Counted from the stretch's first letter, positions 1-64,000 are shown. The stretch: DNA of 64,000 bases from Neoechinorhynchus agilis (GCA_051530055.1 CM121342.1:1646797-1710796); one strand, 5' to 3'. The notes: generated by a model not told the origin, from the sequence alone. Made by a program: numbers and translations.

Positions 1-189
1 CTCCAAGAGGGAATGATTTGAACCAATTTAAGAGATAAGATTGAATGACGTGGTCATGGTAACCAACCAAAATCGTAAGCTGGACAGTTCCATTGGAATC
101 CCCAACAATGTATATCTCACTAATGATTCTGTTTCGGTAGAAAGGATACTTTCTTTTAGCAGTTTTGCCACCCCAAATTAAAGTTCACT

Positions 190-420
190 ATTTTATTTCC
201 CCGATACTTTGCCTCTCGGATAATTCCGACATTTCCTCAAGGTTGGCATTGTTAAAGTGCCTTTTTCACACTTAGACCTTAAAGTGCGAAAAAGACACTT
301 AAACACCGACACTCTAAAATCAACAACCGCATTAAATGAACAAATCCGACCCAAATGTACATGGGTCCTGTCCCTTGTTAATGAACAAATAAACGTGATT
401 TAATTCAAAAACTCTACCAT
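190..420 (+). mobile_element. 3' end remnant of a CR1/L2-type LINE (family A)
   Basis: aaatcaacaaccgcatt(a/g)aatgaacaaatc...gacccaaa(t/g)gtacatgg is shared with 8390-8470 and resembles 13500-13600(-) and 40300-40410, where it follows an RT C-terminus. Confidence 0.5.
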
Positions 421-908
421 TTTACTGCCTCGAACATCATAGATGAGCCCTCTGCGGCTCCCCACAGATGGACCACCCATTCCCTGTACGTCTGCCCTTG
501 CATTTGCAGATTGAAAAATCGATACTTAGCGCTGTTGGTTGATTAGGACATTCGTCGAACGATGACATGATTGGACACCGACTTTGATTAATAATGGAAA
601 CGGCGTAACTTAATAATAATATATAATATATTTATTTATCATGGTTTTAGAGCGCAATCGTGACTTATCGAACAGATTAACGGTTTGGTGAGAGAATACC
701 TGTCATGTTGTCCATCGCCCAATTCTGGGTTCACAGAACTTCTTTAACTCTCCGGCCCAGGAAAATAGGAGGGAATCTAGGTGCTGGGTGAAGGCGTCTA
801 TAAAGGAGGCCTTATGTTCGGGGGGGCGACCTCTGGAAAAGAAGACAAGGCCGGGGATACATCAGGTTTTCCAAATAGCTTGCGCTTGTAACGAGTTCAG
901 GCCTAGTT

Positions 909-3200
909 TCATCGCTCGGTTGGCCATTTTTTGCCCACTTTTAGCAACCTTTTCAACTTATTGATATCGGTTCTGGGTGACAGATTGACCGTTAACGTAT
1001 GTCCAAGAATGCGTAATTTTAGTGGAGTATTGGCATTATCCGCTCGCTTCTGATTCAAGGGGTTCATTAGATTGTTAAAAAATGATTTGAGATCCCTTCG
1101 AAGTTTACCTGAGCGAACCTTGAAGATACAGAACGATTTGGAGGGATTGAGGGATAAATTCATACGAGGTAAGACTACATTGAGGTAGTGGATGCACTGC
1201 TCAATCAAACTTTTGAGTTTGAAAGCTCTGTGCGCAGAGAATACGAAAGTTAAGTCATCCGCATAACAGGTTATAGAAACATTACGGGTTTTGAAATTTT
1301 TAACTATATACTGCGAAGCAAGTAGAAACAGGATCGGGGAAAGCGGTGAACCTTGTGGGACACCCGTGGTCATGTAATAGGTTGATTTCGAAGCATCATC
1401 CTCGTAAAAGAAGGACTTGGTAAAAAGAATATTGTGAATTCGGGAGATCAAATTATGAGGGACGCTAAAAAATTCTAATATCTCCATAATAAAAGACAAA
1501 GATATCTTGTCGAACGCTTGAGATAGATCAACAGCCATTATGGCTTTCAAGGGTAGATTGGTGTTAGTGAAGTTATCGTAAATATTGGTTAAAGCAGAGT
1601 GTACGGATTTCCCCTTTTGAAAACCGTGGCAATTAGTCGATATGCAGCTATTTTCTGTTATAAAGGCTCTCAAGCGAAGTGCTAAGGCTCGTTCGTAAAT
1701 GGTTACAAAGGGGTTCTGTAGGGAAATTGGGCGGAGATCCTTAGGCTGAGAGACTGACTTTTTCCCATTTTTAATAAGAAAAATACGCCGAGCCACATTA
1801 ATCTCTCTCCAAGCATAAGGGGAGCAGTTCAGCATTAATTCGGCCAACCTTAGGATGCAGTCCCAGGGAAGTAAAGTAAAGATTTTGGTGCCTGAGCTTG
1901 AGTTGGAGGATGCCAATTTCGGATTGTCGGACCATACTTTTAGGATGTCACTTAATAAAATATCTACACGACCGGCAAAGACCCGTCGAAAGATTGTCAC
2001 GGGTAAAGCATCCTTGACAGAGCCCTCTGAATGAAAAGCAAAAATGGTTCCCAAAATATCGTCTATAGACGTTGATTTTAACCAGCCGGAGATTTTCGAT
2101 TTCCATGGTATGTATCTCTTCCTTTGAAAAGTGTGCCACCAATGTGAGGAAAAGGGTTTCAGGCTATTAAGAAGATTTGCTTTCTGTTGCATCCTCTGTC
2201 GACATTGGGCTGCCCAATAATGACTAGATAAGATTTTCGTGAGAAGTACGTCTCCAGAACGTTTGGCCAGAAAAAGTTGGCGTCTGAGAAAGCGAAGAGA
2301 GCGACTTTCGTAAGGACGAGAGAAAACCTTTACCGTTCGAAACAGAAAGGTATTAGCAACCAAATTGAGGATGTTATTGACAGACGGTAAAATGGATGAC
2401 CGATTAGATTGTAAGGTGCTCGAAGATAGAGCGATTTGGCTGATTAGACGGAAAAAGGCCACGTTGAGTGGAGAAATGTGATATGATTTGCGGAGTGCAT
2501 TCATAGGACCGAATGACCAGATAAGGATATCATGCCCTAGGAGGTCAAAGAGAGACACCTGACGATCGAATTGAATTGAAAAGTTAAGATATCTCTTAAA
2601 GATTATCAGATCTAAGAACGAGTGTGTATTTAATACGAGATTGTGGAAAGACGGAGTATTCGGGAGGGTTAGAGAGTAAAGAAGTTTGACTGCGTTGACA
2701 ATGGCTCTGGACCATTTTAAAGATGGGTCGTTAAAATCCCCCACAACAAGGTCGATATTGGCATTGAGAAGCCATTTGATTTTGTTTTTGATATATGGAC
2801 GATGAATAAAACCCGGTCTGATGTACAAATTAACAATCGAGAGGTACTTCCGATTAAAGAGAAATTTAAAAAGTGAGTACGACATTTCCGGTGAGGTGTA
2901 GGAGGCTATAAGTTGGGGATTTAAGGAGGAATGAAAAATTGAAATAAGACCTTGTGAGGCGGGACTGAATGGGCCAGTAATAAAAGAGGAGAACATTGAA
3001 CAGTTAAGATGAGGTAGATAGTTATAAAGTTGGTGTAGAGTGTGAATACTTTTCGTTTCTTGCAGTAGAATGATGGAAACGCCTGGTGTGAACCGAGCGA
3101 GCCTGGTAAGATTGGCCGCCCCTCCACAATTCCATTGCAGCACCCGGAGACCCCCCACCATTACCTGTGCCTTCGAGTTATCATATTCTGGCGACTTCAT
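909..3200 (-). CDS. LINE ORF2: apurinic-like endonuclease plus reverse transcriptase (763 aa open; continues frameshifted, with stops, to ~640)
   Basis: APE motifs LQWNCGG, LLQETK, VVGDFN, LDLII; RT motifs LRPISL, HGFQKGKS, VDLSQAFDKI, GVPQGSPLSP, YADD, LNPSKS, LRILG. Confidence 0.93.
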   Translation of the reverse strand: MKSPEYDNSKAQVMVGGLRVLQWNCGGAANLTRLARFTPGVSIILLQETKSIHTLHQLYNYLPHLNCSMFSSFITGPFSPASQGLISIFHSSLNPQLIASYTSPEMSYSLFKFLFNRKYLSIVNLYIRPGFIHRPYIKNKIKWLLNANIDLVVGDFNDPSLKWSRAIVNAVKLLYSLTLPNTPSFHNLVLNTHSFLDLIIFKRYLNFSIQFDRQVSLFDLLGHDILIWSFGPMNALRKSYHISPLNVAFFRLISQIALSSSTLQSNRSSILPSVNNILNLVANTFLFRTVKVFSRPYESRSLRFLRRQLFLAKRSGDVLLTKILSSHYWAAQCRQRMQQKANLLNSLKPFSSHWWHTFQRKRYIPWKSKISGWLKSTSIDDILGTIFAFHSEGSVKDALPVTIFRRVFAGRVDILLSDILKVWSDNPKLASSNSSSGTKIFTLLPWDCILRLAELMLNCSPYAWREINVARRIFLIKNGKKSVSQPKDLRPISLQNPFVTIYERALALRLRAFITENSCISTNCHGFQKGKSVHSALTNIYDNFTNTNLPLKAIMAVDLSQAFDKISLSFIMEILEFFSVPHNLISRIHNILFTKSFFYEDDASKSTYYMTTGVPQGSPLSPILFLLASQYIVKNFKTRNVSITCYADDLTFVFSAHRAFKLKSLIEQCIHYLNVVLPRMNLSLNPSKSFCIFKVRSGKLRRDLKSFFNNLMNPLNQKRADNANTPLKLRILGHTLTVNLSPRTDINKLKRLLKVGKKWPTER

Positions 3201-4688
3201 CTGATATTAGGGCCGCAGTTCCGTTGTTAATGAGCGAGGATTGAGTGTTAATGATCTTGTTAACATATTCAGAGTCGGTTTCTTCGACTTCCATGACGAC
3301 GTCCTCGATATCTGAGTGGTTTATACTAGAATCGACATTGAGTTTCTTGGCCCCATGAGAGTTTTTTCCGTCGCATTCGCTCTTTTTAGCTTTGCACCAC
3401 GTTGACTAGGTAAACTCGATGAAATCAAATCAGGAAGATCGACCAAGTTCCCAATGAGTGTACTCAGCTTCCTCTCAAAAGCCACGATGGTCTCAGTGAA
3501 GCGCGCCTGCATGACCGTTAGAAGTTTGTTACAAGACTCCTCTAAACGTTCCTCCAGAATTTCCATGGTAACCAACTGCGACGGAGGTAAGCGATGCGAG
3601 TCTTTAGAGTCCGAGCTCTTCAAGATCGTTGTATCTTTTGAAAGGGTGGTTGCTCTATGAAGAGGCACTGCGAACGAGTTTGCTGCGACAGCCGGTCTCC
3701 ACCCGGCGCTATCGCTTTTTTAGCAAAGGGCTGCCCGTTTTGAGCCCAATTCCAATACTTCTTGAATTCAGGACATCCTTTGTAAAATACAGTGTTGTCC
3801 ATTGCAATTGACACATCTTTTGATTGACTTGTTTGGGCAATTTTGAGCAGAATGACCTGTCTCAGCACAGTGAACACATTTCGGGGAATCCGGATTGGGG
3901 CAATGTTGAACCCAGTGTCCCCATTTGTGGCAAAGGTTGCAGTGAGGAAAAATATAGTCATCTTGATGGCTTCCCGATTTCTGTGTAAATCGAATCGCAA
4001 AACAATTAAAGGCACAGTGCATTTTTTTACAGAGGTCATCCCTAACTTGCCTGGATCCTTCCACCATCGCTATCGAGATAGGAGTGCCAGACCTTCGGGA
4101 GTTGAGGAAAAATTTTATCTTCACGTTGAAAAGTTTTTCGAACTCTACTTTGTCTTCAGCAGCTAAATTGGGCTGTAGACCGTTAGCCATGAACTGTACC
4201 CTTTGAGTAATCTCTTCCACCGAGAAGACATCCCTGGGAAGCTTGGATTTAACAAAGTCCTTCAAGTTGGATAACCAAATACTGTCCGTTAGGTACACTC
4301 TCAGAATACCTCCGAAATAAGTAATACGATCAATTCGTTTAACTCCATCGTTATGGAATGAGCGCGTCCACGGAGCAACGCTTTGGTTGTAGATTACGTC
4401 CTTAGGCATAATCGGATTTGACTTGATTGTGAGTATATACGGCCATCTCTTGACCGGAAGGGCTAGGTACTCGCGTTGAGTTTTGAATGAAGATGTCAGC
4501 TGTTGGGGGATTTCATCAGAAAGGGACCCTTCCAACAGGAACTGAGAAGTGGGATTCGATCCTGAATCAGCGATTGATGGCTGTTTGTCGCGCGAAGTGG
4601 GTGGCCGTTTGCCACCCTCCGCCAAAACATTGGTGCGCATTTTTTTTGTAGTTTGTTGTAACTTCAACACACCCTGTTCGTCGTACAT
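3181..4688 (-). pseudogene. LINE ORF1 (gag-like, three zinc knuckles), broken by frameshifts
   Basis: CNLCHKWGHWVQHC and CVHCAETGHSAQNC (CX2CX4HX4C), then CVNCNGQH/TVFYKGCP across a frameshift; pieces in ORFs 3768-4688, 3620-4039 and 3321-3668; end overlaps the ORF2 start. Confidence 0.85.
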
Positions 4689-5049
4689 GCACGAAAATAT
4701 CGATTAGCCCATTGCGGGCTATTGATTAAGAACGACAGGATACACCCGACAGGATACATCGAATGGGACGCTTTCGTTTTTTCTAATTCATTACGAAGAT
4801 GGGATCGTTTTTTCAAGCCTCGTGATTGAATAAGCAGTCCAGAGGTTTTTATGAAACAATTGAATAACTATTTTCTGTGGTTCTGCGCATAATTTCAAAC
4901 AGAGCGAATGCATAAAGATTAAAAGAATTTATTGATTCCAATATTTCGGCACAATATTGTGCATCTATCGAGGTCTAAAAACACACAGGGGATGGTTTCA
5001 TTCACACCGTACTTAGATTTAGTTTGATGTCCGCCTTATTTCCTTCAAC

Positions 5050-5640
5050 TGTTTCAACCTGGCGAATAAATAATGCCTATATTATAAAGCTATCCCGAGC
5101 CAATACAAAGGGCCTTCATAGATGCGCCATTCGTCGATGATGAGCTGTTCACTACAATTAATAATCTGATAGTTCAAAGACATCGAGTGTCATATCTACA
5201 CCAAGAAAGCTAAGCAATTAAACTCCATGGTGAAGAAACGCGAAGAACATCAAGGCAAAGGAGTGGTGTACAAAATTCCTTGCACCGAATGTATTAAATC
5301 CTAATTTGGAAAGAACCAAAGAACACAAATGTGCTCTGAGGAGAGGCACCGATGCCAGTTCCGCGATACTTAACCACTTTTGAGCAACAAGATCACGTCG
5401 TGGATATCGACAGGCTCATAGAAAATGCGCACGATTGTGTGGCTTCGGAACCAATCGGAGATTTTAATGTCATTTTAATTTCTCTACGCACTCAAACGAC
5501 TAACTTTATGATGGTTCCAATTACAAAATTGTCTAACGTTCACGTTTAATCATCTATGGCCAATCACATGGTGAATTGCGAAAATCAAATTGATTTTGAT
5601 GACGTGAATGTGATAAGCGTATGGAACGCACTTCTTGGGA
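5050..5640 (+). mobile_element. Penelope-like element fragment (GIY-YIG endonuclease, degenerate)
   Basis: Translates KGVVYKIPCTECIKS*FG and later SSMANHMVNCENQIDFDDVNVI. Confidence 0.7.
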
Positions 5641-5699
5641 TTATTGAAAATAGATGGGAAGGAAAAAGTTGATTCCTGCAAAACATTAGAGGACCTAAG

Positions 5700-6600
5700 G
5701 TGGTAGATTGTTAAAGACGGCGGGAAAGTGTTTTGTCAAGGTAGTGATCGGACAGCATCAAAAAGACATGGAAGGAATTGTGGTAGTGGGTTGGAAGTAT
5801 AATCTTTTTGGTTGTCCATGAACGAGAACATTTAAAATGCGATGGCCAGAAAATGTTTGCTATAGTGTGACATGTTCCACGGGAATAGTCAACGAGGGAT
5901 GAAAATCTATCGCTTCCGGATTTGTTTGAGAAACATCAATCTGTTTTCGAGAAATCAATCACTCCCTTTATCCAAGATGTTATAACAGTAGACGAATTCC
6001 TCTCGCATGAAAAGAAAAAGTTGAACAGGAAAAACAACGACAAGTTGAGGCGAACGTCAGTGGTAACGTACAGAGGATATTTTCGATTCAAGCGGCAGCC
6101 TTTCTGAATCTGCTCGGTCTCAGCCATTTTCCAACAATATATGGATGATCTGCTTAATGAAATTCCTGGAGTCACAGTATATCTGGACGATGTCCTCATC
6201 ACTGGAAAACACAAGATGGAGATAATATATCGAGTTGGATTGCGATTAAATCGTGCCAAGTGCGTAGTACGGCTCTGTCTAACATTTAAAGGTCTCCTTT
6301 CAGAATTAAGTATCCGTACTCAGCTTCTATTACTGTTGTCGCTGTACAGAGCAAATTTCCATTCGGCCAAGTATTAATGGAATCGCCATGCTGCGAACAT
6401 TATGGCTAACCCTTCTTATTCCCACTTGAGGATAATTCTTTTCTGGTCTTTTTAGGTGTCTGGATGCATATGCCACTGGAGTTTGCTCAAGTTTTTAAGA
6501 CCTTCAATCTGGACAAAGAAACCCTGTTGTGGTGCGATGTGAGTGAGAAAGGTCTTGGGCGGTCCTCATGTAGGATTTCGCTGGCCCCGTAAACGCTTAC
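5700..6600 (+). mobile_element. Ty3/Gypsy pol remnant (RT and RNase H fragments)
   Basis: GYFRFKRQPF*ICSVSAIFQQYMDDLLNEIPGVTVYLDDVLITG...GLRLNRAKC; RNase H-like CDVSEKGLG at ~6535-6560. Confidence 0.8.
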
Positions 6601-6655
6601 AAGCAATTACTGATTTATTTTTCGATCGTGATAATCACGGAAATCACTATCATCA

Positions 6656-7090
6656 TCAGCGATTGCCATTAACCCAGTCATGATAACCCTGTAGATTAAT
6701 GACAACTGGAGCCCTTCTCTTAGGTTCATTTTTCTGTTGGTTAGAGTGCTGAATCAGAGGTGGTTTTTGGGTAGGTTGTTGACTTGGTTCAACGGAATAT
6801 TGTCTTGGGGGTAATTGAACTGATTGTTGGACTGGTGGAACAAATAGATATATAACTTCAGCGGTTTGTTGATTTGCACTTGGAAGTGGTTTTTTGCATC
6901 TTGAACACGTGGTTGAACATTGGCATTGGCCAGTTGGCGGTAGTTGTGTCTTTTCGAAAGCTTCCAAATTATGAAAGCAATCAGTATGACAGCAGGTACT
7001 CGGTTGTGGTACGTAGTGCGGGCATGAGTTGTGTCCACAACCGGCGGCGGCGGCGGTGTACATTGGAACAGGTTCCAAAATCGATCCCAT
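6656..7090 (-). CDS. Putative orphan Cys/Pro/Gln-rich protein or exon (144 aa)
   Basis: Open frame with clustered Cys/His (GCGHNSCPH, CCHTDCFH, CQCSTTCSRCK) and a P/Q-rich tail; no family recognised. Confidence 0.4.
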   Translation of the reverse strand: MGSILEPVPMYTAAAAGCGHNSCPHYVPQPSTCCHTDCFHNLEAFEKTQLPPTGQCQCSTTCSRCKKPLPSANQQTAEVIYLFVPPVQQSVQLPPRQYSVEPSQQPTQKPPLIQHSNQQKNEPKRRAPVVINLQGYHDWVNGNR

Positions 7091-7566
7091 TCACGCAAAG
7101 TCAAACGAGATTGAGAGTTGTACACGTTCTTAAGGTAATGCATCACGGTTATTATTTTGTTTGTCAATTGTGAACACTCAGATCGTTAGTAAAATTGGCT
7201 GTATTATATACATCTTAAACACTGACGAAAGCTAACGTACATTAGGAACTCTAATAAAGACTCGCAACCTCGTGTAAGGTTCCAATTTCTGAAAAGATTT
7301 ATGACTTACCAAATTGTCTTTGTTCGACAATTGTTTTTGACCGCTTTATTGTGTTCGATCAAATGGATTCCAAGGCGGAAAGCACATCCTATATGTACCG
7401 ATATTCACTTCGTTCACACGAAAGGAAAGTGGAACCAACGAATAAGCTGTGCCATTGAGTCGACTGATTTAAATAATCCAGGTCAGCAATTGGTTGTTTA
7501 TGCTAATTCAAACGCGGATGTTAAAAGTGCTAGTGAACATATCATAAAGCTACAATCGAAATTCGC

Positions 7567-8139
7567 TCAACTAAAATTCATAACGTTAAACATCCAAAGA
7601 GCTTTATCAGAAGACAACATATTAGGCAAGTGGTTCAAATGGAATTTCGACGCTTCGTCGAAATTTGCATAGAGAAAACGAACATTTTCAGTATGATCTC
7701 GTGGACTGTAAATTTCGTTTGCCCATACGCCCATATGAGCGATGCTTTTCGATCTAAAATTATTTACGAAAATGGAGGAGCTACCCCGAGGTATAAAACG
7801 GGCCGAGTTTGTACATTCCGTAGTTGTGCCGAGGATCTCAAATGGAATTGAGCCCTGAATACCTGTTTCAGGGTCAAAGGTTTCAAAATCCACAATCGTC
7901 GATGACGCATAAACAAAGTGGACGAAATCCCCGTGTTGAAGGAATCAAACTCACTGATGAGTCCCGCTTCCTTGGGAGGTATCTGAGGATCCGGAGGGAT
8001 GTACAAACTCATAAACGTATGGTTCGTTGATATCAAGTGAGTTTATGCACTTATCTCGTCCAAGATATCGGTTGGCTGTGTGCCCAAGGAAAATGATCAA
8101 TGTGAGGCCACACAAAGATGCTAATAAAATTTTCATCAA
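7567..8139 (-). CDS. Possible spliced gene for a secreted protein (5' exons), perhaps joined to 6656-7090
   Basis: Signal-peptide-like MMKILLASLCGLTLIIFLG; GTGAGT donor at ~7954; plausible downstream GT-AG introns link three open frames. Confidence 0.3.
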
Positions 8140-8480
8140 ACAATCAAAACGCCTCTTAATCCTACCACCAGAATTTTACCACATTTTATTCCCTTTTCAC
8201 ATAAGCACAAAACTCGTATTACCTACGTTCCTATTTCTAAACTGTCAAATCTTCCTGGATATCACTACCCGAAATGAACCAGGGGAAAGGCCCAATCTCA
8301 CAAACTCTCCCGCAACCAATAACCACTAATCTCCACCCAAACGGACTTCCTCCGGAGGGATATTCTCAGCCGATCGAACCCGTAATCCAGTCCAAAATCA
8401 ACAACCGCATTGAATGAACAAATCGGAACTCGAGTGCTTACGAGGACCCAAAGGTACATGGCCCTGATCTTTGTATATTT
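8140..8480 (+). mobile_element. 3' fragment of a CR1/L2-type LINE (family A)
   Basis: Similar to 40150-40410 and to the reverse complement of 13500-13700. Confidence 0.6.
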
Positions 8481-8949
8481 TTTTAACAACAAACGTGTAA
8501 TTTTTTAATCTGAAAGGTACCCGATTTGAGGATCGGATTAATACTATTGCTAATTTCGAACATAATTAATGTTTTAAGATTGAACTATTCTGATGTTTGT
8601 TGATGGAGTAAAATTAAAGGAATTTAAGTTTTGTTGCTGCTTCAACAAACTTGCGAGCAACCATTCGAATTTAATCAATTCCTTCAATTTTTACACCATA
8701 AACAAGCAGCATAATTAATGGTGCTGAGATTCAAAATACCGGTTTTTTTACCCTACTTTTGCGATGTATACTGACATCGATAAAGTAAAAACAAAAAATC
8801 AAAAATCGTCGTGTTTAGCCTTCGCATTCTTCTGAACGAATGCGAAAGAGAGAAAGCACATCGATGCGAGAAAGTCACTTTGAAATTTAGGTTCTGCGGA
8901 TCTTGTGCGTTGCGCGACAGCGTTTTGTACTGTTGTTTCTTAGAGATTA

Positions 8950-9233
8950 ATCGATTTTTAATTTCTCACACCGTTTTTGATCGCTGTTTTTTTTGTTAAA
9001 AGCTCTATTTGAATATCGTTTGATAACGCCGGAGATTTTCTTATTTGAAAAGTCACGATTCGTATTTTGCCATTCTGCCAACTCTGAGAAATCGATCATT
9101 TTTTAATTTCTCACACCGTTCTTGATCGCTGTTTTGTTAAAAGCTCTATTTGAATATCGTTTGATAACGCCAGAGATTTTCTTATTTGAAAAGTCACGAT
9201 TCGTATTTTGTTATTCTGCCAACTCTGAGAAAA
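8950..9233. repeat. Tandem duplication, two copies of ~142 bp
   Basis: ttttaatttctcacaccgtt...gaaaagtcacgattcgtatttt...ctgccaactctgagaaa occurs twice, nearly identical, ~300 bp upstream of hexokinase. Confidence 0.92.
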
Positions 9234-9533
9234 TGCCTAATTTTTGTCACGGTTAGATTATCGATTACCGGATAATTATCTTTAGACCCATAAACCCATT
9301 TATCACAGCGTATATCCGATTTCCTTGCACGTGTGGAGAGACGTCTTTAGTAGACAAAACCCCATGACGAATCCGTTTTTGTGTGCTCGGGAACGAGAAA
9401 TAGAACGCTTTAGCGCACCTCTCATCTTTGTCTCTATATCCACAATGTTTCGTACTCACTAACACATCACTGGGCAGTTTTCTTCGCTCATTCACGAATC
9501 CTGATTGTAGTATTCCTTCAAGTTTTTTTAGAA

Positions 9534-11392
9534 ATGTCACCGTATGTGTTAACGTTCAAATTCGATATGAATTTCTGGCTCCGTTGTGGAGCTTTCGGAG
9601 GTGCAGTGATCGGTTCTTTGGGACTGGCTTATTTATTGGGAATGAGGACAACGTTACGGCCACACCGTGACAGAATAAGGGAAACCAAAGACAATGAAGC
9701 TATCGAAGAGTTCGTCGGGAAACTACGACTCAGTGATGAAGTATTACGAGAAGTTATGCGGGTCGTTAATGATGAAATCTCAAAAGCACTCGATCCCCAA
9801 CCAGACCAAACAAGCGAACTAAAAATGGTCAATACTCACATCTACGATATACCAACTGTTAAATCAACATTTCGTGGAAAATTTCTTGTCGTGGATTTAG
9901 GCGGAACGAATTTTAGGATTGCTGAGATCGATTTCCACGATGATCGAACTGTTGATGAACGCACTAAAGTATTCATGATTCCGGATCGCCTCTTAACGGA
10001 TGATGGGCAAAAGCTTTTTGATCATGTCGCTACTTGTCTAGGAAGCTTTCTTCGTGTTCGGAATTTAGCTTACAGGAAATCTAAACTACCGCTAGCTTTT
10101 TGTTTTTCGTTTCCTTGCTCTTACACGGATGTCAGACACGCAACACTTATCCATTGGGCAAAAGGTTTTAATTGTAAGAAGACCGTTGGAGAGGAAGTCG
10201 GCCAAATGTTGCAAAACGCAATGGACAACCAAAAGGTTTGTGTTTTTTTTTCAATCGTAATGAAATTACTTAAGATTTTAACCGTAAACCCTTTAAAGTA
10301 ATTTCCATTTTTTGTTCACAATTTCGGCTGTATAAACCTTATTTTTTATGGACAATTTAACGCCTAACTCGTTTAATGCGCATTTTTATAGGAAACCCGA
10401 GCTGAAGTAAAAGCCGTTATCAACGATACCGTTGGATGTTTAACTACAACATGCTATAGAGAAAAAGAGTGCAAAATCGGTGCAATTTTTGGCAGTGGAA
10501 CGAATGCGTGCTATATTGAAGAAGTTAAAAACGTCGCATTCCTTCGCGAACGGGTACCACATAAAAATGTTGTGTTAAATGTTGAATGGGGTGCTCTCGG
10601 CGATCAAGGAAGTCTCGAGTTTATCAGGACAAACTATGATGATGAAATCGACGCAGTGTCTAAAAACCCAAAAGTACAAACTTTTGAAAAAATGACTTCA
10701 AGAATGTACCTTGGAGAAATCGCTTGGCAAATCATGCAAAAATTGATCGATAACGATTTGCTTTTCCGTGGGATTTTGACAAGGAGTCAGAGATCTAGTG
10801 GTTATTTACCTTCTCTTGTCAGTAGTGGAATATTGAACACTAACAAAATGCAGGAGATTGAAATGGATGAAGGTTAGTGTAGTTTTAATGGTTCAAAAAA
10901 TAAGTTAAAGTATTGTGTTCCAAAAGGCGTGAACTTTAAACGAACTCAACAGTTATTGGCTGAAATCGGATTAAAAGATGCGCGTTATGAAGATTGTGCC
11001 ATCGTCAAATACGTTTGTGATCTCGTGTCGACGCGATCAGCTCAATTGAGTGGAACACGTGAGTTTTTCAACCTATTTGAAATTAGCCCAATCGCTATTA
11101 TGCAGTTCTTGCAACTTTAATAAATCGATTACAGAGACGAAATGTCACTATTGGTGTCGATGGAAGTATGTTTAGACATCATCCACGATTTCACAAGACC
11201 ATGGAAGCCACTGTTTCAAGATTAGTTGATCGGGACATAACGGTGAGTTACCACGAAACTGACGTGTCAATGAGTCTTTTTCTCCTGCTTTAGTATAAAA
11301 TTGTATTGAATGCCGAAGGAAGTGCAAAAGGAGCTGCAATGGTCGCGGCAATGCAACGGGAATCCGAGGTTATCACTAATGGAACTGCCTAG
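9534..11392 (+). CDS. HK: Hexokinase, single ~50 kDa domain; 5 exons (GT-AG introns ~10236-10391, ~10872-10926, ~11059-11105, ~11243-11292)
   Basis: VVDLGGTNFR, FSFPC, KGF, INDTVG, GSGTNACY, NVEWG, FEKM, VTIGVDGS, KGAAMVAA; TAG stop at 11390-11392. Confidence 0.95.
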
Positions 11393-12074
11393 GAACCCAT
11401 TATCTTGTTCCAAATGTGCTTGTAATGAAGGATTAGCCTTCTTCGTTTAGATGGTTCATTAAATGGCAGGTCTTCTGAGCTGGCTTTGCTTTTCGTTACA
11501 TAACAAGAATCAGATTTGCACGAGATTAGCATACATCAGTGCGATGGAATACATAAACAATGTTTTTGCGTCAAATTAGACCGCTTGATAGAACGCCATG
11601 AACCCGTTCCATTGCATCTTTCTACTTTGCATCAAAATGATTACTCAGTACTCGGTTTTGATGAATCTGAGTATTCGGAGCATAATAAAGCGTTATCCCC
11701 AATTTTAGACAAATGTTGTTCGAGCCAAGCTGTCTAATGAACGTTGTATCCTTCGTCGCATCTGGGAAGTATCTCTAATGTTGCGAAAGCTTTCAGGGGA
11801 ACGATTTTTCCTATAAATTAGTGCAAAACCATCCAATTGAAGGAGACGATGCTCATCCTAAACAAAGTGACAATTCGTGCATTTGAGCGGCGTTCATTTG
11901 TGGTCGCGTTGGAAAATTGATCATTTCGTAGCTGGACAACAAGATAAAGAGCTTTAAATGGTTCCGATTTTTTAAAAATTCGATGATCATTTCCATTTAA
12001 TCACGCTTAATTCCCATCGTACGCTGAACGTCGTTTAATTCTCTCTCTCAAATATAGTGAATCAACGTTACATG

Positions 12075-12295
12075 AAATTTTGACTTGTGGTGAAGATAAT
12101 CACCCGGTTAGAAATCATTTTATTGTAATGAAATATTTCGAAAAAGGAAACCTCGCCTCATACATCATTGCTTGTAAGTTTTTAAATATGTGAGTAGCAA
12201 TGATTGATAAAGCAAGGTTTCCTCTCTTTCGAAATATTTCATTACAATAAAATGATTTCTAATCGGGTGATTATCTTCACCACAAGTAAAAATTT
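12075..12295. mobile_element. Foldback/MITE-like element with ~80 bp near-perfect inverted arms
   Basis: 12075-12152 is the reverse complement of 12215-12295 with few mismatches; related half-copies at ~19929-19982, ~22045-22100 and ~33044-33097. Confidence 0.8.
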
Positions 12296-12344
12296 ACCAA
12301 CCCCATGGATTTTCTCGATATGGTAACATGAAATGTAGTAATCT

Positions 12345-13030
12345 AGTTTTTCGAAAATTGGACACTTGGGAGAGGGCTGTTGTGATGATAAAGAAAATCT
12401 TTATTCTTAAGCTTTCACCGCCTTACGGCTTAAGCTCAGGAATCTACAAAGGCGCATGGAGTTGTGAAGTGGTTTTTAAAGTAGCGACATCGAATAAGTT
12501 CGTCGAGCTTGTTAAGCAGTTCTGGGGGTTTCTCGAACTGATGTCCAGAACTCTCCCTCGTATTGTCTGCAGAGACACCATCCCTTTCCCTTCCAACAAC
12601 TTGGGATATTAGTAGTGCTTCGGGGATATATAGTTCCATCTAGGTCCTTGGTCACAAACCTACTCGTGTGCGAGTCTTACTTCGTCGATGTTTCACTCAG
12701 AGTTGTTCGTTGCCCATGGTGTAGCCATGATCTTGCGTCCGGATAAAGTGCCTTACGAACGTGTTCCGTAGCACGTTGACGCAGAGGCCGTTCAGTTTTG
12801 CCTTCTTTAGATGAGCTCGCGATTGTCATCGGCCAAACATCGTTCGCAGTTCATCTCCGAGACCGCGTTGCTTCCAGTGTTAATCGGTTCTTGTCAACCA
12901 TTTTTGTCGACGAACTTTCCTGGCGCGTAAACACATCAAAAACGATGCTGGACAGCGTTTCATGATGTTTAGTTCATCTTGATAATCGGTCTTCCCACAC
13001 ATTGATTCCGCGAACGATCATCTTTCTGTT
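12345..13030 (-). mobile_element. Penelope-like element 3' fragment (GIY-YIG plus terminus)
   Basis: Reverse strand gives EMNCERC...GKTERPLRQRATEHVRK...TPW...ELYIPEALLI, homologous to ORF 18222-18911. Confidence 0.85.
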
Positions 13031-13489
13031 TCACCTCTCGTGAATCACACCGATGCTGGAACTATAGGTCAAAACCTTTATCAACCTGAGAATCATTTTT
13101 CTTCACTTTTACCAATGCTGATGGCATCGCGATTGGATGATCGTTCATGGAATCGATATGGAGGAAAACGCGAATTAAAACGCAGGAAGTTGAACAGCAT
13201 CTTTCGTGAAGTGATAGCCGCAAGAGATTTGAAAGGAATGACTGGTCTCATTTATTGACCTATCCAGTGGTCAAAATGCACAATATGCCGGTTTGACAAC
13301 AGCGTCTTCGCTTAAATGCAGATCAATTATTTCGGTCGTCAATGAACCTGCGAACCCACTATCTCGCTTCCTGGCCATAACGATTGACCCACTGCTTCCG
13401 AGAACGAATTTGCGGAATGTAGAAGGCTTTAATAGTAGCCAAGTTATGTCTTTTGATATAATAATAACACGTTTATTTTTTACTAGAGA

Positions 13490-14170
13490 AATTAGACCCT
13501 GTAACTTTGGGCCCTTATAAACGCGCAGTTGTTGATTTTTGAGTGGCTTACGGGTACGGTCGGGTAGGAACCTGGTTGAGATTGACGATTATTGTTTGTA
13601 GAATAGTTAGCGATATTGTATATCCGAGAAGATTGGGTAGCATGGAAAAAGGAGCCTAGGTAGCGGGAGGTGCGAGGTCAAGAGAGGACGAAACGGATTA
13701 GGATTACAAGTATTGTGCTCGTGTGAAAATGGTAATAAAAAGGGTGTAAAAATTGTGGTGGTGGTGTTGAAAGGCTTTTGATTGTTTAATGAACATTTTA
13801 TAAAGGTATTCAGTGAGAGGGTGAAAATCAACTGCGCGAATTTTAGATGCTCTTTTATGAAGAATTTTAAGACGGTGGATTAGCGATTTGGAAAGGTTGC
13901 AAAATACAGGATAGCCGTAGGTGAGGGATGGTAAGATAAACCAGAAGTAAATTTTGTGGAAATCGGGCGGCGTTTGAGGAGATAAATTTTAGAGGTACTG
14001 CGTTTGAGGGAGAGAGTGATGTGTGAGTCCCATTGCAGATTTGATTGAAATTAGAGACCAAGAATTCTTAGGCAGGTGACTCGTAAGATGTCATTTGGAA
14101 CTTCGGGGAGAATGAGGGGATATTGCGGGAGAATGAGTAGATCGCTCTATACGAACGTCGACCCTGAAAG
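13490..14170 (-). mobile_element. CR1/L2-type LINE 3' fragment (family A)
   Basis: Reverse strand gives RILGL*FQSNLQWDSHI...LTYGYPVFCNLSKS; matches 39890-40410. Confidence 0.75.
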
Positions 14171-14199
14171 AGTGGTACGAGCCCTCGAGAAGGGGGGGA

Positions 14200-14565
14200 A
14201 TGGGAACAACTTGGAAAACTCACTTATGAGTCTCGTCCCATAGCGACAGAGTAACTCTCCACACGAGTTAGGTCTTTGGTCAAGGATCCGGTGGAATACC
14301 GATTGCCGAGGTACTGATTATATACCGGGCGGTTGGAAAGTGAAGGTGTCTCCTAAGACTGCGAGGGAGAGTTCTGGAGATCAGCGGCTTTGCGGGACAA
14401 ACTTTCTACTTCGATGTCGATACTTTAACACACTTCACATCTCTAAGCGCTTTTGTAGATTCCTGAGCTTAAGCGGTAAAAAAGCGAAAGCTTGAAAATA
14501 AAGATTTTCTTTATTGCTACAACATCCCATCCAGGTGTCCATTTGAAAACAAAACTTGTTCAATC
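14200..14565 (+). mobile_element. Penelope-like element 3' fragment
   Basis: Similar to the reverse complement of 12350-12700; encodes LSTR...KDPVE...AEVLII, homologous to the GIY-YIG C-terminus of 18222-18911. Confidence 0.8.
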
Positions 14566-14779
14566 ATGCGGCTGTAAAATCAAGTAGTATTTCACAAGAT
14601 TTTCAAATGTAGTAAATCAAATTAGAATTTGATGTTCGAATTCATTAACGAGATTGTCGATTTTCGGAATCTACATTCGTGTAAGAAACGAATGTGGGAT
14701 GCCGCATACTTTTTCACGCAACAAAATCAGTCCCTAACTTTCTTTCAGTCCCTAACCTTCTTTCACAATAATCGGACTT

Positions 14780-17700
14780 GATGTTACTGATTCTTGTCGG
14801 TCACGTAAAAGAAGCAGCTCCGGCACCCAGACAGCTACTGGTAGTAGCCTGTCGACGCAGGGTCGGTGTGTCGCTCCACTTGGTGATGCGGCAGCGAACG
14901 GGAGCAACAAAATCCACCAGTGCAACGGGAAAAAGCGAGGGCGTCGTAGTTCTCGCCGACGACTTGAGCGTCGAAATGAGCGAAACTGTCGCCGGAGGCA
15001 ACGAAAGCGTCAGTCGAAGCTCATCACCGTGGTGGGTACGGACTGTTCAGGTGGCGCTGACAGCCGTGAGCCCTTTGGCCCAGCTATTTCAGATAGAAGA
15101 GGACTACGAATCGGATCCTTGAATTGTAGGAGTCTGCGAGCGCAATGGCGTAGGGGAACCCTGGCCAAATTGACAAGGAACGCCGGAATGGATCTTGTGT
15201 TTTTACAAGAATTGCGCATAAGAGGCCAGTCAGACAGCCGTAAATCAGGAGGATTTAGGAGGAGGCTGGTCATTATCTTACCTATCTGCGGACAGTCGAG
15301 GAAATGGAGGTGTAGGCGTTTGTTTATAACCCCGCCTCCGAAACTCAGCACTATGCAGTATTATAACTGACCGAATCCTTCGTGTCAGCATAAAGCTTCG
15401 GTCGAGAAATCTCTATGCTTTTGGCGTATATTCACCGACTTCCTCGTAGGATGAAGAGGCTGTTGAAGGATTTTATGGAAATTTAGCCGAAGCATTAGAT
15501 GATGTACTGAACAGAGACACACTCCCAATAGCCGGTGACTTCAACGCGATTTTACCGCATTCCGAAAGATCGCTATATGTGTTGAAAGGCGCGAATCGGA
15601 ACAGCCCGTACTTGGTTGAGGCGCTGGAGCGGTATGATCTCGTGTCTGCTAACACTTTATTCCGGAAGCGTCCGTGGCGTTTTGCGACGTTTATGGGTCA
15701 AAAGAATCCGTCCAGACATGCCATCGGAAAAAATCCCGAGACGCTTAGCTCAGCTTGACCATGTATTTTTGAGACGTAGGGAAAAATGCCGGGTCAAAAA
15801 CGCTGACACATTCACTGTTGATGCGCTGCTAACCGACCACAAATTGGTGATATGTCAGTTGAGCATGAGTGACTCGTTGTTCCGTACACCTCAGTATCCT
15901 CCACGTCCGTTCTATGGCGCCCTCGCTAATGGGGAGAAGAGGAAAGAGTTCGATATCGGACTAGAGAATCAAGTGAGCTCGATACCAGCTGCTGAAACGG
16001 ATATTGATTTTTATTACAAGTCAATGTGCGAAGCAGTGACCGTAGCGGCCGAGAAAACTCTCCCAAAAATGAGGCGTATAAAAGCTGCAAAGGTTATATG
16101 GCAGGAGGACTGTGAATTTATGGCAATGGCTGAGCAGATCAAAATTCTAACAAAAAGGGGAAAACGATCTGAGGCTCGCATTGCAAGTCTTGAACTTGCC
16201 AACCTCTATAATGAAAAGCAAACGGCTTCGATGGAGGATGCAGTTCGCGGGATCGCATATAAGGAAGGTTTTGTTCGTACCTCCCTAGCATGGAGAGTGA
16301 TAGACACTCTCACAGGAAGATCCAAAAGACAGCCAACTTTGATTGAAGGTCCCTCCCCGGAAATCAGGAAAAAGAGAAACGCAAATTATTTTGCGGAAAT
16401 TCTCAATTCGCCATTATCGTCTTTGGAATTGAGTCCTGCACTTCCAAAAGGCACAATCTTCCCAAGCACTGAGGCATACTTCACTGGACCGATTACCGTG
16501 AAGGAAGCGATCGCTGCGGCGAAAATTATGCGTGCGGGACGTGCATCAGGCCCAGATGGGATAATGGCAGAGGTACTGAGGTTTGAATCTATTGCCAGAA
16601 AAATCATACCGATAATGAATGGCATAATGAATGGTGGCTCAGTACCTCAAATCTTGCAAACGGCGCATTTAGCAATGATCCCCAAGAAATGCTGCTCGAC
16701 AAAGGTGGAGGACTACAGAGGTATATCCTTGATGTCCAACATGGCAAAACTTTTCAGCAGCATTTTGAGACGCCGAATTCAGCCAATATTCGAACCGTTT
16801 CTAAGAATTAAACAGAACGGCTTCAGGAAAGGTCGAGGCACCACAGAGCACATATTGGCTCTGAGGAGGCACGAATTCATCAAACGGATGTGACGCTGAT
16901 ATTTGTTGATTTCCGTCGAGCTTTCTATTCGGTAAATCGAACGATGATTGGCGGTATCTTAAAGGAGTATGGAGTGCCGCCGATCATTGTCACATACGTT
17001 ATGGCAGTATATAAAAACACAAGGTCCGCCGTCAAGACAGCTGACGGTTTGACAGAATACTTTTCCATCACTTCAGGTGTTTTGCAGGGTGACACATTGG
17101 CTTCTTTCCTCTTCATCTTGGTGCTTGATTGGGTAATGAGATGGGCACTACCGAATGATGAAGATGGATTTCATCTGTTGAGGAAAAGAGGTCGTAAGTA
17201 TCCTGAGATACGCGCCTCCTACATGGCATATGCCGACGACATCGTATTGATGTCCTCAACAGTCGAAGGAGCTCAACGCATGCTAAATAGACTGTGCGAG
17301 AGGGCGAGTATGATTGGTCTGACCATTAATTCGAAAAAGATGGAATTCTTGACGATTCCGCGTGTCGCGCATACAGTCTCTGCCTAAGGGCTGAATGGCG
17401 TTGAGCAATTAAAACAGATAGAGCGGTATGTCTATCTGGGAGCTGTCGTTCCTGAGGTGAGTGCGGATGTAAGCCGACGGAGAGCTATAGCTTGGAGAGC
17501 AATGGGGCAACTTAAACTACTGTTTGACAGTGAGTCTTTGCCAGATGAACTCCGTTCGCAGCTGTTCAGGGTTCTAATTGAGAGCATTCTCTACTACAAT
17601 GCAGAGACCTGGACACTGTTACCAACGGTGACGAGGCAGTTGGACCAAAATCATTCATCTCTCTTACGTGCGGCGTTCAAGGTCAGATGGTCAGATAAAG

Positions 17701-17850
17701 TGACCAACAAAGTACTGTATAAGAGCCGGAGTCCAACCGCCCAGTGAATATTTGCGCCGCAGATGACTGCAGTTCACGGGCAATATAATTCGGTCCGAGG
17801 CATCTTGCCCACAGGTCGTGCAACAATTCCTTTTCTGGAGGCCAACGACA
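14780..17850 (+). mobile_element. RTE-clade LINE, APE-RT ORF with several frameshifts and stops; 3' end interrupted by a Penelope insertion
   Basis: IGSLNCRSL, LQELR, SPTSS*DEEAVEGFY, IAGDFNA; SGPDGI, YRGISL, QNGFRKGR, FVDFRRAF, GVLQGDTLA, YADD, GLTIN, RYVYLG. Confidence 0.92.
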
Positions 17851-18221
17851 TTGTATTGTAAAGGCAAAGGGAACTGTCATACATACGATGACCCGATTTT
17901 AAGAGACGCGAATTGCCCGCATAACAGGACTGCTGTCGTGTATTTTAGATCCCTTGCGGAGTCTAATTCTATTTCACGGGCCTCGGTGAAGGTCGGCAAC
18001 ACATCGTCCACATAGCGGAGGTAAACTTGACTCGACGCTAAATGTGGATAGATGTGCAGTCTTTCCAGGTCATCGAGGTAGAGGATGGCCAATACCGGAG
18101 CTAAACCATTTCCCATTGCAAGACCACGAACTTGCTTATATAGCTGGTGGTGGAAGCAGTAAACAAGATCTTCGCGGACAACGGATAATCGACAGAGGAG
18201 ATCGAGGGGTTCCAGCGAGAA

Positions 18222-18911
18222 GTGGAAAATAGAATTAGACGGAACGTTGGACCCATGAGTGTACGAAAGGACGATAGGCCGATCCTACGAATTCCGTACG
18301 TGAGTGAAATGTTCACGAAGAGAGTCAAAGTACTGCTCAGGCAAGCGGGATTGAATGGGCGTATCGTGCACAGAGGGTGTAGAACGCTGCGGAGGATGCT
18401 GACGAGAACGAGGCATCATGAGGATCATCAGGAATACCCTCGGTCGTGCCTAATGTGCAGATACGCAGCAGGTGCGAGGATGGACGAGGAGCGTCAGCAA
18501 GCAGTTGATCGTGACTGGAAGATGTGCGATCAGAGCAGTGTGGTCTACGAGATCCGGTGTGAACGGTGTCGGATTGACCGTGGCCACTTGGTCAAGTATG
18601 TGGGCAAAACAGAAAGGCCACTTCGCCAAAGAGTAACCGAGCATGTACGAAACTCGTTGAACCCAAGTGCGCAATCGTATGTGACGACACCGTGGGCGAA
18701 ACATTATTCGCGAGTCTACCCGGATGGAACAGTTCAGCTGTCCACGCGCATAATGTACAAAGCGCAGGATCCCGTCGAACTGTCGATAGCGGAAGCGCTG
18801 ATCATATCCCGAGAGACCCGGGATGGTGAGGACTCTAGCGGGCATCGGTCGATCGGTAGGACACTCATTAACCAGAAGGATGAGTTGTCTGCCGTCATGA
18901 ATCTCCTGTGA
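18222..18911 (+). CDS. Penelope linker plus GIY-YIG endonuclease (229 aa, truncated element ORF)
   Basis: LRIPYVSE, SSVVYEIRCERC...YVGKTERPLRQRVTEH...IAEALII...LINQKDE. Confidence 0.88.
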   Translation: MENRIRRNVGPMSVRKDDRPILRIPYVSEMFTKRVKVLLRQAGLNGRIVHRGCRTLRRMLTRTRHHEDHQEYPRSCLMCRYAAGARMDEERQQAVDRDWKMCDQSSVVYEIRCERCRIDRGHLVKYVGKTERPLRQRVTEHVRNSLNPSAQSYVTTPWAKHYSRVYPDGTVQLSTRIMYKAQDPVELSIAEALIISRETRDGEDSSGHRSIGRTLINQKDELSAVMNLL

Positions 18912-18938
18912 ACCTCCACTCCACTCGCATTGCAGATT

Positions 18939-18977
18939 ACACCCTGAAGAAGCCGTTTGATGGCGAAAGCTTGGTGT
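18939..18977 (+). ncRNA. Type I minimal hammerhead ribozyme (Penelope-associated)
   Basis: ACACC-CUGAAGA-A-GCCG(uuuga)UGGC-GAA-AGCU-U-GGUGU: stem I 5 bp, conserved core, stem II 4 bp, palindromic stem III AGCU. Confidence 0.85.
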
Positions 18978-19068
18978 TTGAATAAAATCTATCTTTCAGT
19001 CGGATTGTCTATCAAACAATCATCACTAGATATCATAAAATCTTAAAAATGCTTCTACTCAAATAAGT

Positions 19069-19542
19069 TCAATCGAATTTTTCATCCTCAAAGACTTTAC
19101 GAGCTCGCTTCAATTCTTTGTCCATGCGCAAAAGCTGCGTGGCTCTTAACAATTTTCTTGGATCATCCCTAAGAAGAAAGTAGAAATCTTCAGGTTGAAT
19201 GTTGGGTCCCTGTCTCACAGATGCGGCCCTGCACGCCATTGTGGAGATATAGTCGACGACGATTTTCTCCAAAGCTTCCACGGTTTCATCCAGTGGTTTT
19301 TCAACGTCACCACATCCGTAGAGGAGCTGTTCAAGTTCACGAGAGAACGAACGCTGGTGTTTTTGATTGTTTGTGCATCTAGAATCCGATCGATTAAGTA
19401 TGTCCACCTTTGATATAAATGATTCGCCGGAAAATGCAGCGGTATCGTCGTCTTCGGGGTCTACAGCCCCAGATGCCAGATCGAAATCTGAGCAGACTGA
19501 TGGAGATAAAGCCGGATATGGACTACGCTCAGAATCGCTCAT
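19069..19542 (-). CDS. TAF13: TFIID subunit 13 (histone fold), single exon, 157 aa
   Basis: FSRELEQLLYGCGD...ETVEALE...EDFYFLLRDDPRK...KELKRARKVFE. Confidence 0.95.
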   Translation of the reverse strand: MSDSERSPYPALSPSVCSDFDLASGAVDPEDDDTAAFSGESFISKVDILNRSDSRCTNNQKHQRSFSRELEQLLYGCGDVEKPLDETVEALEKIVVDYISTMACRAASVRQGPNIQPEDFYFLLRDDPRKLLRATQLLRMDKELKRARKVFEDEKFD

Positions 19543-20054
19543 CGCAATCTAAAACAAGATTCAGTGAACTTTAAGACGTGATCCTGACTTCATTAAAAAG
19601 ATCGACGAGCTTCATGAAGCAATTTTATTGCTATTCAAAATAATCTCAAATTCTTTAACGGTAACAACATTCTCATTTTTATCATTTCGGTTCGTTTGGC
19701 TTTGTGTTTTGCGAAGTAATTCACAATTTTTTTAAAAGCATAATTGAAAATTAGATTCGAGGATGGAAAATAAAAATTTCAGATCGATAATTTTTCATTC
19801 GATATATTCTTCGCTGCGAAAATCGTAAGTTTTAGTTAAAGATTTCGAGTTCATCGGTCACAAATCGCTGAGAATTATAGGCAAATCATCGACAGAGAAA
19901 ATCATTCGGGTTAGTCAAAGTATAACCTTGGTGAACATAATCCCGGTAATAGCACATTTGATTTATTGGAGATATTTCGCGGCGAGCGGATAATTGGCCC
20001 CGAACTTCGGGTTTGGCAATCCCGCGCGTCAAAGCTTAGAACCTGAACGGTCGT

Positions 20055-20310
20055 GGAAAAGAGATACTTAGAGATTAAAAGTTCACTTTCACTGTGATAG
20101 ATCGATCCAATAAAGACTTGTAATCTAATCTTGTCTGAGATGATCAAGAAATGAATAAAATCTCAAAATATTAATAATTGAAAATACAATTTTCCGGTCA
20201 CATCTCCGATTGGTCATGGAAAAGAGATACTTATAGATTATAGGTTCACTTTCAATGTGATAAATCGATCCAATAAAGACTTGTAATCTAATCTTGGCTG
20301 AGATGATCAT
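20055..20310. repeat. Direct repeat of ~92 bp, copies ~163 bp apart, in the TAF13/STX18 divergent intergenic region
   Basis: ggaaaagagatactta...atcgatccaataaagacttgtaatctaatcttg.ctgagatgatca at ~20055-20147 and ~20218-20309. Confidence 0.9.
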
Positions 20311-20417
20311 GAATAACGCGATTTTAAGAAATCAAAAACGTCATTGCCAAATTCGATCTGGAAGAAGCCTTCAAATGCACCGTGAATTTCAATTTTTCTC
20401 GATCTTCAGTATTTTAA

Positions 20418-21299
20418 ATGACTCAAGGGATTAAAACTCACGTATCCGTTGATCGGACAAAGGCATTTTTGGCGATAGTCCGTGCTCTGGACTTATCCCA
20501 AGCGTTCATAAAAAAGAATCCTGTGGATCCTAAGGAAAATAAAAAGGCGACATCAGAGTTCATGCTGAAAGCTGAATCGATGCGGCTTAAGGTATTATCA
20601 GATTCTAAAAGTAAAGTGCTAGAAAATGACGTCAGCGGCTTGTTAGAGATTATAGACCGCAATAATCCATTTCATCTGGCCATTATCGATTGGCTAAAGG
20701 AAACTAATCGGCAGAACGAATTGGTTAATCAAAAACACAGAGAAAACATACGGAGAAAGACTTATGAACGACAACTTGTTTTGAAAATATGTAAATGCTC
20801 AAAAATGAACACGGTCCGTTTTTTCTATGTTCATTTTAGATTAAACCTTCACTCGCCGCATCGTTCGCCCCAATACTTTGCCCTGAGACTTCGGAGACCC
20901 GAGCTAATGACCTAGAGTTCCAAAACGCGCCTGATCTTCAGACTCTTCAAATAGAAAATGAATTACTTTTAAGAAAAAGAAATATGGATTTTTGTTTCGA
21001 CTAAAATCCATCGTTCTTAAATAGAAGACCTTAATGCGATGTCTAATGAGGTAGAAAAAGTCTCCAGAAAAGTTGAAGAGATCGCCAGGCTGCAATCCGC
21101 ATTTGCTGAAAACGTTTTATCACAAAGCGAACTGATTGATCGATTCGCAGATGAAACTGAAACGACAATGGCTACTTTGACCGACACGAACCGGATTCTT
21201 CAAAATGCAACGGCGACCACTTCGTCGCTGCATGTTCATATTTTCATCGTAATTGTCTTAACGTTTTCATTGGCCTTTTTGCATTGGTACAACGAATAA
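20418..21299 (+). CDS. STX18: Syntaxin-18/Ufe1 ER Qa-SNARE; 3 exons (introns 20778-20839 and probably 20973-21024)
   Basis: QTLQIENELL...EVEKVSRKVEEIARLQSAFAENVLSQ...C-terminal TM ending FSLAFLHWYNE. Confidence 0.88.
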
Positions 21300-22249
21300 A
21301 TTTCTCTTTAACAAAAACGTTCTTTTTTGAACGCGAACACGGAAGAATCGCACTTTTAAGCTCATGTAAAAAAGTGATCGCGGAGTCTTTTTTTCTTTTG
21401 AATCGCAAAACAACGAAACGCGGGAACCGATTTTTCTCTATAAAAACTCACATCATGCATACAATTCTTTCGGGTATGCAACGTAAAAAAGACCCTGATT
21501 TAAAAATTGATCTTTTTTTGGTCGCAGAGGACGAATTAATAAGAAATTTTAAGCATAAAGAAAGTTGTCATTTTGCTACTTAAAGAATTATCATTTCGCT
21601 CGTTTCAAGTTTTAATAATTCGCTTGGTCCTACGTTTTGGTCTTAGATAAAGCATTCCGTTACGTCTGCAAAAATTCATCTTCTTTCTGAATAGTAAACA
21701 TCGTCTTTTGTTCTCTCACTTTCTCTATTTCGTTCATCCTTGAAATTGTTTGAAGATTGAACAGTTCCGTTTTTGACAGTGTCTGATTTTCAAGTTCCTA
21801 CTTTCACGCAACCTTCATATAAAGGCATAAAAGTGTGCCTCCGAAATATTGGAATCAATAAAATTCTTTTAATTTTCCGCTATATGAAAAGAGCATGATA
21901 CGGATTTTTTTGATCGTATTTATGGATTTTAAATTTAGCTGCTTCACAAGTTTCACAGGCTCTATCAAAAATCAAATATGAGCTTTATTGATTGAGATAA
22001 TTTTTAATTTGTACCATTTGATACCTACTATTTAATTTTTTTTGATTTGTGGTGATGATAATTTTCCCGATAAAATATATTTAATTGAAATATTTCGAAA
22101 GATTCATTTTTGTCTATTTAATTATTAAGAACTCTGATTGAATGTATTTTTCGATTGGGTTATTTCAATTGTCTAATTAATTGATTTATTTGTCTCAAAT
22201 AATCCCGACATTCATTAGAAAGCATCACTCACGCATTTTTCTCTCTTTC

Positions 22250-22570
22250 TCGAGAGGTTGCGGTTCCATCGACAACTAATTTATCCTGTTTGATGCAATC
22301 CACCCATCGTTTTCTCGTTGGCAATTATTTTTAGGCCAGTTGTGTAGATTAATTTCTTTAGACGATACCGTTCATGTCTCGGTAGCCCTTGATGGTTTAA
22401 CACAAGCTCCGGGCGAAGAACTTGCGCGTCGCTTGGTTGATTCGGTTGTTGGTTGTCATTTGGGTCAAAATTTGGCGAGAATTTTACAGCCGGATGTCCT
22501 TCCTGACGCCAACCCTCCTCCTTTTTCAGCCGGGCTTGGAACCGTCCATGGCAGAGTTCTTCATTAGAAA
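22250..22570 (-). mobile_element. Degenerate RTE-like LINE 3' fragment
   Basis: Reverse strand contains PTRKRWVDCIKQD, resembling the RTE C-terminal R-P-R-K-R-W-x-D motif. Confidence 0.4.
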
Positions 22571-22939
22571 GCATGTATTCTATAATTTATTTTACCAGAA
22601 TATGGAATAATTTTAAAAATAATAATAAAATTATTTCATTAAAAAATGTATACTGTTCTATAATCGCTTTTTTTAACGATGAGTTTCGCGATTATGCTAT
22701 TTTTAAATTAAAAGATTACTATTTCAGTTCCTAAAGAACCAGTGGAAAATAGTAAAAATGTTTTCCTCTATTGTTGATTTCACATGTTGAATCCTTTGTT
22801 AATAAGATCGTCGTTGGTGTTTAATTTGATACTTTATGGAATTTTGGTAGAATGTTTGAGATTACCAATCATTTTTTGTTGTTTACTCTTTGTTTTTTTG
22901 TATTAACTTTCGTATTTTCGCAGATGACTTTAATTTAAA

Positions 22940-24842
22940 ATGGATAACTACAATGCTGATTTGAAGGCTATAAGCCGTCTTGATTTCCTTACACAACCAA
23001 ATACTCAGTTTAACCCTGACGACCTCATAAATCGATACTGCGACCGTCTCCCTGAACTTAGTAACATTCTCGTCAAACTGTACGTTGACGTCTCCGAACA
23101 GATAGTAAGTGTATGCGATTCGAATTACGGTCGTTTTATTGACTTCACCCGTCGTGTGCACGATTTAAGTGAACCGATCCACTCAGCTGCCGTCATTACT
23201 CGTCGTGAATCCAATCAATTTGAGAAGTTGCGTTCAGAGCTATGTTCACATCATGAAAGGTGCCGTTGGATTTTAGACCGATTAGACGAGTTGAACAAAG
23301 AATGTAGCGAACTTGAACTTGCGTTAGAATGCTCTACACTTCTTCAGCACTCTCAAGATTGTTCTCTTGTTGACGTACTAAAATTAAAATATTTCGGAGA
23401 AACGAGTGTGCTCGCCAATGTTAAATGCATTAAGGAGTGCAGTCAGCGATTTGTGGACGAAACGATTGATGCTTTACAGAACGAGTTTTTGAGCACTTTG
23501 GCGGTTGCTAGTATAAAATAGAAGGCGTCATTATCAACTCGAGTTGTACTAAAGGATGACCCTTCTTTTGATAGAAGCAAGTGACCGTCATAAATCCGAC
23601 TTATTTCGTCGGTTGCGAGCTTTGAACGCTTTCAGTAAATCTTTTGTGCATAAAGTTACTCGCCAAATACGCTCTAGCCTTGATCAGTCAAATTCAACAG
23701 AAAGTGAAGTTGAAAACCTGTGCCGGAATTTCAGCTTCCTTTCGCCTGGACAACATGAACGTGTTATTATTCGTTATCTCGTTTGGAATCCTGCATTTCG
23801 ATTCATGACCAGTCAAATCGACTCCACATATCAACAACTTCACCAATGCTGGGATTTTAAGAGTAACCGAAACGAATTTATTGAGCGATTCGTTGAGACA
23901 AAGCGTGCATTTTTGATTCTGCAGCAATATTTTCCATTTAGTGTTCGAGAAGATGTTGATATGATGAGGCTGTTGGGTCATTGGCGTCCTGATGTATATG
24001 GCAGTCTCGTTCTGAGGCGCATTTATAACAATCTAGAGAAATCATTTAGTTCTACTACTGAGGCAACTGAATATTTATTACATATTCTTGAAAAACGGCG
24101 ATTATTGGATTTTGAGGATACGTTCAATAGCTTTCGAGACAGAATGTGTCTAAAATGCATGTCGAGATATGAGATCTTTGTGACCAAGGAAATGACCGGC
24201 AGCATCAGCGATTGGCTTCAGTTTCACGATTGTCTTAAATTAATAGAAAGTAGTACTTGGCATCACGCGAATGTTCCACAATTGCTCATTGATAGATATG
24301 ATCGATTGAAAAATACGTGTAAGTGCAGAATGAAGAGCGAACTCGCTAGACTTTTGGCTAACATTGAAACATTTAAGGAGATTCGAAATATTCCTCGAGT
24401 TTTAAGAACGTCTCCTTCAAACGGTGATCCATCTTCGTAGAGATGTAGGTTCTTAATAAGCTTCATTGTATAAGAATCTTCAGGTTATGTGACAAATGCG
24501 TTTGATAATATCGAACAGCATTTATCTGTTGTAAAAGACAAAGTTGGATCAGATTTAGCATCCGACCTATTAAAACAGTCGATTGAACTAATGGCCGAAG
24601 CTATGAACACTCAATGCATAAGTACATACGAGTCGGTTAATAGTGTGGACCGTGGTTTGGAACAGTTGAAACGGAAACCAAAACGGGTTCGAGAAGGCAA
24701 CGCTAATAGCTATACTTCAAAGCTACTGAATCAGCTAGAGATTGATATAAAGTTATTTAGAGAGAAGTGCAAGCATATAATGCCAAGTGCTCAACCTGAT
24801 GCCCTTTGTGATATTGAACGGATTGTTGAAAAAAGAAATTGA
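22940..24842 (+). CDS. COG2: Conserved oligomeric Golgi complex subunit 2 (divergent); introns 23511-23574 and ~24424-24483
   Basis: N-terminal FNPDDLINR...NYGRFIDFT; HWRPDVY; C-terminal YVTNAF...ESVNSVDRGLEQLKR...KLLNQLEIDI. Confidence 0.8.
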
Positions 24843-24902
24843 GTGAGCGGTTTTTAAGTTTAATATTCTAAACGTACCACCTACTATCCCGTATCTTAGA
24901 TT

Positions 24903-26226
24903 ATGAACAAAGAGTGCAAGATGTTTATTGCAGTCGTTGGGTCATTAACCCTATTAATTTGCCTGGAACAAATGGCAGCTGAACGATACACATCGATGAC
25001 AAACGAAATCGAAGGACGACCAACAGCTCGCAGATTTCCCGGATTTACGCAGAACTTTACAATCATTCTAGCTCCAAAAATACGTGCGTTCAGTCACGCT
25101 TTCACAATGTCCGTTACTGTAATTGTTCTGTCGGAACTTGGAGATAAGACTTTCTTTATTGCTGCAATTATGGCAATGCGCGCTAGACGCGATCTTGTTT
25201 ATATGGGAGCCATGAGCGCTCTCGTTACCATGACCGTCCTCTCAACAGCTTTAGGATCCGTCGTTACTAAATTTGTTCCTCGAAAAATAACCTACTATTT
25301 ATCTGCACTACTCTTTCTTATATTCGGTGTAAAGATGATTTTCGAAGCATACTACACCAAAAGCGAAGGAAATGAAGAGAGTGAACTGGAAAACGTACAG
25401 CAAGAACTTACGGGTAAACGGTTCGGAGAGTACCAAGAAGTATCGGCAGACTGTGAATTCACACTTTTGGGTCATGCGAGCTCGTACTCTTTTTCTTATT
25501 GCTTTAAATTTTTAGTTCCAAAATGCAGTTGGTTTTTGGTGAAATGTTTAGTTTCTGTCGCATAATGCCAAATAGTTACGCTGGAGATTTTTTGTTAATT
25601 TCTTTTGTTCAAAATTGTTCGGTTGGCACTCAAAACGAAGAATGTGCTTTTGATTTCCACTCTTATGGATAGATATTCGTTCCAACATCGGTCGTCGTGT
25701 TATGTTAACAAGGATCTCATTAAATCCGACTTTATATCATGAAAATTAAAGACTAGGGGAACTTGCAGATAAATTTGCCACATCTTGCCATGAAAGGCAT
25801 CTGCCCATTCCTAAGAAATGCTTTAGAGGAGACGTGAATTCGACAGGGGCCATAAGCCGTAGTAGTCTTGAGACAGGAATGATGAAGCCAACGTGGAGAC
25901 AACCTTCTCGCTCGTCAGTTCTGCTTGGGGTCGTTTGTCAAGCTTTTGTGATGACGTTTTTGGCCGAATGGGGTGATAGATCGCAAATCACAACGATTAT
26001 ATTGGCTGCAAGTGAGAATGTGATTGGCGTTTGTTTGGGGGGAATCGTTGGGCATGCCTTCTGTACTGGTATAGCCGTGATCGGTGGAAAGGTACTTGCT
26101 TCTAAGATTTCTGTACGAACCGTCACATTATTTGGAGGAATTGTTTTCGTGGCCTTTGCGATTTCAAGTACGATTTTTGAACATTCGATCGAACTTAATG
26201 CGGAGGCATCGAATGCTACGAAGTAA
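24903..26226 (+). CDS. TMEM165: TMEM165/GDT1 Golgi Ca2+/Mn2+ transporter; one ~400 bp intron (~25410/25430-25826)
   Basis: Two UPF0016 motifs, SELGDKTF and AEWGDRSQ; multiple TM segments. Confidence 0.95.
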
Positions 26227-26689
26227 ATCGTGCCAAAAGGTCTTAAACGAGGCTAATTGTTACTTTAAAATAAAAAAGAAATTGCTGAGAGCATTCCCCA
26301 CTTCCAGTATGTTTCCAAGGGAATAGATGGTACCACTTCCAAGGTATAGAACAAAAAACACAACTCTAAAAAATGTAAGTCAAACGAAACCCATAAAAAA
26401 GTATGAATGTTTTAAATGACTAAATCGTGGTTATTGACTATTTTATGAGTAGATTCGATAGTGTTAGAATGCGCTTATCATTGCTAATCGTGATGTGGAT
26501 CTGGTCGCAAAAAATAGTATCCAAGTGCATAATCTTCAGATTTAACTTTTCTGCATTTTATCTCTCTGTGCTCCGATTCAGAAAAAATCATATTTCTAAG
26601 TAGATTCGTGGTTTACTTTCCCTTAACTTTTAGAATAATACGTATTTAAGATAGAATTTAGCCGATGGATATTTTCTCAATAAGTTTTA

Positions 26690-27090
26690 CAATAATAAAG
26701 CACAAAACGTGCAATCACCACCGTCCGCAAAATTGGAGCTTCTCTCATTCCTCGGCTGTCGCTATCGCGCTTGCAGCATTGCCTCGTTGTACCGCGAGCG
26801 AGATATTTTGTAGCAGGAATACACCTGCTCGTGCGTCGCCGGTCGTTTCTCTGAATTTCTTCGAGAGATCCTGGAGCAGAGAAAGTGCCGAGCTGCCGAG
26901 CGCTCTATACGTCTCTACCCCAAAGGATACAAAATAGTGGAGCCTTGCTAAATCCCTATATTTTCGTACCTTCCTCCCTTCCGCTGCACCTCCAGCGATT
27001 TCGAGAGAGTAGGGAATGTTGCACTGCGAGGGTGTTCACAAACGTGGCGTTCCAGTGAAGGCATTTGCCCTCCTGCCGATGGATTGAGGT
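26690..27090 (-). mobile_element. CRE-clade (RLE) LINE 3' fragment
   Basis: Close reverse complement of 39250-39620 (GKCLHW...FGVE...ISLAVQRGNAAS). Confidence 0.85.
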
Positions 27091-27269
27091 AAGTGCAAAT
27101 TTTACAGATATAAATTCGCTACAGTTATTAATACCTATTTATCCAGACCAAGATTTTTATGTGGTGTACTATTTATAATAACACGTTTCATTTGTTAATG
27201 CACAAAGAATAGGGCTCATGTATCTTTGGGATAGTGGTAACTGACATCTATTCAATCAAAAACTCAAAT

Positions 27270-28330
27270 CACTCATGCTCGTAATATATGTTTTATAAGT
27301 GACGTTGTAGCGATCGATTCATCGCTTTCAACACATTGCCGGTCTGCGTTCTCGGGATCCTCTCCATTTTCTTGTATCTCAGCTCCTGTGGCTACCGGTG
27401 CTTCAATTTCCTCTGCTGGCTCTCGGTGCTCATGTTGCTCTCTCAAGTCGGAAGAGTGTTTCCGAAATATAGATCCGTCGCACCCCAAATCATATAAAGT
27501 CCACGCTCTTCGGTTACTCACCACGCCTTCATTTCATATGTTTGACCGTCATTCTCGGACTCATATTCCGTCGGACGATGCGAATTCCCTTGCTTTCGAA
27601 TTGAGCATTCCAACGAAGCGAAACCGCGGATCTTACGGTTGGGCGAATCATGTAAAACACGATCCTTAATCGCCGTCCGAATAAAACGTCTGCATGCGTT
27701 TTTTGTATTGCATTCTGTAGAGTGTTTCTGTAGCTTAAAAGAATTGTTGAATTGATAGCGCACTCCTATTCTGATAGCTGATGATTTCGGTTCTTCGTTT
27801 ATATGTCCCTAAGAGCCTTTCCACTAAACCATTTATTTGTTTTGTGCGGACACCCAGACGTTTTTTATTATGCAAATTTTCGGAGAGCAAAGTCTCCCTC
27901 TTCAGGCTTTTGGTCATTATTTTCGGAGAAAATTTCGAGAAGTGTCCGCACAAAACAAATCTCGTTTCACCCAACAGTAATAATGAATAAACCATTTATC
28001 TAAGGATGATGCGCGGAAATGTCTTATTCCGTTTGTCAGACAAAACTATTCGAACTCTGCATATTGCAACGGTAGTCCATTATCCGATACGGTCTCTGCC
28101 GGAATTCCAAGTCGAGCAAAAATTGTTCTGGTTTTATCCATCGGTTCGTTTGCAGATTCAATAAGTACAAGGAAAAGCTGTCCTTTGATGGATCCAGCGA
28201 AATCGATGTGAATCCTCGTCCACACTTCTTCAGCTACATTCCATTGATACAACGGTGTTTCTGGTGCTTCTGGTCGGGGTATGTCCTTTCGGGTGAAAGC
28301 AACAAACTTACGAAACATATTTTAGATGTT
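27270..28330 (-). mobile_element. Ty3/Gypsy integrase remnants
   Basis: WTRIHIDFAGSIKG...IFARLGIP...VSDNG...EFE; NGLVERLLGTYK; WTLYDLGCDGSIFRKHSSDLR. Confidence 0.8.
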
Positions 28331-28584
28331 AAACCTGGAGGAAATGTCAGAATTATTCGATGTCAAATATCGACAATAAATCTATGAATTTAAATTCGAG
28401 TAGGAATAACTATAAAAAGAAATCATTTTAAATATGTGTATCCATTACAGAAATCGTTATTGCTTGTTGCGCAGCTCACCAGTATCCGTGCTTATCATCC
28501 CAGTCTTATACAAAGGCCAAGTAGGTCGGGTTTATTATATCAATAATCCTCACACACAAAACCATGTATAAATTAGGATTTCCA

Positions 28585-31500
28585 TTACGCGTTTTCATCT
28601 ATAGCGATGGTTGTCTTCATTAAGCTCTGCTCTTGAGTATCATCCAGGTAGGCTTGTTTTTCTTTGATCCTTTGCTCTCTTGGTACGTAAAATCGTACCA
28701 ATATCATGAATACGATGTCAACTACGATAATCAGAGCTGCATAAAGGAAGAAGAGCCATATATCCTAATTTTTAAGGTTATAATAATTTGAAGAATGAAA
28801 AGAGAAATGTACCCCGCTTTGATCGCCAGTAGCTGAGTTTATAATAAGGGTTATAAGGTTTCCAATTGAATTAGTCATTAACCAAATTGCGGTCATTACA
28901 GATTTCATACTTGTGTCGGCTTCGGCATAGGCGAAATGTAGTCCAGATATCGAGAAGAGAATTTCAGCAGCAGTTAATACAAGGTATTGAAAGATTTGGT
29001 ACAGGATATGAATTGAAGATTGTCTGTTATCGGCGGTCACGGCATATTCAGTTGGTCGCTTTAAATGTATATGCGAAATGAGAATGAAAAGTGAGAGGCT
29101 ATTTAAATGAAACCTTTAGTCTCAATCCACGCGAAAACGTAACTCTCGGTTTAAAGTTTCTCGTAAACCGGCTCATGAATGTCCCATCATCCTAGAAGGA
29201 ATGACCCAAAATCTCTAATTAATTGTTCGTCTCCTGATCTCACAATTTGGTAAATGAGTTGGTTTAGTTCATTTCGTTTTAATATGATGTCAGAACCTAA
29301 TGGAAGACTGCTTCCTTGAATCACACCGGGTGCACATTTGGAAGTAATCGTCGATGTAGCTAAGATGGATTCCGATACGGCTAAGGCCTGCAAGGAAATT
29401 TAATTGAGAGCTGGTGCCAAGAGATAACAATGTACTTACGTATCCATCGGAGGCTTTTAATGCTTGACCAACGGTCATGAGTTGCGCATCACAGGGAAGA
29501 TCATTGATTAGACGAACGAGTTTTGGGACAGGTGAAAAAAGACCCGGTGCCAGAGTAGTCACTGTTCCGTTGGTCGAATTGTCCATCGATTTGAGGTCAT
29601 TCTTTTTCAAGCTTTGTTGAAGATCCTCTCAAAAGGACAAAAAAATACTCACGACGATTGCGACTTGTACTATCCCTGCAATAACAAATGAAAGCGAGGC
29701 CAATAATAGACCAACAACCATACGATGTAGGGGCCTAAATACGTTGATCATTATTTTTCGATCAAGGTACAAAGAAATATATGAAAAAAAGAAACAATCG
29801 TTCGCAATTGAGACAATGTCGCTCATTCAGTCATTTGTTGCTTTTTTGATCATTCAACAAAATCTCTCCAATGGACTATTTCATTTCCATCGCAGCAAGT
29901 GTCCTCTAGTGGTCGTGAAGCCAGGTAAAATAAAACATTTCCGAGGAAATGTGATGAAAATCGGAGGACCATTTCTTGATCGCTTACAGACGTTCTCTGA
30001 TTTCATTTCAAAATGTAAAATACAAGTAGACGTTCTTAAAAGTTACGACAAGGATGCGTTGGAAGCTGTCTCGAATCCTGGACCAGTTCACTATCACAAG
30101 CTAATCGGTTACGCCATTGACGTTCAGATTTTAGACAAAAAAGGAGTCCCGATTTGCGATGAGCGATGTATGAATAGCATTGAACGAGCGTCAAAGCGCA
30201 GTGAATATCAATGTTTCAAAAATGCACTGTTCTTTATTGGACTTCGTATCAAGGGAAACACTATATACCACGACTTTTACGATATAGAAGATCCGCAATT
30301 CGCGAATCACACAGTTAGAATAGCAAAGATTTGCTAGATTTTAGATTTCTGAGTATTACTTACTTTACCAATAAATTAAATCTTGCGAGGAATGGATATA
30401 GGAAGGTGTCGAAAGCAGGAACGAGAAAGATTACTAAAAGCGGATTAATTGCTTGAATTATATCCGGTGTTATATTCCAGGATCCCTTTTGTGGTAAAAC
30501 ATATTTCTAAGCGTTACAAGGGAATCAACATACCAATTTGCCGTACATGAGTTTTCCCTGAATAACCCACGTTGATCCAGTCTGGTCGTATGGTACGAAT
30601 CTCTTTGTTTTTAGTTACAAACACCTAACCGTTCGAAAAAGATGAGAGAAATTCGTACCGTAAAGTGTCCAGAAAAAGCACAATGGCAAGAAAACCAAAG
30701 ATACAGATAGAACCTGTTTGAAATCCTCGAGCATTGGCCTCTAAAGCATTATTCGAAAATTTATACTTCCCTAGGAAAAGGTCAAACCTCGAATTTGTCA
30801 TCAGCGTAATCGAGCCAGTGAGAGACAGGCCTATTTGGTTTGATTTTCTTAACCTTGTTTTTGATCGCACTTCCAACTGCCAGCATTGAACGCGCCAAAA
30901 TACTACCTTGCGGTGGATTTCTTATATACCATCTCGTTCCAGCAATGAAGAAAACTGTTCTTGCGTTTAAGAAGTCATGTTTAAATTAAAAAACGAACTG
31001 ATTGCCAAAATCATAAGAATTGCGGGAATTGCGAATGCGAGCGTATAGCATCCACATGAATATTTTTCACAGTTGGGATCGTCACTTGGAACAAGACATT
31101 CGACGCCTATAATAAACACTTTAAAGACAGAGTGAACGTGGATGAGTTACTCACTTTTGAGTAGCGGACTTATTATCATAGAAAGGAGCGATCCGACGTT
31201 GATTGCGATATAGAATGCATTGAAAAAGAATGCGAGTTGTTTATCCTTTGAGAAAAAATATTATATTGGAATGTTGCTAAAAACTTACTCTTCCCACGAA
31301 CTGATCGGCGCCAAACGCACTTACACAAGGTTTGATGCCACCGGTTCCAATGGCGATTATGATCAGACAGACAATTACACCGGCCCTGTGGTGATTTGAA
31401 TTTCGATTTCAACAAAAACAAATGAAATAGATTTTGTATTACAAGTTTCGGTGACCAACGGAAGGAATTGCCAATATAGACATTAAACTTGTACCGATCG

Positions 31501-32032
31501 CATAGAAAATTGACAATGATATTATTGTCCTATATTAAAATTGATGGCTCGAATACAAATGGCAAACTAACTTATATTTCCCGAGCCAAGCATCGGCAAC
31601 AATCGCACCGAGAATCGGTGTAAAATAAGATATCACAGTAAACATGTGATACACATTAATAGCAGTAGAATTTGATTGTCCAAGGAACTCGACCATGTAA
31701 AGAGTCAAAATAGCTAAAGTCGATTTTAAAGAGAAATTCCGTCTTTGTTTCTATCCGAACCTCTTAGACCATAGAAACAGAATCGTTCACAGAATTCATT
31801 GCCGATAATAAGCCAAAAAGTCTTTGGAAGTGCACCAGAGAAGATGAGCTTAAAGAATGAAGCTTCCTTCTCCGACTCCTTCACTGCATCTTCTTCGACC
31901 TTCTCCGCTGGTACGGTCATTTCAATAACACCTTTTTAAAACTCGTGGGACGACAATATGTTTCTGCTTACTTGGAATGACAGATCCATCTCCCAGTGTG
32001 CCTTGTTCCTCTACAGTCTGGTCTTGATCCAT
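28585..32032 (-). CDS. SLC15A1: SLC15/PepT proton-coupled oligopeptide transporter, ~13 exons
   Basis: [83 protein letters not shown]...SMKS; paralog assignment (A1 vs A2) not resolvable. Confidence 0.93.
29816..30337 (+). CDS. Intronless, probably secreted 173-aa protein with Hedgehog/D,D-peptidase (M15-like) motifs, nested antisense in SLC15 intron 29735-30363
   Basis: Signal-like N-terminus; [11 protein letters not shown]...[11 protein letters not shown]...CDERC...QCF resembles the M15 pattern ITSGYR...H-x2-G-x-A-x-D. Confidence 0.72.
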   Translation: MSLIQSFVAFLIIQQNLSNGLFHFHRSKCPLVVVKPGKIKHFRGNVMKIGGPFLDRLQTFSDFISKCKIQVDVLKSYDKDALEAVSNPGPVHYHKLIGYAIDVQILDKKGVPICDERCMNSIERASKRSEYQCFKNALFFIGLRIKGNTIYHDFYDIEDPQFANHTVRIAKIC

Positions 32033-33145
32033 AATTTAAACTAATGGAAAGATATAAGCATATCCTGAATCTAAAAATTGACTCGAACATACGAACCTAA
32101 ATGCGTGTTTAAGATAAAAGAAGACTTGAAGATCAACCAAACTTTAGATGTTTTTAGTCAGCGTGATGTTCTCAAATCTTTGAACAATGATACCTTAGAC
32201 AATCTGTCTCATGTAATATAGGTGCAAGGGGTATGCGCTAAATGAGTGCGGTGCGTGACACATCTTTAGCACATTCTCGCGCTTACCTTTGGATTATCAA
32301 GTTGCAAAACTGAACAATAGAACACTCATGTAACCGAGTCATGTGCTCTATTCACCTAAAGAGCCCGCCGCTTTACTTTGCGCAATGAGTGTTAATCACG
32401 TAAAAAGTCGTCCGACTGTTCAATATAAATTGCCCTCAGTTTAAATTTTAAGGCGTTAAAGTCACAGTTCTCGTAATCACAGACACCGATTCTTGAGATG
32501 ACAGTTTTTCGCTTCATTTTTTTGGCAGACAAATGGATCTTATCAGACGGCATTTAGAACATTCATATCTCATGGGAACCCAAGAAATGAACGAATGTCA
32601 GGCAAAACGCCATGTTTGTCAGTCTGTATGTCTCGGCCGCTATAATTCCTCATTAAACCTGAAACTCTATACCGATTGGAAAAATAAATGAACACTAATT
32701 TCCAAGTATAAATGATAAATGTCGTATGCCGTTTCGCGAACCAAACCCGAGCAAAGGAATTTAAAGTACTCAATGCTGGTGAAGCTATTGCCAATTTGCT
32801 ACGATGTCAATCAATTCAGACATATCAATTATTACGGTATGTAATAGAATCACAAACGAGAAAAATAAAGTTTTGTATCTACGACTATGATAGGAATTTT
32901 TTATTAGTGAAAAAAACGAATTTTTTTAATTAGATTGAATGATATTGAATGATGTTAAGATAACTAATTGATTGGATGATCTCCCATGAAGCTGTATCAC
33001 CATCGTCCTGCTGCATTGTTAAACTTTCCTTAAAATATACTTTTGGTGAACATAATCCCGGTCATCACCTAGTTGATTTATTTGAGATATTTTGCGAGGT
33101 AACTTCACTTCGAGACAAAGCTTTGCTGTATTTTCCTCCAAAAAC

Positions 33146-33187
33146 AATGACTGATGAGGCGAGGTTTCTTCGCGAAATATCTACAAT
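33146..33187 (+). ncRNA. Degenerate hammerhead motif
   Basis: CUGAUGA-G-GCGA(gguuucu)UCGC-GAA-AUAU-C; stem I poorly paired. Confidence 0.45.
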
Positions 33188-34139
33188 AAGTCAAATAGGT
33201 TATGAACGGGATTATGTTCACCAAAATTATATTTTGACTAACGCGAAGGATTTTCTCTGTCGATGATTTCCTTAAAATGATCCACCCATCTTGTTTTTAA
33301 TCCCTTTCTTTTGCCCTTTAAATTCATGACTTTGAAAAAATTGATAGTTGATTCCTTCATAAAATCGTTGGTATTAAGCATATTATTTTGAATGTGAAAT
33401 AAGTTTTACTTTAAAATGGAGTCATTGTAAGGAGGCGCCGATAAAAGTTCTTGATTTTTTAGAAGGGAAGTCGAGTCCTAAGACCCTATTATTTCTTTTG
33501 AATAAAAAAATCAGAAAACAGAATGCGTGCATTTAGACCTCTTTTTATAAGGGTGTGTGAAACATAGGATTTGGTGAGAAGTGTAATGACCGTTTTCGCG
33601 GATTTATGCTTAAATTTGCCGGTCTCATTCGGTTTTGAAAGATCAGTAAATAATTATCCGCATAAACAAGAGGAAATATTAATTTAGATTTATTAGTTTC
33701 TTTAAAAATAAATAACATTATAATTAAGAATATTACGGCTGAGAGAGGAGACCTTTGTGGTACGCGAAACTTTGTGTAGAAGCAATTACGATTTGGGTCA
33801 ATGTCGCATTGTGTAAATAAGATGCTTGGGTGCTTTAAAAGAAATTAAGGTTTCACATAAAAAGTTCCGATTTGCAGAAATTGGAATAAAAATTTATTTA
33901 CGTTGATGCGTGATCCATTCAGAGAATGAATAACACCCTATTCGGTATGAATGCCTAAAAATAGTATGGAATTAGTTTCGTTTTGACGAGGAAATTAAGT
34001 AGCTTCTTATTTACGGTCCTCTTTAAACAAGAGACGATTTTTAATTGATATTATTCTTATTTTCGAAAGGTTAGAAATTTTCTTCGACTTGAATTTATAA
34101 ATTCTTTGATTCCACAAAATTTTATAACCACAAAACACT

Positions 34140-37100
34140 TAATTCGCTCTAACACGGCCGCCATACGGATGCTTGCGGCGTTTCCCCGCTGCACGGCGAG
34201 ACTAATAGTTTCCTATAGGTCAATCCCATCCGGTTAGTGACGACCATTTCGATAGGGCCTCTTTGAAATGCATTTCATTAAACACATCGAAAACTTTTTT
34301 CGAGTGTTCACGACTCGATCATATTGACGCAAGGAAGAAGGGTAAGGCAAGGTCACTCGTACATTTAATGCCAGAACCAGCGAAAGATGTAAGCAAGGTT
34401 GCCTTCATTTTAATTCGTCGAAAGCTTTTAAGTTTGTCGCGTACGAGGTTGTTGGACTTAGCCAAGTCGTTCTTATGGTCGAAGGTTGGAGTGGTTCTGA
34501 ACTTGCAGAGAAGCTTCGGTATGTAGACGCGATTTTTGATGAGAAATACTACCTCGTGCACTTTTAGCTTTAAAGCCTTCTCACATAGCAGCTCCAGAGT
34601 GGCCAATGTGCTTTCGATATCCATTGGAACGTTCTGCCCTAGTACGCATGAACCTAGTAAGCTGAGCTGAATCAGCCTCAAACCTGGTGCGACGGAGGTA
34701 TGGCCCGATCCACTCCATCTATGTTAATTAACAGCAGCTCACACTTCGAGAAGTTGAGCTCCAAACCTAACGCTGAAATCGTTTCCGAAATCTTCAGGTT
34801 CCTTAAGACAACCTCCGGCTTGTCTTCAAGAATAGCGTCATATAAATACCTGGCGTTGAATTTTCACCTTCAAGTGAAAATCCGATCGAGCCCAGAGGAT
34901 CTCTCTGTTGGACACCGAATTGAGACCAATTCAGATTATTCTCATAGAATAAAGGGGTCTTCGAGCCATAAGCTGTGTTGAAATATGGGAAGTTTCCAGA
35001 AGGTGATCCGAGATTCTATTTAAGAGCACGTTTCTACCTCGTGAATTAAAAGCGTTTCTGAAGTCAATCTTGAGCACAGTGGTTTGGTGGGTAGATGACT
35101 CGATGAAATTCCTTAGGGCATGCACGATCGCTTCTGATCCACATGGTGTACAACAACTGAGTTGTATGGGGCGAAGTAGCAGGCCAACTTTCTGTGTGAT
35201 CTTTCTGCATGTGATTTTTGCGAATAATCTTCGCAAGGTACAGCCTGTGGCAATCGGGTGAATTCTCCTTTTTTGATAGAGCGAACAAGGATGAAGAGAA
35301 GAAGAGCGCTGTGTTGGAATTGTATCAAGGTCTTCCCTCAAGAGCCGATCAAGTGAAAATCCGATCGAGCCCAGAGGATCTCTCTGTTGGACACCGAATT
35401 GAGACCAATTCAAATTATTCTCATAGAATAAAGGGGTCTTCGAGCCATAAGCTGTGTTGAAATATGGGAAGTTTCCAGAAGGTGATCCGAGATTCTATTT
35501 AAGAGCACGTTTCTACCTCGTGAATTAAAAGCGTTTCTGAAGTCAATCTTGAGCACAGTGGTTTGGTGGGTAGATGACTCGATGAAATTCCTTAGGGCAT
35601 GCACGATCGCTTCTGATCCACATGGTGTACAACAACTGAGTTGTATGGGGCGAAGTAGCAGGCCAACTTTCTGTGTGATCTTTCTGCATGTGATTTTTGC
35701 GAATAATCTTCGCAAGGTACAGCCTGTGGCAATCGGGTGAATTCTCCTTTTTTGATAGAGCGAACAAGGATGAAGAGAAGAAGAGCGCTGTGTTGGAATT
35801 GTATCAAGGTCTTCCCTCAAGAGCCGATCAAGTGAAAATCCGATCGAGCCCAGAGGATCTCTCTGTTGGACACCGAATTGAGACCAATTCAAATTATTCT
35901 CATAGAATAAAGGGGTCTTCGAGCCATAAGCTGTGTTGAAATATGGGAAGTTTCCAGAAGGTGATCCGAGATTCTATTTAAGAGCACGTTTCTACCTCGT
36001 GAATTAAAAGCGCTTCTGAAGTCAATCTTGAGCACAGTGGTTTGGTGGGTAGATGACTTGATGAAATTCCTTAGGGCATGCACGATCGCTTCTGATCCAC
36101 ATGGTGTACAACAACTGAGTTGTATGGGGCGAAGTAGCAGGCCAACTTTCTGTGTGATCTTTCTGCATGTGATTTTTGCGAATAATCTTCGCAAGGTACA
36201 GCCTGTGGCAATCGGGTGAATTCTCCTTTTTTGATAAAGCGAACAAGGATGAAGAGAAGAAGAGCGCGTTGGAATTGTATCAAGGTCTTCCCTCAAGAGC
36301 CGATCAAGTGAAAATCCGATCGAGCCCAGAGGATCTCTCTGTTGGACACCGAATTGAGACCAATTCAGATTATTCTCATAGAATAAAGGGGTCTTCGAGC
36401 CATAAGCTGTGTTGAAATATGGGAAGTCAGAAGGTGATCCGAGATTCTATTTAAGAGCACGTTTCTACCTCGTGAATTAAAAGCGTTTCTGAAGTCAATC
36501 TTGAGCACAGTGGTTTGGTGGGTAGATGACTCGATGAAATTCCTTAGGGCATGCACGATCGCTTCTGATCCACATGGTGTACAACAACTGAGTTGTATGG
36601 GGCGAAGTAGCAGGCCAACTTTCTGTGTGATCTTTCTGCATGTGATTTTTGCGAATAATCTTCGCAAGGTACAGCCTGTGGCAATCGGGTGAATTCTCCT
36701 TTTTTGATAGAGCGAACAAGGATGAAGAGAAGAAGAGCGCTGTGTTGGAATTGTATCAAGGTCTTCCCTCAAGAGCCGATCAAGTGAAAATCCGATCGAG
36801 CCCAGAGGATCTCTCTGTTGGACACCGAATTGAGACCAATTCAAATTATTCTCATAGAATAAAGGGGTCTTCGAGCCATAAGCTGTGTTGAAATATGGGA
36901 AGTTTCCAGAAGGTGATCCGAGATTCTATTTAAGAGCACGTTTCTACCTCGTGAATTAAAAGCGTTTTTAAGTCAATCTTGAGCACAGTGGTTTGGTGGG
37001 TAGATGACTCGATGAAATTCCTTAGGGCATGCACGATCGCTTCTGATCCACATGGTGTACAACAACTGAGTTGTATGGGGCGAAGTAGCAGGCCAACTTT

Positions 37101-39235
37101 CTGTGTGATCTTTCTGCATGTGATTTTTGCGAATAATCTTCGCAAGGTACAGCCTGTGGCAATCGGGTGAATTCTCCTTTTTTGATAAAGCGAACAAGGA
37201 TGAAGAGAAGAAGAGCGCTGTGTTGGAATTGTATCAAGGTCTTCCCTCAAGAGCCGATCAAGTGAAATCCGATCGAGCCCAGAGGATCTCTCTGTTGGAC
37301 ACCGAATTGAGACCAATTCAAATTATTCTCATAGAATAAAGGGGTCTTCGAGCCATAAGCTGTGTTGAAATATGGGAAGTTTCTAGAAGGTGATCCGAGA
37401 TTCTATTTAAGAGCACGTTTCTACCTCGTGAATTAAAAGCGCTTCTGAAGTCAATCTTGAGCACAGTGGTTTGGTGGGTAGATGACTTGATGAAATTCCT
37501 TAGGGCATGCACGATCGCTTCTGATCCACATGGTGTACAACAACTGAATTGTATGGGGCGAAGTAGCAGGCCAACTTTCTGTGTGATCTTTCTGCATGTG
37601 ATTTTTGCGAATAATCTTCGCAAGGTACAGCCTGTGGCAATCGGGTGAATTCTCCTTTTTTGATAGAGCGAACAAGGATGAAGAGAAGAAGAGCGCTGTG
37701 TTGGAATTGTATCAAGGTCTTCCCTCAAGAGCCGATCAAGTGAAAATCCGATCGAGCCCAGAGGATCTCTCTGTTGGACACCGAATTGAGACCAATTCAG
37801 ATTATTCTCATAGAATAAAGGGGTCTTCGAGCCATAAGCTGTGTTGAAATATGGGAAGTTTCCAGAAGGTGATCCGAGATTCTATTTAAGAGCACGTTTC
37901 TACCTCGTGAATTAAAAGCGTTTCTGAAGTCAATCTTGAGCACAGTGGTTTGGTGGGTAGATGACTCGATGAAATTCCTTAGGGCATGCACGATCGCTTC
38001 TGATCCACATGGTGTACAACAACTGAGTTGTATGGGGCGAAGTAGCAGGCCAACTTTCTGTGTGATCTTTCTGCATGTGATTTTTGCGAATAATCTTCGC
38101 AAGGTACAGCCTGTGGCAATCGGGTGAATTCTCCTTTTTTGATAGAGCGAACAAGGATGAAGAGAAGAAGAGCGCTGTGTTGGAATTGTATCAAGGTCTT
38201 CCCTCAAGAGCCGATCAAGTGAAAATCCGATCGAGCCCAGAGGATCTCTCTGTTGGACACCGAATTGAGACCAATTCAGATTATTCTCATAGAAAGGGCC
38301 TTCGAGCCATAAGCTGTGTTGAAATATGGGAAGTTTCTAGAAGGTGATCCGAGATTCTATTTAAGAGCACGTTTCTACCTCGTGAATTAAAAGCGTTTCT
38401 TAAGTCAATCTTGAGCACAGTGGTTTGGTGGGTAGATGACTTGATGAAATTCCTTAGGGCATGCACGATCGCTTCTGATCCACATGGTGTACAACAACTG
38501 AGTTGTATGGGGCGAAGTAGCAGGCCAACTTTCTGTGTGATCTTTCTGCATGTGATTTTTGCGAATAATCTTCGCAAGGTACAGCCTGTGGCAATCGGGT
38601 GAATTCTCCTTTTTTGATAGAGCGAACAAGGATGAAGAGAAGAAGAGCGCTGTGTTGGAATTGTATCAAGGTCTTCCCTCAAGAGCCGATCAATCACCCT
38701 GAGCAAAGCGTTTCCTATCGAAATCGCAGCGGATCCACTCAATGCTGTGGGCGTAGACCATTTGTCAGTTCCCCGAGCCATAAGAAAAAAGGAGATCGCT
38801 TGTTTTAGTTATGCAAAGGAGACTGGCATGTATTCATCAGAAACGGCCCGAAGACTTTCCGAAGGAATGATTACATCACGTTTGGGCGAGGGATGCTTTT
38901 CTCGTAAAGCTGCTAGCGTCGATGTAATATCAGTGCAAAAAGTATCATCCGACGACAGAGTACGAACTGCTCCTCGGACCTCTCCACATAGTTTTGCCGA
39001 GGAACATGCATCCACGGGTCGAGTATCCCGGGTATTCCTCCGGCTCGGTTCACTTTTTCACCCTCTGCAAAAAGGATTCGAAAAGCACCTCATACGTAAG
39101 TGCCCGCTCTCTACTCGTTTTCCTCGAGGTTGGTTTCGGAAAACGAGTCGTTGGTGCTGAGGACCAAGCGAGGGAAAGCGAAAAGTCGGAGTCACAGGCG
39201 GTCACCAGAGCTCTGAGCAGCGTTGATCATTATTT
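34140..39235 (-). mobile_element. CRE-clade RLE LINE, decayed, with an internal 8-fold amplification of the RT core
   Basis: GEVRGAVRTLSSDD...LREKHP; HPIATGCTLRRLFAK...GSEAIVHA...LKIDFRNAFNS; GVQQRDPLG; YLYD...LGLELNFSKCE; LLGS...PKLL..FRT; C-terminal LAVQRGNAAS at ~34170-34200. Confidence 0.88.
34871..38690. repeat. Tandem array of 8 units of 475-479 bp
   Basis: Unit starts (caagtgaaa) at 34871, 35350, 35829, 36305, 36781, 37259, 37737 and 38216; near-identical. Confidence 0.98.
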
Positions 39236-39239
39236 TAGA

Positions 39240-39630
39240 ATACGTCTGCGAATGGCGGGAGGGCAAATGCCTTCACTGGGACGCCACGTGTGTGGACACC
39301 CTTGCAGTAAGCAACATTCTTTACTGTCTCGAAATCGCTGGAGGTGCAGCGAAAGGGAGAAAGGTACGAAAATATAGGGATTTAGCAAGGGTCCACTATT
39401 TTGTCCCTTTCGGAGTAGTGGAGCGCTTGGCAGCTCGGCACTTTCTCTGCTCCAGGATCTCTAGAAGAGATTGAGAGAAGCGACGCACGAGCAGGTGTAT
39501 TCCTGCTACAAAATATCTCGCTCGCGGTACAACGAGGCAATGCTGCAAGCGCGATAGCGACAGCCGAGGAAGGAGAGAAGCTCCAATTTTTCGGACGGTG
39601 GTGATTGCACGTTTTGTACTATATTATGTT
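39240..39630 (+). mobile_element. CRE-clade LINE 3' end (RLE domain), head-to-head with the minus-strand copy
   Basis: WREGKCLHWDATCVDTLA...KYRDL...FVPFGV...QNISLAVQRGNAAS. Confidence 0.88.
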
Positions 39631-39659
39631 AGGATTAAAAAAATGTTTTCTTCTAAAAA

Positions 39660-40420
39660 CATCTCTCTCACCTCACTCTAAGTTTTTCTTATATTCCGAC
39701 GATCTCACCCTCATCACAAAATCGCCCTTCGACTCCTCTCCCGCTCCTTAAGATCTAACGAAATCATCCACATAAAAGATTTCTGCAGCAATCACAAACT
39801 CTACCTTAACTTCTCTAAATGCTTGGAAATGATCCCACCAATCTCTAACTGCCTTATGTCCGACTCCGAGCTTCCAATTGACATCCAACAAGTCACCTCC
39901 CTCAAAATTCCGGGTCTCTAATTTCAATCAAATCTAAAATGCGACTCACACATTACACTTTCCTTCAAACGAAATACCTTTAAAATCTACGCCTTCGAGC
40001 ACTTCCGCCATTTAGGAGTTCCTTCGCCCAATCTCTCCATATTTTACAACAGCATTATTTTACTTCCAATCACCTACGGCTATTTCATCTTTTGCAGCTT
40101 ATCCAAATCACAAATCCGTCGCTTTGAAACGTACAACACTCGCAATCCGAATTCCTTAAATCCTCTTATACCTAGCACCTCTCTCTACCTCTGCTCCTTT
40201 TTCCATGCTGCCCAATCTTCTGGGATATCATAAATTTAAATGAACCTAAGGAAATACCCAACTTCACAAACTATCCCACACAATAACCACCAACATTCCC
40301 ACCCGACCGTAACCGTCATCAACTCCAAAATAAACAACCATTTTAAAGGAACCCGTCATATTGTTCGAGTGTTCACGATGACCCAGGAGTATATGGTTCC
40401 TGTACTTTGAACAATAATAC
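39660..40420 (+). mobile_element. CR1/L2-type LINE 3' fragment (family A)
   Basis: KDFCSNHKLYLNFSKC; FQSNLKCDSHI...LGVP..NL..FYNSII..ITYG...SQIRRFE. Confidence 0.8.
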
Positions 40421-41053
40421 GTGTTGTTATAGAATCGCTGAAATATAATTACTGTTAGAATTTCCAACAATAAAATCTCGAACCCAGAATAGAAGCTTGT
40501 GAATATGTTATTTTTGATAAAAGGGAGACATTCCTGGGATTAATGTAAACGTTTGTGATGCAGAGGGTAAATTTTATCAAAAAAGGACTTTGAATTCTCA
40601 AATATTGTACAGCATAAATGTCACTTTTATATTAGTGTAAAAGCTTAGGTTTCAGGACTTTCAAACAACAGAGGTCGCCCCTGTACATAAACCGCTGTTC
40701 TTCGTCGCATTTTTCAAACATATCAATTCTCTACCTTCTGCCTGGGCTGGTGAGCACAGGAAGTTCTGCTTACAAAGGTTTGACAAATAGATTAGCTAAC
40801 TATTGTTCTACTATTCTACATGTAGCGCAGTTTCTTATGCTCTTGTTGTTGCTATCGAAAGAAAATTTCCTGTTTCTGAAAAGTGAAAAGTTATAGTATC
40901 ATTTTTATCCCTTACTAATTCGTGTTCCGCACTATAAGTGTAGACAAGATTATGTTTAAATTTAAAATGGAATCACAAGGTTGCCAATCGTTCAAGTTGG
41001 ACTCATTCCCTATTGAGATTTGAAGTCCATCTGTCACATTGGATTGTACAACT

Positions 41054-43559
41054 TTATACTTCAACGCTCCGTCTTTTTTGATCATCGACAGATTTTGAAG
41101 TTTGATCCGCTACCTTCGGTTCCATGGCAGATTCGCTTGCACTGTTGACGTTTCCCTTGTTTTTTCTGCTACATCTAAGGGAAGCCATGAACTTCTGCAA
41201 CTTGTCTGCGATGAACCTTAACGCTGGATGAAAACACGTAGTTTTTTTGGTTAAAGAGAGCTTTGTGAAGTCAATAAAAACGGCATTTTAACTTACGTTT
41301 AATTAATAGTCAGAGCATATCTGCAATACAGAGAGCTTACCTTTTACAGGTTTTGAAGAAAAACTCATTTTGTGTCTGAGTGGTGATGTTGAAATGGAGG
41401 AGTAATTGGCGACGTGGATGTAAAGAATCGAGAAAACAATATGTCTGGCAAAGAAAGAGTGTGTGTGTCAAAAGAACAATACCAGGCGAGGCACCAATGA
41501 AGCAAAAAGTCAATCGTCTGGTGAAATGTAAAAGAATGCAATTATCCCACTGGAAAGGATTGGTACAAATGTCCCACACAAAATATGTGACTTTAACACA
41601 CGAGTTGTACAGGATTTTCTATCCATCAAGATTACTGCTCTTCATTCTGGAGCAAACTGTGTATCGAATTAACTTCTGATTAAATGTAGCGTTCATCTAC
41701 CGTTCCCTTCTTTGCGCAATTGATGCTCTTTGAGAAAGTACAAGTGGCGTTAGGTGATTTCTTGCAACAGAGTTGGATTTCCACGTTCGTACATATTGAT
41801 CCTCTTCAGAATGTACATTGGAGTTTAGTGGCGTCGAATTTCTTTTTGTAGATATTATAGACGGAACAAGTTGAGTATTCATCGAATGGCTATCTCCTCT
41901 AGAATGATGACTTTGACTTCTTGAATGTTGATTCGAAATTTGTAGACTATTGGAATGTCGGAACATATCCAGTTCGTACTCATCTGTTTCAAAGTAACCT
42001 TCCTTGGCTCTGAAATCCGCAGTTGATCGATTATGCACGACTGAGTTGGCTCGATTTTTCGATTGAGGTAACCCCAGAAACTCTAAAGCGCTATGGACTT
42101 TCGCCATTAGTTGGGAAGCAGTACTTGGAGACGGATTTCGCATTTTGTCCGATCGCTTGAATTTACTTTCATTTTTTAGAAGACGGTGTTTGTTTTTTGA
42201 CGTGGATAATTTATTTTGAATTGCATGATACGCCAAATACACAAATTGATATTGTTCCTAATTATTTTTATTTAAGCATAGAAACGATTATGGATACTAA
42301 CAAGAGTCTGGATCATGCCAACACGTTGTCTTCTCAAATCTTTTGCGATTCGAAACACAAGAACTTGATTGGATTCGTCCTAGACAGTATTTTCGAAGAG
42401 TATTGACAATTTCCTGTTTAAATAAGCATACATTAGGTTGTTGTAAACTTTGTCGGTGTTTAAAGTAGTTCATTATTATATCAATTGCTATCAGAGTCCC
42501 GGTTCGTCCACATCCAGCGCTGATTAGAATTTGTGTGTGTTTAAATAGGCCCGATAAGAACAAACCTGCAGTGAACAACCATTATAGGTCGGTTTTGCCC
42601 AAGTGCAGTTCGATGTCTTGATTTTATAAGATTGTCTTTGACGGCATGGATATGATCAAGAAGATTGAGAATCGGTTCTGTTCCATCCAGTGGACATCCC
42701 CGATCGGGCCACCGAGTAAAATGAATGTGAATAAATTTGTGCACGGTATCGCCATAATAGATTCCTAGCTGCCTAATGATGAAATTCCCAGTTACGTCGA
42801 CTTCCGGTGAACTTGAAACCGAACGAATGACAAAGGAATTTACTGGATACTCTTCGTTTTGAGTACTAGGCCAATATCGAAAGCATTTTGACTAAATGGG
42901 TTTATTTCTCTTTTTCGACAAAAATCAATGTAAACTAACGTCATTCTGATCGGCTTCGTCGACAATACAAACAACTATCTCGATCTGGTACTCCCATATC
43001 ATGCGGATAAAATCAAAACACGTCGATCGAGTTGGTCCCTGTGCTGCTATATATTTTTCTCCCATTAACTTGTCCTATTTTTATCGAGTCAAAATAAGGA
43101 AATCATTAATTTGCAAAAAGACTCGCATTTATATGGCTTGCGTTGATATAATCGTTTCCGTCTCCGGCTGTGATTGGCAGAAGTCGAACTCTATTATCTT
43201 CATCTACCAATTGTGCAATAAAATCGAAGTGGACAAAGGTTTAAAAAACTCACAAGGTATAATATCCCTATAACGGTTTTTGTGGTAATTCATTGGAAGA
43301 AGTCCATATGAATGTGGTAGGGGAACCGATTGACTTTGAACTCGATGTCTGCTTGTCATTCGAATTTCCTAACGAGAACTTGAGAAATGCGGCTCGCAAC
43401 ACTAAAACCAACATTAAACTCTGCGCTTGAGGTTTGCGGTACAACAACGCTGTTGCCATTGCGGATCATTGCTATGTGCCTCTTCATAACAGTACGAACA
43501 CTCTCGCTATTGTCGTTTATTGAAGGTAATAGTTGTTGAGCATCTCGTCGAGAATCCAT
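41054..43559 (-). CDS. PTPN12: Non-receptor protein tyrosine phosphatase, PEST subfamily (PTPN12/18/22-like); 3' exons uncertain (the stop may be at 41697)
   Basis: KNRYRDIIP, DYINAS, YIAAQGP, KCFRYWP, WPDRG, HCSAGCGRTG, LRRQRVGMIQTLEQY, then a long Ser-rich tail; symbol is family-level. Confidence 0.88.
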
Positions 43560-44426
43560 CGTCCAAGGAAGCTAAAGTGGAAGATAACAATTTTCACTGG
43601 AAAGGAAGGATTGAGCGTTTTTCAAAAGCTAGCGAATGACACAGTTGTCTAGAGAAACACGAGTGCGTAAAAATGACGAAGGTTTCATAAGGTGCGGAAA
43701 AGCTCTCATTAATAAAGGTGAAGATCTATCCTGAACTACAATAGTCAAAGCGCTACATCGTCCTTAAATTGAGAGGACATACTTGAGATAGGTTACACTT
43801 TATCGAAAATTGTAGTTAAGATCTTGTTGCGATTTGTGGCGTTTAAATTCTATACAATTTTCATTGTTTAAATGCTGAAAAAAAAGGAAAACTTTATTAC
43901 CAAGATCCCTACTAACGCAATATATGTGCGAAAATAAGAAGCATTAAAATGTTAGAGTAACTGAAAAGATCTTTTACTCAACGTTGAAGTACATTGAAAA
44001 TACTTATAACTAACACATTAGAACGTCTACTAACTCATCGAGCAAAACAAAGAGTGAGCGGTTAAATTGGAGTGCACAATGAGTATAAAAATTGCGCAGT
44101 TCTAATTGAAAAATAACGTAAATCTCAGAGAAATGGTTTGACATTCTAATGTGTTACTGGTAGCTCGAAAGGTCAAAGAGTTGTTTAGAGAAAACTACAC
44201 TGCATTACTACTTAACTAATAAACGTGTACTAATAATTAAAGATAAAATCCATGAGTATGTGGAAGTGGGGAAAAATTATATATCCAAGAATCACTTTAA
44301 TTCAAAAATATTTCGTATAATCACGCTGGACTTCTTCAGTCAATTATCTAAAAAGGAATTTGGAAACTTAGTGATTTTTGGATATATAATTTTTCACCAA
44401 TTCCACGTACTAATAATTTTTAAATA

Positions 44427-44644
44427 CAGTAGAACGTCGTTTATCCGCGAATTAATTGGGACCGAACACTATCCGGATACGAGGTTTGTTTTCAAAGGTA
44501 AAATTACATGATTTTAACTTTATCATTGAAAATAATCATTTGTTTTTCTCTGTAGAAATGGACACCTTCGTTTTTTCGCGCAACAGTAATGGAGTAGTAC
44601 AGCATTCCGGATAATAGACGTTTCGGATAATCGATGTTCCACTG
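44427..44644. mobile_element. Tc1/mariner-pogo-type MITE (218 bp)
   Basis: TIRs cagtagaacgtcgtttatccg / cggataatcgatgttccactg, flanked by a TA duplication. Confidence 0.85.
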
Positions 44645-45862
44645 TATTCAATAGTAGGCTAAACGGCAATCGTTCTGGCTTTAGAATCAACAGGATTGTA
44701 AATGCGCAGTTTCACAATACCGTAAGTCGTATTTTCGTATAATGTTGCGGAGGAATAATTGAACGCTTCTGATATTTTCGACTCTGTCACAAAATCTAAT
44801 GAAACAATGACTTGACCTTTTACGTCGATTCTGTAAACTGAGAGAGCGCATTAATGTGGCTTTCGTTTGCTGAGAACATATTCATGAAATCTCCGTTTTT
44901 TCAGTTTAATTGTTTTTCGTTCTTTGTCTTGAAAGCCTTTTGATTTTAATAAAAGTACCAGAAGATGCCATTAAGTAAATTTTCCGTTCGTTTATTGTCG
45001 ACATTTTTGGCAGTTTACATCGGTTAGATGTGCTTCAAGGAAAATACGATCTGACGATTGCTGTCAAGTTGACAATAAAAGGATTTGTTGAAAAATGAAA
45101 CTGCTCATGATTTTTGTGTAGTGGCGACAAAAATTATGTAAATTTAATGAAACGATATTTGGGCTCAATCGAGAGCCTTTATCAAGATTGTTTGCAAGTT
45201 CATTCACATTTGAAAAACTTGAATAAAAGAATTAAAAATTAGATTAGGGTCAAATTCATAAACCTTAAAACAATTTAACTCGCTATCAACATTTGAGATA
45301 ATAAACACGACCAACATTATTGTTTGAAGATTGAATTGTTCATGTTTGTATCTGGCGTAAAAAATAAAAGATTATAAATTGATTCCAATATTTCAGAGGC
45401 ACAATCTTTTGGCTTTATCAAAGTTGTTTTAGTGTGATACAAACACCGACATTATTAGAAATAAAAAAGGTTTCATCAACAACAATACTAAGAATGTCAG
45501 CGGTACAACTGCCAAAATATAATGTTTATACGAATTAATTGATACCGGATACCATTCGGATACGAGATTGTGGTGTATTCAGTTTTTAAAGATAGACCCC
45601 AGATATCAAAATTCTTAACATGCTTTGGGAAAGTGGTCTTAGAAAAAGGAAAACTAGAGTATAATTACATTACTTTAACTTTATTTGTGGCATTGCCAGG
45701 ATGAAGAACAAGTTTCAGCGATTACCAGGACAGGATTTTATAAACCTTCCTCTTTTAAAAGAGGACTAGGTTTGAAGTTTTTGTATCTTAAATCCACAAT
45801 CTAACAAAGCGCCAGTGCCTTCCGCTTTCAAAAATAAAGTCAGTATTTAAAATTTAATACCA

Positions 45863-46728
45863 TTAAACCAAAAGAAGAGCATTAACGCATCCATCATTTT
45901 CGGGACGATTCGTGATTTGAGCATATTTGCCCCACACGACCTTTCCTCCAGGAGTCACAAGTCCAAGTTCACTCACGTTCACTTCAATGATTGTTCCCTT
46001 GCTAAGAACTCCAAGATTGGTGAAGACCTGAGAACTCGGATTCCGCTTTACTCCTAGAATTTGAAGAGCAAAGGTTGCTTTCAATTCAGGATGTGTTACA
46101 TTTGCGACTCGGAAACGTAAAGCCATCGGCCGTATAAACCTTTCAAATTTCGGTGGCTTCCTTGTAAAGGATTCCGGAACAAAGCATGGACGAGTTACCA
46201 TTCGTTTCCATGCCTTCTTTTGTCTTTTGCCGGTCTTAATGACTTTAAACACATCAGCGTCGCTTCCCGAGAAAATTCACATTTCAGCTTTTTAAAGCCT
46301 CAAATCACTTAATTATGAGCCCAGTGGAAAAACGTGAATTCTCTCGATACAGCCCCTATTTTAGGAATCGGAACGGTCCACTTTCCACCTTTTTCTTTTC
46401 TTTTCTGCTTAATTGTATTGCTTAGCACTTTCGCTCGGGATTCCTCGTTTCTGTCAATCAAATACGAAGGTATGGGGTAATCGTCCTCTTTTGCTTTTCG
46501 TTCAGTCTTGGTCTCTCGTTCTTCATGTGACTTTATAGTTCGCTTCATTGTGATCTTTTCAACGCGTCGTTGACGATTGTACAATTTCGCCTTGATTCCT
46601 CGCAGAGTACGAGCTTTACGAGATCGAACATGAGCAAAACGCCCTTCCTTTTTTCGCTGCCGTTCAAAATGATCAAATCTACGTCCATATCTTTTAATAT
46701 GCTGCTCAATATATTCGTTCTGCGGCAT
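45863..46728 (-). CDS. NSA2: Ribosome biogenesis protein NSA2 (eS8 family), 2 exons
   Basis: MPQNEYIE...[20 protein letters not shown]...KAWKRMVT...[12 protein letters not shown]...GKYAQITN...NALLLV. Confidence 0.98.
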
Positions 46729-47149
46729 CTTATCTAAAAAAATATTTTGACTGGAAAGAAAATCTCTTACAGGTTCTTTCGTGTCCACGAGGAAGCGCAG
46801 TACAATAAAGCGACTTCAATGTTTTTGCAGGAAAGTGAGCGGTTCAGGTGTATGAATTTCATCATTATAAAACGCTTTAATGTCTTAAATGAAGAAGTTT
46901 AGAACCTCGTCATCCCAGTGACGTATTTTAGATACGAAAGAATGTTAAAGTGTCGTTATGAATATCAGCATTGAGGTTTCTCATCAATAGAATAGAGGAT
47001 TCCATTTGATTGAGCTCTTCGAAGACTATTACCAAGTTTGTGTTTAAATAAATTAAGAGTTTGCGAGTCGGATTCCAGTCTGATAAACCGGAATCGTCCG
47101 GGAATGACTCATCACTGTCATAAAATCGAAACGATAACATGCCGTTGAG

Positions 47150-49370
47150 AAATGAAAAAAAAGTTTTCGCAACCTAGCGTTGCGGCGGAGGGTGGCACAC
47201 GGCCACCCACTTTCTTAACGATCTCTGGATCGTCTCCACAAAATCCAATCAACAATATAGAACACAACCAGAATGACTTTCCGTATTTGGACCTAGCAAC
47301 CAAAAGATGGCATCATATTGTATCCATCAAATTCAACTATACCAAGAGATGTTTTACATCACCGATTCAAATCCTTATCATATTTCACAGGAACTCTAAA
47401 TTTTTTCTTCCTCGATAGCTCTTTCGGAATACGTTTTGTGGATTTCATAACATCCAATTCCCGATTTGATGGATTTGAGATAGTTGGCAATAATCAGTAA
47501 TCGACATTTATAGTCTCCGGTGTATCACCGAATATTGACGTGGAGGATAAAAAGCTTTCCGAGAGCAAATTCAGCTGCAAAATTCCATTCTTCTTGAAAT
47601 CAAAGTCAAGTAGCAATCCCATCCCACTTGCTGTAGTCAAATGGACCATCTCTCAGAGAGAGGTCCTGGCAAGTCGTAGTTGCTGTTTCCCATTTATGGT
47701 GGTCAAATTCTACGCCAACGTGATATCGAGGCAAGATGATTATCATTATCCCAGATGCTCTGGTTGCCAAAAATGGGTCATTGGACCCAAAACTGCCCCA
47801 CGAAGAAGATAGTATGTCCTTTTTGTTCGCTTAATCACTGTAGTAACAACTGTCCACGCGCGTCCAAATTATGTTCAAATTGTGGACAAGCAGGACATTA
47901 CGCATTTGCAGTCTTGCCCGGAGTTTAAAAATATGTTATATTGTCGCAACTGAAACAACTCGATGCAGCGATCTCCGGCACCGAATGGCAATCTAGACGT
48001 TCATCTGTGCCTTCATCATCTTCAAGGGACATCGTTAGGAATGCAGAACGCAAGGATACGTCCGTGGCGAGAGTCAATATGTTCACCGATAATACTAGCG
48101 ACTCTCTCGATGCCAAGATGGCAGCTTTTGCAGATAAAATGATGCACATTGTAGAACTCCGTATTAATTCGGCCATTTAACACTTCGAATCCAGAATTTC
48201 GAAACAATTTGAATCCCTGATGGCGGCGATTAACTATAGTCTTAATGTCATATATCATTGTCCTCGGGGTGGATTTGATTGTACGATGGCGAATCCTGTC
48301 CCCGGTGTTGTCGTTACTCCTTTATTTGAGAAATATTTCGCAAGGTTTTCCTTGCCTCTACAGTCTCTATCTCAAATGGAGATGACATAGGCAGCATGCA
48401 CAGCCGGTCATTTCTGGATGCAGCTCAGAGCCGTAAGTTTGCTAATACCCGAAGTGTGGGGTCGCACACACCTCTTGCGGTTTGTTGCCGACTAATTTGT
48501 TCGTCATGCTACGCAACTTTGGTAGCACCACAGTGAAGTTTGATTTGTTGCCTTCCATCGCTGGACTTCCCCGGATGTGAATGGCCTCAAGAATCAGTTT
48601 TCTTATCAGATTCGGTTCGCTGGTTAGGAATACCGCCTTTTCAAAATCCACCTTGTGCTGGGGTGCTTGCTGGTGCTTCGAGATTGCTGAGGATTTGTCG
48701 AAAGTCCTGCAAGCCTGTTTATGCTGCGAGATCCGTTTCTTGATCCCTTGCATGGTTTATCCAATGTAGACCTTTGAGCATTCTGAACATGGAATATTGA
48801 AGATCCTTGATTTGGTCTTTTGTTTGTTTTTCCTCTTGAGACTATTGGAGCGAGATAGTTGAGGCGCCTCAGTTACCGGGGACAAGATTTGCCAACGTAC
48901 AATATAGCCTTAATCGGGCAGATTCAGTTACATTGGCAGGTTCGCGCGATGTTGATATGGGTGGAATCGATTATATGAATTCAGAGGATAATGTAGCTTA
49001 TGTTCAGACGGTCTCAGAAATCAAGGGAGATCTTCGGGTGACGCCTAGGAATTAACAGACTTCGTAGGGATATTTTACACAACGACATCGTGTTAATCCA
49101 GGAAACCAAATATATTTTCTCTCCAAGTCATTTGCCTTACAACTGTGCTAATCTTCCCGATGGCTTCGTTATTTTTATCCCTCCACCACTGCTCAATCAT
49201 TCCCAAGGTCTGCTTTCTATCTTTAAAATTAGCCTTTTACTCAAATCTGTCTCAGAATACGTATATACGGACTTATCATACGCAATTTTTTCTATCCTTA
49301 TTGGTTGGGTAATATTTATATTCGATACGTCTGTACATTGATTACTGTCATCCGTATCCCCGATTTATGC
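47150..49370 (+). mobile_element. Decayed second copy of LINE family B (ORF1 knuckles plus start of APE)
   Basis: RCSGCQKW/GHWTQNCP...CPFCSLNHCSNNC...CSNCGQAGH at ~47750-47900; VLIQETK...SQGLLSIF...LSYAIF at 49090-49341, homologous to the APE region of 909-3200. Confidence 0.75.
48440..48860 (-). mobile_element. Penelope-like GIY-YIG fragment inserted in the LINE B copy
   Basis: IFHVQCSECSKVYIG*TMQGIKKRISQHK...SSAISKH...KLILEAIHI. Confidence 0.82.
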
Positions 49371-49439
49371 ACATGATTCCTGCTAGAAAAAATTGTTGTT
49401 GTTGTTGAGAAATCAGCGGAAAACCCGCCAACAAATCAA

Positions 49440-52215
49440 TGTCCGGTTGAGAAGTTAGTCGACAATCCATAAACTGATCAACATGCGGTTGAGCAAAGCG
49501 ATTCTCTTAGACGTAACCAAATACGCAACGAACTTAGAGAGGCCAAAATCGCTGAAACAATAAAGTAAATTCAACAAGCGTTACAGCGAAAATTGTTTCT
49601 ACCGCGGCAATCACTAAAACAACGACAATCGAAAAGATAAAAGCAAAGCGATTCGTTTAGACGTAATCGAATACGCATCGAACTTAGAAAGGCCAAAATC
49701 GTTGGAACAATAAAGTAAATTCTACAAGCGTTGCCTTCAAAATTGTTTCAACCGCGTAAACGGCTAAAACAACGACAATCGAATAGATAACATGCGGTTG
49801 AGAATTTAGTCGACCATCCATAAACTGATCAACATGCGGTTGGGAGATTAGTCGACCATCCATAAACTGATCAACATTTATTGAGCAAAGCGAGTCTCTT
49901 AGACGTAATCAAATACGCATCGAGCTTAGTGAGGCTAAAATCAATGGAACAATAGAGCAAATTCTACAAGCGTTACCTTCAAAATTGTTTCTACTGCGTA
50001 AACCGCAAAAACAACGACAATCGAAAAGATAACATGCGGTTGAGAGATTAGTCGACAATCTTTAAACTGATCAACATGCGGTTGAGCAAACCGATTCTCC
50101 AAGACGTAATCAATTACGCATCGAACTTAGAGAGGCTAAAATCTTTGAAACAATAAAGCAAATTCTAAAAGCGTAACCTTCCAAATTGTTTCTACCGCGT
50201 AAACCGCTAAAACAATCACAATCGATAAGATAACATGCGGTTGGGAGATTAGCCGAGGAACATTAAACTGATCAACATGCGGTAGAGCAAAGCGATTCTC
50301 TTAGACGTAATCAATTACGCATCTAACATAGAGACGCTAAAATCGTGGAAACAATAAAGCAAATTCTAAAAGCGTAACCTTCCAAATTGTTTCTACCGCG
50401 TAAACCGCTAAAACAATCACAATCGAAAAGATATCATGCGGTCGAGAGATTAGTCGACGAACATTAAACTGATCAACATGCGGTAGAGCAAAGCGATTCT
50501 CTTAGACGTAATCAATTACGCATCTAACATAGAGACGCTAAAATCGTGGAAACAATAAAGCAAATTCTACAAGCGTTAACTTCAAAATTGCTTCTACCGC
50601 GTAAACCGCTAAAACAATCACAATCGAAAATAAAACATGCGGTAGCGAGATTAGTCGACGATCCATAAAGTGATCAACAAGCGGTTGAGCGAAGCGGTAC
50701 CCTTAGACGTAATCAAATACGCATCGAACTTAGAGAGGCCAAAATAGTTGGAACAATAAAGTGAATTCCACAAGCATTAACCTCAAAATTGTTTCTACCG
50801 CTTCAGCGGCTAAGACAACGACAATCGAAAAGATAACATGCGGTTGAGAATTTAGTCGACGATCCATAAACTGATCAATTAGCGGTTAAGCAAAGCGATT
50901 CTCTTAGACGTAATCAAATACGCATCGAGCTTAGCGAGGCTCACATCGTTGGAACAATAGAGCAAATTCTAAAAGCGTAACCTTCCAAATTGTTTCTACC
51001 GCGTAAACCGCTAAAACAATCACAATCGATAAGATAACATGCGGTTGAGAGATTAGTCGACAATCTTTAAACTGATCAACATGCGGCTGAGCAAAGCAAT
51101 TCTCTTAGACGTAATCAAACAAGCATCGAACTTAGAGAGGCCAAAATCGTTGAAACAATGAAGTAAATTCTACAACCGTTACCTTCAAAATAGTTTCTAC
51201 CGCGTAAACCGCTAAAACAACGACAATCGAAAAGATAACATGCGGTTGAGATTAGTCGACGATCCATAAATGATCAACAGCGGTGAGCAAGCTCCGTTGT
51301 TGGGTGTCGTAAACCGCTAAAACAAACAATCGAAAAAAACATGCGGTGGAGTTAGTCGACGATCATAAATGATCAACAAGCGGTTGAGCGAAGCGGTACC
51401 CTTAGACGTAATCAAATACGCATCGAACTTAGAGAGGCCAAAATAGTTGGAACAATAAAGTGAATTCCACAAGCATTAACCTCAAAATTGTTTCTACCGC
51501 TTCAGCGGCTAAGACAACGACAATCGAAAAGATAACATGCGGTTGAGAATTTAGTCGACGATCCATAAACTGATCAATTAGCGGTTAAGCAAAGCGATTC
51601 TCTTAGACGTAATCAAATACGCATCGAGCTTAGCGAGGCTCACATCGTTGGAACAATAGAGCAAATTCTAAAAGCGTAACCTTCCAAATTGTTTCTACCG
51701 CGTAAACCGCTAAAACAATCACAATCGATAAGATAACATGCGGTTGAGAGATTAGTCGACAATCTTTAAACTGATCAACATGCGGCTGAGCAAAGCAATT
51801 CTCTTAGACGTAATCAAACAAGCATCGAACTTAGAGAGGCCAAAATCGTGGAAACAATGAAGTAAATTCTACAACCGTTACCTTCAAAATAGTTTCTACC
51901 GCGTAAACCGCTAAAACAACGACAATCGAAAAGATAACATGCGGTTGAGAATTTAGTCGACGATCCATAAAGTGATCAACAAGCGGTTGAGCAAAGCGAT
52001 TCTCCAAGACGTTGTCAATTATGCATCGAACTTAGAGAGGCAAAAATGGTTGGAAAAATAAAGTGAATTCTACAAGCGTTAACCTCAAAATTGTTTCTAC
52101 CACGTAAACGGCTAAAACAACGACAAACGAAAAGATAACATGCGGTTGGGAGATTAGTCGACGATCAATAAACTGATCAACATGCGGTCGAGCAAAGCGA
52201 TTCTCTTAGACGTAC
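49440..52215. repeat. Tandem array of ~14 units of 201 bp (42 + 159 bp subunits)
   Basis: aacatgcggttg...tagtcgac at 50031, 50232, 50433 and onward; some units have an extra 42-bp subunit. Confidence 0.95.
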
Positions 52216-52245
52216 TAACACATTTAAAAACTTACAAGCATTGTA

Positions 52246-52290
52246 GATCTGACTGAAGAAGGCCAACGAAAAGGCCGAAAATTTTCAATA
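52246..52290 (+). ncRNA. Hammerhead motif of Penelope-terminal type, weak stem I
   Basis: UGA-CUGAAGA-A-GGCC(aacgaaaa)GGCC-GAA-AAUU-U-UCA; the upstream cattgtagat matches the context of the 18939 ribozyme. Confidence 0.6.
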
Positions 52291-52628
52291 TAAATCAATT
52301 TTCTGAGTGAATATCGCTAAGTGAAATCCTCTTATGAATGCAGACAATTTCGGATGGAAACAACAATCAACAGTTTCCAGGAGCATCCAAGTAACACGAT
52401 TCAATCTTTCACAAACCCGCACCATTTCCAAATAAGTTTAACAACGACGCAAAACGATCGGGCGAATTTGAAGCAACAGAAGCATTCTTCTGTGCCTTAA
52501 TCGTCCTCGTCTTGGTTGTTCTGTGTTCGTTCCACATTGGAAGTGGAGAACGTCTTGAGTGTACGTGTGGGACCGTTTATTTGAATCTAATATGGATCGA
52601 ATTGCTTTAGATATTGAAAGTGAACGCA

Positions 52629-55600
52629 ATGAGTAAGCAAAGCAAAATCGACCAATCGCAGAACAAATCATCAACAGGGAAAGGGGGAAAAGCCCTTGAA
52701 ACGAAACCAAAATATGCTGAAAACGTCCCAGGCGATGTTGCTGAGAGTGAAGGGCGGCGTTCTTTGAGCACTTCGTCCACAGATTCTGATATCCGGCCCG
52801 AAACGGTTTATAAAAGCAAAGGTTCAGATAAACAGGAACTAGCTGTTGACACGGTGATCGAGGTATCGTCAAACACTTCCGATAATGAAGATGAAATTCA
52901 AATCACGACAAAAATGTCGCGCACAGGAAATAACTATGATGATAAAGACAAATCCAAGTGCCATACAATGAACTCAGGTAATGCCTTAATTTCGAAACAT
53001 GAAAATTCGCTGAAAAATGCTTCAAACGCAGACTGCGTTGATTCTAAAATTAACGACTCCAATCAAGATGAAACTAAACGTTTAACAATAATAACGGACG
53101 ATTCTGGACGGCCGTCAAAGCGTGAAAAAGCAATGAGAAGAAAGGTGTCCGCAATATTCACTAAAAAATCACGGCAAGGATCTACGTCCAGTTCGGATGA
53201 AGATGAATTCCAAACAAATACGGTTGAAACTCGACGAAAACGTAGAGCTAACATGAATCCCACAATTCACGGAGAAGAGAAAAACCAGCACGCAATGAAG
53301 GAAACAATGCCTACAATCCGTTCAGATAAATTTGAGGGCGCGTTTACTCTTCTGGGAAAGGATCGAGAATCGTTAACCAAAGAGGCAGTTAGAAACGAAA
53401 GCTCATCTTCCAGTTCAGACAGTGATGCTCCTGCGAAGGCGAAAGCTACTCCTTTGAAAATTTCTTCGCCTACTCCGAAAGCTGTCCGAAAAGAAAGCTC
53501 ATCTTCCAGTTCAGGCAGCAATGCTCCTGCGAAGGCGAAAACTACTGTGAAAATTTCAGCACCTGCTCAGAAGGCTATCCAAAAAGATAGCTCATCTTCC
53601 AGTTCAGACGGCGATGCTCCTGCAAAGGCGAAAACTACTGTGAAAATTTCTGCGCCTACTCAGAAGGCTATCCGAAAAGAAAGCTCATCTTCCAGTTCTG
53701 ACAGCGATGCTACTGTGAAGGCGAAAGCTGCTCCTGTTGAAATTTCACCACCTACCCAGAAGGCTGTCCGAAGAGCAAGTTCATCTTCCAGTTCAGACAG
53801 CGATGCTCCTTTGAAGGCCAAAGCTACTCTTGTTGAAATTTCATCACCTACTGCGAAAGCTGTCCGAAAAGAGAGCTCATCTTCCAGTTCTGACAGCGAT
53901 GTTCCTGCAAAGAAGAAAACTACGGTGAAAATTTCTGCGCCTACTCCGAAAGCTGTCCGAAAAGAAAGCTCATCTTCTAGTTCAGACAGCGATGCTCCTG
54001 TTAAGGCGAAAGCTACTCCTGTTAAAATTTCACCACCTACTCCGAAAGCTGTCCGAAAAGAGAGCTCATCTTCCAGTTCAGACAGCGATGCTCCTGCAAA
54101 GGCGAAAGCTCCTTCTGTGAAAATTTCACCACCTACTCAGAAGGCTATCCGAAAAGGGGGATCATCTTCCAGTTCTGACAGCGATGCTCCTGTAAAGGCG
54201 AAAGCTACTTCTGTGAAAATTTCTCCGCCTACTCCGAAAGCTGTCCGAAAAGAAAGCTCATCTTCCAGTTCAGAGAGTGATGCTCCTGTAAAGGCGAAAA
54301 CTACTGTGAAAATTTCTGCGCCTACTCAGAAGGCTATCCGAAAAGAAAGCTCATCTTCCAGTTCAGACAGCGATGCACCTACGAAGGTCAAAGCTACTGT
54401 GAAAATTTCTGCGGCTACTCAGAAGGCAATCCGAAAAGAAAGCTCATCTTCCAGTTCAGACAGCGATGCTCCTGCAAAGGCGAAAGCTCCTTCTGTGAAA
54501 ATTTCACCACCTACTCAGAAGGCTATCCGAAAAGAAAGTTTATCTCCAAGTTCCGCCAGCGATGCTGCTGCGAAGGCCAAAGCTACTCCTGTGAAGATTT
54601 CAGCACCTACTCAGAAGACTATCGAAAAGGGAGCTCATCTTCCAGTTCTGACAGCGATGCCCCTGCAAAGACGAAAACTACGGTGAAAATTTCTGTGCTA
54701 CTCGAAAGCTGTCCGAAAAGAAAGCCATCTTCAGTTCAGAGCATGCTCCTGTTAAGGCGAAACTACTGTTAAATTTCTGCGCCTACTCAGAAGGCTATCC
54801 GAAAAGAAAGCTCATCTTCCAGTTCAGACAGCGATGCTCCTGTAAAGGCGAAAACTACTGTGAAAATTTCTGCACCTACTCAGAAGGCTATCCGAAAAGA
54901 AAGCTCATCTTCCAGTTCCGACAGCGATGCACCTACGAAGGTCAAAGCTACTCCTGTGAAAATTTCTGCGGCTACTCAGAAGGCAATCCGAAAAGAAAGC
55001 TCATCTTCCAGTTCAGACAGCGATGCTCCTGCAAAGGCGAAAGCTCCTTCTGTGAAAATTTCACCACCTACTCAGAAGGCTATCCGAAAAGAAAGTTTAT
55101 CTCCAAGTTCCGCCAGCGATGCTGCTGCGAAGGCCAAAGCTACTCCTGTGAAGATTTCAGCACCTACTCAGAAGACTATCCGAAAAGGGAGCTCATCTTC
55201 CAGTTCTGACAGCGATGCCCCTGCAAAGACGAAAACTACGGTGAAAATTTCTGTGCTTACTCCGAAAGCTGTCCGAAAAGAAAGCTCATCTTCCAGTTCA
55301 GGCAGCGATGCTCCTGTTAAGGCGAAAACTACTGTTAAAATTTCTGCGCCTACTCAGAAGGCTATCCGAAAAGAAAGCTCATCTTCCAGTTCAGACAGCG
55401 ATGCTCCTGTGAAGGCGAAAGCTCCTTCTGTGAAAATTTCACCACCTACTCAGAAGGCTATCCGAAAAGAAAGCTCATCTTCCGGTTCCGACAGCGAAGC
55501 TCCTGCGAAGGCCAAAGCTACTCCTGTGAAAATTTCTGCGGCTACTCAGAAGGCTATCCGAAAAGAAAGCTCATCCTCCAGTACAGACAGCGATGCTCCT

Positions 55601-58600
55601 GCAAGGGCGAAGGCTCCTTCTGTGAAAATTTCACCACCTACCCAGAAGGCTATCCGAAAAGAAAGCTCATCTTCCGGTTCCGACAGCGATGCTCCTGCGA
55701 AGGCCAAAGCTACTCCTGTGAAAATTTCTGCGGCTACTCAGAAGGCTATCCGAAAAGAAAGCTCATCCTCCAGTACAGACAGCGATGCTCCTGCAAGGGC
55801 GAAGGCTCCTTCTGTGAAAATTTCACCACCTACCCAGAAGGCTATCCGAAAAGAAAGTTCATCTTCAAGTTCCGACAGCGATGCTCCTGTAAAGACGAGG
55901 ACTACTGTGAAAATTTCTGCGCCTACTCCGAAAGCTGTCCGAAAAGAAAGCTCATCTTCCAGTTCAGACGGCGATGCTCCTGCAAAGGCGAAAGCTCCTT
56001 CTGTGAAAATTTCACCACCTACTCAGAAGGCTATCCGAAAAGAAAGCTCATCTTCCGGTTCCGACAGCGATGCTCCTGCGAAGGCCAAAGCTACTCCTGT
56101 GAAAATTTCTGCGGCTACTCAGAAGGCCACCCGAAAAGAAAGCTCATCTTCCAGTACAGACAGCGATGCTCCTGCAAAGGCGAAAACTACTGTGAAAATT
56201 TCTTCGCCTATTCCGAAGGCTATCCGAAAAGAAAGTTCATCTTCAAGTTCCGACAGCGATGCTCCAGTAAAGGCGAAAGTTTCTTCTGTGAAAATTTCAA
56301 CACCTCATCAGAAGGCTATCCGAAAAAAAAGCTCATCTTCTAGCTTAGTCAGCGACGCTCCTGTAAGGGCGAAAGCTACTCCTTTGAAAATTTCTGCGCC
56401 TGCTCAGAAGGCTATCCAAAAAGAAAGCTCATCTTCCAGTTCTGGCAGCGAAGCTCCTGTAAAGGCGAAGGCTGCTCCTGTTGAAATTTCACCACCTACT
56501 CAGAAGGCTATCCGAAAAGAAAGCTCATCTTCCAGTTCAGACAGCGATGCTCCTGTGAAGGCGAAAGCTCCTTCTGTGAAAATTTCACCACCTACTCCGA
56601 AAGCTGTTCGAAAAGAGAGCTCATCTTCCAGTTCTGACAGCGATGCTCCTGCAAAGACGAGAACTACTGTGAAAATTTCTGCGCCTACTCCGAAAGCTGT
56701 CCGAAAAGAAAGCTCATCTTCCAGTTCAGACAGCGATGCTCCTGCGAAGGCGAAAGCTCCTTCTGTGAAAATTTCACCACCTACTCAGAAGGCTATCCGA
56801 AAAGAAAGTTCATCTTCAAGTTCCGACAGCGATGCTCCTGCGAAGGCCAAAGCTACTCCTTTGAAAATTTCAGCACCTACTCAGAAGGCGATCCGAAAAG
56901 AAAGCTCATCTTCCAGTTCTGACAGCGATGCTACTGTGAAGGCGAAAGCTGCTCCTGTTGAAATTTCACCACCTACTCCGAAAGCTGTCCGAAAAGAGAG
57001 CTCATCTTCCAGTTCTGACAGCGATGCTCCTGCAAAGACGAGAACTACTGTGAAAATTTCTGCGCCTACCCCGAAAGCTGTCCGAAAAGAAAGCTCATCT
57101 TCCAGTTCAGACAGCGATGCTCCTGCGAAGGCGAAAGCTCCTTCTGTGAAAATTTCACCACCTACTCAGAAGGCTATCCGAAAAGAAAGTTCATCTTCAA
57201 GTTCCGACAGCGATGCTCCTGCGAAGGCCAAAGCTACTCCTTTGAAAATTTCAGCACCTACTCAGAAGGCGATCCGAAAAGAAAGGTCATCTTCCAGTTC
57301 TGACAGCGATGCTACTGTGAAGGCGAAAGCTGCTCCTGTTGAAATTTCACCACCTACTCCGAAAGCTGTCCGAAAAAAGAGCTCATCTTCCAGTTCTGAC
57401 AGCGATGCTCCTGCAAAGACGAGAACTACTGTGAAAATTTCTGCGCCTACTCCGAAAGCTGTCCGAAAAGAAAGCTCATCTTCCAGTTCAGACAGCGATG
57501 CTCCTGCGAAGGCGAAAGCTCCTTCTGTGAAAATTTCACCACCTACTCAGAAGGCTATCCGAAAAGAAAGCTCATCTTCCGGTCCCGACAGCGATGCTCC
57601 TGCGAAGGCCAAAGCTACTCCGGTGAAAATTTCTGCGCCTACTCAGAAGGCTATCCGAAAAGAAAGCTCATCTTCCAGTTCGGACAGCGATGCTCCTGTG
57701 AAGGCGAAAGCTCCTTCTGTGAAAATTTCACCACCTACTCAGAAGGCTATCCGAAAAGAAAGCTCATCTTCCGGTTCCGACAGCGATGCTCCTGCGAAGG
57801 CCAAAGCTACTCCTGTTAAAATTTCAGCACCTACTCAGAAGGCGATCCGAAAAGAAAGCTCATCTTCCAGTTCGGACAGCGATGCTCCTGTGAAGGCGAA
57901 AGCTGCTCCTGTTGAAATTTCACCACCTACTCCGAAAGCTGTCCGAAAAGAGAGCTCATCTTCCAGTTCTGACAGCGATGCTCCTGCAAAGACGAGAACT
58001 ACTGTGAAAATTTCTGCGCCTACTCCGAAAGCTGTCCGAAAAGAAAGCTCATCTTCCAGTTCAGACAGCGATGCTCCTGCGAAGGCGAAAGCTCCTTCTG
58101 TGAAAATTTCACCACCTACTCAGAAGGCTATCCGAAAAGAAAGCTCATCTTCCGGTTCCGACAGCGATGCTCCTGCGAAGGCCAAAGCTACTCCTGTGAA
58201 AATTTCAGCACCTACTCCGAAAGCTGTCCGAAAAGAAAGCTCATCTTCCAGTTCTGACAGCGATGCTCCTGCAAAGACGAGAACTACTGTGAAAATTTCT
58301 GCGCCTACTCCGAAAGCTGTCCGAAAAGAAAGCTCATCTTCCAGTTCAGACAGCGATGCTCCTGCGAAGGCCAAAGCTACTCCTGTGAAAATTTCTGCGC
58401 CTACTCAGAAGGCGATCCGAAAAGAAAGCTCATCTTCCAGTTCTGACAGCGATGCTCCTGTGAAGGCGAAAGCTGCTCCTGTTGAAATTTCACCACCTAC
58501 TCCGAAAGCTGTCCGAAAAGAGAGCTCATCTTCCAGTTCTGACAGCGATGCTCCTGCAAAGACGAGAACTACTGTGAAAATTTCTGCGCCTACTCCGAAA

Positions 58601-61600
58601 GCTGTCCGAAAAGAAAGCTCATCTTCCAGTTCAGACAGCGATGCTCCTGCGAAGGCGAAAGCTCCTTCTGTGAAAATTTCACCACCTACTCAGAAGGCTA
58701 TCCGAAAAGAAAGCTCATCTTCCGGTTCCGACAGCGATGCTCCTGCGAAGGCCAAAGCTACTCCTTTGAAAATTTCAGCACCTACTCAGAAGGCGATCCG
58801 AAAAGCTCATCTTCCAGTTCTGACAGCGATGCTCCTGTGAAGGCGAAAGCTGCTCCTGTTGAAATTTCACCACCTACTCCGAAAGCTGTCCGAAAAGAGA
58901 GCTCATCTTCCAGTTCTGACAGCGATGCTCCTGCAAAGACGAGAACTACTGTGAAAATTTCTGCGCCTACTCCGAAAGCTGTCCGAAAAGAAAGCTCATC
59001 TTCCAGTTCAGACAGCGATGCTCCTGCGAAGGCGAAAGCTATTCTGTGAAAATTTCACCACCTACTCAGAAGGCTATCCGAAAAGAAAGCTCATCTTCCA
59101 GTTCCGACAGCGATGCTCCTGCGAAGGCCAAAGCTACTCCTGTGAAAATTTCAGCACCTACTCAGAAGGCGATCCGAAAAGAAAGCTCATCTTCCAGTTC
59201 TGACAGCGATGCTCCGTCGAAGGCGAAAGCTACTCTTGTTAAAATTTCACCACCTACTCCGAAAGCTGTCCGAAAAGAGAGCTCATCTTCCAGTTCTGAC
59301 AGCGATGCTCCTGCAAAGACGAGAACTACTGTGAAAATTTCTGCGCCTACTCCGAAAGCTGTCCGAAAAGAAAGCTCATCTTCCAGTTCAGACAGCCTTG
59401 CTCCTGCAAAGGCGAAAACTACTGTGAAAATTTCTGCACCTGCCCAGAGGCTATCCGAAAGAAAGCTCATCTTCCAGTTCAGACAGCGATGCTCCTGCAA
59501 AGGCGAAAACTACTCTGTAAAATTTCACCACCTACCAGAAGGCTCCGAAAGAAGTCATCTTCCAGTTCACAGCGATGCTCCTCGAAGGCCAAAGCTCTGT
59601 AAAAATTTCACCACCTACTCAGAAGGCTATCCGAAAAGAAAGCTCATCTTCCAGTTCTGACAGCGATGCTCCTGCGAAGGCGAAAGCTACTCCTTTGAAA
59701 TTTCTCCGCCTACTCAGAAGGCTATCCGAAAAGAACCACCCCAGGATGCCCCAAACAGACCAAATTTCCCTACCAAGCGTCCGAAAAGAAAGCTCATCTT
59801 CCAGTTCGACAGCGATGCTCCTGCAAAGACGAGAACTACTGTGAAAATTTCTGCGCCTACTCCGAAAGCTGTCCGAAAAGAAAGCTCATCTTCCAGTTCA
59901 GACAGCGATGCTCCTGCGAAGGCGAAAGCTTCTTCTGTGAAAATTTCACCACCTACTCAGAAGGCTATCCGAAAAGAAAGTCCATCTTCAAGTTCCGACA
60001 GCGATGCTCCTGCGAAGGCCAAAGCTACTCCTTTGAAAATTTCAGCACCTACACAGAAGGCGATCCGAAAAGAAAGCTCATCTTCCAGTTCTGACAGCGA
60101 TGCTCCTGCAAAGACGAGAACTACTGTGAAAATTTCTGCGCCTACTCCGAAAGCTGTCCGAAAAGAAAGCTCATCTTCCAGTTCAGACAGCGATGCTCCG
60201 TCGAAGGCGAAAGCTACGCTTGTTAAAATTTCAGCACCTACTCCGAAAGCTGTCCGAAAAGAGAGCTCATCTTCCAGTTCTGACAGCGATGCTCCTGCAA
60301 AGACGAGAACTACTGTGAAAATTTCTGCGCCTACTCCGAAAGCTGTCCGAAAAGAAAGCTCATCTTCCAGTTCAGACAGCGATGCTCCTGCGAAGGCGAA
60401 AGCTACTCCTGTAAAAATTTCACCACCTACTCAGAAGGCTATCCGAAAAGCAAGCTCATCTTCAAGTTCCGACAGCGATGCTCCTATAAATGCGAAAGCT
60501 ACTCCTGTGAAAACTTCTAAAGCGGTCCGAAAAGAAAGCTTATCTTCCAGTTCAGACAGCGAAACTCCTGTAAAGTCGAAAGCTACTTCTGTGAAAATTT
60601 CACTACCTTCTCAGAAGGCTATCCGAAAAGAAAGTTCATCTTCAAGTTCCTACAGCGATGCTCCTGCGAAGGCCAAAGCTACTCCTGTTAAAATTTCACC
60701 ACTTACTCAGAAGGCTGTCCGAAAAGCAAGTTCATCTTCCAGTTCAGACAGCGATGCTCCTGCGAAGGCGAAAACTACTGTGAAAATTTCTGCACCTGCT
60801 CAGAAGGCTATCCGAAAAGAAAGCTCATCTTCCAGTTCAGACAGCCTTGCTCCTGCAAAGGCGAAAACTACTGTGAAAATTTCTGCACCTGCCCAGAGGG
60901 CTATCCGAAAGGAAAGCTCATCTTCCAGTTCAGACAGCGATGCTCCTGCAAAGGCGAAAACTACTCCTGTTAAAATTTCACCACCTACCCAGAAGGCTGC
61001 CCGAAGAGCAAGTTCATCTTCCAGTTCAGACAGCGATGCTCCTTCGAAGGCCAAAGCTGCAAGTGTAAAAATTTCACCACCTACTCAGAAGGCTATCCGA
61101 AAAGAAAGCTCATCTTCCAGTTCTGACAGCGATGCTCCTGCGAAGGCGAAAGCTACTCCTTTGAATATTTCTGCGCCTACTCAGAAGGCTATCCGAAAAG
61201 AAAGCTCATCTTCGGGTACTGGCAGCGATGCTCCTGCAAAGGCCAGAGCTACTCCTTTGAAAATTTCTGTTCCTACTCAGAAGGCGATCCGAAAAGAAAG
61301 CTCATCTTCCAGTTCAGACAGCGATGCTGCTGTAAAGGCGAAAACTACTGTGAAAATTTCTGCGCCTACTCAGAAGGCTATCCGAGAAGAAAGCTCATCT
61401 TCCAGTTCTGACAGCGATGCTCCTGCGAAGACGAAAGCTACTCCTTTGAATATTTCTGCGCCTACTCAGAAGGCTATCCGAAAAGAAAGCTCATCTTCCA
61501 GTTCTGGCAGCGATGCTCCTGCAAAGGCCAGAGCTACTCCTTTGAAAATTTCTGCTCCTACTCGGAAGGCGATCCGAAAAGAACGCTCAGCTTCCAGTTC

Positions 61601-63155
61601 AGACAGCGATGCTCCTGCAAAGGCGAAAACTACTGTGAAAATTTCTGCACCTGTTCAGAAGGCTATCCAAAAAGATAGCTCATCTTCCAGTTCAGACGGC
61701 GATGCTCCTGCAAAGGCGAAAACTACTGTGAAAATTTCTGCGCCTACTCAGAAGGCTATCCGAAAAGAAAGCTCATCTTCCAGTTCTGACAGCGATGCTC
61801 CTGTAAAGGCGAAAACTACTCCTGTTAAAATTTCACCACCTACCCAGAAGGCTGTCCGAAGAGCGAGTTCATCTTCCAGTTCAGACAGCGATGCTCCTTT
61901 GAAGGCCAAAGCTGCAAGTGTAAAAATTTCACCACCTACTCAGAAGGCTGCCCGAAAAGAAAGCTCATCTTCCAGTTCAGACCGCGATGCTCCTGTAAAG
62001 GCGAAAGCTACTTCTGTTAAAATTTCTGCGCCTACTCAGAAGGCTATCCGAAAAGGGGGATCATCTTCTAGTTCAGACAGCGATGCTCCTGCAAAGGCGA
62101 AAACTACTGTTAAAATTTCTGCGCCTACTCCGAACGCTGTCCGAAAAGGAAGTTCATCTTCAAGTTCAGGCAGCGATGGTTCTTCGAAGGCCAAAGCTTC
62201 TCCTGTGAAAATTCCTGCACGTACTCCGAAAGCTATCCCAAAAGCAAGCTTATCTTCCAGTTCAGGCAGTGATGCTCGAATGAAGTCAAAAATTATTGTT
62301 GCGAAAACAACGACCTTGACTTCGAAGAAAGCTAGGAAGCTTTTCTCATCTTCAAGTTCAGACAGCCATTCACCTGTAAAAGCAAAGTGGAATTCTTCTA
62401 AAACGTCCTCACCAACTCCGAATAAAATTCGTAAGAAAGGATTATCTTCCGGTACTGACAGCGATGCTACTTTTGAGTCGAAAGTTGTTCAATCGAATTT
62501 TTCGGCAACGTCCATTAAGGCTTTCCGGACGCAAAGCCCTTCTTCGTCTTCAGCTTCTAAATCAGTTTGTTCGTTTAAGCATGTTTCCCGAAAGAGTGAA
62601 GACAATAATTTGACGCCCTTTAAAAGAGTTGAAGGTGTAAAGCGAATCTTGCAAGATGATACTTCGTGTTACCATTCTGATAACGACAATATTTCTCAGC
62701 GCCCTTTGAAGAAGGTATCTAAGACCATGGATAGTGTCGAGTGTGGCAACGATGACGTAAACGATTTAAGTAATTTTAATGAAGTGTCCGTTGTTTCTAA
62801 TAAGAAGCGTACGATTTCCGACAATTCTTATGCACCGCCTTCCAAAATTGAACGACGTGTAGGCGGATCCGCTAAACGTGCTAATTCTCCATTTCGTCGT
62901 GTTCGTGAAGAAGATTTAACCGATGATTTGCACGACAATTCGTTTTATTCTAAGGTTTGTATTTTCGTTTGCCGCTTGCCGACTAATTCTTTATAGAAGG
63001 GAAATCGCTCATACGGGGAGAAGGCCTTCAATGCTTTACGGCACACACGTGGAAAGGCGTTCCGCCATGAAAAAACAAAGAAGAAACGCAGCACTTACAG
63101 AGGTGGTAAAATTGATTTGTCCATTAATTCGATTCAATTCGAAGATAGCGAATGA
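52629..63155 (+). CDS. NOLC1: Nopp140/NOLC1 nucleolar phosphoprotein, hugely repeat-expanded (~3,400 codons; apparent frameshifts at ~54620-54790, ~58800, ~59040, ~59450-59820); intron 62955-62996
   Basis: C-terminal SRP40_C: NSPFRRV...DNSFYSK|KG..SYGEKA...TRGKAFRHEKTKKKRSTYRGGKID...SIQFEDSE*; alternating Ser/acidic and K/A/P blocks. Confidence 0.92.
53390..62300 (+). repeat. Coding minisatellite, 81-84 bp units (~105-110 copies)
   Basis: Unit KISAPTQKAIRKESSSSSSDSDAPAKAK(A)TPV with variants. Confidence 0.97.
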
Positions 63156-63599
63156 AAGTGTTCAAAAATTCATTTTTCTTGTTTTCTCTGATTTCGCAGT
63201 TCGTTTATATCATAACATACTTATTTTTCCAATGCACTTGAAATTGTATACAAGCTGTGCTCATTTGTCTACACCCCAATCGACTATTACTGTTTTGCGT
63301 CCAAACGAATTGCAATTGTTTGTCTGTTGGGTTTTCGTTGTCCTTATAACCGCATGCTCGTACGCATTTGTATGCGTGTTCATGTATAATAATAACAACA
63401 CGTTAATTGTTGAAATGCATCTTTGTATTAATGGATATTATTTTGTGAACTTGAAGCTTGTGTTTGAGGATTTTAATTTGCTTGTTTTTGTCTGTGATGA
63501 TTCGTATTCGTGCATAACATTTCTTTGCGTTGTTTTCGTGTTTTGTATGATAATCGATTTATCTTTTCCCATAGTATTGTAATTTATACCTTACAAACC

Positions 63600-63990
63600 C
63601 TGCCGCCCTGGTGTGATGGTCTAAAGGACGAAAGCAGCGTTCCCTCGTTGCACAGTCATAGTAATGTTTTGTAGGAGGAATGCTCTTGATCTCGGATCGC
63701 CAGTGATTCGTCTCAATCTCTTAGACAATTGCTTGAACAGGTCCTGCGCCGTGGTACCATACGACCCGAGTGTCTCGACGCCAAAGGGAACAAAATAATA
63801 ATTTCGACCTAGGCCCGGTATTTTGTCTTTTTGAGTTGCTTCTCCCCCTGGTTTAAGAGCGGCAAATTTTATGTTGCTGGCTGCGAATGGCGTCCCAGGG
63901 AAGGTATTTTATTTCTCGCCGCTGGAATACTTTAACACCTTCAGGTCTACGGCCATCGTGTAGGCGAAGAATGCTCGGCTCTAGAATGTT
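63600..63990 (-). mobile_element. CRE-clade LINE 3' fragment (diverged)
   Basis: DGRRPEG...WDA...FVPFGVETLG...FLLQNITMTVQRGNAA. Confidence 0.82.
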
Positions 63991-64000
63991 TGACGTATTC

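Follow-up and report, generated by a model that had tools for sequence, protein, structure and literature searches.

Introns with GA-AG or GT-CG boundaries are very rare in most animals. GA-AG (G*-AG) introns occur in Oikopleura dioica and Eurytemora affinis, and we know of no report linking these to terminal hairpins, whether by dependence or by co-occurrence. Fritillaria borealis has non-canonical introns at species-specific positions and GT-AG introns at conserved ones, and a transposon origin has been proposed for the former; the non-canonical introns, which have AG-AC or AG-AT ends in most cases, dominate the genome (Henriet et al. 2019, as summarized in PMC11282704). The introners of Amoebophrya carry inverted repeats of 8-20 nt and direct repeats of 3-5 nt at their boundaries (Farhat et al. 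2021, PMC7789003), and non-canonical introners, many of them in repeated families, make up >60% of its introns (PMC7789003). The nonconventional introns of euglenids need a stem followed by a 3' spacer of 5-6 nt, and are further recognizable by CAG at +4..+6, CTG at -8..-6, a 3-nt 5' spacer and a downstream exon that starts with a purine (PMC12501133).

The window examined here (the whole stretch of DNA analysed, 64 kb of CM121342.1) comes from a single assembly of the acanthocephalan Neoechinorhynchus agilis. The STX18 model P0121 is an N. agilis model, and positions 10418-31299 of the window match the locus L006 identically. We catalogued ca. 30 introns in it, the majority of which are 42-57 nt long (42 nt being the shortest seen), have GT-AG ends and are no more structured than shuffled sequence; about 26 of the 30 are plainly conventional. 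A sequence-only reading of the window had proposed a class of six foldback introns, and all six introns and their six inverted repeats are present in the sequence at the coordinates it gave. To 29 introns we assigned folding-energy (MFE) z-scores relative to dinucleotide-preserving shuffles, in two independent runs that agree with each other (the second made with an independent tool). Significant values were obtained for the NSA2 intron (z = -4.47 in run 1 and -3.82 in run 2), STX18 intron 2 (-3.59 and -3.20) and SLC15 intron 8 (-3.00 and -2.82), and COG2 intron 1 (-2.58 and -2.48) is borderline given that 29 introns were tested. STX18 intron 1 (-1.3 and -1.2) and PTP intron 3 (-1.4 and -1.35; a 6-bp stem at chance level, p = 0.46) do not stand out, and the remaining 23 scored introns lie between -1.4 and +2.0. 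The comparison with shuffled controls that had been suggested as a check, run within this window, retains three members of the proposed class, leaves COG2 in doubt and removes two, i.e., PTP, with its chance stem, and STX18 intron 1, with its internal repeat.

Among random genomic windows of matched length, 1.3% have z <= -3 and 3% have z <= -2.5. Exact excision that restores collinearity with homologs requires ends other than GT/GC-AG in only three introns (STX18 intron 2, SLC15 intron 8 and NSA2), and these are exactly the introns ranked 1-3 of 29 by z (chance probability 1/3654, ~3e-4). The hairpins of the three introns are far beyond chance, and the coincidence of strong terminal hairpins with non-canonical, homology-restoring boundaries marks a real subclass of three introns, perhaps four, the non-canonical sample being three cases from one 64-kb window. 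It could be argued that the stems reflect nothing but chance and the composition of AT-rich introns, and that no class exists; this holds for the PTP intron and probably for STX18 intron 1, and the cases had been chosen by the earlier reader after inspection. As a general account we consider it very improbable, as three introns at z <= -3 stand against the small fraction of random windows that do so, the non-canonical introns occupy the top three ranks, the shuffles preserve dinucleotides and the independent run is concordant.

The most secure case, and the only one that is robustly non-canonical, is STX18 intron 2 (20973..21024, plus strand), 52 nt in length with GA...AG ends. Nearly all of it is one hairpin, whose arms (20977-20995 and 21000-21018, spanning 20977..21018, plus strand) are complementary at 16 of 19 positions around a 4-nt loop, leaving tails of 4 nt (GAAA) on the 5' side and 6 nt (AAATAG) on the 3' side. 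The GA-AG boundary reported for it is borne out, i.e., the junction ENELLL/KDLNAMS aligns ungapped with the homolog P0122, and the sole GT-AG option (20994-21027) is only 34 nt long, has a poor donor (PWM score -1.1) and would add six residues in the heptad region of the SNARE motif. Judged by these junction options against the homolog and the PWM, STX18 intron 2 is not a conventional GT-AG intron and has no usable canonical option; inspection of its boundary sequence revealed no target-site duplication. STX18 intron 1 (20778..20839, plus strand; 62 nt) is in turn a conventional GT-AG intron with a perfect 10-bp repeat in its 3' half (20802-20811 and 20828-20837). The repeat pairs +25..+34 with -12..-3, so the 5' end is not brought to the 3' end, and its probability is 0.005 when taken alone and ~0.13 after correction. 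We rejected this intron as a member of the class, as the repeat is borderline and internal and forms no terminal stem.

The only intron of NSA2 (46263..46345, minus strand) is 83 nt long and reads GA...AG (GAGAGA...GGGAAG), with arms at 46330-46346 and 46268-46284 (46268..46346, minus strand) that are complementary at 15 of 17 positions. The terminal stem (17-18 bp) begins at the last exon base and leaves a 3' tail of 5 nt, GGAAG. Exact excision yields KIGAVS/DADVFKV, a segment of the same length in 119 of 120 homologs, and the best transcript match, from a relative, is 78% identical. Homology requires GA-AG ends in STX18 intron 2 and favors them in NSA2. The boundary sequence of NSA2 showed no target-site duplication. 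Under exact excision its ends are not those of a conventional GT-AG intron, but a plausible in-frame GT-AG alternative exists (46263..46333, minus strand; GTTTTT...GGGAAG, 71 nt, donor PWM 5.7) that shares the acceptor of the 83-nt intron and would add four residues, REFT, at a spot where none of the 120 homologs has any. The GA-AG reading of NSA2 is upheld as far as segment length goes and contested by this alternative.

In SLC15 (PepT-like), intron 8 (30587..30658, minus strand; 72 nt, written GT...CG) has arms at 30647-30662 and 30589-30604 (30589..30662, minus strand) that are complementary at 14 of 16 positions, and its stem, closed by the pair exon(-1):intron(-6), has a 3' tail of 5 nt, ATACG. 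Each boundary overlaps one copy of the 4-nt direct repeat TACG (exon copy 30659-30662, intron copy 30587-30590), and the registers GG-AC, CG-TA, AC-AT and TA-CA yield an mRNA identical to that of GT-CG. Together, the inverted repeats and TACG look like terminal inverted repeats with a target-site duplication. Exact excision gives FWTLY/DQTGSTW, ungapped relative to human PepT1 and identical in the relative P0123, and for this junction a non-canonical boundary is indeed needed, as had been proposed; the specific GT-CG assignment is ambiguous in register over TACG, and the insert, which does not conform to GT-AG under exact excision, contains an in-frame GT-AG alternative. The latter (30582..30629, minus strand; GTTAGG...ACCAG, donor PWM 5.3, acceptor PWM -0.6) would swap DQ for ten residues (net +8), and its length, 48 nt, is the typical (modal) intron length in this genome.

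These alternatives open the possibility that the inserts are real but are spliced at inner GT-AG sites, the proteins gaining small lineage-specific insertions (REFT through a 71-nt intron in NSA2, ten residues for DQ through a 48-nt intron in SLC15). The hairpin would then be irrelevant to splicing and the "non-canonical" ends an artefact of imposed homolog collinearity. We regard this as somewhat unlikely, yet deserving of serious consideration: the alternative donors (5.7 and 5.3) are on a par with true donors, whose median score is 6.1, and lie above the 95th percentile for decoy GTs in exons, the SLC15 alternative has the modal length, and GA-AG and GT-CG ends are rare in most animals. Because the inner GT-AG sites score like real donors, the argument for non-canonical ends in NSA2 and SLC15 comes from protein conservation only. 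Inner splicing leaves STX18 intron 2 unexplained, however, where the 34-nt option falls below the 42-nt minimum, quite apart from its donor score and the residues added to the SNARE heptads. The insertions would also fall in length-invariant segments, none of the 120 NSA2 homologs having residues at that spot. In SLC15, inner splicing would break the conserved motif FWxxxDQxGS, for which P0123 and P. laevis have the identical sequence. Moreover, 53-100% of shuffled introns contain such in-frame alternatives by chance, and no weight attaches to their mere presence.

With a GA donor and a normal AG acceptor, two of the N. agilis cases resemble the introns of O. dioica and E. affinis. F. borealis offers a similar combination of an animal host, non-canonical introns at species-specific positions and a proposed transposon origin, but the N. 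agilis boundaries are GA-AG or GT-CG, the introns concerned are a minority and no repeated family is seen in the window. The likeness to Amoebophrya introners extends to short introns with complementary ends, non-GT-AG boundaries, lineage-specific positions, the failure of gene predictors and, in SLC15 intron 8, the 4-nt direct repeat (TACG) overlapping the boundaries. In contrast to those introners, the N. agilis introns represent ~10% of introns, are each unique within 64 kb, show a direct repeat in one of three cases, have boundaries one base off GT-AG and reside in an animal, not a dinoflagellate. As in euglenids, an end-pairing stem draws the exons together, sliding direct repeats blur the boundaries and the 3' spacer is unpaired, with a length of 5 nt in both NSA2 and SLC15 intron 8 and of 6 nt in STX18 intron 2. 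The 5' spacer, however, is 0 nt in NSA2 and SLC15 intron 8 and 4 nt in STX18 intron 2 instead of 3, CAG/CTG is absent from the hairpin introns and the downstream exon of NSA2 starts with C, not a purine, and nothing points to a dedicated excision machinery; we therefore do not identify them as euglenid-type nonconventional introns, although the 3' spacer fits.

A structure-guided excision that is independent of boundary sequence, as for Euglena nonconventional introns or Amoebophrya introners, would have the stem define the cuts, at its base on the 5' side and ~5 nt past it on the 3' side. NSA2 and SLC15 intron 8 share just such a geometry (exon(-1):intron(-6) closure, 5-nt 3' tail), a stem with a 5-6-nt 3' spacer is what Euglena introns require (PMC12501133), and SLC15 intron 8 has both the inverted and the direct repeats seen in Amoebophrya (PMC7789003). 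We nevertheless hold this route to be rather improbable, as the geometry is common to two introns only (the tails of STX18 intron 2 are 4 nt and 6 nt), the CAG/CTG motif and the 3-nt 5' spacer are missing, each boundary lies one position off GT-AG, which looks like tolerant spliceosomal recognition, and most introns around them (~26/30) are plainly conventional. Bulge-helix-bulge (tRNA-type/archaeal) introns, in which a 4-bp helix has a 3-nt bulge with a cut site on either side, were rejected, as the predicted folds have the 5' site where a long stem starts and the 3' site within a single-stranded tail, 5-6 nt from the stem. In mirtrons, the entire intron is a pre-miRNA-like hairpin with a stem of more than ca. 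22 bp, a small loop and canonical splice sites. Short introns with pairing ends resemble them superficially, but a role as miRNA precursors is extremely unlikely here and we rejected it, given stems of 12-18 bp, irregular loops of 40-45 nt (NSA2, SLC15) or a hairpin of 42-44 nt in total (STX18 intron 2), non-canonical ends and zero Rfam matches in the window.

Foldbacks are common in the N. agilis genome. The window contains 13 inverted repeats with 40-75-nt loops, against 5.0+-2.3 in shuffles, and a foldback MITE family occupies 12075-12295 and 33032-33235 and has partial copies at other places. The terminal inverted repeats expected of introners or MITEs are found in SLC15 intron 8, NSA2 and STX18 intron 2, a direct repeat at the boundaries in the first of these, and lineage-specific positions in NSA2 and SLC15. 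The NSA2 position lacks an intron in Pomphorhynchus (where the gene is intronless), Brachionus and Rotaria; that of SLC15 intron 8 has none in P. laevis, where FWTLFDQTGSTW runs contiguous, and ca. ten other SLC15 intron positions, flanking ones included, are common to N. agilis and P. laevis. The suggestion of recent gain, to be checked by absence in orthologs, is thus supported at both positions where it was tested. Each hairpin intron occurs only once in the 64-kb window, and the statement that the hairpins share no sequence, hence are not one MITE family, is valid for the window and does not extend to the whole genome.

Lineage-specific intron gain from short foldback insertions is our best reading of these hairpin introns. 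In its full form, to which we would give about an even chance on the sequence evidence, STX18 intron 2, SLC15 intron 8 and NSA2, with COG2 intron 1 as a possible fourth, would be young introns of the N. agilis lineage. A short palindromic (foldback, MITE-like) DNA of ~50-85 bp, of mobile or repair-derived origin, would have landed in a coding exon and would be excised from the pre-mRNA; the ordinary spliceosome is the most likely agent and would use ends one position off GT-AG: G(A)...AG, G(A)...AG and GT...(C)G, if the junctions are placed correctly. The palindrome arms would form a stem placing the exon ends ~5-6 nt apart; this stem may be a relic of the inserted DNA that aids splicing and is not required for it. 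Several points count against our preferred explanation: NSA2 and SLC15 have good in-frame GT-AG alternatives, no hairpin intron recurs within the 64 kb as a mobile element might, NSA2 and STX18 intron 2 lack a target-site duplication, the sample is small, and a stem burying the 5' splice site should impede U1 binding, not assist it.

Errors of assembly or base calling might also be invoked, as might the capture of a disabled allele or pseudogene in the assembly, since a single assembly was analysed and a T-to-A error at donor +2 would yield a GA donor. We find this hardly credible: each gene has both of its exons intact, at 63-78% identity to relatives, the inserts comprise 52-83 nt of unique sequence and thus exceed any single-base error, and the 1-3 mismatches between their arms show that they are not brand new. 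It is also implausible that 64 kb should hold null alleles of three essential genes. In NSA2, the A at +2 pairs with a T of the opposite arm and so belongs to the palindrome, which makes it no stray base-call error. One or more of the N. agilis hairpin introns lack normal GT-AG signals, which already upsets the public gene models and could indicate an unusual route of intron removal in an animal.

PTP intron 3 (43075..43126, minus strand; 52 nt, GCGAGT...ATAG) had been counted among the non-canonical cases. Its GC-AG boundary is correct, the junction DYINASHIN/DKLMGEKYIAAQGP being fixed by homology (ungapped relative to PTPRA), and with an otherwise consensus 5' site (donor PWM 3.1 despite C at +2) it does not differ from ordinary GC-AG introns; given its chance-level stem, it is to be dropped from the class. 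Intron 1 of the COG2-like gene (23511..23574, plus strand) is a canonical GT-AG intron of 64 nt with an imperfect hairpin, whose palindrome arms (23505-23531 and 23556-23580, complementary at 22 of ~26 positions) extend 5-6 nt into both exons. It is possibly a canonical member of the foldback class, and the public annotation breaks the COG2-like gene into two exactly at this intron.

Introns were defined by joining open reading segments and checking the product against homologs, which yielded a catalogue of about 30 in hexokinase, STX18, a COG2-like gene, SLC15, PTP and NSA2. The names STX18 and COG2-like are our assumption, based on general similarity plus P0122, a STX18 homolog; in Pfam, STX18 had no match and the COG2-like gene a weak COG2_C match under the cut-off. 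Pomphorhynchus and rotifers provided the best named matches for NSA2. The splice-site profile (PWM) was built from 26 canonical GT-AG introns (donors e.g., GT[AGT]AGT; true-donor median score 6.1), 21 of which are 42-57 nt long. Outside this norm we placed a few long introns (107, 156, 629 and ~400 nt) and the candidates of the sequence-only reading, i.e., six introns said to have inverted repeats that bring their ends together. SLC15 intron 10 (29735-30363, 629 nt) and a GDT1/TMEM165 intron of about 400-415 nt (~25414-25828, boundaries uncertain) both lie far above the norm, and inverted repeats of at least 12 nt were found in none of the long introns (629, ~415, 156 and 107 nt). The NOLC1-like gene was kept out of the catalogue, since frame changes in its 96-nt array are indistinguishable from assembly noise.

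The folding energy of each intron was compared with 500 dinucleotide-preserving shuffles, and an independent run of the folding tool agreed (second value in each bracket). Three candidates fold clearly beyond shuffles, i.e., the sole NSA2 intron (46263-46345; z = -4.47, -3.82), STX18 intron 2 (20973-21024; -3.59, -3.20) and SLC15 intron 8 (30587-30658; -3.00, -2.82), COG2 intron 1 is borderline (23511-23574; -2.58, -2.48), and the claim of a terminal stem is not convincing for PTP intron 3 (43075-43126; -1.39, -1.35), whose 6-bp stem is at shuffle level (p = 0.46), or for STX18 intron 1 (20778-20839; -1.34, -1.17), where a perfect 10-bp repeat sits in the 3' half and the two ends are not brought together. 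All other introns scored have z between -1.4 and +2.0, and z <= -3 occurs in 1.3% of length-matched random genomic windows. Stems arising by chance would thus account for the weak cases only, and as a general explanation we find them very improbable. A mirtron origin is a poor fit to the hairpin introns and seems more improbable still; Rfam returned no matches to known RNA families.

The three introns that need ends other than GT-AG or GC-AG are also the three strongest hairpins among 29, a coincidence with a chance of 1/3654. The stems of the NSA2 intron and SLC15 intron 8 both close on a pair between the last exon base and intron position -6, so that a tail of 5 nt remains up to the 3' boundary; the stem of STX18 intron 2 has tails of 4 nt and 6 nt. 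Such geometry brings to mind a stem-guided removal resembling that of Euglena or Amoebophrya, in which the removal of exonic foldbacks would be exact and independent of the dinucleotides at their ends, the cuts being set by the stem base and by a point ~5 nt past the stem. We consider this improbable in the acanthocephalan Neoechinorhynchus agilis; if true, the nonconventional splicing known from Euglena and Amoebophrya would have a counterpart in an animal, through which foldback DNA could seed new introns.

Homology-restoring boundaries had been proposed for four introns, and they fared unequally. STX18 exon 2 can be aligned to P0122 (46% identical) and is, on this comparison, a real exon; its junction with exon 3 (ENELLL/KDLNAMS) shows no gap against the same protein. 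The sole in-frame GT-AG option would be a 34-nt intron, below every intron length seen, with a donor PWM of -1.1 and six additional residues. Given the ungapped junction and the short, poor canonical option, GA-AG in STX18 intron 2 is robust, short of assembly error, and the junction is very probably truly non-canonical. That assembly error or null alleles produced these cases is scarcely plausible, since each insert is a long stretch of unique sequence between intact exons. For SLC15 intron 8, exact removal, i.e., excision restoring collinearity with homologs, joins LCFFWTLY to 11 residues without a gap relative to human PepT1, and the spliced segment is identical to that of the 77%-identical relative P0123 and near-identical to that of Pomphorhynchus laevis. 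A direct repeat (TACG, 4 nt) creates five equivalent registers (GT-CG, GG-AC, CG-TA, AC-AT and TA-CA), none of them canonical, so the proposed GT-CG is just one of five; we lean towards a truly non-canonical junction here. Exact removal in NSA2 gives KIGAVS/DADVFKV, with the segment length shared by 119 of 120 homologs and extra residues in none, which favors the proposed GA-AG, but an internal GT-AG donor also scores well and we regard the non-canonical status of this junction as evenly poised. For PTP intron 3, the 8 residues that separate the conserved blocks in DYINASHIN-DKLMGEK-YIAAQGP confirm the proposed GC-AG against a GT-AG reading, and by this criterion the intron is an ordinary GC-AG one with donor GCGAGT. 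U12-type AT-AC splicing was rejected, as in-frame AT-AC pairs are present but without the ATATCCTT donor.

Canonical GT-AG sites inside the inserts could offer another account. In NSA2, the donor cacGTTTTT, 12 nt into the insert (PWM 5.7), would define a 71-nt intron and add four residues (REFT), and in SLC15 intron 8 the pair GTTAGG (5.3)...ACCAG (-0.6) would define a 48-nt intron, a typical length, replacing DQ by ten residues. In-frame canonical alternatives arise in 53-100% of shuffled introns, i.e., they are expected by chance, and thus their mere existence argues neither way. This account covers NSA2 and SLC15 only. We view the use of internal sites as rather unlikely, albeit the most serious of the alternatives.

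The NSA2 gene of N. agilis has one intron in all, and that of P. laevis is intronless; the introns of Brachionus (~residues 20 and 64) and of Rotaria (~20, 45, 112, 141, 172 and 220) occupy other positions, the exon being continuous through residue 128 in all three relatives. Intron positions 1-7 and 9-11 of SLC15 are common to P. laevis and N. agilis, and P. laevis encodes FWTLFDQTGSTW without a break where N. agilis has intron 8. Both hairpin introns that were compared are absent from the relatives and are thus, on the evidence of these gene structures, specific insertions of the N. agilis lineage. At the P. laevis SLC15 locus, several introns are kilobases long at the same positions where those of N. 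agilis measure 42-57 nt, and the annotated protein stops short after FAYAE.

What, then, was inserted? The hairpins had been said to share no sequence, and indeed no second copy of any was found within the window, blastn-short returning only chance 10-14-mers. Direct or inverted duplication of the flanks (+-400 nt; snap-back or polymerase-theta type) was rejected, no score rising above shuffles. The window contains 13 inverted repeats (11/12 or better; loops of 40-75 nt), ~2.6 times the 5.0+-2.3 seen in shuffles. This surplus includes a foldback MITE family (12075-12295 and 33032-33235; partial copies at 19917-19981, 22040-22102 and 52213-52243) and other palindromes. The MITEs are 200-220 nt long and nearly all arm (91 matches over arms of 98/100 nt in one element, 64 over arms of 75 nt in the other), the copies are 73-85% similar to each other, and two partial ones flank the STX18 gene. 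Two further, unrelated intergenic palindromes lie at 44245-44420, where the 52-nt arms match at 45 positions, and at 8587-8715, where the 38-nt arms match at 32. SLC15 intron 8 looks like inverted repeats plus a target duplication. In NSA2 the A at donor position +2 has its complementary T in the opposite arm, and this base was thus set by the palindrome and not by splicing. The palindrome of COG2 intron 1 (23505-23580) reaches 5-6 nt into both exons (TTGCTA/.../AAGCAA), and the site before insertion was thus presumably itself a small palindrome. We postulate that short foldback DNA was inserted into exons and may now be excised as introns whose ends fall one base off GT-AG, the stem being left over from the insertion and perhaps also of use in keeping the intron ends together. 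As a whole, we give this explanation about an even chance of being right.

The nearest known systems are, in this order, the introner elements of Amoebophrya (non-canonical ends, with 8-20-nt inverted and 3-5-nt direct repeats; PMC7789003), the nonconventional introns of Euglena (a stem and a 5-6-nt 3' spacer; PMC12501133) and the non-canonical introns of Fritillaria, which occupy species-specific positions (PMC11282704). The N. agilis hairpin introns fail the Euglena motif test, form a minority of introns and show no repeated families so far within the window. They putatively belong to a known kind of intron that derives from insertions, carries structure and has non-canonical ends, and would extend it to a new animal phylum. 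Our literature search retrieved no account of such introns from rotifers or acanthocephalans with non-canonical ends, the N. agilis genome papers do not mention introns or splicing, and a broad introner survey does not mention either group in this context. If the homology-suggested junctions are true, recently gained, hairpin-bearing, non-canonical introns would be known for the first time from a syndermatan, and from one of very few animals, and N. agilis would be a tractable metazoan case for intron birth from inserted DNA and for spliceosome tolerance of odd ends.

The annotated N. agilis locus CM121342.1:1657214-1678095 (GCA_051530055.1) is base-for-base identical to window positions 10418-31299, which assigns the window to this species, in keeping with the best named NSA2 matches. 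Its STX18 model, P0121 (hypothetical protein ACOME3_004963; 20418-21299), has exons that match the window exactly and omits the conserved exon 2, the COG2-like gene (22940-24842) is annotated as two genes of 193 aa and 408 aa broken exactly at its hairpin intron, and GDT1/TMEM165 (25879-26226) retains its C-terminal half only (115 aa). Parasite gene sets and gene-loss claims from GT-AG-only predictors will be biased. Other repeats in the window comprise a tandem array of eight 479-bp copies (34870-38693; 98% identical) with a reverse-transcriptase-like reading-frame fragment, a satellite-like array (49831-52214; 201-bp unit, ~12 copies, 83-86% identical) and the serine-/lysine-rich repetitive coding region formerly read as NOLC1 (52611-63000), whose array (53392-62277) consists of ~93 units of 96 nt and whose open frame shifts several times, owing to introns or assembly noise. 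By eye, we also recognized a 763-aa reverse-transcriptase-like retroelement ORF (909-3200, minus strand) without a called gene on record, a further RT-bearing element (15586-17384, plus strand) and a zinc-knuckle ORF adjoining an apparent GIY-YIG (Penelope-like) ORF (47500-48760).
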